Source: an uncultured Succiniclasticum sp. (GTDB taxonomy: Bacteria > Bacillota > Negativicutes > Acidaminococcales > Acidaminococcaceae). Taken from it: 64,000 nucleotides of DNA. A program made the position numbers and the translations under genes. Positions 1 to 64,000 of this stretch are shown here, piece by piece. Numbering within the stretch: position 1 is the first letter of the stretch; each line of letters begins with the position of its first letter. The stretch spans positions 40,742-104,741 of the forward strand of contig UQUU01000006.1 of the NCBI GenBank assembly GCA_900544275.1, written 5' to 3'. The notes below the pieces were generated by a model. It searched no databases. It saw nothing but the letters and a program-made list of their open reading frames with translations, and was not told the DNA's origin.

Positions 1-127
1 CACACCTTCCTTAGAAAATTTAATTATAAAAATACATAGTAAATTATATCATATATTGGGAAGATTTTGCAAAACAGCAACTTCTTACCTTTACAATTTA
101 AACACAGCGAGCTGACCACCCGCGTTT

Positions 128-940
128 TTAAGCAAGCGGCCTGCACAGGCAAACGCCCATTCGTCCGGTCTTTCCCTGTTCATAACGATAGGAACAGAAT
201 AACTCGTGATTTTCATTGGTGCAGACGCCGGAATAAAAAATATGCTCTTGGGACAATCCCGCCTCCCGCAGCTGCTGCCCATTCACCTGCGCCAGATCCA
301 GCCAATATTTTCCGCCCCCTTTGGGTTGGAAAAAACCTTCATAACCGGGCATTTGCTCCCGCACTACGTCATCCACCTCATAACAGCAGCCCCCGATACA
401 GGGACCGATGGCGCCCAACAGATTTTCCCGGCGCACGCCAAACCGCTCCGCCATCGTCTTCACCGTTCTTTGGGCAATCCGACCGGCCGTTCCCCGCCAA
501 CCGGCATGAGCCAGACCAATCGTTCCCGTTGCCGGGTCCGCCAGAAGGATTGGCGTACAATCCGCATAAAACAATAATAAAGGCACATTTGCCAGATTTG
601 TTACCAATGCATCCGTATCGGCAATGGTAGTCGTCTGATCCAAAGCCCCGCGACCTATCTCAGCTTCCGTAACTACGGCCACCTTATTCCCATGAACCTG
701 AGCACAGGTCGTAAAACGCCCGACCTGCACACCGATCGTCCGGGCAAAGCGAGAGCGGTTCCGCAACACCTTAGCCGGAGCATCCCCCACATGCAAAGCC
801 AGATTCAGCATGCCCGGAATCAGCTCACTTTCCCCATGCAGCCGACAGGAACAAGCCGTCAGAAAACCGGCGGATGCAAAGGCCGGAAACTGCCCCCACC
901 ACAAATTGTTTTTTGACATCAAAACAAAGTCATTATGCAT
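128..940 (-). CDS. pgeF: Purine nucleoside phosphorylase / polyphenol-oxidase-like PgeF (YfiH, DUF152)
   Basis: Protein shows the YfiH family layout: HGxxV... YADCxPILL... HAGWRG. The ATG start sits directly after the stop of the upstream gene (TGAATG), suggesting translational coupling. Confidence 0.85.
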   Translation of the reverse strand: MHNDFVLMSKNNLWWGQFPAFASAGFLTACSCRLHGESELIPGMLNLALHVGDAPAKVLRNRSRFARTIGVQVGRFTTCAQVHGNKVAVVTEAEIGRGALDQTTTIADTDALVTNLANVPLLLFYADCTPILLADPATGTIGLAHAGWRGTAGRIAQRTVKTMAERFGVRRENLLGAIGPCIGGCCYEVDDVVREQMPGYEGFFQPKGGGKYWLDLAQVNGQQLREAGLSQEHIFYSGVCTNENHELFCSYRYEQGKTGRMGVCLCRPLA

Positions 941-2689
941 TCAATTTCTTCTTTCTGTGCTAATTTTAGACTCACAAACACCACAACGACTACAGCCGTC
1001 AAAGCACATCGGCGTAAATTTCCCTTCAAAAGAGCGTTCTCTTTCCTGCAAAAGATACGTTTTCGTTACCCCCATATCCAGATGATCCCAGGGCAACGGC
1101 GCGTTTAAAGGAAAGCTGCGGCAGGCAAAATCCGCAGGGTCGATTTCAGCCCGCCTAAACGCATCTTTCAAACCAATCTCTTCCCGCGCGGCAAGCAACA
1201 GCACGGCAGACAGTCTGCGGTCGCCCCTTGCTAACGCCGCCTGCAACACGGTTTCTTTCAACGACTCGGTCAGAAGACGGATCCGCCGTTCTTTTTTCAA
1301 ACCGTTTTGCAATTGTTTAAAACGCTGTTTCAGTTCCTTTACTTCTTCCAGCGGCGACCATTGATACGGCGTAAACGGTTTCGGCACAAACGCATTCACC
1401 GAAAGCGTCAGTTCCCCTTTATGTCCCAGTTCTTCCATACGAGCTCGCACCCGACAGACCAGACGAATGATTTCTTCCACGTCTTCCTCTGTTTCTCCGG
1501 GCAGACCGACCATAAAATACAGTTTCACATGAGGCATCCCTGCCTGCGCCGCATATTCCATGGCCTGATAAATATGTTCTTCCGTGATTCCCTTATTGAT
1601 GGCCGCCCGCATTTTCGGGCTGCCGGCTTCCGGAGCCACCGTCATCGTGCGCTGCCCACTGTTGGCCAGGGCCTGTACCAAAGGCAGATCCAGCGAATCC
1701 GCCCGCAGCGAAGCACAGCTGAAAGGCACTTCTTCCTCCATTAATGTACCTGTCAGCGCGCGGATCTCCGGATAATCGGAAACCGCTGCCCCCATCAGCC
1801 CCACCTTAGCCGTCTCTGCCGGCCGTTGACGGATATCCTGCAAGAGGCCTTCCAAATCTCGATTGCGCGGTCGGCGAAAACAATAGCCGGCCATGCAGAA
1901 CCGACAGTGCCGCCCACAGCCCCGGGCCACTTCCACCAAAAACATATTGGCAAATTCCGTATAAGGCGAAATAATAGCCGAAGTATGAGGGAAATCATCA
2001 ATCTCCCTGACCCACTGCCGTTGAATTTGTGCCGGCACCTTTTCCAGAAGAGCCAGCCCGGAAAAAGCGCCGTCCTCATTGTACTGCGCTTCATAAAACT
2101 GCGGTACATACACCCCCGGTAATTGCGCCACAGCCAACAGCATTTCCTTGCGGTTTTTCTTCTCCAGCCGCAGACGCTCCAGCTCTTCCAGCAAACGGGG
2201 CAATATTTCTTCCCCTTCGCCAATAATCACAAGATCCGCAAAAGCAGCCAGCGGTTCCGGATTAAACGAGGCACAGGGACCGCCTAAGATCACAAAAGGA
2301 TCCTGCTCGCCCCGTTCCGCAGCCAGTAATTTAATGTGTCCCATGGACAATGCGGTGAGAAAATTCACGTAGTCCATTTCAAACGACAGACTGACACAGA
2401 TATAGGGAAAATCAGCCAGCGGCCTTTGATTTTCCATTGAAAACAACGGGGTTTTTGTTTTTGCATATTCGGCACATCTGCGCAGATCCGGCAGAAAAAA
2501 GCGCTCACAGGCCCAGCCTTTTTGGTTTAACACCTGATACAGAATATGCAGCCCCAGGTTGGACATCCCCAGATGATAAGTATTCGGGTACAAAAAAGCC
2601 ACCGGAGTACGAGACCCCGGGGCAAATATCTGTGTTCCGATCTCCGCAGCCAGAATCTTTCTGACCTCATTTTGCAAATTCCAGCTCAA
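941..2689 (-). CDS. Radical SAM protein, TIGR03960-like large family with a B12-like N-terminal part
   Basis: Has the CGRHCRFCMAGY radical-SAM cysteine motif and is 582 aa long. The start is TTG, with GTGAGGAA upstream. Precise function unknown. Confidence 0.7.
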   Translation of the reverse strand: MSWNLQNEVRKILAAEIGTQIFAPGSRTPVAFLYPNTYHLGMSNLGLHILYQVLNQKGWACERFFLPDLRRCAEYAKTKTPLFSMENQRPLADFPYICVSLSFEMDYVNFLTALSMGHIKLLAAERGEQDPFVILGGPCASFNPEPLAAFADLVIIGEGEEILPRLLEELERLRLEKKNRKEMLLAVAQLPGVYVPQFYEAQYNEDGAFSGLALLEKVPAQIQRQWVREIDDFPHTSAIISPYTEFANMFLVEVARGCGRHCRFCMAGYCFRRPRNRDLEGLLQDIRQRPAETAKVGLMGAAVSDYPEIRALTGTLMEEEVPFSCASLRADSLDLPLVQALANSGQRTMTVAPEAGSPKMRAAINKGITEEHIYQAMEYAAQAGMPHVKLYFMVGLPGETEEDVEEIIRLVCRVRARMEELGHKGELTLSVNAFVPKPFTPYQWSPLEEVKELKQRFKQLQNGLKKERRIRLLTESLKETVLQAALARGDRRLSAVLLLAAREEIGLKDAFRRAEIDPADFACRSFPLNAPLPWDHLDMGVTKTYLLQERERSFEGKFTPMCFDGCSRCGVCESKISTERRN

Positions 2690-2699
2690 ACTGTATTCC

Positions 2700-4178
2700 T
2701 CACTTCAACTTCTTTTCCAGCAGATCGATCACGGTTTCCAACACCTTTAACCGGGCATAGTACTTGCTGTTGGCTTCCACAATGATCCAGGGCGCATAGT
2801 CCGTATTCGTCCGGGCGATCATCTCATTCACCGCAGCCTCATAGTCCGACCATTTAGCCCGATTCCGCCAATCTTCTTCCGTAATCTTCCACTCTTTTTC
2901 CGGATTTTCTTCCCGATCCTTAAAACGGCGGGCCTGCTCTTCCTGATCGATCTGAAGCCAGAACTTGGCCAAAACCATATTGGCTTCGGACCATTGTTTT
3001 TCCATTTCGTTTATTTCAGCATAACCCCGGCGCCAATCTACATCCGGCGTCAGTTTTTCGATGCGTTCCACCATGACCCGTCCGTACCAGGTCCGGTCAA
3101 AGATGGAGATTTCGCCCGGCGCCGGCACATTCTGCCAAAAACGCCAGAGGTAATGGTACATTCTTTCTACCGCATTGGGCGCAGCATAGGGATACACCGC
3201 AAAGCTCAGCGGATCCATCGCGGCAGTCAGACGACGGATGGCGCCGCCTTTTCCGGCCGCATCCCAGCCTTCAAAAGCAAACACGGCGGAAACCCCTTTG
3301 TAGAACGCTTCGGCCTGCAGTGCCCTGATCTTCTCCTGATATTTCTCCAACTTCTCCTTATATGTGTCTTTGTCCACAGTTTTCGACAAGTCTACCTTAC
3401 TCAACACATCATACGTTTTTTCATTTTCACTTTGGTTGGTCGACGGCTTTTTCGCTGCTTTGTCCGCAGTAAAAGCTTTTACCGCTTTATTAATCTCTTC
3501 CACCACCGTGGTAAAAACCTGATATTTTGCTACTTCCAGATCATCTCCGCTGATCAGATGCCAGGGAGCATTTTCTGTATTGGTAGCTTCCATCATTTCA
3601 CTGTAACATTTCTTAAACTTGTCATAGGAGCCCACTTCAGAATAAATCTCGTCATGGGGGCGCCAGGCTTTCGCCAAGGTACGCTTAATATCTTTCTCGT
3701 TGTTTTTTTGCTGCTCTTCAGACATATGAATGAAAAACTTCAAAAGACAATACTGTCCATCCGTCAATTGTTTTTCAAAAGCATTGATATGTTCAAACGA
3801 AGTACTTACGGCCTCATTTTCTTTTTTTACTTTGATGGCATTTTTAAGATAATACCAGCTGTGGCGATAAACAGACATATTCCCCGGTTCCGGCAACTGC
3901 CGCCAGAACTTACTGAAAAAAGGCATCCGGCGGTCTTCTTCGTTGAATTTAGTCGAAGAATAGACACGGAACCCGCGCGCATCCATAAACTGCATCATAG
4001 TTCCGACGATTTCGCTGCGGCGGGAATGGCGCCAACCCTCGATCACAAGAATCACCGGCATCCCGGCTGCCCGCGCATGTCGCTGGACCCTCCCCAGCTC
4101 ATACCCCAATTTTTCATCCAGAACCTCTTTTAACTCTTCTTTCTTCATTTTAGTTCCCAGATCCACCTGATTCAGCAT
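2700..4178 (-). CDS. ppk2: Two-domain polyphosphate kinase 2 family protein (polyphosphate:AMP/NDP phosphotransferase)
   Basis: Two PPK2 domains are present (FEGWDAAGKGG and VIEGWRHSRRS Walker-like motifs). The preferred start is ATG at 4176-4178 (MLNQVD) because a GGGAGGAGGA RBS lies 9 nt upstream. The six-frame track extends the ORF to 4199 (GTG). Confidence 0.8.
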   Translation of the reverse strand: MLNQVDLGTKMKKEELKEVLDEKLGYELGRVQRHARAAGMPVILVIEGWRHSRRSEIVGTMMQFMDARGFRVYSSTKFNEEDRRMPFFSKFWRQLPEPGNMSVYRHSWYYLKNAIKVKKENEAVSTSFEHINAFEKQLTDGQYCLLKFFIHMSEEQQKNNEKDIKRTLAKAWRPHDEIYSEVGSYDKFKKCYSEMMEATNTENAPWHLISGDDLEVAKYQVFTTVVEEINKAVKAFTADKAAKKPSTNQSENEKTYDVLSKVDLSKTVDKDTYKEKLEKYQEKIRALQAEAFYKGVSAVFAFEGWDAAGKGGAIRRLTAAMDPLSFAVYPYAAPNAVERMYHYLWRFWQNVPAPGEISIFDRTWYGRVMVERIEKLTPDVDWRRGYAEINEMEKQWSEANMVLAKFWLQIDQEEQARRFKDREENPEKEWKITEEDWRNRAKWSDYEAAVNEMIARTNTDYAPWIIVEANSKYYARLKVLETVIDLLEKKLK

Positions 4179-4579
4179 TAAAATTCGTCCTCCTCCCACG
4201 CTTTAATGCCACGAGGCTTTCCCAACACAGCCGCTAATTTAAACCCTCGCGCTAAGTCTTCCCTGTCTAACGGACCGGCATTCATTTCTTTTAGTTCCTG
4301 TCCTGCATTGCCTATTTCCGTCCGGTCAATAGGGGCGTTATCATCCGCCAATGAACCTGACGGCCTACCTTCGTAAGCCGACTCTCCTTCTTGCAGCACG
4401 GCCGCTTTCTCTTCCTTCTCCTGCGGCAACTTCTGCGGTGGCGGCAAAGGCGCCGAAGGCTGTTCTTTGTTCTGCCGCTTGGGGAAAAAGATCGCGGCCT
4501 CCCGCCGCAGTTGGCGAGCCAGTTCTTCTTCGCTCAGAGGACCATTCTGCCCCGTTGTCTTTCTTTCCGCTTCTGCCAT
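4178..4579 (-). CDS. Hypothetical acidic 133-aa protein, translationally coupled to ppk2
   Basis: Strong RBS (AAGGAG-N6-ATG). Its stop overlaps the ppk2 ATG by one nucleotide (TAATG). It fills an otherwise 500-bp gap between floA and ppk2. No transmembrane segment, no recognisable domain; lies where YqfB sits in Bacillus (not compared). Confidence 0.45.
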   Translation of the reverse strand: MAEAERKTTGQNGPLSEEELARQLRREAAIFFPKRQNKEQPSAPLPPPQKLPQEKEEKAAVLQEGESAYEGRPSGSLADDNAPIDRTEIGNAGQELKEMNAGPLDREDLARGFKLAAVLGKPRGIKAWEEDEF

Positions 4580-4702
4580 CCTTTTCTCCTTAGACCAAAC
4601 AACTACTTACGTTTACGCTCTTGCGCCGTTACAGACAAAACACATCACATGCTATCCGGCCGCCGAAACAAATCACTTGTCTGTCGCATCCACCAAAACA
4701 GG

Positions 4703-5680
4703 CTACTTCTCTGTGGAATCTACCCCGGAAATAGACTGGCGCATTTTCGTATCCGCATTAATATTATTCATCCGGTAATAATCCATCACACCCAGACGCC
4801 CCTGCTTCAATGCCTCGGCCATCGCTTCCGGCACCTTTGCTTCGGCTTCCACGACCTTAGCCTTCATTTCCTGGGTATACGCTTTCATTTCCTGTTCCTT
4901 CGCCACTGCCATCGCCCGGCGCTGTTCCGCCTTGGCCTGAGCGATCCGCTTATCTGCTTCGGCCTGATCTGTCATTAAAACGGCGCCGATATTGCGCCCT
5001 ACATCCACATCCGCAATATCAATAGAAAGAATCTCGAAAGCCGTTCCTTCGTCTAACCCTTTATCCAGGACGGTCTTGGAAATATGATCCGGCGATTCCA
5101 GCACATCCGTATGCATTTCCGAAGAACCGACGGTAGTGACAATGCCTTCGCCTACCCGGGCGATGACCGTAGCCTCACCCGCGCCGCCGACCAGTCGTTC
5201 AATATTCGCGCGTACCGTAACCCGTGCCTTGACCCGCAGTTCAATACCATTCTTGGCTACCGCGCTGACCACCGGCGTTTCAATCACTTTCGGATTAACG
5301 CTCATCTGCACTGCTTCCAACACATCACGCCCGGCCAAATCAATCGCACAGGACCGTTCAAAAGTCAGAGGAATCTCTGCCCGATGAGCCGCAATCAACG
5401 CGTCTATCACACGATCCACATTACCGCCGGCCAGATAATGGGCTTCCAGCTGGTTGGAATTCATGTCCAGCCCCGCCTTATTTGCCTTAATCAACGGCAG
5501 CACGATCTTATCCGGCGGTACCCGGCGCAGCCGCATCCCTACCAGATTAAAAATGCTGATGTTGACTCCTGCCGCCAAAGCAGATATCCAGAGCCCCACC
5601 GGCACAAACTGGAAAAAAATAAAGACCGCAAGAATAATCAGTAAAATACTTGCGCTTCCACCTAACAGTTGATTCAACAT
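4703..5680 (-). CDS. floA: Flotillin-like protein FloA (YqfA, UPF0365)
   Basis: Near-colinear match to B. subtilis FloA ([20 protein letters not shown] ... [10 protein letters not shown] ... [13 protein letters not shown]). Start ATG at 5680 with a GGGAGG RBS. The track ORF extends to a TTG at 5704. Confidence 0.85.
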
Positions 5681-5821
5681 CTCATACCTCCCTCGTATAA
5701 TCAATCCCAGCCCTGCTGTTCATTTTTATTGAATTATTGCCTTGTATCATATTTATATTATTATACTATTTTCTGCGCCTTGACGCTACCTAAACTGCCA
5801 TTCCGGCAAAAGATTTCACGC

Positions 5822-5856
5822 ATAAAAATAACAGTGCCGTTTCCGACACTGTTATC
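5822..5856 (-). terminator. Rho-independent terminator downstream of yqeY
   Basis: Hairpin ataacagtg...cactgttat. On the minus strand it is followed by a UUUUUAU run. Confidence 0.5.
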
Positions 5857-5862
5857 AGGGTT

Positions 5863-6318
5863 TCATTGTAGCAAGCTGCGTACCGCCGCATTAATACGTT
5901 TTCCGTCTGCGCGGCCCTGAACCTGCGGCATTACCGCTTTCATGACCTTCCCCATATCCTGAGGACCTGCCGCACCGGTGGAAGCGATGGCTTCCTGTAC
6001 CAGCTTTGTCAACTCTTCGTCACTCATGGCAGCCGGTAAATAAGCCTTCAAAATTTCAATTTCAGCTTGCGTCTGACCGATCAGATCCTGACGCTGCGCT
6101 TTAGTAAATTCCGCCAGGGAATCCTCACGCATTTTTACCGCTTTCATAATGACAGCCAACACTTCATTTTCGGTAAGTTCAGCTTTGTTCTTACCGTTGA
6201 TCTCCGCATTGCGAATGTCCGACCGCACCATACGAATGACCTCCAAACGGAGTTTACCCGCTTCCCGGTCTTTCATCGCCTGCTTCATATCAGCCATTAA
6301 CTTTTCTTTTGTTGTCAT
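5863..6318 (-). CDS. yqeY: GatB/YqeY domain protein
   Basis: Full-length GatB/YqeY-type sequence. ATG at 6318 with GGAGG 8 nt upstream. Adjacent to rpsU, as in Bacillus. Confidence 0.8.
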   Translation of the reverse strand: MTTKEKLMADMKQAMKDREAGKLRLEVIRMVRSDIRNAEINGKNKAELTENEVLAVIMKAVKMREDSLAEFTKAQRQDLIGQTQAEIEILKAYLPAAMSDEELTKLVQEAIASTGAAGPQDMGKVMKAVMPQVQGRADGKRINAAVRSLLQ

Positions 6319-6333
6319 CCGACCCGCCTCCAA

Positions 6334-6510
6334 TTATCTGGACTTACGCTTTCTGGCTGCTTCGGATTTTTTCTTGCGTGCAACACTGGGTTTTTCGTAA
6401 TGTTCACGCTTTCTTACTTCGGAAAGAATGCCGGCCTTCTGGGTTGCTCTTTTAAAGCGGCGCAGAGCGCTTTCCAGGGACTCGCCTTTTCCCACTTTAA
6501 CTTCTGCCAT
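6334..6510 (-). CDS. rpsU: 30S ribosomal protein S21
   Basis: [21 protein letters not shown]... is canonical S21. ATG at 6510 with a GGAGGGAGGGAG RBS. Confidence 0.9.
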
Positions 6511-6812
6511 CTGATCTCCCTCCCTCCACACACTTAGGGAAGTGTTAGGTAAGTTTTATTGTCCATAAGGGTTTTAGAAGCATTTTTAGAAACACTTATA
6601 CACAATTTCACTTAATCATTATACTTCAAACAGGAGAGTCTGTCAATAAAAGTCGTAATGAGGCCCGATGTAAAAACAGCCTGAAATTTCGCATACAGAT
6701 TTAATATGATGAATAAGGCAAGAGAAAAAACTTCCCGCTCTTCACACAAAGAACGCCAACATCTCTCCCGTTAGACAAAGGGAAAAAATTCGATCCCTCC
6801 TGCGCCGAAATT

Positions 6813-7160
6813 TTATTTTTCCGGCGGAAACGGAGGCCAGCCCATCGGTTTGCCTCCCAGCAAATGGATGTGCAAATGCTGTACAGTCTGCCCTCCATCT
6901 TCACCGGTATTAATCACCAGACGGAAGCCTTTTTCACGAATGCCCAATTCTGCCGCAATCTGCCCTGCTTTCCCCAGCATGTAGCCGACCAAAGCCGGAT
7001 CCGCTTCCGTCACATTGGCCGCATGCGCCTTGGGTACCAGCAACACATGGGTGGGAGCCGCCGGCTCTAAGTCACGAAAGGCCACCATTTTGTCGTCTTC
7101 ATACACCTTGTCGGCCGGGATCTTTCCCGCTGCAATCTTGCAAAAAATACAATCTGACAT
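6813..7160 (-). CDS. HIT family (histidine triad) nucleotide hydrolase
   Basis: HIT motif HLHIHLLGG present. Protein is 115 aa. Confidence 0.8.
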   Translation of the reverse strand: MSDCIFCKIAAGKIPADKVYEDDKMVAFRDLEPAAPTHVLLVPKAHAANVTEADPALVGYMLGKAGQIAAELGIREKGFRLVINTGEDGGQTVQHLHIHLLGGKPMGWPPFPPEK

Positions 7161-7225
7161 TGCTGTTTCCTCCTTTGGAAATACTAATTATAAATTCATC
7201 CCTAAAAATCATGTTTTTCAACTTA

Positions 7226-8653
7226 CTACTCATTAAGTTCCCAATGCCCGTTATTGCCACTACCTACATATTGTAGGTTATCTATTTCTTTCAAAGCCCT
7301 TTGTATTGTTTTAACACTTACCCCAGCACTATCTGCAATAGCCTGTCTTGTAATCTTATTATTTAATCGCACTTGTGCTTTTATAAATTCGATAAGTTCC
7401 TTCCTATCCTGAGGGACAGCGTGAGGGACAGCGTGAGGGACAGCGTGAGGGACATTTTTCCCTCCAACTTTTTGTGTTGCTACCTTCTTTAAAGGAATAA
7501 CCGTTCTGAATATATCGCCTTCTTCAAATATCGGATTTTGTCCTGAATAAAGCTGTGTGTACTTGTAGGTATTTCGCAATCCTGACCCAAGCTCATCTGC
7601 AAGACCTATTTCTCTGAAAACCTTAGATATAGCCGGATTTTTGGGGAAAGGCTCAAACTTTTGTATATCTAAAGCTCCCATTCCATGAGCCAAGTTACTG
7701 TTTTCAAGAGTAATTTTCTCATCGTCAATAATCATTTTTGCAGGAAAACCACTTGAATAATCTCTATGTGCCAATGTATTCGACACAATTTCTCTAAGTA
7801 TCCTATCTCTTGCATTGACATTTACAATTCCGTCTAAGACAAATAAATCATTCAAATGTTTCTGTCCAAATTTTATAAGCCTATCATAGCTATCAATCAA
7901 ATTCGTGATCACAACATCTCTATCGTCATATCTATCCTTATTTTCAACCCTAAATATTGCATCTGTTTTATGTTGTGGAAGAACAGACATAATAGACCTA
8001 TCTTTGCCAAATAAGAGAATGGCAGCTAATATAATTCCTTCACGCTTTGTTTCCGGATCTGTTAAAATCAAATTAGCACTTCGTAAAAGTTCTTCATCGC
8101 TCATATCTTTCCATGCGTGATTTTGATTTCTTGCAACAGCCATACTCTTGGCTTTCGCAATAACAGAACCATCCAGAAAGTCAATGTCAAGATTGGGATA
8201 TACTTTATTAACAAAATAACTCCCCTGTTTCCTTGCGTATAGCTTATACACAAGTTCCGAATGATCTGTAATATTAATGTCTCCTTCATGAGATCTATCC
8301 CAAATTCTTCCGTTATGTCTGCATACCTGATAGCCTTCTGGCACTCTAATATAAATTACTTTTTTCTCGTCAACCTCAAAGACTTTCGGAAGTAAATAAA
8401 GTGGTGGATACATTTTTTGTGGATTGTTGATTGCAGTAGTAAATTCCTTAATCACTTTATCTACTTTATCTTTATTAACGCCAACAATCTCCCTGTTATC
8501 ATTTACACCAAGTAAAATATGCCCTCCATTTCTATTATTGAAAGAGCATACTGTATCAAAGACATCTTTGGTTAAAGCATTCTTAGATTCTTTAAACTCG
8601 ACGTCTATCTTTTCTCCATTTTGAATTAATTTCTTTATTTCATCTATCGTCAT
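7226..8653 (-). CDS. AlbA_2 (Schlafen-like) DNA-binding / HATPase / C-terminal HTH putative transcriptional regulator, inside an AT-rich island
   Basis: N-terminal divergent-AAA/AlbA_2-type sequence (GEKIDVEFKES..GGHILLGV). C-terminal HTH after a (PHAV)4 linker. ATG at 8653 with GGTGGTG-N9. GC content drops to about 33-35% over roughly 7200-8830. Confidence 0.6.
   Translation of the reverse strand: MTIDEIKKLIQNGEKIDVEFKESKNALTKDVFDTVCSFNNRNGGHILLGVNDNREIVGVNKDKVDKVIKEFTTAINNPQKMYPPLYLLPKVFEVDEKKVIYIRVPEGYQVCRHNGRIWDRSHEGDINITDHSELVYKLYARKQGSYFVNKVYPNLDIDFLDGSVIAKAKSMAVARNQNHAWKDMSDEELLRSANLILTDPETKREGIILAAILLFGKDRSIMSVLPQHKTDAIFRVENKDRYDDRDVVITNLIDSYDRLIKFGQKHLNDLFVLDGIVNVNARDRILREIVSNTLAHRDYSSGFPAKMIIDDEKITLENSNLAHGMGALDIQKFEPFPKNPAISKVFREIGLADELGSGLRNTYKYTQLYSGQNPIFEEGDIFRTVIPLKKVATQKVGGKNVPHAVPHAVPHAVPQDRKELIEFIKAQVRLNNKITRQAIADSAGVSVKTIQRALKEIDNLQYVGSGNNGHWELNE
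7411..7454 (-). repeat. In-frame 12-bp tandem repeat (gagggacagcgt x about 3.7) encoding (PHAV)n
   Basis: Read directly from the sequence. It lies inside the AlbA_2 CDS, between the ATPase part and the C-terminal HTH. Confidence 0.8.
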
Positions 8654-8839
8654 CTGTATTATTTCACCACCTTTATTTCCTAATATTTTCTTCAATAAAA
8701 ACCTTCGAATTTTGAATTTTCATTCTGTCTTTATTAGCTACAGAATTAACATAGATTCCCTGTTTAGATTCAAAAGTTTTTTATAGTTTAATCAACTTAC
8801 TATTGCATTCTGCAAAATTTGCGCAAAATATCTTATTAA

Positions 8840-10525
8840 TCAAACCAGCCGTCCTTCACATTTGTCAAGTCCGGCCCGGGTAATTTCTACCGTGACTACC
8901 TTACCGCACAAAGCAACCTCGCCGGGGAACTCTACACGAATATAATTCTCACTGAGGCCTTCTACCCGGGTTACCGTTTTCTTCTGTACCTGTCCCTTAT
9001 CGTCGGCGGTCCTTTCCTTCGCATCATTCCCGGCAGTCTGTGCCGGTTCCAGCACTTTTCTGCCATCTGCTATCCGATCCGACGCCTCTCCTGCAGCAGT
9101 AAATTCAGATCCTACGCTACGCTCCTGTGCGTTGGCAACGGCAGTCGTTGAATCAGCCTGATTCGTCACCACCTGCTCTACCAACACCTGTACCTTACGT
9201 CCTACATTTTGTTCAAAATACGCTTGCTGTAAGGCAGCGTCCAAGACCGCCATTTTTTCCGCCCGCTGATGTTTTACACTTTCCGGAATCTGATCCTTCC
9301 GCGCCGCGGCCGGCGTTCCCTTGCGCATGGAATACGGGAAAATATGGATCTTGGCGAACCCACATTGCCGGGCAAACTCATAGGTCGCCTGGAAATCTTC
9401 TTCCGTCTCGCCCGGAAAACCTACAATAATATCCGTAGTAACCGCCACACCCGGTACTTTGCCGCGGATCATAGACAATAACGCGGCAAAACGTGCTGTA
9501 TCATACGGTCTGTGCATATCCCGCAAAATCTTGTCACAGCCGCTTTGCAAGGGTAAATGCAGATGAGGGCAAAGACGGGGTTCCCGAGCCATCATCTCCA
9601 GCAGCCGTTCTTCCACCTCCACCGACTCCAACGAACCTAAGCGCAGCCGATGCAGCTCCGGCACCGCTAAAGCCGCTTCTACCGCATCATATAACGTGGT
9701 GCCATCGGTGCGTTCTTTCCCATAACAGCCCAGATGAATGCCGATCAGCACCACTTCTTCGTAGCCCTGCGCCGTCAGCCGTTCCACTTCACTGCGGATG
9801 CCAGACAGACTGCGGGAACGCAAAGGCCCCCGGGCATAGGGAATGATGCAAAAAGAGCAATACTGATTACAGCCCTCCTGAATTTTCAGATAGGCCCGCG
9901 TTTTATCCTCCTCATTTCCCCCGGCCATTTCTTCAAAACAAGTATGTACCGCCCAGGGGCGCACCTCATCATCTATCTCAGTTTCTATATAGCCACCTTC
10001 TGCTGAATTGATTGTCAAAGCAACTTTTTGATTCGCTTCCACCAAAGCCGGAGCTCCATCTTTTGCATATACCTGCCCTTTAGTTGCTTTATTCTTGTAT
10101 GGGGGTACTTGATCTTTACAAGAGCTTAAACCCGCCCCCACGAACAAGTCCTCACCTTTTTCCTGTTCTCTTTGCCGCTTCCGCGCCGCTGCGGCTTCTA
10201 CCAGTGTCACCACTTTAGCCCGGTCCTGCGTGCCGATCAAGAGGTCAACCCCCTGAATCGTCTTAACTTCCTCTGCCGCCGTCTGCGGATAACAGCCGGC
10301 CACCACCACAAGTGCCGCCGGATTGCGGCGGATCGCCCGGCGAATCATCTGCCGTGATTTTTGCTGGCCCGCATTGGTCACTACGCAGGTATTGACCAAA
10401 TACACATCCGCAATCTCATTAAAATCACAGACCTCATACCCCGCCTCGCGAAACAGCATCTGCATGCTGGCGGTATCCGCCTGATTTACTTTACAGCCTA
10501 ATGTCATAAAGGCAATTTTGCTCAT
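8840..10525 (-). CDS. mtaB: tRNA t6A37 methylthiotransferase MtaB (radical SAM MTTase with TRAM domain)
   Basis: N-terminal MTTase domain (MTLGCKVNQ), radical-SAM CxxxCxxC (CNQYCSFC) and a C-terminal TRAM domain. It carries two lineage-specific insertions, giving 561 aa. Confidence 0.85.
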   Translation of the reverse strand: MSKIAFMTLGCKVNQADTASMQMLFREAGYEVCDFNEIADVYLVNTCVVTNAGQQKSRQMIRRAIRRNPAALVVVAGCYPQTAAEEVKTIQGVDLLIGTQDRAKVVTLVEAAAARKRQREQEKGEDLFVGAGLSSCKDQVPPYKNKATKGQVYAKDGAPALVEANQKVALTINSAEGGYIETEIDDEVRPWAVHTCFEEMAGGNEEDKTRAYLKIQEGCNQYCSFCIIPYARGPLRSRSLSGIRSEVERLTAQGYEEVVLIGIHLGCYGKERTDGTTLYDAVEAALAVPELHRLRLGSLESVEVEERLLEMMAREPRLCPHLHLPLQSGCDKILRDMHRPYDTARFAALLSMIRGKVPGVAVTTDIIVGFPGETEEDFQATYEFARQCGFAKIHIFPYSMRKGTPAAARKDQIPESVKHQRAEKMAVLDAALQQAYFEQNVGRKVQVLVEQVVTNQADSTTAVANAQERSVGSEFTAAGEASDRIADGRKVLEPAQTAGNDAKERTADDKGQVQKKTVTRVEGLSENYIRVEFPGEVALCGKVVTVEITRAGLDKCEGRLV

Positions 10526-10586
10526 AAACTCTCTGTCACTCCTGCTTCATAATCGTAACGTAGTGGGAACCAACTCCCATGGCGCA

Positions 10587-11552
10587 TCAGTCTCTTGCTG
10601 TTTCGTCCTGCCCCTGTTTCCTGATGGTCAGTCCCACCCAATCTTCTATCTGTGTTACCTTCGTTACCTTAAGGCCTACACGAGCCGCGGCCTGCGTCAC
10701 ATCTTCCCGGTACGCCTCAATAATCCCGCTGGCGAAAAACACCCCGCCGTCTTTTAATTTCGGCGGAATATCCGGCAACAGCATAAGGATCACATCGGCC
10801 AAAATATTGGCCACGATCAGATCCGCCCGCCCCTTTGTACCATGGAGCAGATCACCCTGACGCACCTCGATACAGTCGCTGAGACCCATTTTAGCCACAT
10901 TCTGCCGGGCGGTACGTACCGCAACCCCGTCAATATCTACCGCCTTGATCTGCGCTGCGCCCAGTTTCGCAGCGGCCATGGATAAAATACCACTGCCACA
11001 GCCCACATCAAACACAGTAGCTTCCGGAAAAATCAAGTCTTCCATCGCTTCCAGGCATAAACAGGTCGTAGGATGCGTTCCTGTACCAAAAGCCATGCCC
11101 GGATCCAATTCCAGTACCACATCATCGGATCGTTCTTCGTATTCTTCCCAGGAAGGACGGATCACCAGGTGCTTGCCCACCCGCGTTACATGAAAATACT
11201 GTTTCCATTCATTGGCCCAGTCCTTTTCACTGACCTTGCGGAACAGCACAGGCCCAAAACGAAACTTGCCGATCCGCGTCTCCACCAAGGCCAGTTCCTG
11301 ATCAATGCGCTGCAGTCGCCCTGCCAATTCCTCATCTTCCGGATAATAGGCCGATACAGTAACAATTTCCGGGTCAACATTGTCAGGCAGCGGATCGCAT
11401 AATTCCCAGCTGCATTGACTCCGCACCTCTTCCCATAACCGGGGATCGTTGATCACCACACCGTTACGGGCGCCGGCTTCCCGTAGAATTTCCGCCGTTG
11501 CCTCTACCGCCGCATGATTTACTTTAACGCTGACTTCCAGCCATTCATCCAT
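10587..11552 (-). CDS. prmA: Ribosomal protein L11 methyltransferase
   Basis: PrmA family with the SAM-binding motif DVGCGSGILS. Confidence 0.9.
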   Translation of the reverse strand: MDEWLEVSVKVNHAAVEATAEILREAGARNGVVINDPRLWEEVRSQCSWELCDPLPDNVDPEIVTVSAYYPEDEELAGRLQRIDQELALVETRIGKFRFGPVLFRKVSEKDWANEWKQYFHVTRVGKHLVIRPSWEEYEERSDDVVLELDPGMAFGTGTHPTTCLCLEAMEDLIFPEATVFDVGCGSGILSMAAAKLGAAQIKAVDIDGVAVRTARQNVAKMGLSDCIEVRQGDLLHGTKGRADLIVANILADVILMLLPDIPPKLKDGGVFFASGIIEAYREDVTQAAARVGLKVTKVTQIEDWVGLTIRKQGQDETARD

Positions 11553-11566
11553 AACCGACCTCCACT

Positions 11567-12313
11567 TTATCTACCCTCACCGGGCCCCAGATTATCCGTT
11601 TCGTATAAAATCGCGGCGGCGACCACAAGACCTGCGGTCTCTGTCCGCAAGATCCGACGGCCAAGACTTACGGAAACACCGCCTGCCGCTGTCACAACAG
11701 CAATTTCCTCATTCGTCAGACCGCCTTCCGGACCAATCACCACGCTGATCCGTCGAGCTTTTTTATGCGCCTGCAACACGGCCTTAAGTCCCACCTGATT
11801 TTCACTTTCATACGCCGCCAAAAGCAGCTCCGGCTCTGCCTCCGCGATTGCCTCCGCTAACGGCATCACCGGATGGACCAACGGCACAATATCCCTTTTA
11901 CTTTGCTTCGCCGCCGCTTCCGCAATTTTAGCCCACCGCTCTGTTTTTTTCGCAGCCCGAGCTGCATCCAGGACCACAACCGAATGGGTCAACGCAACCG
12001 GATAAATGTCGGTCACGCCAATTTCCACAGCCTTTTGGACTACTGTATCCATTTTATCGCCCTTAGCCAAGCCCTGCAACAAAGAAATCTGCACTGTCGG
12101 TTCGCCGCTTTCCCGCAAAATTTCTATGACGCGAACAGTCACCTGATTCTCGCCCAGCCTGACGACTTCTCCTATAAAACTGATCCCATCATCCGACACG
12201 ACCTGCAATTTACTCCCCGGCTGCATACGCAGCACATCGATAATATGATGGGCATCCAAACCGGTTATATCCATTTCCTGCGCAAAGGGCTGTGCGATAA
12301 AAAAACGGTGCAT
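11567..12313 (-). CDS. rsmE: 16S rRNA (uracil1498-N3)-methyltransferase
   Basis: RsmE/YqeU family. Found in the conserved prmA/rsmE/mtaB neighbourhood. Confidence 0.85.
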   Translation of the reverse strand: MHRFFIAQPFAQEMDITGLDAHHIIDVLRMQPGSKLQVVSDDGISFIGEVVRLGENQVTVRVIEILRESGEPTVQISLLQGLAKGDKMDTVVQKAVEIGVTDIYPVALTHSVVVLDAARAAKKTERWAKIAEAAAKQSKRDIVPLVHPVMPLAEAIAEAEPELLLAAYESENQVGLKAVLQAHKKARRISVVIGPEGGLTNEEIAVVTAAGGVSVSLGRRILRTETAGLVVAAAILYETDNLGPGEGR

Positions 12314-12470
12314 AGGGAACCTCTTTCCTGTTTTATTGTTTTTTCTATTGTCTCTTTCCTATAATATCATCGTATGTAACTATCAGTGAATATCTTTGCA
12401 ATAACAGCATCGTGCGAAGACAACATCAATCACCATTTGCCAACGATTCACAATTTACTATATTGTTTAT

Positions 12471-12528
12471 TATACCATTTTTATTCTGCTGCAACAGTGA
12501 ACTTATGCGAAATATAGACACAAAAAAC
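12471..12528. repeat. About 58-bp segment homologous to the flank of the IS256-like element at 19109-19149, with a tataccattttta piece resembling a degraded IS256 inverted-repeat end
   Basis: aacagtgaacttatgcgaaatatagacacaaaaaac here versus aacagtaaacttatacgaaacacagacacaaaaaac at 19114-19149 (32 of 36 identical). Each copy is immediately followed by a terminator hairpin. Confidence 0.6.
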
Positions 12529-12552
12529 CGGCGCAGCCTGCGCCGGTTTTTT
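12522..12552. terminator. Bidirectional rho-independent terminator (A6-ccggcgca-gcc-tgcgccgg-T6)
   Basis: Perfect 8-bp GC-rich stem flanked by an A-run and a T-run. Lies between the decarboxylase gene and rsmE. Confidence 0.65.
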
Positions 12553-12665
12553 GTTCTTAGTATGTATCTCTTGTAATATCGCCTCTCACGGCGGATGCTC
12601 AGTCAACCGTTTTCCGATAAGGGTGTCTCACGTCCTTACCGCATTGAGAGGAGGACTACCTGAAA

Positions 12666-13799
12666 TTATTTACCCACAGGTCCAATCATAGCCAGCATGG
12701 TGCCTGCTGCTACAGCAGTACCGATAACGCCTGCTACGTTGGGGCCCATGGCATGCATCAGCAGGAAGTTGGAAGGATTGGCCTTCTGACCTACCACCTG
12801 CGATACACGGGCAGCCATCGGCACCGCCGATACGCCGGCAGAACCGATCAGCGGATTTACCTTACCGCCGGACGCAACCTTCATGATCTGTCCAAAGATC
12901 AGACCTAAAGCCGTACCGGCCGCAAAAGCAATCAAGCCGAGGCAGATGATCAGGATGGTCTGGTAATTCAGGAACTTATCAGCCTGCATGGTCAGGCCGG
13001 TACCTACAGACAGGAAAATCGTGACAATATTCATCATCGCATTCTGCGCCGTATCGCTTAAACGATCCAGGCAGCCGGCTTCTTTATACAGATTGCCCAA
13101 CATCAGCATACCAATCAAAGAGCATACCGGAGGCAACAGCAAAGAGATGAAAATCGTGGAGAAAATCGGGAATACGACACGTTCAAACTTGGTGACCGTA
13201 CGCAGCTGATCCATTTTAATGGAACGGTCTGCCTTGGATGTGCACAGCTGCATAATAGGCGGCTGGATCAGCGGTACCAAAGACATGTAAGAATACGCCG
13301 CTACAGCAATCGCCCCTAACAGATGAGGAGCCATCTTAATGGTCAGGTAAATAGCCGTCGGGCCGTCAGCGCCGCCAATGATGCCAATCGCAGCGGCTTC
13401 GCGCAGGTCAAAACCCAGCAGCATCGCGCCGATCAGGCAAACAAACACACCGCCCTGTGCTGCTGCACCCAGCAACAACGTCTTGGGATTCGCAATCAGC
13501 GGACCGAAGTCTGTCATTGCTCCTACACCTAAGAAAATCAACGGGGGGAATACTTCGTTGTGAATACCAAACAAAATAACCTGCATTACACCAGGTTCCG
13601 TAAAGAAACCGGTTTTGGGAACGTTGCCCAACAAGCAGCCAAACGCAATGTTGGACAGCAGCAACGGCTCGAAGCCCTTGCCAATTGCCAGGTATAATAA
13701 AACCAGACCAACGAGAAGCATAATCGCATTGCCGCCGGTCAGACCCTGGAACCCTGAATCAGCCCATACAGACTGCAGGGAAACTATGAGTGCGTCCAT
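12666..13799 (-). CDS. Na+-translocating decarboxylase beta subunit (OadB/GcdB/MmdB family)
   Basis: Polytopic membrane protein of the OadB family. ATG at 13799 with a GGAGG RBS. It is standalone, with no alpha or gamma subunit genes adjacent. Confidence 0.8.
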
Positions 13800-14189
13800 G
13801 AAAAATCCTCCATTCACTTAATATAATTAGGATATACAAAAAAGGTAATGAGACGGTTACCTTGATTGACATAGGAAAAGAACTGCAAGCCGCTTTCCGG
13901 GTCTATCTTTTGCAAAAAGCAAGTACTACTACTTTAGGACTATATTATTCATCTCTTCATTTTTATCATACTATTATACTACACCAGTAAATAAAATAAG
14001 TCAATAAAAAGATTTCAAAAAATCGGCTTAATCCCAACTATAATGCTTTATTGATACACGTTATCAGTTATTTCTCCTCTAATATTTCATTTTGATATAC
14101 ATAATTAGTATTACTACTTTATTATATCTAAAAGTTATATTTTACTCATTATTTAATAAATAGCAAATAAAAAATGAAAAATAACAAAC

Positions 14190-14236
14190 AAAAAAACAGA
14201 GTGTGTACCTTGTCAGGGATACTGCACTCTGTTTTC
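14190..14236 (-). terminator. Terminator downstream of adhesin 1, sharing the acaaaaaacagagtgtgtacc module with the terminator at 19143-19188
   Basis: Stem acagagtg...cactctgt with flanking A- and T-runs. Confidence 0.5.
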
Positions 14237-14377
14237 CAAATTTCAGCAAGAAACGATCAGGCTTACAACACCTTTTGTTCTACTGTTTCGTTAGATTGTT
14301 TCTTTTTTGCTTTGTTATGCCATTTTTTCTACTTCATTAACGAATACTGCTCCATCATGCGGCGGCAATCAAGGCTC

Positions 14378-17300
14378 TTACTTCTCTGCCAAAAGCTTCT
14401 CCAGCTTGGCATCCATCACTTTCATACGCTCCCACAACATCTCATTGTTTTTACGCAGCTCATCATTATCTCTACGTAACTCTACGTTGTCACTGCGCAA
14501 CGCGGTGTTATCCGCTTTCAGCTGTGCCACTTCCTTGACCAACTGCACTTTTGATGTAATGGCATGGGTCGGGCCTGTTTGTTTATCCAGCTTAAAGGTG
14601 ACGCCGGCATTAACCATGTTCTCACCGTTGCCAAAGGCTCCGCCGATGTTGAACATGGTCCGTTCGTCCGGGCGGTAGAAAGCACCCAAAGCCATGGAGT
14701 TCTGTCCTTTATAATGGCCCCAGCCCGCAGCCACGTCCAACTTGTCATCCGCATCAAAATCTACGGGATGCAAGGCAGCCAAAGCAGCAGCACCGGCACC
14801 CACCTTATCTACACGGCGGTCCACGTTATTCAGGCGATTAGAAATATGATTGATTTCCTTGCTGGTTTCTTCTTTTACTTTCTGCACCTGTCCAAAAGTA
14901 GCCGCATCCGTCTTGGATGTACCATCAGCCACATTATGAATCTGCTGGTTGTGCATATCCACATTGTTCTTAGTGATTACAGGCCCGTTATTAATGGTCA
15001 TCCCATCGTTGTTAATGGTGGTATCGCCGGCCTTTATCGTCTTAGTGGTCACGGTATCCTTGCCAATTACCGTTTCTCCTACGGTAATCTTTTCCTTTAC
15101 GGTTAACGTTTCCACTCCCGTGATGTTTTTAGCCAGTTTCACCTTTAACTCGCCGCTTTCGGATACTACCCCGATATTGTTATCCGTCAGCTCTGTAGCT
15201 CCGCCTTTAATAGCCAGCGTTTCGCCCAGTTTTTTATTGATGGCACTGCCTGAATCCCCGGCAAAATTAAGCCCCTTATTCACATCACCGGAAATAGTAT
15301 CCACTAACCCGCTTACATCAACACGATAATTCTTCGTTGCATCATTTTGCGTAAATTCGATTGTCTTAGTTGATGCATCATAGCTACCCCCAGTGGTATA
15401 GGTGTCCTTAGCTGAAATCGTATAGGTAGTCGTATGGGTATTCGTATCTTTCTTCACTGCTACAGTAACATTGTCACCACCGGACACTACCGTGTTTTCG
15501 ATTCCTAAGGCAGCTGTATCCACAGACAAGTTATAGCCCACTTTTTTGCCGTTTTCTACTTTATCCGTAATCTTGACAGTCCCATCTGCCGATGTCAACT
15601 GCGGCCCACTGACAGTATACTCCTTACCGCCTTTATTATTAGGTTTTTCTGTAACAGTCACATAGTCGCCGGCTACCACGGTGGTATGTTTTCCAGCCTC
15701 TCCGGCTGCGGTCGTAACAGTTTCCTGCAGCTTTTTCAGCTGTGCCACGTTGACAGCATCGGTGTCCTGTGTACCTGCCGCCACATTAGTAATCTGGCGG
15801 GTAATCGCCGAAGAGCCTGCCGCTCCGGTCGGAGTTGCCGCTTTACCTACAGAAACAGCGGCGGCCGTCGCTTTCCATGTTGCTGACGTATCCGCAGAAA
15901 CCGTATCGGTCGAAGGATCGTAGCCGGCAACCCCCTTATCAACAGAGGCAATAGAATCCGCACCAAGCGCTACGCCGCCATCTTTTTCTACATCCGTATT
16001 GTAGCCGAGCATCACCGCATTGCTTATGTTCGCCGTATGCGATTTAATCGGTACATTTTCCATCACCTTATATTTCTGTTCGAGAATAACATTGCCCGAA
16101 GCATCTTTCATCGTATACGTTTTCTCTACAGCCTTCTTTTCCGTGGCCATGGATCCAAGGATTACATTGTTTTTACCACCGTCCATATGGTGATAATCCC
16201 CAATCACTACATCAGCTGTACTGCCGGACATATTATTCCCGGTCCCCATCATAGATACACGTTCCACATTCCTGCCTGTATTCGCATATCCGTTAATCGT
16301 ATTATTGATACCGGGTGTATTTGCTGTACCTGTAAGGATATTTCCGGAACCGATGATCTGGGAATGGACGGCATAATCTGAAGTATTTCCGTTCCCCATG
16401 GTGACCACAGAACCGCCGCCGGTCGACATGGCCAGTCCCATCGCTTTCCTGATCTCATCATGACTAAACATTCCGTCTCCGCCGGCATATCCCTGTCCCC
16501 CAAATAATATGGCTTCACCCCAATGTTCGTTCATACTGTTTCCATTTTCATCGGTCGGCGCCGTCCCGAAAGAATGTGTAACGCTATTGCCCGCGCCGAA
16601 AACGAGTGCCCCATTGGCGCCTTCTGTTTTGTTCAGGGTACCGACGACGGTGTTTGCCATCCCATCATACTGATCCTCCGTATTTGACGACGCTACAGTA
16701 TTAAGACCGCCATAGACAGAAGCCAGATAGCCGTCAAAGCCGGAATCGCCTGCCTCCACAATGGATTTGATCCCTGTCACGGTCTCCTGCCAGCCATAAG
16801 CTTTTGCCCCATGGCCAAGAGCCACATTCATTCCGCCGCCGTCTCTGGTCCCGCTCTGGGCATGATACCCGACAACGACACTGGCATGTTTCTGCCCGAT
16901 ATCGGAATCAGCCTTTTCTTCCGGTGTCATGGAACCGATAACAACAGATTCTTTACTCGCCCCAACTTTCTGGTTATCCCCGATCACGATACCCGCGCCG
17001 GGATTGACCATTTCATTATTATTCCCGATGACGGTCAGGCTCTCATACCCTTTCATATAGGTATCGTTGCCTTCAATTTTATTTCCCTTGCCAATCACAA
17101 GGTCGGACACATTCTTCGTCCTTTCTTCCTGTTTCCCGGAAACCGTACCGGCATTTCTATCGGTAATCTTATTGCTGTCCCCGATAACGGTCTGGCCTTT
17201 GCTGTTTTCAACGGTATTCTCGGAGCCAATCACGGACACGTGTTCGGCCTTGGTTACGGTATTTTTGTAGCCATCAATCATGTTAAACTTACTAATAGCC

Positions 17301-18328
17301 CCAGATGTACCTTTCAACGTATTGTTCACACCAATAATTTGAGAAAGCTGGGTCCAATCCGCTGTATTTCCTCCGCCGATGGCAAGGGTGGCACCGCCGC
17401 TATTAGAATTTTTTACTGCTGTCATCAATGACTTCTGCAGCGCCTGTGCAGAATCTCCCCCAGTAGATGGAGCAGAAATAGAAGAAATGGAATTAGTAAT
17501 TTCATTTCCTGCGCCGAAGATGAGGGACCCGTTAGAATTAGCCGTTCTGTTCGCTGTACCGACGATGCTGTTCGCCACGCCAGAATACGCGGATGACGAA
17601 GTTGCCGATTCAATGCTGTTGAGAGAACCGTAGATATTAGCCCCCATGTTCTGTGTAACATAAGAAGACCAATTACTGCCATTATATTTCCCGGAAATAA
17701 TAGAATAGGTCCCGGTCACCGAAGAAAACGCTCCCTGATTATAGCTGTTCGCACCAAGGGTAGTAGCATTTATATTTACATTTCTCGACTTGACTTTCTG
17801 TACATCGGAGCCATCAATATCTACATCTCCAAGTCTTCCTATATATTTATGATCGCCAATCATGACGCTGCCGGATCGAGCATAAGTATTCTGCCCGATT
17901 GCCACACTGCTTGCCCATTTCTTTTCGTCTGACTGTCCGAATTTGAAGAACTTTTCCTGATTACCGTACATATTTTCAACAAAAGCATTCTTCCCAATAG
18001 CGATACTACCTTCCTGCATGACATAATCGTCAATCTGCGCGTGGTCACCGATAGCAATAGCACCATTAGTAGCTGCATTGTTTCTTAAACTAATATCATT
18101 CCCAATTTTGATATTCTGGTTGCCCACTTCCACAAATTTGTTCACACCATCAATGGCAGCAAACGCAGAGTAGGGAGCCAATAAAAATAATCCCACTACC
18201 CCTGCCATCACAAGAGTAGACAGACGATGTTTGCTGCTGGCACTCTTAGTATGATTCTTCGCCAGTTCAGATGCTACTACATAGCAGTTTTTTGCCTTGC
18301 TCCAAATAACTTTGTAGACTTTGTTCAT
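14378..18328 (-). CDS. Trimeric autotransporter adhesin (type Vc, YadA-like), TAA1
   Basis: Extended signal peptide MNKVYKVIWSKAKNCYVVASELAK, then repetitive head and neck repeats with several ...TRQITNVAAG..DTDAVNVAQLKKL connectors. YadA beta-barrel anchor at about 14585-14851 (VGAGAAALAAL..GENMVNAGVTFKLD). C-terminal 68-aa heptad/coiled-coil tail at 14381-14584 instead of an SLH domain. RBS AAGGAGAG. Confidence 0.85.
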   Translation of the reverse strand: MNKVYKVIWSKAKNCYVVASELAKNHTKSASSKHRLSTLVMAGVVGLFLLAPYSAFAAIDGVNKFVEVGNQNIKIGNDISLRNNAATNGAIAIGDHAQIDDYVMQEGSIAIGKNAFVENMYGNQEKFFKFGQSDEKKWASSVAIGQNTYARSGSVMIGDHKYIGRLGDVDIDGSDVQKVKSRNVNINATTLGANSYNQGAFSSVTGTYSIISGKYNGSNWSSYVTQNMGANIYGSLNSIESATSSSAYSGVANSIVGTANRTANSNGSLIFGAGNEITNSISSISAPSTGGDSAQALQKSLMTAVKNSNSGGATLAIGGGNTADWTQLSQIIGVNNTLKGTSGAISKFNMIDGYKNTVTKAEHVSVIGSENTVENSKGQTVIGDSNKITDRNAGTVSGKQEERTKNVSDLVIGKGNKIEGNDTYMKGYESLTVIGNNNEMVNPGAGIVIGDNQKVGASKESVVIGSMTPEEKADSDIGQKHASVVVGYHAQSGTRDGGGMNVALGHGAKAYGWQETVTGIKSIVEAGDSGFDGYLASVYGGLNTVASSNTEDQYDGMANTVVGTLNKTEGANGALVFGAGNSVTHSFGTAPTDENGNSMNEHWGEAILFGGQGYAGGDGMFSHDEIRKAMGLAMSTGGGSVVTMGNGNTSDYAVHSQIIGSGNILTGTANTPGINNTINGYANTGRNVERVSMMGTGNNMSGSTADVVIGDYHHMDGGKNNVILGSMATEKKAVEKTYTMKDASGNVILEQKYKVMENVPIKSHTANISNAVMLGYNTDVEKDGGVALGADSIASVDKGVAGYDPSTDTVSADTSATWKATAAAVSVGKAATPTGAAGSSAITRQITNVAAGTQDTDAVNVAQLKKLQETVTTAAGEAGKHTTVVAGDYVTVTEKPNNKGGKEYTVSGPQLTSADGTVKITDKVENGKKVGYNLSVDTAALGIENTVVSGGDNVTVAVKKDTNTHTTTYTISAKDTYTTGGSYDASTKTIEFTQNDATKNYRVDVSGLVDTISGDVNKGLNFAGDSGSAINKKLGETLAIKGGATELTDNNIGVVSESGELKVKLAKNITGVETLTVKEKITVGETVIGKDTVTTKTIKAGDTTINNDGMTINNGPVITKNNVDMHNQQIHNVADGTSKTDAATFGQVQKVKEETSKEINHISNRLNNVDRRVDKVGAGAAALAALHPVDFDADDKLDVAAGWGHYKGQNSMALGAFYRPDERTMFNIGGAFGNGENMVNAGVTFKLDKQTGPTHAITSKVQLVKEVAQLKADNTALRSDNVELRRDNDELRKNNEMLWERMKVMDAKLEKLLAEK

Positions 18329-18429
18329 AGCGTATTTCTCTCCTTTTCTAAACTGATTTATATCTCTATACGAATTGCTTTATTATAGACAATTATATTC
18401 CCGTTTCACAAGTGCGTCAACTTTTTCAA

Positions 18430-19108
18430 GTCAAGTCCAAATTTGTGTGTAAATTCCCTTCCGGTATAGAATTTATTATGCAACCAGCAGTTGGCGCTGT
18501 TGTTGCGCTACGTGAATCAGTGAAAGCCTGGTCCCCGAATTCATTAGTTTCTGGTAATTTCCCGGGCTAAATATCTTCCTCTTTGCCTGACAGGCGTTGT
18601 GGTGCTCCACCAATACAGAGCCCATAAGACGAATCACCGAGTCGCCGTTGGGGAAAATAGCAATCACTTTAGAACGACGTTTCAATTCCTTTCCTTCTCC
18701 ATGGTAGCACTGTGGAGCATCTCTTGTAACTCGACCTGCAAACCCGATTGGTCTCCCGTACTTTAAAGTAGGTTGCATCCCCCGTCACAAAAGGGCAGTA
18801 CTCGGTAAGAGCCCGATTTCGAAACGTTTCTACTTCCTTGTCCAGCTCTTTCCAAAGGCTGGATACCGCCGATTTAGATATACTGGTACCGCATACTGTT
18901 TAAAGCGTTTTGCCATAGGCTTTTGAAAGCTTCATTACGATCTTGTGCCAGTAACTGTAGAATTTCTTCCTGATTTAGTGTAATATTGAGTTGAGCCATT
19001 TTGCTTACCTCCAGTATTATGTTGGTGTGGTAATCTACAGTATACCAGAAGGTTGAGCAGATGACTCGTTTTGATTTTTTGAATTTACACCATTATACGG
19101 ACTTTATC
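18430..19108 (-). mobile_element. Internally deleted IS256-family (mutator-type) insertion sequence remnant
   Basis: The reverse complement of 19081-19108 reads gataaagtccgtataatggtgtaaattc, matching the IS256 terminal inverted repeat GATAAAGTCCGTATAATTGTGTAAAA from memory. A degenerate inverted copy lies at 18430-18456 (gtcaagtccaaatttgtgtgtaaattc). Between them sit transposase N- and C-terminal fragments only. Total length is about 680 bp versus about 1.3 kb for an intact element. Confidence 0.65.
18476..18999 (-). pseudogene. IS256-family transposase pseudogene
   Basis: N-terminal 41 codons (18874-18999, MAQLNITLNQEEILQLL..YQYI, with a GGAGGT RBS) and a C-terminal fragment (18476-18778, ..KVIAIFPNGDSVIRLMGSVLVEHH..). 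They are separated by stops and a frameshift, and the middle about 250 aa including the DDE region is absent. Confidence 0.6.
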
Positions 19109-19149
19109 GCCGTAACAGTAAACTTATACGAAACACAGACACAAAAAAC
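19109..19149. repeat. IS-flanking segment duplicated at 12489-12528
   Basis: See the feature at 12471-12528. It is directly followed by the adhesin 2 terminator. Confidence 0.6.
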
Positions 19150-19188
19150 AGAGTGTGTACCCGTTAAAAGGCACACGCTCTGTTTTTT
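19143..19188 (-). terminator. Terminator downstream of adhesin 2
   Basis: cagagtgtgtacc-N7-ggcacacgctctg followed by a T6 run. It shares its 5' half with the adhesin 1 terminator. Confidence 0.5.
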
Positions 19189-19305
19189 AGGTTTTTGTTC
19201 ATTCGCTATTGTCTGGGAACCATTGTACAAAACTGCGAACCGGGATGTGACTGCGCAACACCGCTTCTCATCTTATACAACAAAACTCAAATCTGCACAA
19301 CCATG

Positions 19306-22300
19306 TCATTTCGCCGCTACCTGAATTTTAGAGCCATATGTATCTCGTTCCTGCGTATTTTCATTATTCACGCGTACACGTTCAATCTTGTTCCTGTCAT
19401 TATCCTTACCGTATACACGATCTACACGGATTCGCCCCATTTCCGGCGCAAATTCTTTCAACGCACGAGCATCTACATTAGCTCCGTTTTCCATGGCGCG
19501 GTACAAAAGAGCAGCAAATTCATACCGGGTCATCATTCGGTTGCCGGCAAAGCTGCCATCCGGATACCCTTTAATGATGCCGTTGCCGGCCAGTTTCGCA
19601 ATGTATTCATACGCCCAGTGATTTTCCGGTACATCCGGGAACAGCTTCGTCATTTCCGGATCCAGCATCCAGTTCCCGTTCGCACGGGCCGCCTTCAGTT
19701 CCGTAATTTCCTTACGCAGATCCATGATTTCGCGAGCCATGGCTGTGCGGCTGGTAGTAATATGGCTCTTGCGATCCAGCGCAAAAGTCACGCCGGCATT
19801 CACCATATTTTCTCCGCCACCTACGGAAGCCCCAATATTGAACATCGTATTTTCGTCAGGACGGTAGAACGCGCCGATTGCCCCTGCATGAGAGCCTTTA
19901 TAGCTGCCATAGCCGGCGGATACGTTCCACTTATCATCGGGGTCGAAATCCAGCGGATGCATGGCTGCCAAAGCCGCCGCACCGGCGCCCACTTTGTTGA
20001 CACGACCGTCCAGTTTGCTGATCTGGTTGCCCAACTCGTTCAGGCCCTTGCCCGCATCTTCTGCCAGTTTGCCCAGTTGACCAACGGTAGCCGCATCATG
20101 CGCATCAACACCGTCTGCCACGTTGGTGATCTTCTTATTACCTGCGTCAATGCCATTTTTCGTAATGGTTACACCTGGCTTACCATCGGCGCCCCGGACA
20201 GAGATGCCGTCCTTATTTACCTGGGTACCGCCGGCATTAAGGCTGTCCACATTCAGATTCTTATTCAGCGCAACCGTATATTTATTTTCATTCTGACCTT
20301 CGGTCTTGTTCACGACAATATTTTCATCGCCGCTTTCAACCGTAGTGATCTTCGCGTTTGCACTCATCTGATCCATGGCCAACTGCAGCTGTTCTTCGGT
20401 AGCTGCCCGCTTACTGGTAGCAAAACCTGCCACGTTCAGGGACGTATTCGTCAAGCCGGTAACTTCGCCTTTGCCATCTTTACCATTCACCGCAACGCCG
20501 CCCACCTGAATCTTTTTATCAAGGCTGACTGTGTAGGTAGTGGAACCGTCGGCTTCTTTCTTATCTGCAACTTTCACACCGGTAACGGCATCTCCAGTAA
20601 CCTGTACCTTGTTCGCTTTAATTTGACCTTCCAGCGTATCAACTTTATCAAGTTTATCTTTCGCCGCCTTATTCAGGCCAATCTTGACATCATTGCCGTC
20701 TGCAGTCACTTCCGTATAGCTACCCGCTACGAAATTTACTACGTTGTCTTTACCAATGACGCGCTCATTTTTGCCATTCACCTGCAGCTTCCAGGCGCTG
20801 GCCTGCGACAAGTTACTGGTAATATTTGTAATAGCCGTATTCCCGGTCAGGTCAATCTTAGAGCCGTCAATACCATACTTCACGGTATTCCCTTCGCGTT
20901 TTACCGTCAGGCCTTTGTCCGCTTCGGCCACGTCAAACCTGATTGCCGGCGTTTCGTTGCCGTCCAGCGCGATCTTCGCGCCTGTGCTCTCCGTTCCCGC
21001 TCTCAGCTCAAAACCGCGGCTCAGATTGTTGGTGATGTTCGTCACGGTCGTGTTACTGCTCAGGTCGATATTCTTACCCAGATTGGCGTTAGCCTTTACA
21101 GTCACGGTAGCGCCATCAGACGCATGGGCCACATCCACATCAATTTTGCCGGCTTCGCCTTGGAACTTGATGTTCTGTTTGGTATCGCCGCCCAACGCGA
21201 TGTTCTGTTTCTCGCCTGCAGCGTTGCTGACGGTGAAGCCGTCTTGCAGCGCCTTAATATCAGTGGTAACGTCGGCATTGACAGCTTTCAGCTGACGCAG
21301 ATTCACGGCATCAGTGTCTTCCGTGCCGTCGGCCACGTTGATGATCTGGCGCAGGAAGGGGATTTTGCGGCCCCCCAATCCCTCATAGACGCCACCCACA
21401 GAAACAACTCCGTTGACGACACTGTTAGATCCCATGGCGTGGTACACTTGCGCGCCCCCAATATCGTCTTTGAAGTACAGTTTTTGACCGCTGAAAGGAG
21501 CGACAACTTTCTTGCCATCGGCATATTTCGTCTGTTCATCTATTGGTTGTTCTGGGTGTTCTGGGTCAACTATTGGGTGTTTGGGGTCAACCTGGCGCCA
21601 TGGCCTTGTCCACGAGCCGAGACCGACGCTGCCAGGGCGATCCACCTGGGACTTATGGCCCAGTGCCACACCGCCGAAGTCCATGAAAGACGTGCTTTCG
21701 GGCAGGTTCAGTTTGCCGTTGCCGACCGATGCCCCGGGACCGAGAGCAACGGAGTAACGACCTTTCACAACAACATCGGAACCAATACCGACGGAGGAAA
21801 TAGGATGAACCGTTTCTTCCCCATCGTTTTTAAACAGCGCTTTGGTTGAGGCGTTGGATCCGATAATAATATTTTGGGTATTTGCGGCGTGAGCCTTATA
21901 GCCCATGGCGATGGTGCCGTTGCCTGCGGCATAGGCCTGCCGTCCCACGGCAAGACCGGCATCATCCCGATTGTCGTTTCTGCTGTATCGATTGTAGTTT
22001 CCGATGGCTTTCGCACCGTCACCGATGGCAATTCCGTAAGACTTTTTCTCCTTTGTTGTGTGATTCAGCAGCGCCCCGTAGTACCCCGCTGTGGCTTTGC
22101 GCCCGATGGCAACGCTGCCTTCGGTGCCGGCCTGCGAACTGTCGCCTACGGCCACTGCCCCGTCGCCTGCGATGTTGTGTGCTGTAGTTAAGCTCGCTCC
22201 TCCCCCCAAAGATTCCGTAGCAAAACGAGTGCCTGTCACAGCGTTCTTGCCGATGGCCACACTGCCGTTGCCCGCCGCCGAAGCGTCGCTACCCAGCGCC

Positions 22301-25300
22301 ACGGCATGGTCGCTGCTGATCTTCTCTGGCGTTTTCCACGGCTCAACTTCGAGCTCCAATGTCCGGGCTTTCTGTCCTACGGCGATAGAACCAGTGCTTT
22401 TTGCTCCGTCGTTATTCCAGTTAGTACCCACGGGATTGGCGCTGTCGTCGGCCTTGACGGAGAAGTAGTGTACAGCCCCCTCAGTCACCTGTTTATTCAG
22501 CGCCTTGAGCTGTGCCACGTTGACGGCGTCGGTGTCTTTCGCACCTGCGGCGAGGTTGGTGATCTGGCGGGTGTTATCGGCATTGCCTACGGATACAGCA
22601 GCCTTGCCAGATGTCCATACTGGATTCTTTTTCTCTGTGGATGATTTTCCGGTGGACGGATCATAACCAGACACGCCCGCTTCGGTATTAGCCACGGAGT
22701 CGGCGCCCAGAGCTACCCCGCCGGCTTTCTGCACGTCTGCGTTGTGCCCGATCAGCACGGCGTCGGCGGCTTTCAGTTCCGTTCCGTTTTCTGTGTCAGC
22801 CGCTCCGAGTACGATGCTTCCGTTCGCTCCCGTCAGTTTCCTGTTGTCACCGAGCAAAATGGCATTTTTCGTATTGCTCAGCTTATTGTTGGAGCCGATG
22901 ACGGACACGTGTTGAACGTTTTCCGCCGTGTTCGCAAAGCCGTCAAGCATGTTATATTCGCTTGGCGTATTACTCGTCCCTGTCAATTTGTTGCCCACAC
23001 CCACTACTTTGGAAAGCAAGGCGTAGTCCGCCGTATTGGCTCCGCCGATGGCCAGTACGGATCCGCCGCTTTCTTTCACCATACCGCCAAGTACATCAAT
23101 CATGTCGGTATTATCACCGTTATCGATTGCTTTTTGTAACGCCTCGCTCGCCGCATTTACATCAAAGGGCGTAGTACCGGCCGATACCTCTCTGTAAGAA
23201 TTGGTGACTTTATTGCCGGCGCCGAAGATCAGTGCGCCGTTGGCGTTCTCTGTCCTGTTCGCCACACCGACAATGCTATTGGCTACTCCGTCAAAGCGAA
23301 CGTCGTCTTTTCCGGCAATCGTATTAAACGAGCCATATATAGAGGACGTCGCTCCTTGGAATCCTGTTGTGTATCCGGTTGCCCCGTTCCCCTGAATCTG
23401 GTTAAACGCACCGGTTGCAGCAGAAGCCGTCCCGTTTGCCACTGCGCCCGCGCCGGCTGCCAGTGCCATGCCGCCCTTCGCGCCGTCATTGTTGTAGTTG
23501 CCCACGGGGCTATTACCATCATTCACATGGTAATAGTGGGTACGTTGGTTGTCTGTTTTTTGGCTCAGCGCTTTCAGCTGCGCCACGTTGACGGCGTCAT
23601 TATCAGCAGCACCGCCGGCCACATTTGTGATACGACGATAATTTTTAGCAACTGTCGTATCGCCTACCTTGTATTCTTCATTGCCAACGGATACCACACC
23701 ATTTTCTTTTGCGAAGGCCTCATTGGATAAATAAGCCTTGGTTGCTACGTCATCTGCAATATTGGCAAGTGAATTTGCACCGAGAGCCACAGAGTTATCG
23801 GAAGCGGCACGCGCATGGGAGCCTATCGCTGCTGATTTTGTTACAGAAGTTGTCCCATCCAGCGTGGAGGTAATCGCATAATCGCCTAACGCCATGGAAC
23901 TTTCACCGATAGAACGTGCCCAATGGCCGATCGCCACGGAATCCTTGCCTTCCGCTCTTGCCTGCTTGCCAAGCGCATTTGCATAATGACCGATCGCCTT
24001 TGACATGACACCGATTGATACCGTATTTGTATCAAAAGCTTCTGCCCCTGCACCCAAAGCGGTGTCCTGATAGCCAAATGCTTTTGCACCAAATCCCACC
24101 GCCGTGGAATTCATCGTTTCCTTGCCCGGCGCAACGACAGTATCATCATCCACTGGCGTAAAGTAATTATTGGAAACACCGATATTCGGCGTAGTTCCAT
24201 CGGGTGCCTGCTTACCGATATAGGCACTTCGTCCTATCGCCGTGCCATTCCATGCAGTAGCATCCGTCGTCGCTTTTGCGCCGAATACTGCCGTATGGGC
24301 CGCGCCTGCCTTAGACTGTGCGCCAACAGCAAGAGATACATCACCCAAAGCCTTTGCCTCACGCCCATATGCTGCAGAATCATTAGTTTTTGCATCGGAA
24401 AGAATACCAATCGCCAGGGAATTGGCTCCTTCCGCCTTTGCACCATACGCCATGGCAACTGCTGTAGAAGCCTTTGCTTCTGATTGACGTCCAATAGCTA
24501 CACCAAAACCACCTGTAGCCTTTGCACCTAAACCTATAGAAATATCCTGTACGCCTGCTTCTGCACCACTACCTATAGCAATAGCAGCTTCACCAGTTGT
24601 CTTGGGCGCAGAAAACTCTGCTCCATCACTTCCTAATGCGATGCTATGTTTTCCATCTGCTTTTGCTCCACGGCCAATAGCTATCGCTTTCGCTCCTGTA
24701 GCCCCATCATTATTCCAGTTCGTATTCTCAGGCTTGGCGCTGTCGTCGGCAGCCACGGAGAAATAGTGCACGGCGCCTTCGTCAACTTTGCCGCTCAGCG
24801 CTTTGAGCTGTGCCACGTTGACGGCGTCGGTGTCTTCAGTGCCGGCGGCGAGGTTGGTGATTTGGCGGGTGCCGTCGTTTCTGCCCACGGACACGGCGCC
24901 GAAAACGGATTTATACGAAGCGAGCAGTTCGTTTTTCTTGCTTTTGGCAGTGTTTAAAGTGTTTTTGGCGTTCCTCAGAGCTTGTTTATTGGCGTCGCTC
25001 TGGTCTGCGTCGTAGGCCTGCTGTGCTGCGGTCACGGCGGTCTGTGCGTTGGCGATATTCGTCTCGGCCGCCGTCAGTTCGGCGGTTTTCCCCAGTGCGG
25101 CAGCCACGGCCGCGTCGTTGGCAAATGCGGCGCCGGTAACGGGGTCGTAACCTAAAACGTCCTTGCCACGGTTCGCTACAGACTTGGCGCCCAGCGCCAC
25201 ACCGCCGGCTACCATTGCCTGAGAATCATATCCCAGCGCCAGTGCCTGTTTAGCTTCAGCGCTACTCCAGGCGCCCAGAGCCACGCTGCCTGACGCCTTT

Positions 25301-27543
25301 GCCTGAGAGTCATATCCCATTGACGCAGCCATTAGAGCCTGGGCTTTGCTCTCCACGCCCAAAGCTATCGTGTAGTCTTCGGTGGCTGCGGATTCGGTCC
25401 CCACAGCCAACGCACCGTAGCCGGAAACGTTCAGATCGTTGCCTAAAGCCACGCCCTTGTCTTCATCGCCGCTCACTGTATTGTGATGTCCGAAAGCGAC
25501 ACCGCCGTAAGCTGATACCGTTGTATTCGTGCCCACAACCACACCGCCGCCGTTTACCGTGTTTGTGAGGCCCACAACCACGTTCTCGTCATCGCCGTGC
25601 CCTTTGAATTTCGTATACTTCCACTCAGTGCCGACCCGCTCTGCCGTATAGCCGACAAGGTTTCCTACCCCGATAACGGTGTTGCGTTCACCGGCTACGT
25701 GAGTCAATAGTTTGTCGGTACCATTCTGATAGTCTGTGCCGAAAACCGCATTCCGCGCGCCTTCCACCGTCAAATTTTGTCCGACCACAATGCTGTTGTT
25801 TTCGCCGTCCCTCTCAACACCGCGGGCATTAGGTTGATTAGAAAGTGTATTGTTATTTCCGAGGACAGTGCTGTTTTTGGCTTTCTCAGAAATGGAAGAA
25901 GAAATGCCGATAACCATACTGTCCGCAGCCTTGGCGCCATCGTTGGCGTAGTTGGTCCCGGCGCCCTGTTGATCGCTCTTGACGGAATAATAGTGCACGG
26001 CGCCTTCGTCAACTTTGCCGCTCAGTGCCTTGAGCTGCGCCACGTTGACGGCGTCGGTGTCTTCGCTGCCTGCGGCTACGCCCGTAATCTGGCGGGTCCG
26101 GCCCGTAGAAGCGTCGCCCACGGACACGGCGGCGACGCCGGATTTCCAAGACGCCAGCATGGTGCGCTTTTCTTCCTGAGAGGCGTTCAGTTGTCTGGTC
26201 GCCTCATTAAGCTCGGTTGCAGCCTGCGACCAGGCGTCATACAGTTGCCCCGACAAAGTGCCGTCCTGATTATTATAGTAAGCAGCCTTTGCGGTGTCAT
26301 AAGCAGCTTTTTTCTCGTTATAAGTTGCCTGTTGGGCGTCAATGGTCGTATTCAGCGTTTCCAGCTCGGAGCTTTTACCCAATACGGTGGCAATTTCGGC
26401 GTCACTGGCATAGACGGCGCCGCTTTTCGGGTTGTAGCCGCGCGTAAAGCCGGCGCGGTCGGCTATGGATTTGCTGCCGAGAGCCACGCTGTCGGCAAGC
26501 TGCGCCGAGGCGTCTTTGCCGATGGCGGCGGCGTTCTTGGCATCAGCCGACACGAGCCCGCCACTGAGAGCCGTGGAGTTGTCCGCCAAAGCTTTGGAGC
26601 TATTGCCGGCGGCGAGACTGGCGTCGCCCTTTGCCTCCGTCCAGCCGTTGAGCGCCACGGAATCCTGGCCGCTGGCCTTTGTGGAATGGCCTAAAGCGAC
26701 GGAGTTTTTGCCGAAAGCTTTCGTAGAATCGCCCATGGCGACGGAATTTTTGCCGCTGGCAATCAGTTCGGGTTCTTCACTGGGGTTGCGTCGCCACCCT
26801 TCGCCGAAGGCGAAGGAGTTTGCGCCTGCAGCGAGAACGCCGCGGCCGAAGGCAAAGGCATTGTCGTTGGTAGCCATGCTTGCAGAGCCGCCAGAAAAGG
26901 CGTTCAGTCCGTCGGCGACGGTATAGTGACCTGTGGCGATGGCGTTGGTTTTCGCCGCGGCCGTGGCGAAGCCGAGAGCGGTGGCATAGCCGTAATCTTT
27001 ATGGCCGTCCGCCTTTTTGAACCGCGCGCCGCCCGTAGGCGCCAGTTCGGTCGCGTAGGTCACGTTGATGACATTGCCGTCGGCGTCTTTGATTTCGTTC
27101 CGTTCCAGCTCGATGCCGGCAAGGGTCAGACAGCCGAGGGCCGTGTTGCCGCCGTCAAGTCCCAGCAGCGTGTCGGACCTGTTTGTCCCCACCTGATTGT
27201 AACGACCGTAAATATTTTGCATATATTGACTGAACGTGCCGTAGTTTTGCACGCTGTTGTCGATAATAAAGCCGTCGATATTGACGATGCGGCTGAACTT
27301 AGAGTCATCGACTTTGCTACTGTCAATAGTAATAGCGCCGATTTTGCCGACATTGTCAGTCGGCGCAAGATCTGTGGCATAGACCACCCCATGTCCGGCA
27401 GTCAACATAAAGGCTGTCACCAGCGCTGCCAAAGAAATAGCAGGTTTTGCCGATTTGCATTTAGAATGTCTCTTTGCCAGCTCTGAAACCACCACATAAC
27501 AGGCTTTTACTTTGCTCCAGATCACCTTGTAAATTTTATTCAT
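19306..27543 (-). CDS. Giant trimeric autotransporter adhesin with C-terminal SLH domain, TAA2
   Basis: Extended signal peptide MNKIYKVIWSKVKACYVVVSELAK. At least 5 near-identical connector repeats (..GTRQITN[LV]AAG.EDTDAVNVAQLKALSGKVDEGAVHY[FY]SV). YadA anchor at about 19776-20040. SLH domain at about 19492-19680 (NGNWMLDPEMTKLFPDVPENHWAYEYIAKLAGNGIIKGYPDGSFAGNRMMTRYEFAALLYRAM), the usual outer-membrane-to-peptidoglycan tether in Negativicutes. The track ORF extends to 27552. Confidence 0.85.
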   Translation of the reverse strand: MNKIYKVIWSKVKACYVVVSELAKRHSKCKSAKPAISLAALVTAFMLTAGHGVVYATDLAPTDNVGKIGAITIDSSKVDDSKFSRIVNIDGFIIDNSVQNYGTFSQYMQNIYGRYNQVGTNRSDTLLGLDGGNTALGCLTLAGIELERNEIKDADGNVINVTYATELAPTGGARFKKADGHKDYGYATALGFATAAAKTNAIATGHYTVADGLNAFSGGSASMATNDNAFAFGRGVLAAGANSFAFGEGWRRNPSEEPELIASGKNSVAMGDSTKAFGKNSVALGHSTKASGQDSVALNGWTEAKGDASLAAGNSSKALADNSTALSGGLVSADAKNAAAIGKDASAQLADSVALGSKSIADRAGFTRGYNPKSGAVYASDAEIATVLGKSSELETLNTTIDAQQATYNEKKAAYDTAKAAYYNNQDGTLSGQLYDAWSQAATELNEATRQLNASQEEKRTMLASWKSGVAAVSVGDASTGRTRQITGVAAGSEDTDAVNVAQLKALSGKVDEGAVHYYSVKSDQQGAGTNYANDGAKAADSMVIGISSSISEKAKNSTVLGNNNTLSNQPNARGVERDGENNSIVVGQNLTVEGARNAVFGTDYQNGTDKLLTHVAGERNTVIGVGNLVGYTAERVGTEWKYTKFKGHGDDENVVVGLTNTVNGGGVVVGTNTTVSAYGGVAFGHHNTVSGDEDKGVALGNDLNVSGYGALAVGTESAATEDYTIALGVESKAQALMAASMGYDSQAKASGSVALGAWSSAEAKQALALGYDSQAMVAGGVALGAKSVANRGKDVLGYDPVTGAAFANDAAVAAALGKTAELTAAETNIANAQTAVTAAQQAYDADQSDANKQALRNAKNTLNTAKSKKNELLASYKSVFGAVSVGRNDGTRQITNLAAGTEDTDAVNVAQLKALSGKVDEGAVHYFSVAADDSAKPENTNWNNDGATGAKAIAIGRGAKADGKHSIALGSDGAEFSAPKTTGEAAIAIGSGAEAGVQDISIGLGAKATGGFGVAIGRQSEAKASTAVAMAYGAKAEGANSLAIGILSDAKTNDSAAYGREAKALGDVSLAVGAQSKAGAAHTAVFGAKATTDATAWNGTAIGRSAYIGKQAPDGTTPNIGVSNNYFTPVDDDTVVAPGKETMNSTAVGFGAKAFGYQDTALGAGAEAFDTNTVSIGVMSKAIGHYANALGKQARAEGKDSVAIGHWARSIGESSMALGDYAITSTLDGTTSVTKSAAIGSHARAASDNSVALGANSLANIADDVATKAYLSNEAFAKENGVVSVGNEEYKVGDTTVAKNYRRITNVAGGAADNDAVNVAQLKALSQKTDNQRTHYYHVNDGNSPVGNYNNDGAKGGMALAAGAGAVANGTASAATGAFNQIQGNGATGYTTGFQGATSSIYGSFNTIAGKDDVRFDGVANSIVGVANRTENANGALIFGAGNKVTNSYREVSAGTTPFDVNAASEALQKAIDNGDNTDMIDVLGGMVKESGGSVLAIGGANTADYALLSKVVGVGNKLTGTSNTPSEYNMLDGFANTAENVQHVSVIGSNNKLSNTKNAILLGDNRKLTGANGSIVLGAADTENGTELKAADAVLIGHNADVQKAGGVALGADSVANTEAGVSGYDPSTGKSSTEKKNPVWTSGKAAVSVGNADNTRQITNLAAGAKDTDAVNVAQLKALNKQVTEGAVHYFSVKADDSANPVGTNWNNDGAKSTGSIAVGQKARTLELEVEPWKTPEKISSDHAVALGSDASAAGNGSVAIGKNAVTGTRFATESLGGGASLTTAHNIAGDGAVAVGDSSQAGTEGSVAIGRKATAGYYGALLNHTTKEKKSYGIAIGDGAKAIGNYNRYSRNDNRDDAGLAVGRQAYAAGNGTIAMGYKAHAANTQNIIIGSNASTKALFKNDGEETVHPISSVGIGSDVVVKGRYSVALGPGASVGNGKLNLPESTSFMDFGGVALGHKSQVDRPGSVGLGSWTRPWRQVDPKHPIVDPEHPEQPIDEQTKYADGKKVVAPFSGQKLYFKDDIGGAQVYHAMGSNSVVNGVVSVGGVYEGLGGRKIPFLRQIINVADGTEDTDAVNLRQLKAVNADVTTDIKALQDGFTVSNAAGEKQNIALGGDTKQNIKFQGEAGKIDVDVAHASDGATVTVKANANLGKNIDLSSNTTVTNITNNLSRGFELRAGTESTGAKIALDGNETPAIRFDVAEADKGLTVKREGNTVKYGIDGSKIDLTGNTAITNITSNLSQASAWKLQVNGKNERVIGKDNVVNFVAGSYTEVTADGNDVKIGLNKAAKDKLDKVDTLEGQIKANKVQVTGDAVTGVKVADKKEADGSTTYTVSLDKKIQVGGVAVNGKDGKGEVTGLTNTSLNVAGFATSKRAATEEQLQLAMDQMSANAKITTVESGDENIVVNKTEGQNENKYTVALNKNLNVDSLNAGGTQVNKDGISVRGADGKPGVTITKNGIDAGNKKITNVADGVDAHDAATVGQLGKLAEDAGKGLNELGNQISKLDGRVNKVGAGAAALAAMHPLDFDPDDKWNVSAGYGSYKGSHAGAIGAFYRPDENTMFNIGASVGGGENMVNAGVTFALDRKSHITTSRTAMAREIMDLRKEITELKAARANGNWMLDPEMTKLFPDVPENHWAYEYIAKLAGNGIIKGYPDGSFAGNRMMTRYEFAALLYRAMENGANVDARALKEFAPEMGRIRVDRVYGKDNDRNKIERVRVNNENTQERDTYGSKIQVAAK

Positions 27544-27667
27544 TGTGCACATCCCCTTCCTCTTATACTCGACGTAATCGTTGTAGAATAGTGGAAATAA
27601 CTTTTCTTAATGAAATTATAATCAGTATGATTCTGTCTGTCAAATTTTAATTTTCAGTTTTTTTATT

Positions 27668-27713
27668 TCGTAAATTGCAATAAGAAGTTGCACACTTTTT
27701 ATTGCAATTTACG
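27668..27713. promoter_or_regulatory. Perfect 15-bp inverted repeat (tcgtaaattgcaata-N16-tattgcaatttacga) in the AT-rich region upstream of TAA2
   Basis: Read from the sequence. It lies about 115-160 bp upstream of the TAA2 start. On the dnaJ transcript it is not followed by a U-run, so it looks like an operator rather than a terminator. Confidence 0.3.
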
Positions 27714-27818
27714 ACTTTTACTTTTCATTTTTTCTCGTATTTTTCTACATATCCCATGTTACCTCTTCTTTTGTTGTATTTGTGCTTGCAGTATACTATT
27801 TAGTAATCAAAAATACAA

Positions 27819-27869
27819 TATCCCCCTTACACAAGCTTTGGCTAGGGCCTTGGCTGTATAAGGGGGATA
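27819..27869 (-). terminator. Rho-independent terminator of the dnaK operon (after dnaJ)
   Basis: tatcccccttaca...tgtataagggggata stem of 13-15 bp. On the minus-strand RNA it is followed by UAUUGUAUUUUUGAUU. Confidence 0.6.
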
Positions 27870-27875
27870 ATTTGA

Positions 27876-29033
27876 TTATTTAAACAAGTCTTTGATTTTG
27901 TCCATAAACCCTTTTTCTTCCGGGTTGATGTTGTCTTTGGCCACGTCGGCAAAGTTTTGCAGAGCGGTCTTTTGGCGTTCGTTCAGTTTGGTGGGTACCA
28001 CCACCTTGATGCGTACCAGCTGATCGCCCCGTCCGGAGCCCCGCAAACGGGGGATACCTTTACCCCGCAGGCGCATGACACGTCCGGGTTGGGTCCCTTC
28101 CGGTATTTTCATGACCACTTTGCCGTCCAGGGTGGGCACTTCCACTTCTGCGCCCAGAGTGGCCTGGACGATGTTGATGGGGACTTCACAGTATACGTCG
28201 TTGCCGTCCCGTTCAAAGAATTTATGCCGTTTGACGAAGAGGTATACATACAGATCGCCATGGGGGCCGCCTTTGGCTCCGGCTGCCCCTTCGCTGGCCA
28301 CCCGCAGGCGGGAACCGTCGTCCACGCCGGCAGGCACTTTCACTTTCAGGGTCTTGACTTTTTCTACGGTGCCGCTGCCATGACAGTCGTGGCAGGGGTC
28401 GGATACGATCTTCCCTTCCCCGTGGCATTTAGGACAGGGACGCACGGTCTGCATCTGCCCCAACATGGTGTTTTGGACCACGCGGATCTGACCGGTGCCG
28501 TGGCAATCCGGACAGGTCTCCACTTTGGAGCCGGGTTCCGCCCCGGTACCGTGGCAATGGTCACACTGCTCGTCCCGGGAGAGGGAAATCTCTTTTTCTA
28601 CACCGAAAGCCGCTTCTTCAAAGGTCAGGTGCAGGTCAAAGCGCAGGTCCGCCCCGCGCTGAGGGCCCCGGTTGGCCGCTCCGCCGCCCCGGCGTCCACC
28701 GGCGCCGCCGAAGAACATGTCGAAAATGTCTTCCATACCGCCGCCGCCAAAACCGCTGAAGCCCTCAAATCCGCCAAAGCCGGCGGCTCCCGGGCCACCG
28801 CCGTTTTCAAAGGCCGCCATGCCGAACTGGTCATACTGGGCGCGCTTTTGTTCATCGGAAAGCACGCTGTAGGCTTCGCTGCATTCTTTAAATTTTTCTG
28901 CCGCTTCGGGGTTATCCTTGTTTACGTCAGGATGGTACTTGCGCGCCAGTTTCCGATATGCTTTTTTGATATCGTCGGCGCTGGCGTCTTTAGCGACGCC
29001 CAGCACCTCGTAAAAATCTCGTTTTTCTGCCAA
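27876..29033 (-). CDS. dnaJ: Molecular chaperone DnaJ
   Basis: J-domain (HPD), G/F region, four CxxCxGxG zinc-finger repeats and a C-terminal domain. The start is TTG. Confidence 0.95.
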
Positions 29034-29055
29034 TTCTCACACCATCCTGCCGGGG

Positions 29056-30903
29056 TTATTTCTTATCTTCATCCACTACTTCTGCGTCTACTACATCGTC
29101 ATCTGCTTTTTTGGCTTCTTCCGCGCCCTGCGCACCGCCTGCCGCACCCTGTGCCTTGTTGGCTTCTTCCGCCTGTTTGTACAGTTCGGAAGACAGTTCG
29201 TACAGAGGTTTGGTCAGGGCTTCGGTATCGGCTTTGATTTTATCGTTGTCGGTACCTTTCAGGTCTTCTTTCAGAGTTTCCATGGCGCTCTTTACTTTGG
29301 CTACCAGGTCGTCTTTGCCTTTGCCTTCCATGTCTTTAATAGTCTTTTCCGCCTGGTATACCAGAGAGTCGGCCTGGTTGCGTATTTCTACGCCTTCTTT
29401 ACGTTTTTTATCTGCGTCCGCGTTGGCTTCCGCTTCTTTCACCATCCGGTCCACTTCGTCCTTGCTCAGCGTGCCGGAAGATGTGATGGTGATCTTCTGT
29501 TCTTTGCCGGTGCCCAGATCTTTGGCGCTGACGTTAACGATACCATTGGCATCGATGTCGAAAGCCACTTCGATCTTCGGTACGCCACGGGGCGCTGCCG
29601 GAATTCCGCCCAGTTCAAAACGGCCCAGAGTCTTGTTATCAGAAGCCATTTCCCTCTCGCCCTGCAGAACGTGGATATCTACCGACGGCTGGTTATCGGT
29701 GGCCGTAGAGAATACCTGTTTGCGGGAGGTAGGAATGGTGGTGTTGCGGTCGATGATTTTGGTAAATACGCCGCCCAGGGTTTCAATGCCCAGAGACAGA
29801 GGCGTTACGTCCAGCAGCAGTACGTCTTTTACTTCCCCTGCCAGTACGCCGGCCTGAATGGCGGCGCCAATGGCCACGCACTCGTCCGGGTTCACGTTGC
29901 GGGTAGGTTCTTTGCCCATGATTCGTTTAATGGCTTCCTGTACCGCCGGAATTCGGGTAGAACCGCCTACCAAAATGACCTTATCGACCTGATCGGCAGA
30001 AAAACCGGCGTCGCTTAAGGCGCGCTGAGTCGGCCCCACGGTGCGCTCTACCAGGTCGGCGGTCATTTCTTCAAACTTCGCCCGGGTCAGGTTCATGTCC
30101 AGATGTTTCGGGCCATCGGCGCCTGCAGTAATAAAGGGCAGGTTGATGTTGGTGTTCACCATGCTGGACAGTTCGATCTTGGCTTTTTCGGCTGCTTCAC
30201 GCAGACGCTGCATCGCCATTTTATCGGCGGTCAGGTCAATGCCGTTTTCTTTTTTGAATTCGCCGGCCATCCATTCGACAATGCGGTTGTCAAAGTCGTC
30301 GCCGCCCAGATGGGTATCGCCGTTGGTGGCTTTTACTTCGAATACGCCGTCGCCTAATTCCAGAATACTTACGTCGAAGGTACCGCCGCCCAGGTCATAG
30401 ACCAGGATGGTGTGGTCGTCGCTCTTGTCGATACCGTAAGCCAGAGAGGCCGCCGTCGGTTCGTTGATGATGCGCAGCACTTCCAGACCGGCAATTTTAC
30501 CCGCGTCTTTGGTCGCCTGACGCTGGGAGTCGGAGAAGTAGGCCGGTACGGTGATAACAGCCTGGGTCACCGTTTCGCCCAGGTATTTTTCCGCATCGGC
30601 TTTCAGCTTCTGCAGCACCATAGCGGAAATTTCTTCCGGAGAGTATTTTTTATCGTCGATTTCTACCCGATAGCCGGCTTCGCCCATGTGACGTTTGATG
30701 GACGCGACAGTGCGGGCGGGGTTGGAAACAGCCTGGCGTTTAGCCATCTGCCCCACCAGACGCTGACCGTCCTTGGTGAAGCCTACAACGGACGGGGTCA
30801 GTCGGCTGCCTTCCGGGTTGGTGATGACGGTCGGTTCGCCGCCTTCCATTACTGCCACTACCGAGTTTGTGGTTCCCAAGTCAATACCGATTACTTTAGA
30901 CAT
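29056..30903 (-). CDS. dnaK: Molecular chaperone DnaK (Hsp70)
   Basis: Canonical Hsp70 ([18 protein letters not shown]). RBS AAGGAGGAATAAATC-ATG. Confidence 0.97.
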
Positions 30904-30963
30904 GATTTATTCCTCCTTGATTGTTCCTGATTGTTTACTTACGTTTTTTGCTTTTTCCGTTTC

Positions 30964-31689
30964 TTACTCGTTGCTGATGACGCGCACTTTGCTGTGCCGC
31001 ACTACTTTTTCCCGCAGCACATAGCCTTTTTCAAAAACCATGTCGATGGTTTCGTCTTCCAGTTCCGGGTTTTGCCCCCGCATCACGGCTTCGTGCAGAT
31101 GAGGGTCAAACTTCTCGCCTTCTGCGGGGATCTCCGTCACGCCCAAGTCTTCCAGTGTTTTTACAAACTGCTTCTGGATCCCGGCCATGCCGTCAACCAC
31201 GCTCTGCACATCCGTTGCGTTTACCGCCGCCGCTTCTGCCCGGCCGAAGTTGTCCAATATTTTCAGGAAGCGGTTGACCACATCAATGGTCACATACGTG
31301 GAAAGTTCCTGACGCTCGGCCGTGTTCCGCCGGCGGAAGTTTTCAAAATCAGCCTGGAGCCGCAGCAAACGGTTCTGTAATTCTGTGGCTTCTTCTTCCT
31401 TTACTTTCAACTGGGCGGCTAAGGCTGTCAGCTTATCCTGCAGCGCATTGGCATCGGTTTCCGCCGCGCCTTCGCCTGCCTGGACTTCTTCCTGCCCTTC
31501 GGCCTTACCCTCTACGCTTACGTTCTCCCCTGCGGATACGTCGCCACCGCTTTTCCCCGGCGTATCGGCATCCTGCAGCAGTCCTTCTGCGGAAATCCCC
31601 GGCATCTCTGCCGGACCTGCCGCATTTTCCCTCTGCTCCCGGTTCATTTCTTCCGGGTTCTTTCCCTGTTCCATCTCCTCAGTGAACAA
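30964..31689 (-). CDS. grpE: Nucleotide exchange factor GrpE
   Basis: GrpE core (LQADFENFRRR). TTG start with AGGAGG 7 nt upstream. Confidence 0.9.
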   Translation of the reverse strand: MFTEEMEQGKNPEEMNREQRENAAGPAEMPGISAEGLLQDADTPGKSGGDVSAGENVSVEGKAEGQEEVQAGEGAAETDANALQDKLTALAAQLKVKEEEATELQNRLLRLQADFENFRRRNTAERQELSTYVTIDVVNRFLKILDNFGRAEAAAVNATDVQSVVDGMAGIQKQFVKTLEDLGVTEIPAEGEKFDPHLHEAVMRGQNPELEDETIDMVFEKGYVLREKVVRHSKVRVISNE

Positions 31690-31716
31690 TGTACTGCCTC
31701 CTTTACAGGCTTTTCT

Positions 31717-32742
31717 TTACTGTGAGTCGTTTAAAATAGTTTCCAGATATTTGTGCAGGTAATTCATGACGGCCATGACCTTGCGGTATTCCATCCGGGT
31801 CGGTCCCAGCACCGCCATGGTACCCACGATTTGTCCGTTCAGACGGTAGGTCGCCTGTACCATGCTGCAATCCTTAATGCCGGTAAATTTATTCTCGCTG
31901 CCGATGGTGACCTTTAAACCGGAATCATCCCCGGCGGAAAGAATATCTTTGACGACTTTTTCTTCTTCCAGGATACCCAAAAGATCCTTTACTCTGCTGA
32001 CATCCTGAAATTCCGGCTGATTGAGCAACTGTTTGGCGCCGCCCAAAAAGACTTTTTGTTCCTTATTTTTAGCTGCGATATTGTCAATGGCCTCTTTTAA
32101 CGAAGCCAGCAATACATCATCATGCGCGACCTGCGAATATACTTCCTGCAATAAATCGCCGGTGATTTCCGTCAACTTACGGTTTTTCAGCAAGTGGCTC
32201 ATTTTACCGGCCAGGTAATCCAACTGCCCCATGTCCATGTCCACAGGCAGTTCGATCAAACCGCTGTCCATGGCGCCATCGTCTGTCACAATACACATGA
32301 TGGCCTGCCGTTCATTCAGGGGCAAAAAGCGCAGGTATTGAAACCGGGCCCGGGAGCTTTTGTTGGCCACGACCAGAGACACATTCTGTGTCATACGGGA
32401 GAGGATCTTGGCGGTGGACTTGAAAATATCGTCCATGCTGCGGATCCGTTCCTTATACCAGCTGTTGATCAGGGCTCTGTCGTTTTCCGTAAGGTTTCCC
32501 GGTTCCTGCATGGAATCTACATACAGGCGGTACGCCAGTGCGGAAGGGACCCGTCCGGCCGAGGTATGCGGCTGTTCCAGATACCCCAGAAGTTCCAGGT
32601 CGCTCATTTCATTGCGAATGGTGGCCGGGCTCAGACCCAGGTCATGTTTGCGGGCGATAGTGCGTGAGCCTACCGGTTCCGCCGTTTCAATATAGTCTTC
32701 AATGATGATCTGCAGGATTTTTCGTTTTCGATCGTTTAACAT
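31717..32742 (-). CDS. hrcA: Heat-inducible transcription repressor HrcA
   Basis: HrcA family N-terminal winged helix-turn-helix (IEDYIETAEPVGSRTIA). Located immediately downstream of the CIRCE element. Confidence 0.92.
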   Translation of the reverse strand: MLNDRKRKILQIIIEDYIETAEPVGSRTIARKHDLGLSPATIRNEMSDLELLGYLEQPHTSAGRVPSALAYRLYVDSMQEPGNLTENDRALINSWYKERIRSMDDIFKSTAKILSRMTQNVSLVVANKSSRARFQYLRFLPLNERQAIMCIVTDDGAMDSGLIELPVDMDMGQLDYLAGKMSHLLKNRKLTEITGDLLQEVYSQVAHDDVLLASLKEAIDNIAAKNKEQKVFLGGAKQLLNQPEFQDVSRVKDLLGILEEEKVVKDILSAGDDSGLKVTIGSENKFTGIKDCSMVQATYRLNGQIVGTMAVLGPTRMEYRKVMAVMNYLHKYLETILNDSQ

Positions 32743-32853
32743 GATCCCACCTCATCTTATACAGTAGCTTTTACTGTAGCCTTGGCGGCAGTTTTTAGGA
32801 CAGTGCGTCTTTTCCCTGCGATATTCTTCCAAAACCACAGTTTTTCTTTTTTG

Positions 32854-32880
32854 TTAGCACTCATTCTTTTAGAGTGCTAA
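32854..32880 (-). promoter_or_regulatory. CIRCE operator (TTAGCACTC-N9-GAGTGCTAA), perfect consensus
   Basis: Exact 9-N9-9 inverted repeat, read from the sequence, about 110 bp upstream of hrcA. Confidence 0.9.
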
Positions 32881-32896
32881 TAGTTCCTACATTGTT

Positions 32897-32925
32897 AGGA
32901 TAGCATCCTGTCCTGTTCCTGTCAA
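32897..32925 (-). promoter_or_regulatory. Putative sigma-A promoter of hrcA-grpE-dnaK-dnaJ (TTGACA-N17-TATCCT)
   Basis: Minus-strand TTGACA at 32920-32925, a 17-nt spacer and a -10 at 32897-32902. It lies directly upstream of and abutting CIRCE. Confidence 0.5.
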
Positions 32926-33042
32926 TAGTCAAAAGGTAAAAATTTGTGTGTTCTTTGTGAATCATGGTGCGAAAGCCCAAAAGACCGCAAGTTGTAATTG
33001 CTCTGTTCCAGGTTGATTCTATCGACCGCATTGTCACTTGGT

Positions 33043-34527
33043 TTATGGTATAAATGCCTCAAACACTTGATTGCCGAAGCACATACCATAAGGGGTAAGG
33101 CATAAGCGATCCCCCTGTCGGGCAAGCATCTTTTTTTTGAAAAAGGGGGCCAGTTCCCTGCCAAACTGTGCCAGGATATCTACGCCAAAACGCTCCTGCA
33201 TTTCTGAAAGAGAAATTCCCTCTGTTAAGCGCAGTCCCATAATAATGGCTTCTGCCAGTTGTACTTCCGGAGATAACGGTTCTGTTTCCCGGCACGCTTT
33301 CACCGTAGCTTCTGTCCCCTGTTTTTGTGCCGAAGCAGCTCCACTATCAGGCATTGATGTTTTCGCGCCCCTGCAAGAAAGATTACCTATGGTAAGATTT
33401 TGACTATCATCAAAAGTTACGTTCTCTTGTGTCAAAGGTAATCCATTTTCCTCTCGCACCGGTTCCGCGTAACCCCTTTCTGCATTTTCCCAATACTGAA
33501 GGTACGTCTCCACATCCGTCGTATTCGTGTACCGTACCTGACCGGTAAAGGTGCAGGCTCCCACCCCAAAAGCCATGTAGGGCTCGTAGTGCCAGTACAC
33601 CAGATTATGGCGAGATTCACAGCCGGGCCGGGCATAGTTGGAAATTTCATAACGGCGCAAACCGTTTTCTTCCAATATATAGGTTGTCATTTCGTACATC
33701 CGGAGCGTTTCATCTTCTGTTGGCAGCACGGTCTGCCCTCGTGCCACTAATGCGTCCAGCGGCGTACCGGCTTCCAAAATCAAACTGTAAGCGGAGATGT
33801 GTTCTGTGTCCAGCCTTAACGCCTGTGCCAGCGTAGCCTGCCAGGAAGCCGCTGTCTGCCCCGGAATACCGCTCATCAGGTCGATATTGATTCGGGCAAA
33901 TCCGGCGTCTTTCGCCCAACGCACCGCTTCCTTTGCCTGCTGTACCGTATGAATGCGCCCCAGGGCTTTTAATTCAGCTTCCTGAAAACTTTGCACACCG
34001 AAGCTGATCCGATCAAACCCCATTTGGCGCAGCTGCACTAAGTCAGCCCTGGTCACCGTACCCGGATTGGCTTCGATCGTGGCTTCGGCCGGTTCCTTCC
34101 ACCAGCCGTTTTCTTTCAGGCAATGCACGATACACCCGATCTGCGTTGGTGAAAGCGTTGTGGGTGTGCCGCCCCCAAAATAAATCGTAGCGTTTTCGGC
34201 GGCAACAGTTGCGTCTGCCCCTTTTTTTTCGCCTTCAAGTCGGAAGTTCCCCATTACATCTTCCGTACCCGTTCCTTCTATTGCATGCCCGAGCGCAAAC
34301 AGGTTCGAATCTTCATTAGCCCTCTTAGCATTGGTAAGGTGACCGATTTCGCTTGTTGCATTAATGGGGTTGCGTCGGCAGGCAATCTCCCGGCACAAGG
34401 CTGCGACGTATCGCTTCCGCACGTCTGCGCTAAAACCCGCATACGAGGGAAAATCGCAATAACGGCATTTTTGCAAACAAAAAGGGGTATGTATGTATAC
34501 CCCTTGAAATAGTTCATAGCGTTTCAT
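33043..34527 (-). CDS. hemW: Radical SAM heme chaperone HemW (HemN-like, oxygen-independent coproporphyrinogen oxidase family)
   Basis: CLQKCRYCDF radical-SAM motif and a HemW-type C-terminus. It carries an insertion of about 70 aa. Its position between lepA and hrcA matches Bacillus. Confidence 0.8.
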   Translation of the reverse strand: MKRYELFQGVYIHTPFCLQKCRYCDFPSYAGFSADVRKRYVAALCREIACRRNPINATSEIGHLTNAKRANEDSNLFALGHAIEGTGTEDVMGNFRLEGEKKGADATVAAENATIYFGGGTPTTLSPTQIGCIVHCLKENGWWKEPAEATIEANPGTVTRADLVQLRQMGFDRISFGVQSFQEAELKALGRIHTVQQAKEAVRWAKDAGFARINIDLMSGIPGQTAASWQATLAQALRLDTEHISAYSLILEAGTPLDALVARGQTVLPTEDETLRMYEMTTYILEENGLRRYEISNYARPGCESRHNLVYWHYEPYMAFGVGACTFTGQVRYTNTTDVETYLQYWENAERGYAEPVREENGLPLTQENVTFDDSQNLTIGNLSCRGAKTSMPDSGAASAQKQGTEATVKACRETEPLSPEVQLAEAIIMGLRLTEGISLSEMQERFGVDILAQFGRELAPFFKKKMLARQGDRLCLTPYGMCFGNQVFEAFIP

Positions 34528-34536
34528 GTGATAAAA

Positions 34537-36342
34537 TTATCCTTTTTTTTCCATCCCCAGAATCGCCATAAAAGCTTCCTGCGGCAATTCTACGGTGCCA
34601 ACCTGCTTCATACGTTTTTTGCCGGCTTTCTGTTTTTCCAGCAGCTTACGTTTCCGGCTGATATCACCGCCATAGCATTTGGCCAACACATCCTTGCGCA
34701 ATGCCGCTACGTCTTCACGGGCGATGATCTTATTGCCGACGGCCGCCTGCACCGGAATCTGGAACTGCTGGCGGGGGATCAGGCTCCGCAGCCGTTCCAC
34801 CAGCTTGCGCCCCTGGAATTGAGCATTCTCCCGATGTACGACCGCCGACAGCGCATCCACCGGTTCGCCATTCAGCAGAATATCCACTTTCACCAGGTCG
34901 CTGGGGCGATAGCCCGCCAATTCATAGTCCAGAGAAGCATATCCCCGGCTGCAGCTTTTTAAACGATCGAAATAATCATAGATGATCTCCGACAAGGGCA
35001 GCGCATAGTGGATCATCACGCGATCCTCATCCAGATAGGTCATGTTTTCGTAATCGCCGCGTTTTTCCTGCGACAGCTCCATCACAGCGCCCACATAGTC
35101 TTTCGGCACGATGATCGTGGCATTTACATAAGGTTCTTCCACACTTACCATCACCGTGGGATCCGGGAACAAAGACGGATTGTCCACCAGTTCCACATCC
35201 CCATTGGTCCGATTGATCTGGTACACAACGTTAGGCGCGGTGGTAATCAAATCTAAATTGTACTCCCGTTCCAACCGTTCTTTGATGACGTCCATATGAA
35301 GCAGACCTAAAAAGCCGCAGCGGAAGCCAAAGCCCAGAGCGGTAGAGGTTTCCGGTTCAAACAGCAGGGATGCGTCATTCAGCTGGAGTTTTTCCAGCGC
35401 ATCCCGCAAATTATCGTAATCGCTATTATCCACCGGGTACAGTCCGCAGAAGACCATGGGGGTCGCTTTGCGGTAGCCGGGTAACGGTTCTGCCGCCGGG
35501 CGCGCCGCATCGGTCACCGTGTCGCCGACCCGGGCTTCGCCCACGGTTTTAATGGCCGCAGCCAGAAAACCTACGGTGCCGGCAGGCAGCACTTCCGCAC
35601 TGACAGGGGCCGGCTTAAAGACGCCCACTTCCGTCACTTCGTACACGACGCCGGTAGCCATCATCTGAATCTTCATGCCCCGACGGACTTCCCCGTCATA
35701 AATGCGCAGGTAAAGGATGACCCCTTTATAAGGATCAAACTTGGAGTCAAAGACCAGTGCTTTTAAGGGTTTGTGCGCGTCTCCTTCCGGCGGCGGTATC
35801 CGATGCACAATGGCTTCTAATATTTCTTCCACTCCCGCGCCGGTTTTCGCGCTGCACAGCACCGCTTCACTGGCATCGATACCGATGACATCTTCAATCT
35901 CTTTTTTGACCTTATCCGGATCAGCGCTGGGCAGATCAATTTTATTGATGACCGGAATGATTTCCATATCATTATCCAGTGCCAGATAGGTATTGGCCAG
36001 AGTCTGGGCTTCGATTCCCTGGGTGGCATCAATCACCAGAAGCGCGCCTTCACAAGCCGCCAGAGCACGGGATACTTCGTAGTTAAAATCCACATGGCCC
36101 GGCGTGTCAATAAAATTCAGCATATACTCTTCCCCGTTATGAGCGCGATATATGCTTTGCACCGCCTGATCTTTGATCGTAATGCCCCGTTCCCGTTCCA
36201 GGTCCATGGAGTCCAATATCTGCTCTTCCATTTCTCTTTTGGTCAGCGTGCCGGTCATCTCGATCAGCCGATCGGCTAACGTGGACTTGCCGTGGTCAAT
36301 GTGTGCGATAATCGAAAAATTGCGTATATGATCTTTTTGCAT
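34537..36342 (-). CDS. lepA: Elongation factor 4 (LepA)
   Basis: Canonical LepA GTPase ([15 protein letters not shown]). Confidence 0.97.
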
Positions 36343-36490
36343 GTACGTGTTGCGGCGTTTGGCCGTTCCTTTCTTCTTAAATATTTTTCTGTATAACCAT
36401 ACTATATAATATTATGATACTTTTCTGCGATAGTGAACCGATTATTACCTATTATACATTAAAATACCCGTTTTGTGAAAAAAATTAATC

Positions 36491-36519
36491 TTGCATTACT
36501 GCCCCACCCGTGGTAAAAT
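36491..36519 (+). promoter_or_regulatory. Putative sigma-A promoter of rpsT (TTGCAT-N17-TAAAAT)
   Basis: Read from the sequence, about 35 nt upstream of the rpsT start. Confidence 0.45.
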
Positions 36520-36553
36520 ACTTTGGTAAAAGCTATTTTAGGAGGTGAATCGA

Positions 36554-36817
36554 TTGCCTAACATTAAATCTTCTATCCGCAGTGCAAAAACTGACGCAGA
36601 ACGCCGCGCTAAGAACGCCGCTGAAAAGACTGCCGTTCGTACCGCTGCTAAAAAAGTAGAACTCAAAGTTGCGGAAGGCAACAAGGCCGAAGCAGAAGCT
36701 TCTTTACGAGCTGCCAGCGGCTTAATTGATAAAGCAGCCCGCGGTGGTGTTATTTCCAAGAACTCCGCTGCTCGCAAAAAATCCAAACTGGCTAAAAAAG
36801 TTAATTCTGTTGAATAA
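36554..36817 (+). CDS. rpsT: 30S ribosomal protein S20
   Basis: (M)PNIKSSIRSAKTDAERRAKN... is S20. The TTG start at 36554 lies 6 nt after an AGGAGGTG RBS. The track ORF begins at an upstream GTG at 36545. Confidence 0.85.
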   Translation: MPNIKSSIRSAKTDAERRAKNAAEKTAVRTAAKKVELKVAEGNKAEAEASLRAASGLIDKAARGGVISKNSAARKKSKLAKKVNSVE

Positions 36818-36939
36818 TCTTTCCGGCGGAAGGATGCGTTTTTCTGTAACAGTTCTGTAGCAGAAAGCGGATTCCGTTCTACGCAGCCTCTTCCCTAATG
36901 AAGGGCTTCAACGAACCTTTCTTCCATGCGCTTTGGCAA

Positions 36940-36976
36940 AAAATCACCTGCTTACTTTTGGTAAGCAGGTTTTTTG
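36940..36976. terminator. Bidirectional terminator between rpsT and nrdR
   Basis: A6-cacctgcttac-ttttg-gtaagcaggt-T6. Confidence 0.6.
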
Positions 36977-37017
36977 TGGTGTGTTTTACATTTCATAGTT
37001 TAGCTTTTCTGCTTTGC

Positions 37018-37518
37018 TCAGGGCTTAGCGTCCGGCACCGTTTTTTTCTCCGCGCCGGAATTCTTATTGTTTGCCATCAGCTGTTGCAGTTCCTGCATAA
37101 AGTTTTGTACATCGGCAAACTGGCGGTAGACCGAGGCAAAACGCACATAGGCGATTTGATCCACCTTGGCCAGATGTTCCATGACCATTTCGCCGATTTC
37201 CCGACTGCTGATTTCGGATTCTCCTTTTAAGCGCAGTTCTCTTTCAATATTATGGGCCATGTCCTGAATCGTTTCCAGGGACACCGGACGTTTTTCAAAA
37301 GCTTTTAATAAGCCGCTTAAGAGTTTGCCGGTATCAAACAATTCCCGACGTCCGTCTTTTTTACTCACCACCAACGGTGTTTCTTCGTATTTTTCATAGG
37401 TAGTAAAGCGCCGCAAACAGTGCGGACATTCCCGACGGCGGCGGATAGACACGCCATTCTCCACGGAACGGGAATCTATGACTCGGCTGTCTTCATGAGA
37501 ACAAAACGGACACTTCAT
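37018..37518 (-). CDS. nrdR: Transcriptional repressor NrdR
   Basis: Zinc ribbon CPFC..CPHC plus an ATP-cone domain. Confidence 0.92.
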   Translation of the reverse strand: MKCPFCSHEDSRVIDSRSVENGVSIRRRRECPHCLRRFTTYEKYEETPLVVSKKDGRRELFDTGKLLSGLLKAFEKRPVSLETIQDMAHNIERELRLKGESEISSREIGEMVMEHLAKVDQIAYVRFASVYRQFADVQNFMQELQQLMANNKNSGAEKKTVPDAKP

Positions 37519-37642
37519 GGGCTCACATCCTTTGCGTTAGTAAAATCACTGACCTGGCTGAAAATAAAACGATAATGGAAACACGGCGATATAACCTATA
37601 TATAACAAAGCGGCAGCTCACGCTGCCGCATCAAATCACAGA

Positions 37643-38857
37643 TCAACGGCCCATCCAGGGAGGAATTTCCGTGTTTCCGCCCCCGGATGATTTACCGGGG
37701 TTAAAACCGGAGATCACGGAACTGCCATTACCGGGCTGTGGTTCCTGCGCAGTCGGAGCAGATGCAGCCGGTTTGATCACTGTAGCTTTGGGTTCTTGAC
37801 GAGTGTCGGTCCGGGTACGTCCACCGCCCCAGCCGCTGCCCGGCGTTTTAATGGTAGACGTGCCGCCCAGAGCAGGATTTTTACTATTGAATCCGGTAGC
37901 AATTACCGTTACGCGGATCTCATCATCCAGATTTTCATCGATCACGGCGCCAAAGATGATGTTGGCTTCCGGATCCACGGCTTCCGTGATTGCATTGGAC
38001 GCTTCATTCACGTCAAACAGGGACAGATCTTTGCCGCCTGTAATGTTGAACAGTACGCCCCGGGCGCCTTCGATCGAGGCTTCCAGCAACGGGCTCTTGA
38101 TTGCCGCTTCCGCCGCTTCCACCGCGCCGTTGTCGCCTTTTGCCGTACCAATGCCCATTAAAGCCGAACCGGCATTGGACATAATGGTCTTCACGTCAGC
38201 AAAATCTGCGTTGATCAGGCCCGGTACGGAAATCAAATCCGAAATGCCCTGTACGCCCTGACGCAACACATCATCGGCGATGCGGAACGCATCCAGCATA
38301 CTGGTCCGACGGTCAATTACCTGTAATAAACGGTCGTTGGGAATGGTGATCAGGGTATCCACACGGTCTTTTAAGTTGACGATGCCGGCTTCCGCCTGAT
38401 TCATCCGCCGTTTGCCTTCAAAAGAAAAGGGTTTTGTCACCACGCCGACAGTCAGCGCGCCTGCCTGCCTGGCACAATCCGCCACGATGGGAGCTGCGCC
38501 GGTACCGGTACCGCCGCCCATACCGGCTGTGACAAACACCATATCCGCGCCTTGCAATTCTTCAATCAGCTGATCGCGGGATTCTTCGGCCGCTTTTTGC
38601 CCGATTTCCGGATTGGCGCCGGCGCCCAGACCTTTCGTTAATTTTTCACCAATCTGGATACGATTTTGCGCCTTGGATAAAAACAAAGCCTGCGCATCGC
38701 AGTTCACCGCAATAAAATCCACGCCCCGCAAGCCGGCCGTAATCATGCGATTGACCGCATTATTGCCGCCACCACCTACGCCGACAACTTTAATTTTAGC
38801 TAAAGTTTCCGGAATTATGTCAGATACTGTCGGATTGTTCGTGATATCTTCAAACAT
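37643..38857 (-). CDS. ftsZ: Cell division GTPase FtsZ
   Basis: GGGTGTG tubulin signature. Confidence 0.97.
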
Positions 38858-38995
38858 CGCTAAGTTCCCCCTACTTTCTCTATCATAGAATCATTATAAC
38901 ATTCTATGAAAAAATGGAAAAGCCAATTTCAAAATTAATTTACAATAATTTCTTTAACAGAGAGTCTGACTAATAGAAGTAATCCTTTTCACTCC

Positions 38996-39325
38996 CTATT
39001 TTTTCAGGTACAGGCGGCGGATGATCGCCAGATTATTAAAGATACGCATGCCCAGTACCAGAATGACGATCATATAAAAATCAATGTCCAACATGATGCC
39101 CGCATAACAGAAGAACACGGCCAGAATGATATTTACCAGAAAACCGGAAAGAAATACCAGATTATCGTAATTCCCTTCCATGGCGGCGCGCAAGCCGCCA
39201 AACGCCGTATCGATACCGGCCATCAGCGCCACAGAGAAATAAGGCACGTAAATTTTCGGAATATAACCGGGGGCCAAAATAGCCAACGCCACTCCTAAAA
39301 CCAAACCCAAAAGCGCGTAGATCAT
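38996..39325 (-). CDS. sbp: Small basic protein Sbp (YlxX family, DUF1290)
   Basis: 109-aa membrane protein directly upstream of ftsZ. Overlaps the DUF881 gene by 4 nt (ATGA). Confidence 0.7.
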   Translation of the reverse strand: MIYALLGLVLGVALAILAPGYIPKIYVPYFSVALMAGIDTAFGGLRAAMEGNYDNLVFLSGFLVNIILAVFFCYAGIMLDIDFYMIVILVLGMRIFNNLAIIRRLYLKK

Positions 39326-40122
39326 TTGGCACCTCCCTGCGTTCCGGAGGTCGCTTCTTGTGTTGTCTGTTTTTCTGCTTCCGGTTGCTTCGTTTTTTCT
39401 GTTTCCGCCTTTTCCGCTTTTTCTACTTTTTCTGCCTCCGATTTCACGACTTTGGCAAACTCAAAACTCTTTTTTCCGGAAGCGGCAGGAATCCTGACTT
39501 TATCCTGTTTTTCCACTTCGGCTTTAATACCCCAGAATTTAAAGTTTTCCAATACGCCGCCCCGCAGTTTTAAAGAGCTTTCCAGGGTTTGCGGATTGCC
39601 GATCGCCGAAATAATAAAGGGCGCTGCCAACCGGGTCTCGTTGACCAGGACCGTGGGCCCCACACAACGGACTTCGCTGGTAGACACCAGACGCTGCCCA
39701 TTCAGTGCAATGGCTTCCGCACCAGCCGCCCGCAGTTCATTAATGACCCGAAGCAGGTCTTCGTCATGTATAATATAAAGATTTTTATTTTCTCCGGCTT
39801 TAATGGCCTGATTACTGTCATCTATGGTCAGGATAACGCCCTTACCTTCCAGCGCAGTTTCCCCGGCCCGGGAACGCAGCGCCTCCATCTCTTTCTGCAC
39901 GGTATCCGACACCCGTCCGGCACGATATTCGGACAGTTCCTTGTCCAGTTTATCCCGATCGGCCTGCACTTCCTTCAGGCGCACGGACAATTCTTCCGCA
40001 CGCTGCACCGATACAGTCTGGTAGCGTTGCTGTGACTTCAGCTGCATAGTGATCATGAAACCTAACACGGCACACACGATGAAGATCAGAATACGTGTAT
40101 GCTTGTTTTTGATCGTCAGCAT
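39322..40122 (-). CDS. DUF881 (YlxW-like) division-associated membrane protein
   Basis: N-terminal transmembrane segment, coiled coil and DUF881-type C-terminus. Sits in the ylxW position of the Firmicute dcw cluster. Confidence 0.7.
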   Translation of the reverse strand: MLTIKNKHTRILIFIVCAVLGFMITMQLKSQQRYQTVSVQRAEELSVRLKEVQADRDKLDKELSEYRAGRVSDTVQKEMEALRSRAGETALEGKGVILTIDDSNQAIKAGENKNLYIIHDEDLLRVINELRAAGAEAIALNGQRLVSTSEVRCVGPTVLVNETRLAAPFIISAIGNPQTLESSLKLRGGVLENFKFWGIKAEVEKQDKVRIPAASGKKSFEFAKVVKSEAEKVEKAEKAETEKTKQPEAEKQTTQEATSGTQGGAK

Positions 40123-40287
40123 AATTTCTCTTTCCTCTTATTCTTTCTAAATTACTCATTTTAAGTTTGCTCATTCTAAGTTTTTTCTAAGTTCTTTGGC
40201 TAACGTTTTACTTACTCAAACTCTTAGTTTTTGCTCTTATTTATCTTGTATTCCGTATTTTCACTTTGCCGGTTCGCAAAATAACGA

Positions 40288-40408
40288 CGTCATCTTGTCG
40301 AACAACTCTATTTACCCAGTGTTGTAGGCATATACTGTCGGCAAGCATCCGGAAACCGTCATCTTGCCGAACAACTCTATTTACCCGGTGGCGACTCTAT
40401 TTAACCAG
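40288..40408. repeat. Two 34-bp direct repeats (cgtcatcttg[tc]cgaacaactctatttaccc[ag]gtg) 69 bp apart, plus a partial third copy
   Basis: Read from the sequence. Lies in the 274-bp gap upstream of the DUF881-sbp-ftsZ unit and downstream of ftsQ. Confidence 0.7.
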
Positions 40409-41158
40409 TTTAATAAAAGGCTTGCTGTATTGCAGATCCATATATTCCGCTTTTACGTTTTTCCCTTTGATTTCGTCAAAGACCGTCGTAAACAGTTCGG
40501 CTTTCCCGGCCAGTTCATTCACAGGGCCTAAAATAACAGGAAACCCATAACGCAGCTGTAGCGTTAAATTTTTCTCCCCATCCAGATGCAGTTCGGCAAT
40601 CTGTTCTTTCGCATCCGCTTTCAGCTTTTGAAAAAAGATCAGGACATCACGGATATCCTGATCCTGCAGACGGTCGCCGATAAACAGGTTGCCGCAGTCT
40701 TTGCCTGACAAACGGGGTACGGAGGCGTCCTTGATGCCGTCGGTCAGGTCCAGGACCAGCCCGTCCGCATCCAGTTTCGCATAGTTGCGATAGCTGGTTT
40801 TTACATACAGTACAGGCTGTCTTTCATTGATATAGACATTCAAAACATTCGGAAAGTTATAATAGGCTTCCGCTTTTTCCACCCGCACGTCGCCCCGCAA
40901 AGCGGTCAGCATATCTGTTTTGGAAAAACGAAACAGGTTGACCGGTTCTTTTTCTCCGCCCATCTGCGCTAACTGCCCCACGGAAAAGTTACTGCTTCCA
41001 TGTACGGCAATTTTACCAAATGAGAATTCCGGACGTTGGACGTAGCGCCAACCGCTTACAACAGCGCCGGCCAGTACAAATAGAGCCAACAGCCATAGAA
41101 TATCTTTGAGCCTTTTTTGGCGCTGATCCCGTTTTAAGCGGTCTCGATAGCTCTCCAT
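40397..41158 (-). CDS. ftsQ: Cell division protein FtsQ/DivIB (POTRA domain)
   Basis: N-terminal transmembrane segment followed by POTRA and FtsQ-type beta domains. Confidence 0.75.
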   Translation of the reverse strand: MESYRDRLKRDQRQKRLKDILWLLALFVLAGAVVSGWRYVQRPEFSFGKIAVHGSSNFSVGQLAQMGGEKEPVNLFRFSKTDMLTALRGDVRVEKAEAYYNFPNVLNVYINERQPVLYVKTSYRNYAKLDADGLVLDLTDGIKDASVPRLSGKDCGNLFIGDRLQDQDIRDVLIFFQKLKADAKEQIAELHLDGEKNLTLQLRYGFPVILGPVNELAGKAELFTTVFDEIKGKNVKAEYMDLQYSKPFIKLVK

Positions 41159-41190
41159 CCCCGTCCCTCCTTCCCCGGTAAAATAAGCGC

Positions 41191-42132
41191 TTATAAGTGA
41201 GCGGACTCCAGTATCATTTCACACAGCTCGCCAAACGTAGTCCCTTCCGCAGCGGCTGCATCCGGTACCAGACTGGTGGGCGTCATGCCGGGCACGGTGT
41301 TCATTTCCAGCACATAGCAGGTTCCATCTGTGCCGACAATACAGTCGGTACGGGCTACCCCGGCGCAGCCCAGCACATCGTAGGCTTTGACAGATACCTC
41401 TGCCAGTTTGGTCAATATCTCTTCCGGCAAGGGCGCCGGGATGATGTGTTCCACACCGCCGGCGGTATATTTCGCTTTAAAATCATACCATTCCGCATGA
41501 GGTTTGATCAGGATCACCGGCCAGACTTTCACGGAACCGTCCGGCTGGCGCATCATGCAGACCGAGGTTTCCGAACCGGCAATATATTGCTCTACCAGTA
41601 CTTCCGGGTCATATTCAAAGGCCGTATCCAGCGCTTTTTGTAAATTGGCCGGATCCTTTTCGATGGTCACTCCGATAGAACTGCCTTGTGAGGCTGGTTT
41701 AATCACGACCGGCAGCGTAAATTTTTCCGTGATTGCTTTGACCATATCCTGGGAATCCCGATCTTTACGATAGAGAAAAAGATAGTCGGGCGTAGGAATA
41801 CCGCTGCCCAAAAAGACCCGCTTGGCGGCAATTTTATTCATGCTGAGAGCCGAGGCCAGCACGCCGGAACCGGTATAAGGCACTTCCATCATTTCCAAGG
41901 CGCTTTGTAAACGTCCGTCCTCGCCATATAAGCCATGAACCGCGATAAATACCACATCCGCACCGCTGGCTTTCAACTGTTCGGAAAAATTACGCGGTTT
42001 CAGAAACAGTTCTTTGACCTGGTAACCCCGCTCCCGCAGCGCGATGGCAATAGATTTGCCGGTCGCCAGCGAAATTTCACCTTCAGCGGAAGGTCCCCCC
42101 ATCACCACGGCAATCGTTTTATTTTTATCCAT
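41191..42132 (-). CDS. ddl: D-alanine--D-alanine ligase
   Basis: Ddl ATP-grasp family. Confidence 0.92.
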   Translation of the reverse strand: MDKNKTIAVVMGGPSAEGEISLATGKSIAIALRERGYQVKELFLKPRNFSEQLKASGADVVFIAVHGLYGEDGRLQSALEMMEVPYTGSGVLASALSMNKIAAKRVFLGSGIPTPDYLFLYRKDRDSQDMVKAITEKFTLPVVIKPASQGSSIGVTIEKDPANLQKALDTAFEYDPEVLVEQYIAGSETSVCMMRQPDGSVKVWPVILIKPHAEWYDFKAKYTAGGVEHIIPAPLPEEILTKLAEVSVKAYDVLGCAGVARTDCIVGTDGTCYVLEMNTVPGMTPTSLVPDAAAAEGTTFGELCEMILESAHL

Positions 42133-42138
42133 TTTGTG

Positions 42139-43515
42139 TCATCCTCTCAATTCCTGAACCAGTTCTTCGCCGATTTTATAAACATCCCCTGCACCCATGG
42201 TAATGATCAGATCCCCTGCTTTGGCATCCTGCAGAAGATAGTCTTCCGCCTGACGGAAAGACCCCATGCAGCAGACCGCTTGTCCGGTCGCGCGATGAAT
42301 GGCTTCGGCCAGTTCTTCGCTATTCACGCCGGGGATTGGATTCTCACCGGCCGAATAGACGGGCATCAGGATCAGCGCATCGCAGTCGGTAAAGCAATGA
42401 CAAAATTCTTCGTGCAGCAGTTTTGTCCGGCTGTAGCGATGGGGCTGGAAGACGCAAACGACACGGGCCACCCCGCTGGCTTTAGCCGCATTGAGCGTCG
42501 CCCCGATCTCAGTGGGATGGTGGGCGTAGTCATCTACGATCCAAATGCCTTTTGCTTTTCCTTTCGTTTCAAAACGGCGCCGGGCGCCGCTGAATGTTTT
42601 CAGCGCCTCAATAATCGCTTCCGGCGCGATGCCCATCAGACGAGAGGCGGCAAAAGCGCCTAAAGAGTTCAGCACATTGTGCCGTCCCGGCACGATCAGG
42701 TGTATGCGCCCCAGCTCTTTTCCCTCTCCGTACACGGTATAGTCGGTTCCTTCAATCGTATGGCGCACGTCTTTGGCATAATAATCGCAGTCTTCCGTCA
42801 GTCCATAGGCAATGAACTTGCGGTCCGTTTCTTTTGCCAGCCGGCGAATCGGAGCACTGTCCATACATAAAACCGCAGTTCCACCCGATTTCATATTCTC
42901 TACATGCTGTTTAAAAGCCTGATAAATGTTTTCGGTGGTCCCGTAGTGGTCCAGATGGTCATCCTCAATATTGGTAATTACGGAAATATAGGAGGTGAAT
43001 TTTAAGAAGGAACCATCACTTTCATCGGCTTCCGCTACGACCCAGTCGCTTTTTCCGTTGCGGGCATTGCCGTGCAGCGACGCTACATCGCCCCCGATGA
43101 CCACGGTAGGATCCGCGCCGGCTTCTGTGGCGATTACGGAGATCATAGCGCTGGTGGTGGTTTTGCCGTGCGCTCCGGCCACCGTCACACCGCGGATCCC
43201 CGCTCCATTTAAAAGCGCTTTCAGAATATCACTGCGGTGCAGGATCGGTAAGCCTTGCTCCCGGGCCGCCAGCAATTCCGGATTGTCCGCATGGATCGCG
43301 GTAGATACCACAACGGCATCGGCCCCCTGTATATGTGAAACCGCGTGTCCCCGATACAGCTGCGCGCCGGCTTCCGTCAGCTCTGCCGCCATATGGCCCT
43401 CCTGTAGATCGGAACCCGTCACCCGGAAACCGCGTTTGACCAGGACATAAGCCAACGCGCTCATACCGGCGCCGCCAATTCCAATAAAGTGGATTTGTTT
43501 GTACCTCTCCAACAT
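42139..43515 (-). CDS. murC: UDP-N-acetylmuramate--L-alanine ligase
   Basis: MurC (GIGGAGMS). ATG at 43515 (MLERYK). The track ORF extends upstream to 43608. Confidence 0.9.
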   Translation of the reverse strand: MLERYKQIHFIGIGGAGMSALAYVLVKRGFRVTGSDLQEGHMAAELTEAGAQLYRGHAVSHIQGADAVVVSTAIHADNPELLAAREQGLPILHRSDILKALLNGAGIRGVTVAGAHGKTTTSAMISVIATEAGADPTVVIGGDVASLHGNARNGKSDWVVAEADESDGSFLKFTSYISVITNIEDDHLDHYGTTENIYQAFKQHVENMKSGGTAVLCMDSAPIRRLAKETDRKFIAYGLTEDCDYYAKDVRHTIEGTDYTVYGEGKELGRIHLIVPGRHNVLNSLGAFAASRLMGIAPEAIIEALKTFSGARRRFETKGKAKGIWIVDDYAHHPTEIGATLNAAKASGVARVVCVFQPHRYSRTKLLHEEFCHCFTDCDALILMPVYSAGENPIPGVNSEELAEAIHRATGQAVCCMGSFRQAEDYLLQDAKAGDLIITMGAGDVYKIGEELVQELRG

Positions 43516-43531
43516 CTTTGTACCCCCGCGT

Positions 43532-44635
43532 TTATTTGCGCACCAAAGCCAGCGCCTGTTTGACAATTTCCTGCGCCGCTTTCGGCCGGCCGGCTTTCTG
43601 CGCCGCATTTTGCATTTTTTGCAAGATCTCTTTATGCAGCAATAAATGCTCTATTTTTTCTTCCAAAACTTCCCCTGTCAGGTTTTTATCCAAAATGACC
43701 TGAGCCGCGCCTACCGCTTCCAGTGCCCGGGCGTTAAATTCCTGATGGTTGGCCGTAGCATAGGGAAATGGCACCAGAATGGAAGGAATCCCTTTGGCGG
43801 TCAATTCCGCCAGGCCGATGGCCCCCGCTCTGAATACAGCGATGTCCGCCGCGGCCAAGGCTAAGGGCATATCATACAAATAAGGTTTAATATGAATATT
43901 GCTTTTGAAACCGCCCAGTTCTTCTACCTGACGCTGATAGTCTTCGTAGTTATTCTTGCCGGTGGCGTGCAAGATCTGCACATCATCCCGGCCGGATAAA
44001 TTTTTTTCCAGCTGCAGCGCCGCCTGATTGACAGAAGCCGCCCCCAGACTGCCGCCGGCAATCAATACCGTTGCTTTCCCGGAATCCAGACCAAAAGCTT
44101 TGATTCCCTCAGCCCGGGTACTTTGCATTACTTCCGCCCGAATAGGGTTGCCGGTAAAGATTTTTTTTGCCTTGCCCTTAAAATACTTGTCAGCTTCGCT
44201 GTAGCCTAAAAAAATACGATTGACAAAACGAGCCAGAATTTTATTGGTCATGCCCGGCAGTGCATTCTGTTCCTGCACACAGGCGGGAATCCCCTGTAAA
44301 GCTGCTAAAAACACGATTGGTCCGCAGACATAGCCGCCGGTGCCGATCACCAGATCCGGCTTGTATTCTTTGAGCAATTTTCTGGCCTCAGCCAGTCCGG
44401 TACATAATTTATAGACTGATTTCAGAGTATCCGGGCTGAAATGGCGTTGGAATCCCTGTACATCGATAAAATCAATGGGGTAACCCGCCCGGGGCACCAG
44501 GTCTTTTTCCAGACCGTGCCGTGTGCCTACAAAACGGATCTCCGCTTCCGGCTTCAGTTTTTTAATCGTATCGGCGATCGTCAGCGCCGGGTAGATATGC
44601 CCGCCGGTACCGCCGCCGGATAGGATTATTTTCAT
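43532..44635 (-). CDS. murG: UDP-GlcNAc:undecaprenyl-PP-MurNAc-pentapeptide GlcNAc transferase
   Basis: MurG family (GGTGGH). Confidence 0.92.
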   Translation of the reverse strand: MKIILSGGGTGGHIYPALTIADTIKKLKPEAEIRFVGTRHGLEKDLVPRAGYPIDFIDVQGFQRHFSPDTLKSVYKLCTGLAEARKLLKEYKPDLVIGTGGYVCGPIVFLAALQGIPACVQEQNALPGMTNKILARFVNRIFLGYSEADKYFKGKAKKIFTGNPIRAEVMQSTRAEGIKAFGLDSGKATVLIAGGSLGAASVNQAALQLEKNLSGRDDVQILHATGKNNYEDYQRQVEELGGFKSNIHIKPYLYDMPLALAAADIAVFRAGAIGLAELTAKGIPSILVPFPYATANHQEFNARALEAVGAAQVILDKNLTGEVLEEKIEHLLLHKEILQKMQNAAQKAGRPKAAQEIVKQALALVRK

Positions 44636-44655
44636 TGGTACGCCTCCGTACTGTA

Positions 44656-46011
44656 TTATTTGGCGAAGCCTTTCACCAGTTCTTTAAAATAGTTGCCTCT
44701 TTCCGCCATGTCACGGAACATATCAAAGGAGGCACAGGCCGGCGAAAGCAGTACCACCTGAGGCGCTTTTGCCCGGGCATGGGCCATTTCCACTGCTTCT
44801 TGGAAGCTGCCGGCCAGCAGAATATTTTCTATCCCCGCCGCTTTCGCCGCTTCGTGGAAACGCTGCTGGGAAGCACCCAGTAAAATCAGCAGATCCGCTT
44901 TTTCCCGCACGACCTGCATCATTTCCGCCAACGGCGTCATTTTGTCTTCGCCGCCGGCCAGTAAAATCACATGCCCCTGAGAAAAGGCGTTCAGCGCTTT
45001 GATCACCGCGTCGGTATTGGTCGCTTTGGAATCGTTATAATAAGAGACTCCGTCAATGGTGGCCACATATTCAATACGGTGGGCGACCCCTTTAAAATCT
45101 AAAAGCACCTGCCGCATCTGTTCCGGTCCTACACCGGCAAAGAAACCGCAGGCAATGGCTGCCAGCACGTTTTCTTCGTTATGTGCGCCAAAAATCTGCA
45201 ATTCGTCCTTATGGCAGATCTCCGCTTTCGTATTGCCCCACTGCAGGATGAAGCTCCCGTCTTTCATGTAAACACCCTGAGGCAGAACGGTGTTGCGGCT
45301 GAAATAGCAAAGTTGCCCGCGGGATTTCCCCCCCCAGGTCCGAACCTCCGGATCATCATAATTTAAGATGGTTACATCCTGACCTTGTTGATTGATAAAT
45401 ATATTTTGTTTGCAGCGGCCGTATTCTTCCATGGTCTTATGCCGTGTCAAATGGTCGGGTGTCAGGTTCAGCACCGCCGCAATCTGCGGGCGGAAGCTTT
45501 GGATCCCTTCCAACTGATAACTGGATACTTCGGCAGCAACCCAGCTGTCTTTATCCAGGTCCTTGATTTCTGCGGACAAAGCCCTGCCGATGTTACCGCC
45601 GACTGCGGTTTTTACAGGCAGCGTCTTCAGCATTTCCCCCACCAGAGTGGTCGTTGTGGTTTTCCCGTTAGTACCGGTAATGGCGACCATATGTCCGGCA
45701 TAATTACGAAAAGCCAGTTCGATTTCAGCAATGACTTCGATGCCTTTCTCCTGGGCTTTTTTTACCAACGGCGTATCCATGGGAATCGCCGGAGAAAGAA
45801 TGATCTGCTGTATGCGGTCCAAAAGGAACTCGCCCCGTCCGAAAACGAAGCCACCGCCATTTTGTACCAATAATTCGATAAATTCAAAATCCAGATTCCG
45901 GGGCGTATCATCGTATAAAAAAACCTGTTTTCCCAGCGCTGCCAGTTCCATCGCCGCGCCACGGCCGCTGATACCGGCGCCAAACACCATTACCGCTTGG
46001 ACTTCGGACAT
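44656..46011 (-). CDS. murD: UDP-N-acetylmuramoylalanine--D-glutamate ligase
   Basis: MurD. ATG at 46011 (MSEVQAVMVFGAG). Confidence 0.9.
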   Translation of the reverse strand: MSEVQAVMVFGAGISGRGAAMELAALGKQVFLYDDTPRNLDFEFIELLVQNGGGFVFGRGEFLLDRIQQIILSPAIPMDTPLVKKAQEKGIEVIAEIELAFRNYAGHMVAITGTNGKTTTTTLVGEMLKTLPVKTAVGGNIGRALSAEIKDLDKDSWVAAEVSSYQLEGIQSFRPQIAAVLNLTPDHLTRHKTMEEYGRCKQNIFINQQGQDVTILNYDDPEVRTWGGKSRGQLCYFSRNTVLPQGVYMKDGSFILQWGNTKAEICHKDELQIFGAHNEENVLAAIACGFFAGVGPEQMRQVLLDFKGVAHRIEYVATIDGVSYYNDSKATNTDAVIKALNAFSQGHVILLAGGEDKMTPLAEMMQVVREKADLLILLGASQQRFHEAAKAAGIENILLAGSFQEAVEMAHARAKAPQVVLLSPACASFDMFRDMAERGNYFKELVKGFAK

Positions 46012-46013
46012 CG

Positions 46014-47012
46014 TTACATCCCACCCTTTCCTGCACACCATAATCCTAAACCTGCCAAACAGAAGATACAGCTGACCAATGTAAAAATCGCCACTACCTT
46101 TGTTTCTTGCCAACCGCCCAGTTCAAAATGATGATGGATAGGCGTCATGCGAAAAATCCGTTTCCCACCGGTGTGACGGAAATAAAAGACCTGCAGGATC
46201 ACGGAAAGCGCTTCACAGACGTAAAGACCCCCCACAAAAACCAGCAAAAGCTCCGTATGGGTCAACAGCGCCAGCGACGCTACGGCTCCCCCCAGCGCTA
46301 AAGAACCTGTATCACCCATAAACACTTTGGCGGGATAGTGATTCCAAACCAAAAAACCCAGGCAGCTTCCCAACACCGCCATGGCAAACAGGCACAGTTC
46401 CCCTTCTCCCGCCTGCCAGGCGACAAAAGCATAGGTCGCCATGACGGGCAGACTGACAAAAGAGACCAAACCGTCCAGACCATCGGTCAAATTCACTGCA
46501 TTAGTCGTTCCCACCAGCAGCAGCAATACCAGCACATAATAGAGATACCCCAGTTGCAGGCTTACGGCTGTACCCGGGATCCACAGCTGGGTGCCGGCAC
46601 TGCCCATATGTTGGTTGACGTAATAAATATAGGCCAGTGCCAACGCGATCTGCAAAGCAAATTTCTGTTTGGCCGTTAACCCCAGGTTGCGTTTCTTTAC
46701 AATTTTGATGTAATCATCCAAAAAGCCGATCAGCGCATGTCCGAAGGTCAACACAAAAGCCATGAGTAGCAAGGGAGTAAAACGATTCCAGATCACCATT
46801 GCTACCAGGAGACCCGTCAACAGCATGATCCCGCCCATCGTAGGCGTGCCGCTTTTTTTCATATGGCTGGCCGGTCCTACCTCCCGGATGCTCTGCCCAA
46901 ACTTCAGCTTGTGCAGCGCCGGGATCAACACCGGCCCCATCGCCGCGCATACGGCCAGGGATGTCAATAAGGCACCCAGGGCCTGCATGGCTGTAATATC
47001 CATAAATTGCAC
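46014..47012 (-). CDS. mraY: Phospho-N-acetylmuramoyl-pentapeptide transferase
   Basis: MraY polytopic membrane protein (NAVNLTDGLDGL). GTG start, with an ATG 3 codons further in. Confidence 0.92.
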   Translation of the reverse strand: MQFMDITAMQALGALLTSLAVCAAMGPVLIPALHKLKFGQSIREVGPASHMKKSGTPTMGGIMLLTGLLVAMVIWNRFTPLLLMAFVLTFGHALIGFLDDYIKIVKKRNLGLTAKQKFALQIALALAYIYYVNQHMGSAGTQLWIPGTAVSLQLGYLYYVLVLLLLVGTTNAVNLTDGLDGLVSFVSLPVMATYAFVAWQAGEGELCLFAMAVLGSCLGFLVWNHYPAKVFMGDTGSLALGGAVASLALLTHTELLLVFVGGLYVCEALSVILQVFYFRHTGGKRIFRMTPIHHHFELGGWQETKVVAIFTLVSCIFCLAGLGLWCAGKGGM

Positions 47013-47021
47013 CAGACTTTC

Positions 47022-48470
47022 CTAATCTAAGGTCTCAGTATGAATCGCTGATACCTTATTTTCTTTGTTTTCCGGACTTTGCGGCGTCTTAAACACCAAC
47101 GCGACCAGCGCCCCTACCTGCATCGAATGAGAACCCTTTAAAAGCACTATGTCGCCGGGCTGCAATAATGTCCGAAGCGCGGCTGCGGCCTCTTCTTTAT
47201 TAGCAAAATACCGGGCGTCCACGCCTGCTGCCTTTGCCGCCGCCACGGTCTCTGCAGTTTCCGGACCATAGCCCAGAAGCAGATCGGTAGCTGCCGCAGC
47301 GGCCATCTGTCCCACCGAAGCATGGGCTTCCCGGGAGGTATGACCTAATTCCAGCATATCCGCTACCACCGCAATGGTACGGCAGGGCGCTGCGGCGCCC
47401 TGTTTGAGTTTCGCCAGCATGGCAAATGCCGCTTCCATAGAGGCCGGGCTGGCGTTATAGGCGTCATCGATTACCGTATAAGAACCAAAATGCAATACTT
47501 CCTGGCGACTGTCTGTGATTCGGACGGCAGCCAGCGCATTTTTCATATCATTTAATTTTACACCAAAATACCTTCCTACTGCAATAGCGGCCAGAGCGTT
47601 CATCACATTATGCTCCCCGATGAGAGGAAGAAAGATAGTGGCTTCCTCTGTACCTGCTTTACATAAGAACGTACTGCCTGTTGCCGTGATCTCCACAGCT
47701 TCAGCCCGTACATCATCCTCCGGCTGCAGGCCAAACCAGCTGACCGGCACATGCAGTTTGCTCTCCATCGCCCTTACCCGGGGCAGATCGCCGTTTAAGA
47801 CCGCAAATCCATCCTGAGGCAGATCTTCCAATATCTCGCTTTTCGCTTTGGCAATATTAGCCAGGCTGCCCAATTCCCCCACATGGGTGGAGCCTACGTT
47901 GGTGATGACCGCCACATCCGGTTTGGCAAAGGCGCACATCGCTTTGATCTGACCCAGTCCCCGCATCCCCATTTCGGTAACGGCGATTTCTGTTGTAGGC
48001 GTGATTTCTAACAGCGTGTGGGGCAGACCGATTTCATTATTAAAATTTCCCCGGGTCTTGCTTACTTTGTAACGCGTTGCAAGAACCGCCGCAATCATAT
48101 CCTTGGTAGAAGTCTTACCATTGGAACCGGTGATGCCCACTACCTTTAAATGCGGAAAACTCATACGATAAAAAGAGGCAATATCCTGATACGCTTTCAA
48201 CGTATCCGGTACCAGTATCTGCGGAAGGCCGGAAGGAGTTTCAACCGGCCGGGACACAACTGCCGCCGCCGCGCCCTTGGACGCCGCCTGACCCACATAC
48301 GCATGGCCGTCAAACGTATCGCCCTGCAAAGCGATAAACAGCTCGCCCGGACGAATCGTACGGGTATCGGTACTCACACCGGTAAAATTCAGTTCCCCGA
48401 TTTTTGTATCAGGATTTGCTCCGAGGCAGGAACCCTTTGTCGCTTTCAGTACATCTGTCAGTGTAATCAT
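47022..48470 (-). CDS. murF: UDP-MurNAc-tripeptide--D-Ala-D-Ala ligase
   Basis: MurF. ATG at 48470 overlaps the murE stop. Confidence 0.88.
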   Translation of the reverse strand: MITLTDVLKATKGSCLGANPDTKIGELNFTGVSTDTRTIRPGELFIALQGDTFDGHAYVGQAASKGAAAAVVSRPVETPSGLPQILVPDTLKAYQDIASFYRMSFPHLKVVGITGSNGKTSTKDMIAAVLATRYKVSKTRGNFNNEIGLPHTLLEITPTTEIAVTEMGMRGLGQIKAMCAFAKPDVAVITNVGSTHVGELGSLANIAKAKSEILEDLPQDGFAVLNGDLPRVRAMESKLHVPVSWFGLQPEDDVRAEAVEITATGSTFLCKAGTEEATIFLPLIGEHNVMNALAAIAVGRYFGVKLNDMKNALAAVRITDSRQEVLHFGSYTVIDDAYNASPASMEAAFAMLAKLKQGAAAPCRTIAVVADMLELGHTSREAHASVGQMAAAAATDLLLGYGPETAETVAAAKAAGVDARYFANKEEAAAALRTLLQPGDIVLLKGSHSMQVGALVALVFKTPQSPENKENKVSAIHTETLD

Positions 48471-49957
48471 GCTTTTTTGCCTTCCCAAAACGCTTCCACC
48501 ACTTCTTTGTCATCAAAGTGGATCGTTCGATCTTTCAGTATCTGATAATTTTCATGGCCTTTGCCGGCAATCAAGACAACATCCTCCGGCGCCGCTTGGG
48601 TCAGTGCATAGTGGATCGCTTCTTTCCGGTCCAGGATACGGGTCACCGTTTTCTCCGGCGGAACTGACGTCATGGAGACGGTGATTTGACGTATAATATC
48701 TTCCGGGTCCTCCGTCCGGGGGTTATCGGACGTAACAACAATATCGTCCGCCAGATCCAGGGCAATTTTTCCCATGATCGGACGCTTTTTATTGTCCCGG
48801 TCGCCGCCGCAGCCAAACACGACCCATAAATGTCCTTTGGTAATCAGCCGGGCTGTACGCAGCACGTTTTCCAAGCCGTCCGGCGTATGAGCATAATCTA
48901 CGATCACACTGTAGGGCTGTCCGGCCTCTACCAGTTGAAAACGTCCGGGCACACCGGAAAAACCTTGCAGCACCTGCTCAATTTTAGCTTTGTCCACGTT
49001 TTCCACCAGTAATGCCCCTACGGCACACATTACATTATAAACGTTAAATTCGCCGGTAATTTTCAGATGCAGATCCATGTCCCCGACAGGCGTATGGAGG
49101 ACCAGATGCATTTGTTTGGCTTCGATCGCATAGCGCAGCGGATAGATATCATTCTCTTTGCCTTTGCCATAAAATAATTTTCGTACCTTGGTACGAGCTG
49201 CGATTACTGCCGTACTGGGGTCGTCCGCATTAAAGACCGCCGTTTTCCCCTGCTTCCTGCCCACTTCCGACAGCTGTTCAAAAAGCAGGCTTTTGGCGTC
49301 CCTGTAAGCCTCCATCGTCTTATGGAAATCCAGATGATCTTCTGTAATATTGGTCAGCACGGCCGTATCAAATTCGATCCCTGCCACCCGGCGCAGCGCT
49401 AGCGCATGGGAGGAAACTTCCATCACCACATACTGGCAGCCCGCCTCCTTCATCCGATATAAAAACTTCTGCAAATCCACTACATCCGGTGTGGTGTTGT
49501 GGGAGACAATGCTTTCTTCCCCGATCAGCACATTAATCGTACCGATCAGGCCGCATTGTTTTCCATCTTCTTTTAATACCTGGCGAATAATATTGGTGCT
49601 GGTGGTTTTCCCATTGGTACCCGTCACACCGATCATCCGCATGGTTTTTCCGGGATAATCAAAGAAATATGGCGCAAGCAGCTCCATCGCCGCCCGGGTA
49701 TCATCGACCTGCAGCAGCGTCATGCCGTCCGGCGCCACTGCCGGCAGATCTTCTACCAAAGCCGCCACAGCGCCTTTTTGCGCCGCTCCGGCTAAGAATT
49801 TATGTCCGTCTACATGCGCGCCTTTCAGCGCAATAAACAGGCTCCCTGGCGCCACTTCGCGAGAGTCTGCGGTTACATCGGTAACGGTCTGATCCAGCGA
49901 ACCGAACACTTTCACTGCGGGCAACCTGTCCACTAAGGCATGTAGTTCTTTTTCCAT
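48467..49957 (-). CDS. murE: UDP-MurNAc-L-Ala-D-Glu--2,6-diaminopimelate ligase
   Basis: MurE. ATG at 49957 with a GGGGGA RBS. Confidence 0.88.
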   Translation of the reverse strand: MEKELHALVDRLPAVKVFGSLDQTVTDVTADSREVAPGSLFIALKGAHVDGHKFLAGAAQKGAVAALVEDLPAVAPDGMTLLQVDDTRAAMELLAPYFFDYPGKTMRMIGVTGTNGKTTSTNIIRQVLKEDGKQCGLIGTINVLIGEESIVSHNTTPDVVDLQKFLYRMKEAGCQYVVMEVSSHALALRRVAGIEFDTAVLTNITEDHLDFHKTMEAYRDAKSLLFEQLSEVGRKQGKTAVFNADDPSTAVIAARTKVRKLFYGKGKENDIYPLRYAIEAKQMHLVLHTPVGDMDLHLKITGEFNVYNVMCAVGALLVENVDKAKIEQVLQGFSGVPGRFQLVEAGQPYSVIVDYAHTPDGLENVLRTARLITKGHLWVVFGCGGDRDNKKRPIMGKIALDLADDIVVTSDNPRTEDPEDIIRQITVSMTSVPPEKTVTRILDRKEAIHYALTQAAPEDVVLIAGKGHENYQILKDRTIHFDDKEVVEAFWEGKKA

Positions 49958-50096
49958 GGTAAAATCCCCCTTAAATTGAAATGGCAGCCTAAAGAGGCTG
50001 CCTTTCAAAAATCTATTATATTATATCACACAAGATTTCAAAAGGCTATATATACTTGAAGGCATCCTGTTACCCGGAATATAACCATTCGAATTA

Positions 50097-50471
50097 CTAT
50101 TTTTTATTAGCCTTGACATAAATGTTGCTGCGGGCCACTTTCATCCCCAGCGATTTTTCCGCAATGGAGGTGATACGCTCCGGGCCTTTCAGCTGATCTA
50201 CTTCAATCTTCAGTTCCGCATTGTGCGCGATCAGGCTGGATTCCTGCGTCTGGAGACGGATCAGTTGATTGCCGGAATTCACCAGCGCTGCGCTGCGCAT
50301 CACGGTAACGGCATACATAGCCAGCACCACTCCCACCACCAAAAACAAACGGCGGCGGAACAATTTATAGTTGGCTTTGCGAAGACGCCGGGGTTTATTT
50401 TTTTCTGTCTTATTCGCCCGACTTTGCGGATACTCCCAGGTTTCTTCGTAATTATATTTGCGCGCTAACAT
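50097..50471 (-). CDS. ftsL: Cell division protein FtsL (septum formation initiator family)
   Basis: Bitopic protein with a basic N-terminus, a transmembrane segment and a coiled coil, located between rsmH and murE. Confidence 0.75.
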   Translation of the reverse strand: MLARKYNYEETWEYPQSRANKTEKNKPRRLRKANYKLFRRRLFLVVGVVLAMYAVTVMRSAALVNSGNQLIRLQTQESSLIAHNAELKIEVDQLKGPERITSIAEKSLGMKVARSNIYVKANKK

Positions 50472-50610
50472 ATCCTTTTCCCCTTTGCTTTTCTGCGGTC
50501 AGGCCGCTTATTTTATCATCTATATTTGCGGAAACCGGTACGACCCTATAAAGGAATTCTTTCATACCGTTATTTTTACCAGTTGGACCGTGCGGTACTT
50601 CGTTCATAAG

Positions 50611-51537
50611 TTACAGCTTTTCTGCAAAACGAAGGCGGGCGCTGCGTGCCCTTGGATTCTTTGCGATTTCCTCTTCCCCCGGCAGCCGGTTACCCGGTTT
50701 TTTTATTACCGGTTTTTTACCGCAGACACAGGGCATATGCGGAGGACAGGTACAGCCTTTGGCTAACTGCGCCAGTTTTTGCTTGACGATTCGGTCTTCC
50801 AGCGACTGGAAAGTGATCACGCCAATACGGCCGCCACTGACCAGAGCGCTTATCGCATCATCTACAGCCTGCTCCAAAATCCCCAGTTCATCGTTGATTT
50901 CGATCCGTAAGGCCTGAAACGTCCTTTTGGCCGGATGGGGGCCATCCTTACGCGCACCTTTCGGAATCGCTTTTTTAATCACATCCACCAACTGAAACGT
51001 GGTTGTCAGCGGCGCTTTCTGTCTGGTCAGAACGATAAACTGAGCAATCCGTTTATGCCAGCGTTCTTCTCCATAGCGCCAGATCAGGTCAGACAGGGCT
51101 TCTTCACTGTAGGTATTCACTACGAACGCCGCTGTTTTCTCTGTTTGCTGATCCATACGCATGTCCAAAGGACCGTCGTGCATATAGGAAAAGCCTCTTT
51201 CTGCCATATCCAGCTGATGGGAAGATACACCCAGGTCAAACAAGACGCCGTTTACTGCCTGTACCTGCAAGCGGCTTAAGACGCTTGCCAGGTCTTTGAA
51301 ATTAGCTTTGACGATGTCCACTCGGCAGGCAGCTTTCGCTAATCGCTCCTGCGCTGCGGCTAAGGCTTCCTCATCCTGATCGATGCCGATCAGGCGGCCC
51401 CGAACAGACAACAAAGACGCAATCTTTTGGGAATGACCCGCGCCACCCAGTGTACAGTCTACATAGATGCCGTCCGGATCGGTAACAAGCCAATCCACGC
51501 TTTCCTGCAAAAGTACGCTGACATGTTCAAATTCCAT
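50611..51537 (-). CDS. rsmH: 16S rRNA (cytosine1402-N4)-methyltransferase
   Basis: MraW/RsmH family. Confidence 0.93.
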   Translation of the reverse strand: MEFEHVSVLLQESVDWLVTDPDGIYVDCTLGGAGHSQKIASLLSVRGRLIGIDQDEEALAAAQERLAKAACRVDIVKANFKDLASVLSRLQVQAVNGVLFDLGVSSHQLDMAERGFSYMHDGPLDMRMDQQTEKTAAFVVNTYSEEALSDLIWRYGEERWHKRIAQFIVLTRQKAPLTTTFQLVDVIKKAIPKGARKDGPHPAKRTFQALRIEINDELGILEQAVDDAISALVSGGRIGVITFQSLEDRIVKQKLAQLAKGCTCPPHMPCVCGKKPVIKKPGNRLPGEEEIAKNPRARSARLRFAEKL

Positions 51538-51549
51538 CGGCGGCTCCCT

Positions 51550-51978
51550 TTAAATATCCAGATCCAGATCATCCAGACCTTCTTCTATCATTTGTTCAGA
51601 AGCTGCATTACGAGCCTGCCACGCTTCTGCCGACCAGATTTCCGCTTTATTGCCGACCCCTACGATCACCGTATCTTTAGAAAGACCGGCATATTCCCGC
51701 AGATTGGCCGCCAACAGCGCGCGTCCCTGCTTATCGCAGGCTATTTCACATGCGCCGGAAAAGAAAAATCGTTTGATATCGCGGTTCTTTTTCTGCCCCA
51801 TAGAAAGAGCATTCAGCTTGGCGGAAAACTCAGCCCACTGGGCTTCATCATATACGAAAAGGCAATGGTCAAACCCTTTGCTCACATAAAAATGTTTGCC
51901 CAGGGATTCGCGCAATTTCGCCGGGATGAAAAGACGCCCTTTCTCATCCAGGGCATGCCTGTATTCACCTAAGAACAT
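51550..51978 (-). CDS. mraZ: Transcriptional regulator MraZ
   Basis: MFLGEYRHALDEKGRLFIPAK... Start ATG at 51978. Confidence 0.9.
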   Translation of the reverse strand: MFLGEYRHALDEKGRLFIPAKLRESLGKHFYVSKGFDHCLFVYDEAQWAEFSAKLNALSMGQKKNRDIKRFFFSGACEIACDKQGRALLAANLREYAGLSKDTVIVGVGNKAEIWSAEAWQARNAASEQMIEEGLDDLDLDI

Positions 51979-52295
51979 ATTTTCCACCCCTTTCCCCCAC
52001 TTTTCACCACTTTTATCCATTATAACTATATTCATTCATTTTTGCAACTGATTTACGCGCGTTTTAAGGCTGTTTTTGGCGAAATCTTACGTTTTCTTTT
52101 ATTTTCTTTCTTTTTCTATTCTTGTCCTACTACATATTGTGGTCGGAACACATCAGAACCACAAGATTGAAAAATGTATGACATTTTTTCTTCCCTCTTT
52201 TTCTTTTTAGGGAAGAATGTTATAATAGGCCTGCGAAGATGTGGGAATCCCTTTCTCGACATTGAAATCGTAAATATTAAAATGAGGTGATACAT

Positions 52296-52568
52296 ATGGA
52301 ATTAACTGACGCAGTAAATGTAGCAGCAAAAGCAGTAGGCGGCGAAAACGCTTCTTTAGACACAATCACTGCCGACACCAATATCATTGAAGCCGTACAG
52401 GCTCATCCGGAAATTTTGCAGGTATTCGCTGATCATGGCCTGGGCTGTGTAGGCTGCATGGCTTCTCAATTTGAATCGATTGGCGAAGGCGCCGGCGCGC
52501 ATGGACTGGATGTTCCGGCTCTCTTAAAAGAAATCAACGAGTGCATTAAGGCCACTAAAGGCGAATAA
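52296..52568 (+). CDS. DUF1858 domain protein (hybrid-cluster-protein-associated redox disulfide family)
   Basis: GLGCVGC pattern typical of DUF1858. ATG at 52296 with GAGGTGA 5 nt upstream. Confidence 0.65.
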   Translation: MELTDAVNVAAKAVGGENASLDTITADTNIIEAVQAHPEILQVFADHGLGCVGCMASQFESIGEGAGAHGLDVPALLKEINECIKATKGE

Positions 52569-52569
52569 A

Positions 52570-52605
52570 TAAGTAAGTAAGTAAGTTAGTTAGTTAGTTA
52601 GTTAG
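52570..52605. repeat. Tetranucleotide microsatellite (TAAG)4(TTAG)5
   Basis: Read from the sequence. It begins 2 nt after the DUF1858 stop codon. Confidence 0.9.
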
Positions 52606-52712
52606 AAGGAAAGAAAATAAGAAAGAAGGCCGGCACAGGTCGTAAAAAAAAACCGGGGCACACTTCTTGCCTGCACAAGTTTTCGTGTTAGAAAAAACAA
52701 ATACAACTATTT

Positions 52713-52766
52713 AAAAAACCGTTTAACGGAGTTTTGCTTATCGCAAACTTCCGTAAACGGTTTTTT
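52713..52766. terminator. Bidirectional terminator between the DUF1858 gene and folK
   Basis: A6-ccgtttaacgga...tccgtaaacgg-T6. Confidence 0.5.
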
Positions 52767-52887
52767 GTATACGAGAATTACGTTTTATTTTGATTTTCTT
52801 TATACTCTATTCCGATTCTTGGTTACTCTTGCTGCTCATGTTGACTTTAAGCCAGATTCCGGCTACCTGTACAATTAATCACCTCTT

Positions 52888-53373
52888 TCAAAGAACTGCC
52901 GAGAAAACGCAACGGTGCTTTGCCTGCCAATTTTGCCAGAGTTCACCAATCGTCTTTTTTAACACCGGGTGCCACATTTCCGGAGCAATCTGCGCTAAAG
53001 GCTGCAACACAAAAGAACGGTTCTGCAGATCCGGATGAGGCAGCTGTAATTGCGGCAGATTTATGATCCGGTCTTCATACAGCAACAGATCCAGATCAAT
53101 GTTTCTTTCTCCCCAGTGCCGCAGACGTTTGCGCCCCATCTCCTGCTCTACCTGCAGCAAGACAGTCAACAGAGCTTCCGGAGACAAAGCAGTGGCGATT
53201 TCTGCCGCGCCATTGAGAAAATCCGGCTGATCAGTCACACCATAGGGCCTGGTTCTGATAAAATCAGACACCTTACATACTTGTACGCCATGCTGCTCTA
53301 TCAGCTGCAGCGCCTGTAACAGATTTTTCTTTTTATCGCCCAGATTGCTGCCTAATGCGATGTAGATTCCCAT
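52888..53373 (-). CDS. folK: 7,8-dihydro-6-hydroxymethylpterin pyrophosphokinase
   Basis: HPPK family (ALGSNLGD...). Confidence 0.9.
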   Translation of the reverse strand: MGIYIALGSNLGDKKKNLLQALQLIEQHGVQVCKVSDFIRTRPYGVTDQPDFLNGAAEIATALSPEALLTVLLQVEQEMGRKRLRHWGERNIDLDLLLYEDRIINLPQLQLPHPDLQNRSFVLQPLAQIAPEMWHPVLKKTIGELWQNWQAKHRCVFSAVL

Positions 53374-53489
53374 ACGTTCCTTTCTGTTGTAAAGCGAGGA
53401 CTGTTAAAACGTAAACATGTCACACCTATCACCCAGACCGCTTATCCCTGCAACCTGGTATGCAACTAACGGGCCGCTAAAGCCGGTTC

Positions 53490-54686
53490 CTATACGTTGC
53501 GGATCGCTTCCAGCATACGGATCAGCCGCAGGTTTTCTTTCACATCGTGGACCCGTACCATAGCCGCGCCCGCATATAGGGCAGCAGCGGTAACGGCCAG
53601 GGTCCCCTCCAGCCTTTCTTCCGGCGGCAGAGGTTGTTGGCCTGCACTTAATACCTGCCCGATCGTAGTTTTACGGGAAGCCGCCATTAATACCGGATAT
53701 TCATTTGCGGTCAGGGCGTTTAAATTCTGCATAAGTCTGAGGTTTTGCTCTGTTTTTTTAGCAAAACCGATACCGGGGTCCAAAATGATTTTTTCCGGTG
53801 CAACGCCTTCTGCCCGCAGCAGCTGCGCCTGCGCCAAAAGATACGAAGTCACTTCCTGCACCACATTGGTATATTCGCACTGCTGCTGCATATCCTTGGG
53901 TTTCCCTCGCATATGCATTAAAACAATGGGAGCCTTCGTTTTTAAGACGGTCCCCAGCATGGCATCATCCCCGGTCATAGCAGTCACATCGTTAATGATA
54001 TCGCCGCCGCATTGCATCGCGGCTTCCGCCACTGCCGCCCGATAGGTATCCACCGAAATCATACTTGCAGGAAAACGCTTTTTTATGGCTTCCACCACCG
54101 GCAAGACCCTGCGCATTTCTTCTTCCTGCCCCACAGGGTCGCTGCCGGGGCGGGTGGATTCTCCCCCGATATCCAAAATCGCAGCGCCGTCTGCCAGCAT
54201 GGTTTCCGCCTGCTGCAACGCCGCATCCAATCCCGGGCGGCGGGAACCGGCAAAAAATGAATCCGGTGTTACATTGATAATCCCCATCACCGCCATCTGG
54301 TCATAGGTCAGACGGCGTCTGTCTGCCAGCAGCGTGGATTTAGGCACCGGCTGCAAATAACATTCCAGTTCCGGCACAATTTTCGGAATACCGAAGTAAG
54401 GCATCTGCTTTAATTTTTTCAACAGCAGATTGTAATGTTTCCGCGTACCTAAAAGCAGAATATCGACAAAAGGCACCGAACAGGCAATGGTCGTTCCGGG
54501 AGTAGCGCATTCGCCGCCCACCGCCAGCATCTCCTGCTTGATGATATTCGCCGCCGGCGTACGGACCTGCAGTACTTTCAGCGGCACGATTTTGCTTTTG
54601 TTCAACATAATCGCCACACTGGGTGGATAGACCCCCAGATGTTCCATCTCATACGCCAATGCGTCCTGATTTATTTCATATAGCAT
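53490..54686 (-). CDS. folP: Dihydropteroate synthase with an uncharacterised N-terminal extension of about 120 aa
   Basis: C-terminal 270 aa is the DHPS pterin-binding domain (GIINVTPDSF..GAAILDIGGESTRPG). Residues 1-120 have no obvious match. The preferred start is ATG at 54686; the track gives 54692. Confidence 0.8.
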   Translation of the reverse strand: MLYEINQDALAYEMEHLGVYPPSVAIMLNKSKIVPLKVLQVRTPAANIIKQEMLAVGGECATPGTTIACSVPFVDILLLGTRKHYNLLLKKLKQMPYFGIPKIVPELECYLQPVPKSTLLADRRRLTYDQMAVMGIINVTPDSFFAGSRRPGLDAALQQAETMLADGAAILDIGGESTRPGSDPVGQEEEMRRVLPVVEAIKKRFPASMISVDTYRAAVAEAAMQCGGDIINDVTAMTGDDAMLGTVLKTKAPIVLMHMRGKPKDMQQQCEYTNVVQEVTSYLLAQAQLLRAEGVAPEKIILDPGIGFAKKTEQNLRLMQNLNALTANEYPVLMAASRKTTIGQVLSAGQQPLPPEERLEGTLAVTAAALYAGAAMVRVHDVKENLRLIRMLEAIRNV

Positions 54687-54715
54687 GGACATTCCACCTT
54701 TATTGCTTCCGACGG

Positions 54716-55519
54716 TTATTTCCAGCCTTTTTCCACACAGGCATAAGCGTTATGATTATGAATGCTCTCATAGCTTTCCACCATGGCCTTGTACCAGGTG
54801 ATGCGCGGATCTTTTTCCAACAGCAGGGCAATCTCCCGCACCGCGTCTTCTACAAAACGCGGGTTATCATAGGCCTGTTCCGTCACAAATTTTTCATCAG
54901 GCCGTTTCAATAAGCCATAAACCGGAGCGCTGGCCCCCGCATCGGCAATCTCGGCCAACTCCTCCAGCCAGACAAATTCATTGGCTTCAATTTCCATCGA
55001 AGCAACGGCCCGCTGATTGTGCGCGCCGAAATCACTGATTTCTTTAGAGCAGGGGCACAAGGTCTGAATGGGGACCCGTACTTTTACTTTCAGGGAGAAA
55101 CGTTCCCCCTTTTCCATGGTATACAGGCAGTTCAGATCCATAAGCGAAGTCAAGCCGCTTACCGGCGCTTTCTTCTCAATAAAATAAGGAAATTCCAGCT
55201 GCAAAAACGCCCGGTCCGCCTGTAAACTTTCTTTCAGATCGTCCAGCACTTGCTCCATGGCAGAAGGATGGACAATTTCCAATTTCTGCAGACACTGGAC
55301 AAAACGGCTCATGTGGGTGCCTCTAAGGTCCCGGGGCAGATCTACCGCCAAAGAAACCGTAGCCACGGTATGCTGTTCCCCTTTTTGCCGATCCCGCAGG
55401 ACAAGGGGCCAACGCAGATCTTTAATGCCCACATGCTTTAAGGGAATATTGCGTCCATCTTGTTCGGACTGCACATCTTTTAATCTGTTTTTTTTCTGTT
55501 CCGGGTTATCCTTCAACAT
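54716..55519 (-). CDS. folE2: GTP cyclohydrolase FolE2 (type IB, MptA/DUF198)
   Basis: FolE2/MptA family. Overlaps the stop of the upstream PTPS gene. Confidence 0.8.
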   Translation of the reverse strand: MLKDNPEQKKNRLKDVQSEQDGRNIPLKHVGIKDLRWPLVLRDRQKGEQHTVATVSLAVDLPRDLRGTHMSRFVQCLQKLEIVHPSAMEQVLDDLKESLQADRAFLQLEFPYFIEKKAPVSGLTSLMDLNCLYTMEKGERFSLKVKVRVPIQTLCPCSKEISDFGAHNQRAVASMEIEANEFVWLEELAEIADAGASAPVYGLLKRPDEKFVTEQAYDNPRFVEDAVREIALLLEKDPRITWYKAMVESYESIHNHNAYACVEKGWK

Positions 55520-55890
55520 AGCTCACCCTCGTAAAACTCCCCATTATAAATACAGCCGCTGGTACGAGTTTCCCAGACCTGCACTTCACAGAGACGATGG
55601 TTTTTACCGGTCAAGGGTTTAACCAGTTTATTCCAGGCCCAAATCGAAATATTCTCCGCGCTGGGGTTTTCCATCACATCGTTCAATAAGGCGTGGTCCA
55701 GTTTGCGCAATACCTTGTCCTGCACGATTTCTTTCAAGAGCGCAAAGTCCAGAACCATCCCCTCCCCGTCCGGGCGCCCTTCCACCTTTACCACCAATTT
55801 ATATGTATGTCCGTGCAAATGCTCGCATTTCCCATTATAACTGGGCAGGTAATGCGCTGCATCAAACTCAAATTCTTTTAAAACAATCAT
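55513..55890 (-). CDS. 6-pyruvoyl-tetrahydropterin synthase family protein (QueD-like; likely the PTPS-III-type FolB bypass enzyme given its context)
   Basis: CEHLHGHTY zinc-binding motif of the PTPS family (Cys followed immediately by Glu). It is embedded in folE2-folP-folK. Confidence 0.75.
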   Translation of the reverse strand: MIVLKEFEFDAAHYLPSYNGKCEHLHGHTYKLVVKVEGRPDGEGMVLDFALLKEIVQDKVLRKLDHALLNDVMENPSAENISIWAWNKLVKPLTGKNHRLCEVQVWETRTSGCIYNGEFYEGELC

Positions 55891-55891
55891 A

Positions 55892-55927
55892 GCTCCTCCT
55901 GCTCCTGTTGCTCCTGTTGCTCCTGTT
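55892..55927 (-). repeat. 9-bp tandem repeat x4 in the PTPS 5' leader; on the mRNA it reads (caggagcaa)n, iterating an SD-like AGGAG
   Basis: Read from the sequence. It is not translated, because a TGA stop lies in frame upstream of the ATG. Confidence 0.7.
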
Positions 55928-56042
55928 CAAATTCCTCTTACTTAAGCTGCTCCTGCTCAAACACCCATTGTTCCCGTTGTTCTACGCAAATATCGTTTGC
56001 TCCGGTTGCTCTTACACAAGGATCCACTTACACAAGTTCTTC

Positions 56043-56555
56043 TCACTCATACTGTGAATTTAGCTTGCCGCTGTGATAACTGGGGTTCAGACTCAGACCT
56101 CCAAAATCCGGCTGCTGCCGAAACGCTTCATACACTACCACCGCTACCGCATTGGATAAATTCAGGCAGCGGGCTTTGGGATCCGGCAACATGGGGATCC
56201 GCAGACATTGATCGGGGTATGCTGCATGGATCCAATCCGGCAGACCGGACGTTTCCCGGCCAAAAATCAGAAAACTTTCCGGCGCAAAAGTAACCTGTGT
56301 ATAGCCTTTCGAGGCTTTGCTGGTCAAAAAATAAAAAGGATGTTCTTTATACCGATCCAGCAGATCCTCCAGGTTATCCCAATAATCAATGTCCAATAGA
56401 TGCCAATAATCCAGGCCGGCACGTTTCAACTGCCTGTCATCGGTACTGAAACCCAAAGGGCGGATCAGGTGCAGATGGCAACCGGTCACAGCGCACAAAC
56501 GAGCTACATTGCCGGTATTTGCCGGTATTTCCGGCTGATACAATACCACATGCAT
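56043..56555 (-). CDS. trmL: tRNA (cytidine/uridine34-2'-O)-methyltransferase TrmL (SpoU family)
   Basis: SPOUT fold, small TrmL-type protein. Confidence 0.85.
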   Translation of the reverse strand: MHVVLYQPEIPANTGNVARLCAVTGCHLHLIRPLGFSTDDRQLKRAGLDYWHLLDIDYWDNLEDLLDRYKEHPFYFLTSKASKGYTQVTFAPESFLIFGRETSGLPDWIHAAYPDQCLRIPMLPDPKARCLNLSNAVAVVVYEAFRQQPDFGGLSLNPSYHSGKLNSQYE

Positions 56556-56576
56556 GCGGCAAGACTCCTTTTCTTA

Positions 56577-56618
56577 CTCCTTTTTCTGACTTCCTTTTCT
56601 GACTTCCTTTTCTGACTT
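56577..56618. repeat. 13-bp tandem repeat (tccttttctgact x3) upstream of trmL
   Basis: Read from the sequence. Confidence 0.7.
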
Positions 56619-56727
56619 TCTATACTTCTTTTACCGGCTTCCCAGAGTTTTTTCTAATCCCTCCGGCTTTTTTAGGTGACTCCCCGGGTTTCTTTTACCG
56701 ACCCACTATGCTTTTTTCGCCGGCCCC

Positions 56728-57828
56728 TCAGACTTCTTTTTTGGCGCGCGGCGTATTGCCCACATAAACTGTTTTTGCGCCGGTTTTCAGCTGCTGCTCC
56801 ATTTTCAGTTTCTGTTCTGTCTCTAAACGCTGTTTTTTAGCCTCATAGCGTTTTTTCTGTTCGTATATCTTTTCCAGTTGTTTTTCTTTAAAACTGAAAT
56901 CTTTCCACATATCCTTCGGCGCTTCATCTTTATATTGCAGCATTTTTTGCTGAGCTGTAAAAATTTTTTCCGCATATTCCCCGCCCATGGCCCAGGTCCA
57001 GTTCAAGCCGGACCATTTCGTAATCAGGCCATTTTGCGTGCGCAAACGCCGCGCCGCATTGTAGCGGGGATCTAGTAAAGCGGTTTTCGGTTTGGCGTGA
57101 CTGCTGTACGCCACCAGGTGCTGAATATGGGCCCTTACTCCTTCGCGCGGAGTCTTAAAGGCCGCTCCTTTCACACCGCCTCCGGTCGTACCCAGGCCGC
57201 AAAAATTATGCTGCCAGGCCTGTACATCGCCGCCAAAGCGGAAATAGCCGGTTTCTACCAAAGCCTGGGCCAGAGCCATATCCGGACGGATCCCTTCCCG
57301 CTCCGCTTCTTCCCAATAAAGGGTGACGATTTCCCCTATGCTGCAGCCAATACCCAGCACCGGATTCCGGGAAGAAATCAGCTGCGCGGCCTGATTTTTT
57401 GTCGCGTCGGCCTTCCCCATGATGGTAATTTCCTGGTAGCCTGCCGGCAAAATAAAGTCAGGGTTCCAGGATTGCTTACCGGACCCCTTCACCCGCTTAT
57501 CTTTCAGCTTGCCCCGCACATCTTCGGGAGATTGCAAAACAGTCCCGGAAATCGTTCGGTCGCCTTTCAGGCAGGGAGGACAATCCTTGCCCACCTTCAC
57601 CTCAGCCACAGAACGTTTTGCCTGCGCACTCACAGGCGAATTTACTTTTGGCGTAGCAGAAGACATTTTCTTCGCCGTAACAGAAGGCTTTTCCTTCGCC
57701 GCAACAGCCGTGACAGATTGCTTTTGAACTCCGTCGTTTGTCTTTGCGACAGAGGCATGGCCCGATACAGGCAGCAGCAGGATACAAAAGATCGCCGCCG
57801 TCAAACTAGTCATTTTCCCAAAAACCAT
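56728..57828 (-). CDS. Secreted GH73 N-acetylglucosaminidase-domain protein with a Lys/Glu-rich C-terminal tail
   Basis: Signal peptide (MVFGKMTSLTAAIFCILLLPVSGHASVA). Glucosaminidase domain (ALAQALVETGYF..NFCGLG). AGGAGG RBS. Confidence 0.7.
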   Translation of the reverse strand: MVFGKMTSLTAAIFCILLLPVSGHASVAKTNDGVQKQSVTAVAAKEKPSVTAKKMSSATPKVNSPVSAQAKRSVAEVKVGKDCPPCLKGDRTISGTVLQSPEDVRGKLKDKRVKGSGKQSWNPDFILPAGYQEITIMGKADATKNQAAQLISSRNPVLGIGCSIGEIVTLYWEEAEREGIRPDMALAQALVETGYFRFGGDVQAWQHNFCGLGTTGGGVKGAAFKTPREGVRAHIQHLVAYSSHAKPKTALLDPRYNAARRLRTQNGLITKWSGLNWTWAMGGEYAEKIFTAQQKMLQYKDEAPKDMWKDFSFKEKQLEKIYEQKKRYEAKKQRLETEQKLKMEQQLKTGAKTVYVGNTPRAKKEV

Positions 57829-57846
57829 CTGTGGTTCCTCCTAAAA

Positions 57847-57917
57847 TAGTATTTTACTCCTGCAAGAATGACATTTTACTTTTGCAGGAATAGTATTTTT
57901 TTCTTGCAGAAAATTTT
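57847..57917. promoter_or_regulatory. Three imperfect direct repeats of about 23 bp (T-rich + tgcaaga/tgcagga/tgcagaa) in the divergent promoter region between the GH73 gene and the MBL-fold gene
   Basis: Read from the sequence. Confidence 0.3.
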
Positions 57918-58184
57918 ACAACGATCTCCCGTAAATGAAATCGTGAAGATAGTTAATTATATGCTATTTGCCGCTCTCCTGTAAAGTTTTGCCGGTAAAC
58001 GTGCTACTTTTGTCACAAAAACAGTATACATTTTCTATTGTAATTTAGCTTGTAACAGTTGGCTCTTAATTTATGTTATAATAAGGACGATGTAGGAAAC
58101 CCTGCAAAAAATTCAACGCACAACATCCCAGTTTCCGTGGAGGAACACAGTTTGTCATTTATTCTTAGAAAGCGAGGTTTTACC

Positions 58185-58859
58185 ATGTCTGCTGAATTTA
58201 AATTTATTCACCACTCGTGCTTTACCGTCACTGCCGGCGGCGAAACACTGATTTGCGATCCCTTTTTGGACGGCAATCCTGCGCACATCAAAATGCAGGA
58301 TTTGAAAGTAGATTATATTTTTGTCACCCATGCCCATGCAGACCATTTAGGCTGTGCTTATGAGCTGGCAAAACAGTGCGATGCGCTGCTTATTTCCACC
58401 AATGAGATTGCCGTGGAAGCGGCAGAAAACGGCTGTCGTTCTCACGGAATGCATATCGGGGGTACATACCAGTTCCCCTTCGGCAAGGTCCGGGTAACCC
58501 TGGCTTTTCACGGCAGCGGGATTGCCGGAGGACACGCCTGCGGTTTCACAATTGACTTTCATGGTGCCAAATTTTATTTCGCCGGGGATACCGCTTTATT
58601 CTCCGATATGAAATTGTTGCAGGAACAGGATCCCTTTAAATATGCCCTGATCCCCATCGGCGGCAACTTCACCATGGATCCGGCAGATGCGGTACGAGCC
58701 GCCGCTTTCCTAAAAGCGCCGGTATTGATCCCGATTCATTACGGTACCTGGCCTTTGATCGCACAAGACCCGGAAGCATTTAAAAAGGCGGTGGAAGACG
58801 CCGTTCCCGAAACAAAAGTTGTTTTAGTCGACCCCGGCGATACACTGGAATGGGAATGA
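58185..58859 (+). CDS. UPF0173-type metal-dependent hydrolase (MBL fold)
   Basis: HAHADH motif and UPF0173 length. ATG at 58185. Confidence 0.8.
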   Translation: MSAEFKFIHHSCFTVTAGGETLICDPFLDGNPAHIKMQDLKVDYIFVTHAHADHLGCAYELAKQCDALLISTNEIAVEAAENGCRSHGMHIGGTYQFPFGKVRVTLAFHGSGIAGGHACGFTIDFHGAKFYFAGDTALFSDMKLLQEQDPFKYALIPIGGNFTMDPADAVRAAAFLKAPVLIPIHYGTWPLIAQDPEAFKKAVEDAVPETKVVLVDPGDTLEWE

Positions 58860-58956
58860 CAGAACGTGCGATAGAAAACGAGATAAAAGAAAATAAACAG
58901 CAAAAACGGATGGCAGAAACATATAGTAAAAGTAGATAGTGGAAACAAAGAACAAA

Positions 58957-58992
<36 letters not shown>

Positions 58993-59004
58993 TAAAAATG
59001 AAAT

Positions 59005-59066
59005 AGCAAGGGAGCTGTTCAAAACCCGGTTTGAAAACCCGTTTTGTTACAGCTCCCTCTTTTCGC
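59005..59066. terminator. Bidirectional terminator between the MBL-fold gene and rnc
   Basis: Stem agggagctgt...acagctccct (10 bp) with U-runs on both strands. Confidence 0.55.
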
Positions 59067-59093
59067 TAATGGCTGCCGGAAAAAGCAGTACCA

Positions 59094-59837
59094 TCATGCA
59101 TTGTTCTTTAATTTTTCCAACGCTTCCCTGGCCGCCTGCTGTTCGGACTCTTTCTTGGTCCGTCCGGTGCCGCTGCCGTAAGAAACTCCATTAATAAATA
59201 CACCGGAAGAAAAAATACGGTTGTGCTCCGGCCCTGTGAATCCCAACAGTTCGTAAGATATCTCGCTCTGGGAAGCCTGCTGCAAAAATTCCTGCAACAT
59301 GCTTTTATAGTCCCCCATCATCACAAGCCCGCTGCAAACGCCTTTAATTTCTTCTTCCAAAAGCCCCAGCAGATACTTTTTCGCCGCCGCAAACCCCTGA
59401 TCCAGATAATAAGCGCCTAATACTGCCTCAAAGGCATCGGCCAAAATGGAAGGCCGCATAGTACCGCCGGAGGCCCGTTCTCCATTCCCCATGCGCAGAT
59501 ATTTCCCCAAGTTCATTCTTTTTGCGCATTGATACAGAGAAGTTTCACAAACGATTTGCGCGCGCAGCTTGGTCATTTTCCCTTCATCAAAAGAAGGAAA
59601 GTTTTGGTACAGATAGGTACTGACGATCAAGCTCAGTACCGAATCTCCCAAAAATTCCAATCGCTCGTTGTGCTCGTTGTGCGGGTAATGTACGGTTTCA
59701 TGCGCATAGGAAGTGTGGGTCAGCGCCAAGTTCAGCAATTCATAGCGATGCATCGTAATCCCCAGGCTTGCGCAGAACTCTTTCAGCTTCGCTTTTCTTT
59801 CGTCGTTGCATAAGTTTGTAACATTCTTCATTATCAC
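59094..59837 (-). CDS. rnc: Ribonuclease III
   Basis: RNase III signature ERLEFLGDS plus a double-stranded RNA-binding domain. Start is GTG at 59837 or ATG at 59831. Confidence 0.92.
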   Translation of the reverse strand: MIMKNVTNLCNDERKAKLKEFCASLGITMHRYELLNLALTHTSYAHETVHYPHNEHNERLEFLGDSVLSLIVSTYLYQNFPSFDEGKMTKLRAQIVCETSLYQCAKRMNLGKYLRMGNGERASGGTMRPSILADAFEAVLGAYYLDQGFAAAKKYLLGLLEEEIKGVCSGLVMMGDYKSMLQEFLQQASQSEISYELLGFTGPEHNRIFSSGVFINGVSYGSGTGRTKKESEQQAAREALEKLKNNA

Positions 59838-59852
59838 TATGCGCCTGCTTCT

Positions 59853-61100
59853 TTACTCTTCGTACCGTTTGATCACAATAACAGCATTGTGCCCGCCAAA
59901 ACCAAAGTTGTTGGACATGGCGGCCTTTACTTCCTGCTTACGGGCCACATTGGGTACATAATCCAGGTCCATGCCCTCTTCCGCATCTACCTCATGGTAG
60001 TTGATCGTGGGAGGAATGATGCCGTTGGTGATGGTCAACACAGTAGCCACTGCCTCCATGCCGCCGGCGCCGCCTAACAGATGGCCGGTCATGGATTTAT
60101 TGGAACTCATGGGAACTTTGTAAACACGTTCACCGAAGATCTTTTTCGCCGCCACCGTTTCATTCAGGTCATTCCGATGTGTGGAGGTGCCATGGGCATT
60201 GATGTAATCGATATCATCCGGTGTAAGGCCGGCGTCTTTAATCGCAGCTGCCATACACGCAGCCGGCATTTCCCCGGAAGGATCGGGCGCCGTAATATGG
60301 TATGCATCCGTGTTCATCGCAAACCCGGCCAACTCTGCATAAATATGAGCGCCGCGTTTTTTCGCATGCTCCAATTCTTCTAAGACAAGCACGCCGCCGC
60401 CTTCGCCCATGACAAAACCGCTGCGGGTCTTATCAAAAGGACGGGAAGCCTCTGTCGGCTTTTCATTATCGGTGCAAAGCGCTTTCATATTTTCAAAACC
60501 GGCAATCGCGATCGGATTGACTGCTGCTTCTACACCGCCGGCAATCATCACATCCGCATCGCCATATTGGATGGTGCGCATGGCGTCGCCAATGCAGTTA
60601 GTACCGGTAGCGCAAGCGGTTACAATGGCCGTATTAGGGCCTTTCCACCCCAGCGCAATACCGATATGAGCCGCCGGCATATTGGGAATTTCCATAGGAA
60701 TAAAGAAAGGGCTGATACGGCCCGGGCCTTTTTCCCCGTATTTTAAGGACTGCTCTAAAAATGTATCGATACCGCCGATGCCGGTGCCAACACAAACACC
60801 TAAACGGGTCGGATTTTCCTGTGCGATATCAATTTTCGCGTCTGCTACCGCTTCTTTTGCTACGGCTACCGCAAAGTGAGCCACCCGATCCATTTTCCGA
60901 CCTTCTTTTTTTTCAACGTACATGGTGTAGTCGAAGTCCTTCACTTCGCCGGCGATTTTCGTTTTTAAGTCCGTCGTGTCGAATGCTTTGATCAAATCAA
61001 TACCGGATTTTCCGGCCACCAGATTCTCCCAGAAAGCTGCCACATTATTCCCGATCGGAGTCACGGCACCTAAACCAGTAATCACAACACGTTTTTTCAC
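59853..61100 (-). CDS. fabF: Beta-ketoacyl-ACP synthase II
   Basis: KAS II family. Preferred start is GTG at 61100 (MKKRVVITGLG) with GAGGTGA 5 nt upstream. The track ORF extends to 61109. Confidence 0.9.
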   Translation of the reverse strand: MKKRVVITGLGAVTPIGNNVAAFWENLVAGKSGIDLIKAFDTTDLKTKIAGEVKDFDYTMYVEKKEGRKMDRVAHFAVAVAKEAVADAKIDIAQENPTRLGVCVGTGIGGIDTFLEQSLKYGEKGPGRISPFFIPMEIPNMPAAHIGIALGWKGPNTAIVTACATGTNCIGDAMRTIQYGDADVMIAGGVEAAVNPIAIAGFENMKALCTDNEKPTEASRPFDKTRSGFVMGEGGGVLVLEELEHAKKRGAHIYAELAGFAMNTDAYHITAPDPSGEMPAACMAAAIKDAGLTPDDIDYINAHGTSTHRNDLNETVAAKKIFGERVYKVPMSSNKSMTGHLLGGAGGMEAVATVLTITNGIIPPTINYHEVDAEEGMDLDYVPNVARKQEVKAAMSNNFGFGGHNAVIVIKRYEE

Positions 61101-61123
61101 ATCGATCACCTCATAAAATAGTA

Positions 61124-62077
61124 TCAGTCGATTGCTTCGACTTCTTCAATAATGCGGCGGAAGATTTCTTTTACTGGTAAAATCTCGTGAATCTTCCACA
61201 TATTCGCGCCCGTAAAGACCAGGCCTGTTTTCGCATCTCCCTGCTGCGCACGGCTTAACGCTCTGATAATACAGAACTGGTGCGTGCAATGCTTGAGACA
61301 GGCGTCACAAACCGTAGGTCGGGGCGCTCTTCCTTCTAAAGATAGCTGGGCAAAAGGACTGCGAATGGAACGGCCCTTATACCCGACCGGACTATCAATT
61401 TGAACCACGTCTTCCTGCTTCATCTTCAGATACATCCCTTTTAAAAAACGGGACGCATTTGATTCTTCACTGGCAGCAAAACGACTGCCCATCTGTACGC
61501 CGCTTGCCCCCAAACGGAGAAGCTCCACAATATCTTTCCCGCAGGTCGCTCCGCCGGCTGCAACGACCGGTAAATGGACCGCTTTCACTATGTCGGGCAG
61601 GATTTCCTTGATCGATTGCTGGGTGCCCAAATGACCGCCGGCTTCCGTGCCTTCTACCACAATGGCAGAAGCGCCCAGTTTCTCAGAAATCTTAGCCAGC
61701 TTCACAGACGAAACGATAGGAACTACCGCTACATTATATTCTCTGCCAACAGCGAAAATATCTCTTGAAAAACCGGCGCCGGCTACAATCAGGTCGATTC
61801 CTTCCTGCGCAGCAGTCACAATCAGGTCTTTAAAAGCGCGGGCAGCCACCATGCAGTTAATGCCAATGAGGCCTTTTCCATTTGATAATTTTCGGGCCAG
61901 ACGGATCTCCGTCCTGAGTTCCTGCTCTTCCATACCGGAAGCCGCTATCAGACCGATACCGCCCTCATTCGCCACCGCAGAAGCCAAACGTGCTGTTGAT
62001 AATCTGATCGCCATACCGCCTTGTATGATCGGCACCTGGGCCACCAGATTTCCTATTTTAAGCACTGGTAATTTCAA
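61124..62077 (-). CDS. fabK: Enoyl-ACP reductase FabK (FMN-dependent, NMO family)
   Basis: FabK family. TTG start. Confidence 0.85.
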   Translation of the reverse strand: MKLPVLKIGNLVAQVPIIQGGMAIRLSTARLASAVANEGGIGLIAASGMEEQELRTEIRLARKLSNGKGLIGINCMVAARAFKDLIVTAAQEGIDLIVAGAGFSRDIFAVGREYNVAVVPIVSSVKLAKISEKLGASAIVVEGTEAGGHLGTQQSIKEILPDIVKAVHLPVVAAGGATCGKDIVELLRLGASGVQMGSRFAASEESNASRFLKGMYLKMKQEDVVQIDSPVGYKGRSIRSPFAQLSLEGRAPRPTVCDACLKHCTHQFCIIRALSRAQQGDAKTGLVFTGANMWKIHEILPVKEIFRRIIEEVEAID

Positions 62078-62126
62078 CAGATATCCCCCATTTCAGGAAA
62101 CAAAATCAAGACTAATAAGCAGTGTA

Positions 62127-62154
62127 CAGGGAAGCCATATACAAGGCTTCCCTG
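62127..62154 (-). terminator. Hairpin (cagggaagcc-N8-ggcttccctg) after acpP; partial terminator or attenuator
   Basis: Perfect 10-bp stem in the acpP-fabK gap. Confidence 0.4.
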
Positions 62155-62166
62155 ACCGCTTCAGGA

Positions 62167-62394
62167 TTATTTTTCATCCAACATTTTTACTGCGTCAGCA
62201 ACAGTGCGGATCTTTTCTGCCTTTTCATCAGGAATTTCAACACCGAATTCCTCTTCAAAAGCCATGATCAATTCCACGATGTCCAGAGAATCAGCGCCTA
62301 AATCATCAATGAACGCAGATTCCATTTTAACTTCGTCAGCGTCAACGCTCAACTGTTCAACGGTAATGTCTCTTACTTTTTCGAAAGTGCTCAT
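62167..62394 (-). CDS. acpP: Acyl carrier protein
   Basis: DSLD phosphopantetheine attachment motif. ATG at 62394 with AGGAGGTG 7 nt upstream. Confidence 0.95.
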
Positions 62395-62443
62395 CACGAT
62401 TCACCTCCTCTCGTTGGCCTGTTATCCCAGCCTCTCAATTTCA

Positions 62444-63190
62444 TCAATCCATAAACATACCACCATTCACATGCAGTGTCTGGCCGGTAATATAAGCAGC
62501 GTCATCCGATACCAGGAAGGCAACTGCTTTGGCAATATCCGCCGGGTCGCCCAAACGTCCCATAGGAATATTTGCTTTCAGGTTTTCCACGATTTTTTCC
62601 GATAATACAGCGGTCATGTCGGTAGCAATAAAACCGGGAGCGACAGCATTCACCGTGATGCCACGGGCCGCTACTTCCTTGGCCGTAGCTTTGGTAAAGC
62701 CCAAAATACCGGCTTTGGCCGCGGCGTAGTTTGCCTGACCCACATTGCCCATAGCTCCCACTACGGAACTAATGCTGACAATGCGACCGCTGCGGGCTTT
62801 CATCATGTATTTAAGCGCCGCTTTCGTGCAGTTAAACACACTTTTCAGGTTTGTACTGAGCACGGCATCCCAATCCGCTTCTTTCATCCGCATCAGCAAA
62901 CCGTCCCGGGTGATACCGGCATTATTTACCAGGATATCGATCCGGCCCATTTTTTCTACGACTTCAGCCAGCATCGCTTCACAGGCTTCTGTATCGGCCA
63001 CATCGGTTTTGATCACGATGGCCTTTCGCCCCAAAGCTTCAACCTCCGCCTTGGTTTTTTCCGCGGCTTCCGTATTTCCCGCATAATTGATCACTATATC
63101 CGCACCGCAGGAAGCGAGCAACAAAGCGATACTTTTGCCGATTCCCCGGGATGCTCCGGTAACCAGCGCCACTTTACCATCTAACTGCAT
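62444..63190 (-). CDS. fabG: 3-oxoacyl-ACP reductase
   Basis: SDR family (TGASRGIGK..YAAAKAG). ATG at 63190. Confidence 0.92.
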   Translation of the reverse strand: MQLDGKVALVTGASRGIGKSIALLLASCGADIVINYAGNTEAAEKTKAEVEALGRKAIVIKTDVADTEACEAMLAEVVEKMGRIDILVNNAGITRDGLLMRMKEADWDAVLSTNLKSVFNCTKAALKYMMKARSGRIVSISSVVGAMGNVGQANYAAAKAGILGFTKATAKEVAARGITVNAVAPGFIATDMTAVLSEKIVENLKANIPMGRLGDPADIAKAVAFLVSDDAAYITGQTLHVNGGMFMD

Positions 63191-63191
63191 T

Positions 63192-64000
63192 TTATCGAAC
63201 CTCCTTAAAATAAGCAAGCGTTTTTTCCAGGCTGTCCATATCCTCAACATTCAATGCGTTGGCCGTCCGATCAATTTTACGGGTAAAGCCGGTCAGCACT
63301 TTTCCCGGGCCTACTTCCACAAAGGTATCAAAGCCTTCGCCCAACATATAACGCATGGACATTTCCCATTTTACCGGACTGGCGGCCTGTTGTACCAAAA
63401 GCGAACGAATCTCTTCCGCCTTTGTTACCGGCTTAGCCGTTACGTTCGCCACTACGGGGAACTTGGCGTCATGGAATTCCACCTCGTCCAATACTTCTTT
63501 TAAACGAGCGGCCGCAGGACGCATCAGGGTGCTGTGGAAAGGAGCGCTTACCGGAAGGGAAACCGCGCGACGGGCGCCGGCTTCCTTCAGCGCATCGATG
63601 GCTTTCGCTACAGCGCCGGCAGCACCGGCGATCACCACCTGACCCGGGCAGTTGAAATTCACTGCCTGCACCGCTTCACCGCATTCCGCTTCCACTTTCC
63701 GACAGATTGCGTCGATTGTTTCCGGTTCCAGCCCCATTACGGCTGCCATAGCGCCTTCGCCTACCGGAACGGCTTCCTGCATAAACTGGCCACGTTTGCG
63801 TACGGAACGCACCGCATCGGCCAGGCTGAGGGAGCCGGCCGCCACCAGCGCAGAATATTCACCCAAACTATGCCCGCCCGCAATCTGGCAATTCAGGCCA
63901 TTTTCCCGCAGCACAGCCAACACCGCAATGCTGCAGGTTAAAATGGCGGGCTGGGTGTTCATTGTCAGACGCAGTTGGTCTTCCGGGCCTTCAAAACACA
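63192..64000 (-). CDS. fabD: Malonyl-CoA:ACP transacylase (N-terminus lies beyond the window edge)
   Basis: GHSLGEYSAL active-site motif. The reading frame stays open to the window end (..FEGPEDQLRLT|MNTQP..). Confidence 0.9.
   Translation of the reverse strand, partial: CFEGPEDQLRLTMNTQPAILTCSIAVLAVLRENGLNCQIAGGHSLGEYSALVAAGSLSLADAVRSVRKRGQFMQEAVPVGEGAMAAVMGLEPETIDAICRKVEAECGEAVQAVNFNCPGQVVIAGAAGAVAKAIDALKEAGARRAVSLPVSAPFHSTLMRPAAARLKEVLDEVEFHDAKFPVVANVTAKPVTKAEEIRSLLVQQAASPVKWEMSMRYMLGEGFDTFVEVGPGKVLTGFTRKIDRTANALNVEDMDSLEKTLAYFKEVR

Follow-up and report, generated by a model that had tools for sequence, protein, structure and literature searches.

Adhesin genes, a decarboxylase subunit gene and a strain-variable cassette between dnaJ and rsmE in an uncultured Succiniclasticum

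We analysed a stretch of 64,000 nucleotides from an uncultured Succiniclasticum sp., hereafter the window, and in particular the 15.5 kb that separate rsmE from dnaJ (positions 12314-27875), where all genes lie on the minus strand. Between these two housekeeping genes are found a gene for a decarboxylase beta subunit (OAD_beta), two genes for trimeric autotransporter adhesins (TAA1 and TAA2), a degenerate transposase gene of the IS256 family, and promoter regions rich in AT (Table 1); every open reading frame of at least 100 aa in the region is accounted for. An earlier reading, made from the sequence alone, had listed a standalone decarboxylase beta-subunit gene, adhesin genes of 1316 and about 2745 aa, AT-rich promoter blocks and an IS256-like remnant, and all of these are in place, the second adhesin being 2748 aa long. 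Beyond dnaJ, the right flank consists of dnaK, grpE, hrcA, hemW and lepA, with a perfect CIRCE element before hrcA (32854-32880). No Rfam family reached its gathering score anywhere in the window, ARAGORN returned no tRNA in the 64 kb, and TRF found no tandem arrays between rsmE and dnaJ. For a Schlafen-like gene, the PADLOC scan gave weak partial matches at most.

Table 1. Features at and around the dnaJ-rsmE junction, in window coordinates.
Feature	Position	Strand	Basis or remark
rsmE-prmA-mtaB unit, methyltransferase genes split from dnaJ	8840-12313	-	Pfam, NCBIfam
mtaB	8840-10525	-	Pfam, NCBIfam
prmA	10587-11552	-	Pfam, NCBIfam
rsmE	11567-12313	-	Pfam, NCBIfam
Candidate rsmE-prmA-mtaB promoter, TTCACT-18-TATTAT	12390-12361	-	consensus match only
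Candidate rsmE-prmA-mtaB promoter, extended -10 TGGTATAAT	12477-12469	-	consensus match only
Predicted bidirectional hairpin terminator closing the OAD_beta unit	12520-12554	.	16-bp stem, dG -28.7, z -6.2
OAD_beta gene, Na+-translocating decarboxylase beta subunit	12666-13799/13817	-	PF03977 full length, E=1e-149
AT-rich OAD_beta leader/promoter region, 30% GC	13800-14377	-	88% nt identity with sister species L102
Predicted TAA1 terminator	14191-14237	-	dG -20.2, z -3.6
TAA1 cassette (IS256 remnant, promoter, TAA1, terminator), 4.93 kb	14210-19140	-	blastn breakpoints, junction alignment
TAA1, trimeric autotransporter adhesin, 1316 aa	14378-18328	-	ESPR, YadA_stalk, YadA_anchor
TAA1 head-module block (aa 59-871), common to a Dialister invisus TAA	15718-18153	-	89.5% nt identity
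Predicted TAA1 promoter, TTGACG-17-TATAAT	18420-18392	-	11/12 consensus positions
Remnant of a transposase gene (IS256/Mutator family), its N-terminal, central and C-terminal parts in three different frames	18479-18999	-	PF00872
Copy (~60 nt, repeat family D7) of 12470-12528, which follows the OAD_beta terminator on the rsmE side	19090-19149	-	repeat search
Predicted TAA2 terminator	19142-19189	-	dG -28.3, z -6.1
TAA2, trimeric autotransporter adhesin, 2748 aa	19306-27552	-	ESPR, YadA_head, YadA_stalk, YadA_anchor, SLH
Predicted TAA2 promoter, TTGACA-17-TATAAT	27643-27615	-	12/12, consensus match only
AT-rich palindrome upstream of TAA2 promoter	27668-27714	.	20-bp stem, dG -23.3, z -7.5
Predicted dnaJ intrinsic terminator	27819-27869	-	hairpin dG -31.1, z -6.0, then U-rich run
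dnaJ, last in CIRCE/HrcA-type hrcA-grpE-dnaK-dnaJ operon	27876-29033	-	Pfam DnaJ, DnaJ_CXXCXGXG, DnaJ_C

The transcription units are set apart by four strong predicted terminators, and the intergenic AT-rich blocks (30-32% GC, as compared with ~50% overall) contain near-consensus predicted promoters. The sequence-only reading had assigned the hairpin between OAD_beta and rsmE to rsmE as its own terminator. The hairpin is real, but since rsmE is read from 12313 downwards, in the direction of transcription it comes after the OAD_beta gene and before rsmE. Its position and fold make it the predicted OAD_beta terminator, which would shield rsmE from transcription arriving from upstream. The palindrome upstream of the TAA2 promoter may be an operator or a plus-strand terminator.

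The OAD_beta product, counted from the ATG at 13799, is 377 aa long and scores 475 bits against TIGR01109 (cut-off 190.6). Decarboxylases of the oxaloacetate, methylmalonyl-CoA and glutaconyl-CoA types were considered; no ORF annotated across the 64 kb encodes a partner alpha (carboxyltransferase) or biotin-carrier/gamma subunit, and these must be encoded elsewhere. In an organism that ferments succinate, one would expect the methylmalonyl-CoA type. OAD_beta adjoins rsmE in six species-level lineages (L007, L013, L100, L101, L102 and the window species). Its product is 93% identical to that of L013, and at the nucleotide level the gene is 88.1% identical to that of the sister species L102, where the flanks reach 86.9-87.2%. 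That is, OAD_beta diverges at a flank-like rate. Its codon-usage bias (B 0.406) and GC3 (0.592) fall inside the host range, for which the reference values are B 0.263 ± 0.073 (maximum 0.489) and GC3 0.569 ± 0.037.

Both adhesins carry the ESPR signal (PF13018; E=6.9e-16 in TAA1, 2.2e-14 in TAA2), a YadA_stalk (E=9e-18 and 2e-60) and an anchor (PF03895; aa 1192-1246 and aa 2537-2591). TAA2 has in addition a YadA_head match (E=2e-45); in TAA1 the Pfam scan gave no head match, and sequence matches in the PDB comprise the YadA anchor (2lme), the YadA head, BadA, SadA and Ata. The two proteins also differ behind the anchor. In TAA1 there follow ~70 aa with a heptad-like pattern, VAQLKADNTALRSDNVELRRDNDELRKNNEMLWERMKVMDAKLEKLLAEK, which by inspection look like a coiled coil and fall into the 'short' class of periplasmic domain, while TAA2 ends in a 'long' domain of ~157 aa, made up of a short coil and an SLH domain (PF00395, aa 2638-2680). 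Both types match descriptions from the Negativicutes (PMC7549365; bioRxiv 10.64898/2026.01.22.700529). Because the two adhesins share 40-51% amino acid identity, and this in patches, their sequences mark them as old paralogues and exclude a recent duplication. TAA2 is host-like in its codon usage (B 0.222; GC3 0.578).

In B. subtilis, hrcA through yqeV form a single heptacistronic operon with the order hrcA-grpE-dnaK-dnaJ-yqeT(prmA)-yqeU(rsmE)-yqeV(mtaB), according to Homuth et al. (1997) as cited in PMC2952846. The window resembles this neighbourhood, as had been claimed, in that it holds the same seven genes, with lepA-hemW upstream, rpsU-yqeY-floA downstream and CIRCE before hrcA. It differs in that a terminator follows dnaJ, 15.5 kb with three transcription units intervene, and the order is rsmE-prmA-mtaB rather than prmA-rsmE-mtaB. 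The predicted terminators and the changed order speak against a Bacillus-type co-transcription of dnaJ with prmA-rsmE-mtaB.

We compared this junction with contigs from Acidaminococcaceae and from non-Negativicutes, mostly metagenome assemblies; a search with the RsmE protein listed Succiniclasticum-like sequences only. The ancestral order dnaJ-prmA-rsmE-mtaB is contiguous in ~15 non-Negativicutes Firmicutes loci, which bears out the proposal that lineage-specific genes break it here, and Eggerthellaceae have the order hrcA-dnaJ-rsmE-mtaB. Among the 14 Acidaminococcaceae loci compared, dnaJ was in reach in nine, and in 9/9 Succiniclasticum-like loci holding both it lies apart from rsmE-prmA-mtaB. 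The genes in the gap differ by species (an XopH-like phosphatase-type gene, Fic, three GGDEF genes, one TAA, or OAD_beta); a gene content uniform among relatives, which would have pointed to an ancestral arrangement, was not seen.

Within the species, the comparison covers 19 places grouping ~44 contigs, and every contig readable on the relevant side has one or more TAA genes, either following dnaJ or, with OAD_beta, preceding rsmE. The arrangement of TAA and OAD_beta is fixed in the species, the inner cassette described below is variable, and between species the gap content differs. The adhesin itself occurs in lengths of 2097, 2572, 2748, 2802, 2901, 2906, 3825 and 3863 aa, and alleles spanning 2097-3863 aa are found in strains with identical DnaJ and RsmE. 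Identity between alleles is mosaic, the ends being conserved and the middle divergent or deleted. In other strains, four alleles that are nearly the same, differing by 3-4 SNPs over 8 kb, are each broken by a different lesion: an additional 5-bp AAAGC unit, the loss of one base in an A6 run, a SNP that introduces a stop codon, and a deletion within non-repetitive GGCGGC.

Only the 4.93-kb cassette behaves as a strain-specific insertion within the dnaJ-rsmE region. In strains without it (L081, L083-L090 and L096), blastn joins window position 19141 directly to 14209. The cassette is bounded by ~19-20 nt that are repeated in both TAA terminators: the left copy is the 3' arm and T-run of the TAA2 terminator (~19141-19161), the right copy those of the TAA1 terminator (14189-14209), and the sequence shared at the junction is GGTACACACTCTGTTTTTT. 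Independent assemblies contain the cassette at 100% (L082/L091) and 98.5% identity (L092), and it accompanies two TAA2 alleles, of 2748 and 2802 aa. The transposase remnant inside it retains ~170 codons over three frames, as against ~400 aa for an intact ORF. The ORF alone matches PF00872 with E=9e-6, and a translation stitched from three frames, which covers PF00872 positions 126-180 and 343-374, reaches E=5.5e-20. No inverted repeats of at least 30 nt were found in the region, so no IS termini were seen, and the remnant had no match in the plasmid collection either as peptide or as DNA.

The head-module block of TAA1 matches an adhesin of Dialister invisus at 89.5% nucleotide identity over 2438 bp, or 90-93% amino acid identity over 810 aa. 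Outside the block the two proteins are far less alike (47% for stalk and anchor, ~60% for the signal peptide), and even the housekeeping flanks of Acidaminococcaceae reach 69-81% nucleotide identity at most within the family; the window organism and D. invisus belong to different orders, Acidaminococcales and Veillonellales. The same block is present in L107 at 90.2% identity. Its borders are sharp and identical against both partners, and the 3' border coincides with a neck/stalk repeat family (D1). Nucleotide identity this high across orders, with borders this sharp, indicates that an adhesin module has been exchanged laterally. The GC3 of TAA1 (0.491) lies ~2 SD below the host mean, its codon bias is inside the host range, and the Dialister locus has GC3 values of 0.53-0.64. 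Since the GC3 of the block is lower than that of both genomes, we rejected GC and GC3 as uninformative on the direction of transfer. When TAA2 modules were compared locally with the 120 TAA1 matches listed, nothing exceeded ~56% amino acid identity.

We think it likely that the ancestral dnaK operon of Firmicutes was broken long ago at the dnaJ-rsmE junction, where genes have since accumulated in layers. The first layer, at the level of the family, would have closed dnaJ with a terminator of its own and left rsmE-prmA-mtaB as a separate unit with rsmE and prmA swapped; the age of this break is bounded only within Acidaminococcaceae, the one family of Negativicutes that the sample covers. The second layer, at the level of genus or species, would have placed OAD_beta beside rsmE and one SLH-type TAA gene between OAD_beta and dnaJ, each with its own predicted promoter and terminator. 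Recombination between the repeats that encode neck and stalk would then quickly reshape this adhesin passenger, yielding the observed range of allele lengths. In the third layer, confined to strains, the 4.93-kb cassette would have recombined in between the terminator of the resident TAA and the AT-rich OAD_beta leader, with its joints within the short sequence common to both terminators. TAA1 would itself be a mosaic whose 2.4-kb head block came from the gene pool of D. invisus or a similar member of the Veillonellales. From what is known of the family, both adhesins are probably exported by way of the ESPR signal to the outer membrane, where they would form a trimeric barrel of the YadA type and display head and stalk as adhesins, and the SLH domain of TAA2 and the coiled coil of TAA1 may provide a hold or stabilisation in the periplasm.

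The sequence-only reading had instead taken the whole 15.5 kb for a single lineage-specific accessory island inserted into a housekeeping locus; as a rival explanation, the island would have been acquired horizontally and placed inside the dnaJ-prmA/rsmE operon. Part of this stands, in that the ancestral gene order is broken, the region includes an IS remnant, the content varies between related species, and the cassette is strain-specific. However, the 15.5 kb are not one inserted unit, because the OAD_beta-rsmE adjacency is common to six lineages and OAD_beta diverges as its flanks do; the parts differ in age, all readable contigs of the species have a TAA, and what varies by strain amounts to 4.93 kb. 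The compositional signature across 12.3-27.9 kb is divided: tetranucleotide distance is raised (z 1.3-4.9), which taken by itself would suit a foreign origin, but GC is flank-like (0.499, against 0.487-0.505 in the flanks), and both TAA2 and OAD_beta are host-like in GC and codon usage. We do not accept that the tetranucleotide deviation proves such an origin; since synonymous codon usage is host-like, it is probably a product of repeats and of adhesins rich in Ala, Gly, Asn and Thr. Nor does the region contain an integrase (the decayed transposase being the only such gene) or a tRNA, and in a repeat search over 12000-28200 no repeat pair brackets the outer borders, the sole bracketing repeat being that of the inner cassette. 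The single island is already largely refuted, and we regard it as very unlikely. A different question is whether the layout with two adhesins is the ancestral one, so that strains with a single TAA arose by deletion through recombination between similar terminators. The terminator arm and T-run shared exactly at the junction could mediate such a deletion, the cassette is found with two TAA2 alleles, and heavy decay of the IS256 gene suggests a long residence. Yet the sister species has the single-TAA layout, in which the AT-rich leader and OAD_beta directly follow a TAA of the SLH type, although the polarity of the event, gain or loss, is thereby judged from one outgroup contig (L102). The cassette was moreover counted as a minority among grouped contigs (3/22 in one comparison, with 9/13 resolvable contigs in another), and the GC3 of TAA1 is low and its head block foreign. 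Thus, we consider ancestral presence followed by deletion unlikely.

Both the Dialister similarity and the cassette could in principle be artefacts of chimeric assembly, given that both organisms occur in gut metagenomes and that TAA genes often confuse assemblies, many contigs ending inside them. But the identity to Dialister is ~90%, and not near 100%. The reading frame is intact, the block has the same borders against two different partners, the cassette has the same flanks in independent samples (L082/L091 and L092), and the exact TAA1 protein occurs on 11 contigs from NCBI, JGI, ENA and Logan, all of which make an artefact extremely improbable. The broken TAA alleles, on the other hand, might reflect programmed on/off phase variation rather than decay or assembly error. 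Near-identical alleles do carry different lesions, two of them in short repeats (the AAAGC unit and the A6 run). Against this, the stop-codon SNP and the GGCGGC deletion are of another kind, neither repeat tract is long, TRF detects no tract of simple sequence in the alleles of the window, and consensus or assembly errors in mixed populations are possible; we therefore hold programmed switching to be rather doubtful.

A bolder proposal would combine several of these elements, with the junction as a docking site at which adhesins are swapped, TAA heads traded between orders, and genes repeatedly switched off by frameshift under pressure from host or phage. Gut members of the Acidaminococcales and Veillonellales would then exchange heads by recombining within the conserved segments that code for neck/stalk and signal peptide, and the adhesion specificity of a strain would be set by an inter-order pool of head cassettes. 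Taken as a whole, this is a speculation that we do not expect to hold.

Proteobacterial TAAs such as BadA/Vomp of Bartonella, Ata of Acinetobacter and SadA of Salmonella are mosaic and length-variable, with modular heads, necks and stalks whose neck/stalk repeats permit recombination and length variation. They are not known to have a periplasmic extension. The adhesins of the window resemble them in their head-neck-stalk modularity and differ in having a periplasmic extension and an exchange partner in another order of diderm Firmicutes. A closer parallel is the Vta cluster of Veillonella parvula, in which adjacent TAA genes undergo domain swaps, duplications and losses by homologous recombination, and copies are split or pseudogenised in some strains (Bechon et al. 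2020, PMC7549365). Adjacent recombining TAA genes and broken copies in some strains are common to both systems. Unlike the Vta cluster, the locus described here belongs to the order Acidaminococcales, has one or two genes as against up to nine, lies at the dnaJ-rsmE junction and not upstream of rRNA genes, and contains a head module ~90% identical in nucleotides with that of another order. With respect to the periplasmic classes that Dorison et al. (2026, bioRxiv 10.64898/2026.01.22.700529) define for TAAs of Terrabacteria, TAA1 and TAA2 place the 'short' and 'long' types side by side. Nothing in the window contradicts that scheme, to which one example of each class is added.

These findings leave the known working principles of TAAs unchanged, and illustrate in one case, from outside Veillonella, how surface adhesins diversify in diderm Firmicutes. 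The case comprises a kilobase-scale change of length between otherwise identical strains, a cassette that was probably gained where two terminators share sequence, and a head module common to two orders. Variation of this kind also makes assemblies break inside TAA genes. In the organism, adhesin variation probably shapes strain-level gut colonisation, co-aggregation, and exposure to phage and the immune system. As for the locus, a deeply conserved operon, dnaK-dnaJ-prmA-rsmE-mtaB, has been split in one family, and would then have become a tolerated site for variable genes.

Every gene from position 1 to ~57.8 kb of the window lies on the minus strand and is transcribed from high to low coordinates. 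Our annotation of the window reproduces the gene inventory and coordinates of the sequence-only reading, which are correct. The features are collected in the table below; elsewhere in the window lie nrdR, ftsZ and the dcw/mur cluster, together with folate and fab genes. Since a perfect CIRCE element lies upstream of hrcA, the chaperone operon is classically HrcA-controlled.

Features of the locus and its surroundings, in order of transcription (TAA, trimeric autotransporter adhesin; OAD_beta, Na+-translocating decarboxylase beta-subunit gene; hairpin z scores computed against shuffles)
Feature	Coordinates	Strand	Details
lepA, hemW		-	upstream of hrcA
CIRCE element	32854-32880		perfect; precedes hrcA; TTAGCACTC-N9-GAGTGCTAA
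hrcA, grpE, dnaK		-	
dnaJ	27876-29033	-	terminator hairpin dG -31.1, z -6.0
AT-rich palindrome	27668-27714		20-bp stem, dG -23.3, z -7.5
TAA2 promoter (predicted)	27643-27615		sigma-70-type, 12/12 consensus positions, ~64 nt before ATG
TAA2	19306-27552	-	directly after dnaJ; terminator hairpin dG -28.3, z -6.1
IS256 remnant		-	between TAA2 and TAA1
TAA1 promoter (predicted)	18420-18392		sigma-70-type, 11/12 consensus positions, ~64 nt before ATG
TAA1	14378-18328	-	terminator hairpin dG -20.2, z -3.6
OAD_beta	12666-13799	-	between TAA1 and rsmE
OAD_beta terminator hairpin	12520-12554		dG -28.7, z -6.2
rsmE promoter, candidate 1 (predicted)	12477-12469		extended -10 TGGTATAAT
rsmE promoter, candidate 2 (predicted)	12390-12361		TTCACT-18-TATTAT
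rsmE	11567-12313	-	rsmE-prmA pair, 10587-12313
prmA		-	
mtaB	8840-10525	-	561 aa
Schlafen/AlbA_2 + HATPase_c_4 gene	7226-8695	-	35-39% GC
HIT gene, rpsU, yqeY, floA		-	
133-aa ORF	4178-4579	-	between floA and PPK2
PPK2, radical-SAM gene, pgeF		-	

In ~15 loci from Firmicutes outside the Negativicutes, including Syntrophomonas, Desulfotomaculum, Gelria and various Clostridia, the genes hrcA-grpE-dnaK-dnaJ-prmA-rsmE-mtaB follow one another with gaps of tens of bases, and in B. subtilis these seven genes constitute one operon (PMC2952846). The Eggerthellaceae order is hrcA-dnaJ-rsmE-mtaB. RsmE of the window is 64-72% identical to that of Succiniclasticum/Acidaminococcaceae genomes (GTDB), and the 90% clusters to which DnaJ and DnaK belong consist of MAGs named 'Succiniclasticum sp.' or 'Acidaminococcaceae bacterium'. 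Whereas Bacillus and the other sampled Firmicutes have prmA-rsmE, the order is rsmE-prmA-mtaB in 14 of 14 Acidaminococcaceae loci (L001-L014), and variable genes part dnaJ from rsmE in all nine that reach dnaJ. S. ruminis and four relatives (L002-L005, L014) carry a ~370-aa XopH-like phosphatase-type (PTP/phytase-like) gene there, L006 a Fic gene, L001 three GGDEF genes and L012 one 1533-aa TAA. In L007 and L013, whose contigs stop short of dnaJ, OAD_beta adjoins rsmE; four other loci, with dnaJ beyond reach, carry restriction-modification-like genes upstream. Given the swapped order and the variable content, we conclude that the junction was broken early in the Acidaminococcaceae clade and has since been a tolerated site for differing gene content. 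The rsmE/prmA swap is a local rearrangement accompanying the break after dnaJ. The XopH-like protein of S. ruminis-type genomes has a hydrophobic segment at its N-terminus.

The sequence-only reading had taken the whole region for a single 15-kb lineage-specific adhesin island inserted into this synteny. Its observation is borne out, its interpretation only in part: dnaJ and prmA-rsmE are indeed contiguous elsewhere and the content of the gap varies, but dnaJ stands apart from rsmE in all nine Acidaminococcaceae loci that reach it. Nor does OAD_beta behave as cargo. Six species-level lineages have it immediately upstream of rsmE: the window species and, by RsmE identity, L102 at 90%, L101 at 77%, L100 at 74%, and L013 and L007 at ~70%. 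In the sister species, L102, OAD_beta with its AT-rich leader is 88.1% identical to the window at the nucleotide level and the housekeeping flanks 86.9-87.2%, the mark of vertical inheritance; an SLH-type TAA C-terminus immediately precedes that leader. OAD_beta is 93% identical in amino acids to its counterpart in L013, while RsmE there is 72% identical. By these comparisons the gene is strongly conserved, a core rather than an accessory gene. Its product is probably part of the Na+-pumping decarboxylase of this succinate-/amino-acid-fermenting family, whose partner subunits would be encoded elsewhere.

The exact RsmE protein is indexed in 168 blocks of the assembly collection and the exact DnaJ in 114, in samples whose labels suggest gut-metagenome studies. 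Within contig reach, every conspecific contig with identical RsmE has the TAA(s) and OAD_beta upstream of rsmE, and every contig with identical DnaJ has a TAA directly after it. GC content equals that of the flanks (0.499 versus 0.487-0.505). Against host genes of at least 300 aa (Karlin codon bias B 0.263 +/- 0.073, maximum 0.489; GC3 0.569 +/- 0.037), we find B = 0.222 and GC3 = 0.578 for TAA2, 0.233 and 0.491 for TAA1, and 0.406 and 0.592 for OAD_beta. The strain-variable Schlafen-like gene, with B = 0.602 and GC3 = 0.273, is an outlier, and therefore the codon test is able to detect foreign DNA here. Tetranucleotide distance is raised across the region (z up to 4.9); the likeliest explanation is the unusual amino-acid composition and repeat content of the TAAs. 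No integrase, tRNA or outer-border repeat was found at the region. Thus, given its species-wide presence and host-like GC and codon usage, the region taken as a whole is unlikely to be an island of recent acquisition.

Only a subset of conspecific contigs (L082, L085, L089) carries the Schlafen/AlbA_2 gene. It is clearly a recent insertion, with a possible role in defence; against PADLOC it gave weak partial matches only. The 133-aa ORF is conserved in all conspecific contigs and matched no Pfam or NCBIfam family; L101 and L100 have at its position a 156- or 240-aa gene without a recorded Pfam family. MtaB is 481-489 aa long in the sister species, against 561 aa here; the variable or extra stretch (~9970-10170) falls between the UPF0004 domain and the radical-SAM domain, and TRAM is absent from its listed domain matches.

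A cassette of 4931 bp (14210-19140) is strain-specific, comprising in order a ~60-nt copy of the rsmE leader, the IS256 remnant, and TAA1 with its promoter and terminator. In single-TAA strains it is missing and 19141 abuts 14209, the joints falling within the 3' arm and T-run (GGTACACACTCTGTTTTTT) common to both TAA terminators. The cassette recurs at three places from independent samples (L082/L091 and L092, two distinct contigs), where it accompanies two different TAA2 alleles. Its loss from a two-gene ancestor would also yield single-TAA strains; since the cassette is absent from the sister-species layout, however, insertion is the more parsimonious direction. TAA1 and TAA2 align only in patches, at 40-51% identity; they are old paralogues rather than a recent duplication. 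The duplicated leader (12470-12528, with a TATAAT box, after the OAD_beta terminator) recurs at 19090-19149, the cassette head; single-TAA strains carry one copy.

The resident TAA next to dnaJ is hypervariable: in strains with identical DnaJ or RsmE it measures 2097, 2572, 2748, 2802, 2901, 2906, 3825 or 3863 aa. At the DNA level the ends of its alleles are conserved (ESPR region 96-100%, anchor-SLH region ~98%), the middles are only 72-78% identical, and there are kilobase deletions, such as that joining 27461 to 24844 in the conspecific contig L081. Copies of a 116-nt neck/stalk-coding segment stand ~1.07-1.23 kb apart in TAA2 (22457, 23525, 24755 and 25982), offering crossover sites. Four near-identical ~2572-aa alleles from different samples (L084, L087, L089, L090; locus coordinates ~240-7960) are each interrupted by a small lesion of their own: one gains 5 bp as an extra AAAGC repeat unit, one has a nonsense SNP, and two lose 1 bp each, the one in GGCGGC and the other in an A6 run. 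Repeated inactivation, phase variation or an assembly error could account for them.

Strong hairpins with T-runs follow dnaJ, TAA2, TAA1 and OAD_beta, and the intergenic DNA around both TAA promoters is 30-42% GC; the layout of transcription units, with its promoters and terminators, is a prediction. The hairpin nearest rsmE had been read as that gene's own terminator, but it sits on the 5' side of the rsmE start codon, and therefore would end the OAD_beta unit and shield rsmE from upstream transcription. The predicted rsmE promoter must then fall within 12314-12520, which holds two candidates. The palindrome precedes the consensus promoter of TAA2 by 25 nt and may be an operator, or else a terminator acting on the plus strand.

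Domain content places both TAA1 and TAA2 in the TAA family. By analogy with that family and with work on V. parvula, they would be exported by Sec via the ESPR signal and assemble in the outer membrane as trimeric barrels of 12 strands, stabilised by a periplasmic SLH domain (TAA2), which would bind the peptidoglycan layer, or by a coiled coil (TAA1). Head and stalk would be exposed on the outside of the cell, where they would act as adhesins towards partner cells or surfaces.

TAA1 has its best relatives outside its own cluster in Dialister invisus, among proteins 1518-1524 aa long. The head (aa 58-880) is 90-93% identical in amino acids over ~810 residues, the signal peptide ~60% over 30 residues, and the stalk, anchor and tail 47%. 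In DNA, 18153-15718 forms one block with 89.5% identity over 2438 bp, and the rest of the cassette has no match at the Dialister locus. For scale, housekeeping genes of relatives in the same family reach just 69-81% DNA identity with the window, and Dialister belongs to the Veillonellales, Succiniclasticum to the Acidaminococcales. The Dialister gene has a stable chromosomal context (recQ ... TAA ... tyrA, 1.9-Mb contig). L107, a contig from a third organism, also contains the head block, with identical borders and at 90.2% identity, fused to an SLH-type C-terminus; at 733-12377 of that contig SLH-type TAAs of 1646 and 2160 aa lie in tandem beside a thiolase gene, and the first of them carries the block. 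In 1585-aa proteins the block joins a fourth C-terminal type. Its 3' border falls at the conserved neck/stalk repeat. Together these sequence comparisons give strong evidence that the head module has been exchanged laterally; its GC3 is below that of both hosts and points in neither direction. The locus belongs with the recombining TAA loci known from Negativicutes, here at a new chromosomal address, and its most notable feature is a head module common to two orders.

Follow-up and report, generated by a model that had tools for sequence, protein, structure and literature searches.

A defective IS256-family element at the edge of a strain-variable adhesin block in an uncultured Succiniclasticum sp.

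Organization of the locus

The DNA analysed in this study, called the window below, is a stretch of 64,000 nucleotides from an uncultured Succiniclasticum sp. (GCA_900544275.1 UQUU01000006.1:40742-104741). It contains two genes for trimeric autotransporter adhesins, TAA2 and TAA1, separated by the remnant of an insertion sequence (IS), and the gene order around them, entirely on the minus strand, is dnaK, dnaJ, TAA2, IS remnant, TAA1, oadB, rsmE, prmA and a MiaB/MtaB-like gene. The DnaK protein falls into a 90%-identity cluster in which the named members are Succiniclasticum sp. MAGs, and the host is accordingly regarded as a Succiniclasticum-like Negativicute. The main features are as follows.

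29056-30903, minus strand: dnaK
27876-29033, minus strand: dnaJ
19306-27552, minus strand: TAA2, resident trimeric autotransporter adhesin, 2748 aa, with an SLH C-terminus (C-terminus and 3' region 97.8% identical to single-adhesin strains)
18429-19108, minus strand: defective IS256-family IS, 680 bp, with three internal deletions (blastn against L093, PF00872, NF033543)
14378-18328, minus strand: TAA1, trimeric autotransporter adhesin, 1316 aa, with ESPR, YadA stalk and YadA anchor and no SLH domain (Pfam)
12666-13817, minus strand: oadB (OAD-beta gene)
11567-12313, minus strand: rsmE

Rfam searches of the whole window (gathering score) and of 12300-14400 and 18300-19320 (E <= 1) gave only sub-threshold, terminator-driven matches. 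A search for tRNA genes found none.

Ends and extent of the element

The ends of the remnant were compared with those of a reference IS256, the 1324-bp element of the S. aureus plasmid pSAP017A (L098), which runs from GATAAAG... to ...GGACTTGACT. The two ends in the window are given below.

19081-19108, minus strand: left inverted repeat (IRL), GATAAAGTCCGTATAATGGTGTAAATTC, with subterminal TGTAAA; 24 of 28 positions identical to the IS256 IRL
18429-18456, minus strand: right inverted repeat (IRR), ...GAATTTACACACAAATTTGGACTTGACT; 22 of 28 positions identical to the IS256 IRR, the terminal 11 nt all matching

The original prediction described a nearly exact IS256 terminal inverted repeat at 19081-19108, and this holds. 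The reverse complement of that interval, GATAAAGTCCGTATAATGGTGTAAATTC, occurs once in the window against zero occurrences expected from shuffles, and its first 17 positions all match the genuine IS256 left end. Published IS256 end primers agree with the left end in the window and with the extent of the element (PMC4207318). The subterminal TGTAAA, which is a feature of the IS256 family (PMC7780238), is present in both of the 28-nt ends.

An inverted partner was also predicted at 18430-18456 and described as degenerate. The partner exists, but it begins at 18429 and it is not degenerate. The two ends of IS256 itself are identical at only 17 of 28 positions when compared with each other (19 of 28 for the window element), so that, together with its 22 matches to the IS256 IRR, the partner is a right end of the normal, imperfect kind. 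The independent copies L011, L093 and L096, which are described below, have this right end as well. Because the tip of IS256 is ...GACT, the element is placed at 18429-19108, and its 680 bp agree with the predicted size of about 680 bp instead of about 1.3 kb (1391 bp in L093 and 1324 bp in IS256). These alignments show both terminal inverted repeats as natural, imperfect ends of the element. No second IRL, IRR or set of transposase fragments was found in the window, and nothing there has the form of a composite transposon or an IS-flanked unit.

Transposase remains and deletions

The homologues obtained in the first homology search were only fragments of 266 aa or less. The closest full-length relative found, reached via P0004, is an unnamed 1391-bp IS256-family element on the contig ENA ERZ28576323 (L093), and an intact IS256-family element with a 412-aa transposase is present in the Acidaminococcus sp. 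MAG DXYB01000006.1 (L028). Alignment with L093 and L028, together with PF00872, resolved the interior of the remnant into the following pieces.

18892-18999, minus strand: transposase piece 1, codons 1-36, within a 41-codon ORF (18874-18999); 72% identity by tblastn against the L028 transposase
18742-18901, minus strand: transposase piece 2, codons ~128-176, including the first catalytic Asp (VTGDATYF), in a different reading frame from piece 1; PF00872 positions 132-180, E = 1.6e-10
18693-18752, minus strand: transposase piece 3, codons ~271-286 (QSGLQVELQEMLHSATMEK); 93% identity to full-length positions 908-967
18479-18692, minus strand: transposase piece 4, codons 341-412 (KELKRRSKV... to the stop), within a 100-codon ORF (18476-18778); PF00872 positions 343-374, E = 8.9e-6

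By blastn, positions 1-216, 208-367, 357-416 and 417-680 of the window element correspond to positions 1-216, 480-639, 908-967 and 1129-1391 of L093 with 93-98% identity, and the stitched fragments match the Pfam family PF00872 (Transposase_mut) with E = 4.3e-17. Four stretches of the transposase are therefore retained, and not just the first 41 and the last 80-100 codons as initially read.

Three deletions account for the missing length of the coding region: codons 36-127 are gone in deletion 1 (the DNA-binding region), codons 177-270 in deletion 2 (the second catalytic Asp) and codons 287-340 in deletion 3 (the catalytic Glu). The IS256 residues D167, D233 and E341 align to D165, D231 and E338, of which D165 alone is kept in the window copy. 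The DNA-binding residues of IS256 are Y111-R118 (PMC7780238), and the counterpart of this region is missing from the window copy. All three deletions have short direct or near-direct repeats at their junctions; CAATCGGGT, for instance, is present at both edges of deletion 2.

With the NCBIfam model NF033543 (transpos_IS256), which has a cut-off of 150 bits, the L028 transposase scores 358 bits and the repaired L093 transposase 351 bits, against only 54 bits for the stitched window remnant. We account for this low score by the element being a wreck, and owing to the three deletions the window copy cannot make transposase. The predicted picture, in which an IS256-family element has decayed in its catalytic core while its ends stayed intact, is thus supported by the PF00872 matches, the IS256-like ends and the loss of D231 and E338. 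For annotation purposes, the ORFs at 18874-18999 and 18476-18778 should be regarded as transposase wreckage.

IS256-family elements are about 1.2-1.5 kb long, with a single transposase ORF, imperfect inverted repeats of about 24-30 bp and a target-site duplication of 8 bp (occasionally 9 bp). The window copy has the IS256-type transposase match and imperfect 28-nt inverted repeats with TGTAAA. It does not have the DDE triad, the target duplication, or the full length with a single ORF (its four transposase pieces are out of frame), as the window copy is a remnant. The best explanation overall, which we hold to be highly probable, is that 18429-19108 (minus strand) is a dead, defective copy of an unnamed IS256-family IS from a Succiniclasticum-like member of the Acidaminococcaceae.

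Related copies and alleles

When the GTDB species genomes were scanned for the IRL core, 65 loci were obtained from many Firmicutes, none of them more than about 80% identical to the window element, and the species representative in GTDB is apparently without an exact match. A blastn comparison of the element with the PLSDB plasmids gave just a 72% left-end match, to an IS256-family element of Lachnospira eligens; the repaired L093 protein is 48.8% identical to that of the latter element.

Several alleles of the element could be compared. In the metagenome contig L088, the site and flanks are identical to those in the window, and the element is 997 bp long and keeps the full-length positions 1-330, 354-766 and 1122-1391. 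Descent of the window copy from the L088 allele was considered and rejected, since each retains segments absent from the other. It follows that a near-complete element was once present at this site and decayed independently in each lineage. At a second locus of the same species, between the ilv genes and a TonB-receptor gene, there is an 868-bp derivative (L096), and a 5'-truncated copy at this ilv/TonB-receptor locus was found in another sample (L011). The alleles L088, L096, L014 and L011 each have different internal deletions.

L014 is a contig with 4.5x coverage in which the order is ilv genes, IS and TAA1, that is, a different left flank with the same right flank. The IS copies do not differ over their last ~85 bp, and the junction in L014 may be either a real IS-IS recombinant or an assembly chimera. 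Owing to the latter possibility, L014 was left out as evidence for rearrangement.

The intact ends of the window copy could also be read in terms of a non-autonomous, MITE-like IS256 deletion derivative mobilized in trans by an intact transposase encoded elsewhere in the genome. In many relatives the interior is deleted and the ends are kept (P0001, P0039, L034, L088 and L096), and the second deleted copy in the same species, L096, has the same right-hand breakpoint of deletion 1 as the window copy. Furthermore, the short Logan contigs with TAA1 start some 28 nt within the right end of the IS, which indicates that this end is repeated in those samples. Against such a derivative, the 41-aa ORF across the junction of deletion 1 is found at the TAA2-IS-TAA1 locus only, in all 10 of the places listed (of 22 contigs), and there is therefore no sign of the 680-bp derivative moving. 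Neither the window copy nor L096 has a target duplication, and the deletions differ among copies. Sharing of deletion 1 between the window and L096 by descent was set aside, because the adjacent 9-mers AAACGCTTT and AAACAGTAT both resemble AAACACTTT at the right breakpoint and explain its recurrence. As for a source of transposase, an intact copy of this IS itself was not among the sequences retrieved: L093 carries a frameshift, and L028, the element with the nearest intact transposase, is only 73-79% identical in nucleotides where it can be aligned. Mobilization in trans is consequently considered quite improbable, and decay in place of a near-complete element is preferred.

The strain-variable block and the two adhesin genes

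Among the places listed with this exact RsmE, 9 of 10 have just one adhesin gene in the interval from dnaJ to oadB. These single-adhesin loci track the window to 19141 (or 19135) and then resume at 14209, which delimits a block with an exact 19-nt repeat at its boundaries (plus strand: AAAAAACAGAGTGTGTACC).

19143-19161, minus strand: 19-nt repeat copy 1, 3' arm and T-run of the TAA2 terminator (exact repeat)
14210-19142, minus strand: strain-variable block of 4,933 bp, comprising a 34-nt flank, the IS remnant, the TAA1 promoter, TAA1 and its 3' region (absent from single-adhesin strains)
14191-14209, minus strand: 19-nt repeat copy 2, 3' arm and T-run of the TAA1 terminator, whose 5' arm has diverged (exact repeat)

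The IS remnant lies at the left edge of the block, and the block lies inside the terminator region of the resident adhesin. Its GC content is 46.2%, compared with 52-56% in the neighbouring genes. The IS remnant is located upstream of TAA1 in every TAA1 contig that reaches far enough upstream, and the two-adhesin haplotype is widespread, with 2-3% internal divergence, different states of IS decay and TAA1 lengths of 1256, 1316 and 1319 aa. As judged by sequence, TAA2 is an allele of the single adhesin in the other strains.

According to the original prediction, IS-mediated duplication or rearrangement built the two-adhesin array, an eroded IS end lies by 12488-12528, and the truncated IS serves as a hybrid promoter of TAA1. 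The duplication of an adhesin gene does not agree with the comparison of the two genes. TAA1 and TAA2 share 40-58% amino-acid identity in patches, no nucleotide similarity between them is detectable, and their upstream regions are not homologous. Therefore, TAA1 is an added gene and not a recent duplicate. The other half of that statement, a rearrangement joint at the IS, stands on the missing target duplication and the abrupt end of the flank homology, both of which are given in the next section.

The direction of the change between the two haplotypes was also considered. Removing exactly one repeat unit together with the block from the window gives the single-adhesin sequence, as would be expected if the two-adhesin state were ancestral, the single-adhesin haplotype had arisen by deletion of 14210-19142 between the 19-nt repeats, and TAA1 had not recently been brought by the IS. 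The wide distribution of the two-adhesin haplotype and its varied IS decay and TAA1 lengths point the same way. Nevertheless, the GC content of the block is below that of its surroundings, the 34-nt flank is a foreign-looking paralogue, and the TAA1 terminator has a diverged 5' arm with an identical 3' arm, as expected of a crossover. Such a deletion, which we consider unlikely though by no means far-fetched, concerns the direction alone, and an earlier event like that of the best explanation would still be required.

Left flank, 41-nt repeat and rsmE promoter

The sequence next to the left end of the IS has a counterpart in the oadB-rsmE interval.

19109-19149, minus strand: left flank of the IS, T-run plus 34 nt, homologous to the sequence following the oadB terminator upstream of rsmE (85% against 12488-12528; 37 of 41 against L109)
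12488-12528, minus strand: resident 41-nt copy between the oadB terminator and the rsmE promoter (same position in L001-L010, L012, L014-L015 and the contigs L087 and L089)
12469-12477, minus strand: extended -10, TGGTATAAT, assigned to the rsmE promoter (conserved in L109, L110, L111 and L112)

The 34-nt flank is short, and its 15% divergence from the resident copy carries a wide confidence interval.

The recurrence of about 40 bp of flank near 12489-12528 was correctly foreseen, the refined interval being 12488-12528. The two copies are 85% identical overall, with 32 of 36 positions identical in the core, and the repeat is present twice in the window where zero copies are expected. On the coding strand each copy opens with a terminator T-run, and terminator-like hairpins adjoin each of them, as was also predicted. 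In a related lineage (L109/L110, with RsmE 90% identical), an orthologous 41-mer is found in the same place and is 37/41 identical to both window copies; hence the copy next to the IS resembles an orthologue that stems from a related lineage.

Since the 41-nt copies adjoin terminators at both places, their similarity might instead reflect a common REP-like intergenic repeat that has nothing to do with the IS. The check proposed for this case gave only two positions. There are 2 copies in 64 kb, the same two positions alone were found in the 86 fetched loci, and one JGI metagenome scan gave three matches, two upstream of rsmE and one adjoining the IS. Within these sequences the motif is therefore not a dispersed repeat, and we regard a REP-like origin as extremely improbable. 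We return to the left flank as probable sequence of a related lineage that abuts the IS.

The homology between the two 41-nt copies in the window stops exactly at the IS end. The proposed comparison of target-site duplications was also performed: the flanks GTTACGGC and TGAAAAAG match at 1 of 8 positions, so that the window IS has no 8-bp target-site duplication, and none was found for L096 either.

The eroded inverted repeat that was thought to precede the resident copy, at 12469-12481, could not be upheld. The sequence in question, tataccattttta, is the reverse complement of AAAAATGGTATAAT, and its likeness to the IRL has a shuffle p of 0.28, with 90 of 530 AT-rich windows scoring equally. 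Moreover, TGGTATAAT precedes rsmE as a conserved sequence in four lineages, including two without the 41-mer. We take 12469-12477 to be an extended -10 promoter element of rsmE, not an IS scar, and the sequence upstream of rsmE should be annotated accordingly as a promoter.

The TAA1 promoter

The best sigma-70-like site in 12300-19400 lies at 18420-18392, wholly outside the IS.

18392-18420, minus strand: TAA1 promoter-like site TTGACG-17-TATAAT, starting 8 nt after the IS end (best in the scan, 11/12; conserved in L088, L090 and L092)

Hybrid promoters formed by IS256 ends have been described (PMC7780238, citing Maki & Murakami 1997), and the suggestion that the IS end supplies such a promoter for TAA1 was reasonable on that ground. 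However, neither the scan nor direct reading found a usable -10 at 16-18 nt after the right-end outward hexamers, TTGACT (at the tip) or TTTACA (further in). A hybrid promoter is therefore not predicted. TAA1 is predicted to have its own promoter, independent of the IS, although the remnant may have an effect on TAA1 transcription.

The combined model of duplication and hybrid promoter retains in its favour that the 41-nt repeat exists and lies directly beside the IS, and that the window IS has no target duplication. With the two adhesin genes dissimilar at the nucleotide level, the supposed eroded end coinciding with a conserved promoter element and a complete 11/12 promoter outside the IS, it is largely refuted, and we consider it very improbable. 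The preferred reading of the remnant remains that of a dead IS256-family copy.

Origin of the arrangement

The flank homology that ends at the IS end, together with the missing target duplication, suggests that the IS marks a recombination joint, which we hold with modest confidence. The joint may have arisen, for example, when two IS copies with different outer flanks recombined. With less confidence than for the joint, we suggest that the block was imported from a related lineage. On its right-hand side the block would have been joined through homology within the terminator, and on its left-hand side through the GTTTTTT run common to both terminators. Today the remnant would act as an inert spacer between the TAA2 terminator and the TAA1 promoter.

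A more specific proposal can be made on the basis of the block boundaries. If a circle composed of the IS, TAA1, its terminator and the 34 nt integrated at the 19-nt arm, the result would have exactly the structure seen in the window, and such a reintegration would account for both the missing target duplication and the foreign rsmE-upstream flank. In the donor or circle, the predicted junction would join the TAA1 terminator to the foreign 34 nt (CAGTATCCCTGACAAGGTACACACTCTGTTTTTTGTGTCTGTG), and a possible donor arrangement is the oadB terminator, then GTGTCTGTGTTTCGTATAAGTTTACTGTTACGGC, then the IS or the rsmE promoter. The unit of 34 nt, IS, promoter, TAA1 and terminator might thus be an adhesin cassette mobile between Succiniclasticum lineages, excised as a circle or segment by IS-IS recombination and integrated at a terminator. 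We offer this as a conjecture that is more likely wrong than right by a wide measure. If true, IS256-family elements and shared terminators would together form a system that shuffles the surface adhesins of gut Negativicutes.

No donor arrangement was found among the sequences compared, and the route by which the block arrived therefore stays a model. A donor lineage without oadB, with the order TAA, terminator, 34 nt and rsmE, was also tried and rejected, as the adjacency of oadB and rsmE is conserved where RsmE is 90% and 77% identical.

Significance and comparison with known systems

Decayed IS copies are common in genomes, and the remnant in itself is routine. Its value is that of a marker which dates and delimits a 4.9-kb strain-variable block. 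Through this block, some strains of a gut Succiniclasticum-like bacterium have a second trimeric autotransporter adhesin, which is a polymorphism of the adhesin repertoire. Ends of the IS256 type, nearly identical to those of the staphylococcal element, are also in circulation among gut Negativicutes and Clostridia.

As a defective new member of the IS256 family, the element shows nothing mechanistically new. When compared with IS256, the type element of the family from Staphylococcus and Enterococcus, it has the same tips (GATAAAGTCCGTATAAT... and ...GGACTTGACT), the subterminal TGTAAA, a transposase of the Mutator/IS256 type and the same D-D-E motif contexts. The differences are that the window copy has 680 bp, lacks D231, E338 and the 8-bp duplication, and resides in a Negativicute, and that the repaired L093 transposase is just 41.5% identical to that of IS256. 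The ends are thus strikingly close to those of IS256, yet the transposase of this family member is only about 41% identical. As for the hybrid promoters of IS256, the right-end tip in the window has the same TTGACT hexamer and the left end carries TATAAT, but the flank in the window offers no usable -10 at 16-18 nt, and a separate promoter-like site is located 8 nt beyond the IS.

The two nearest relatives differ from the window copy in other respects. The L028 element shares the IRL core and is collinear with the alignable fragments, but its nucleotide identity of 73-79% holds over the aligning stretches, its amino-acid identity to the fragments is 48-72%, and on sequence comparison it is a different IS species. 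L093 has the same ends, and all the segments retained in the window are 93-98% identical to it at the nucleotide level. Although of full length, it carries a frameshift at the CQFHF motif, and, unlike the window copy, it is flanked by a near-perfect target duplication (GTAGGCTA / GTAGGCCTA).

Variability of the adhesin locus

Between dnaJ and oadB, the resident adhesin forms a mosaic, hypervariable locus for a surface protein. The following two regions were compared among strains.

19306-27552: resident adhesin TAA2; size comparison with positions ~240-7960 of L001-L010, the ten listed loci with the window's RsmE
14378-18328: TAA1, the adhesin of the strain-variable block; variant comparison with loci L102, L104 and L108

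Depending on the strain, the resident adhesin is 2097 to 3825 aa long, and several strains have it broken into two ORFs. TAA1 occurs in length variants of 1256, 1316 and 1319 aa, and some strains have a disrupted TAA1, in pieces of 335+967 aa and 581+718 aa. A C-terminal SLH domain is present in TAA2 and the single-adhesin alleles, and is absent from TAA1. The window also contains a second strain-variable insertion:

7226-8695, minus strand: Schlafen/AlbA_2 + HATPase_c_4 gene (489 aa), flanked by a MiaB/MtaB-like gene and a HIT gene

This gene is found in some strains (L002, L005 and L009) and, among the matches listed, is missing from the other seven loci.

Conserved stretch 3' of oadB

12555-12665, minus strand: putative 3'-UTR RNA element, also at L109 3822-3985, L111 1227-1392 and L112 44-210 (loci of related lineages)

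The ~100 nt from the oadB stop codon to the oadB terminator are near-invariant across these four lineages, whose RsmE proteins share just 74-90% identity, whereas the remaining oadB-rsmE spacer is not alignable across them. RNAalifold predicts a multi-helix fold of -52.6 kcal/mol for the stretch, in which the variation is too low for covariation. Rfam gave no match for it. The stretch may represent an RNA element conserved in the 3'-UTR.

Other copies of the IS256-family element

In contig L014 (5031-5899, compared with 3810-4677 of L096, the second IS locus), the left flank on the ilv side of that second locus is fused to the TAA1 right flank. The contig may reflect true recombination between two IS copies, or it may be a chimera from low-coverage assembly through the last ~85 bp of the IS, which are identical.

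The relatives of the IS remnant in gut Firmicutes include an unusually high number of IS256-family copies with internal deletions but retained ends (L093 1-6000; L034 1544-2167; proteins P0001 and P0039). In the L093 region, at least three Transposase_mut copies are nested together beside a SCIFF/radical-SAM pair. This setting points to a clostridial host for the 93-98% identical IS on this contig.
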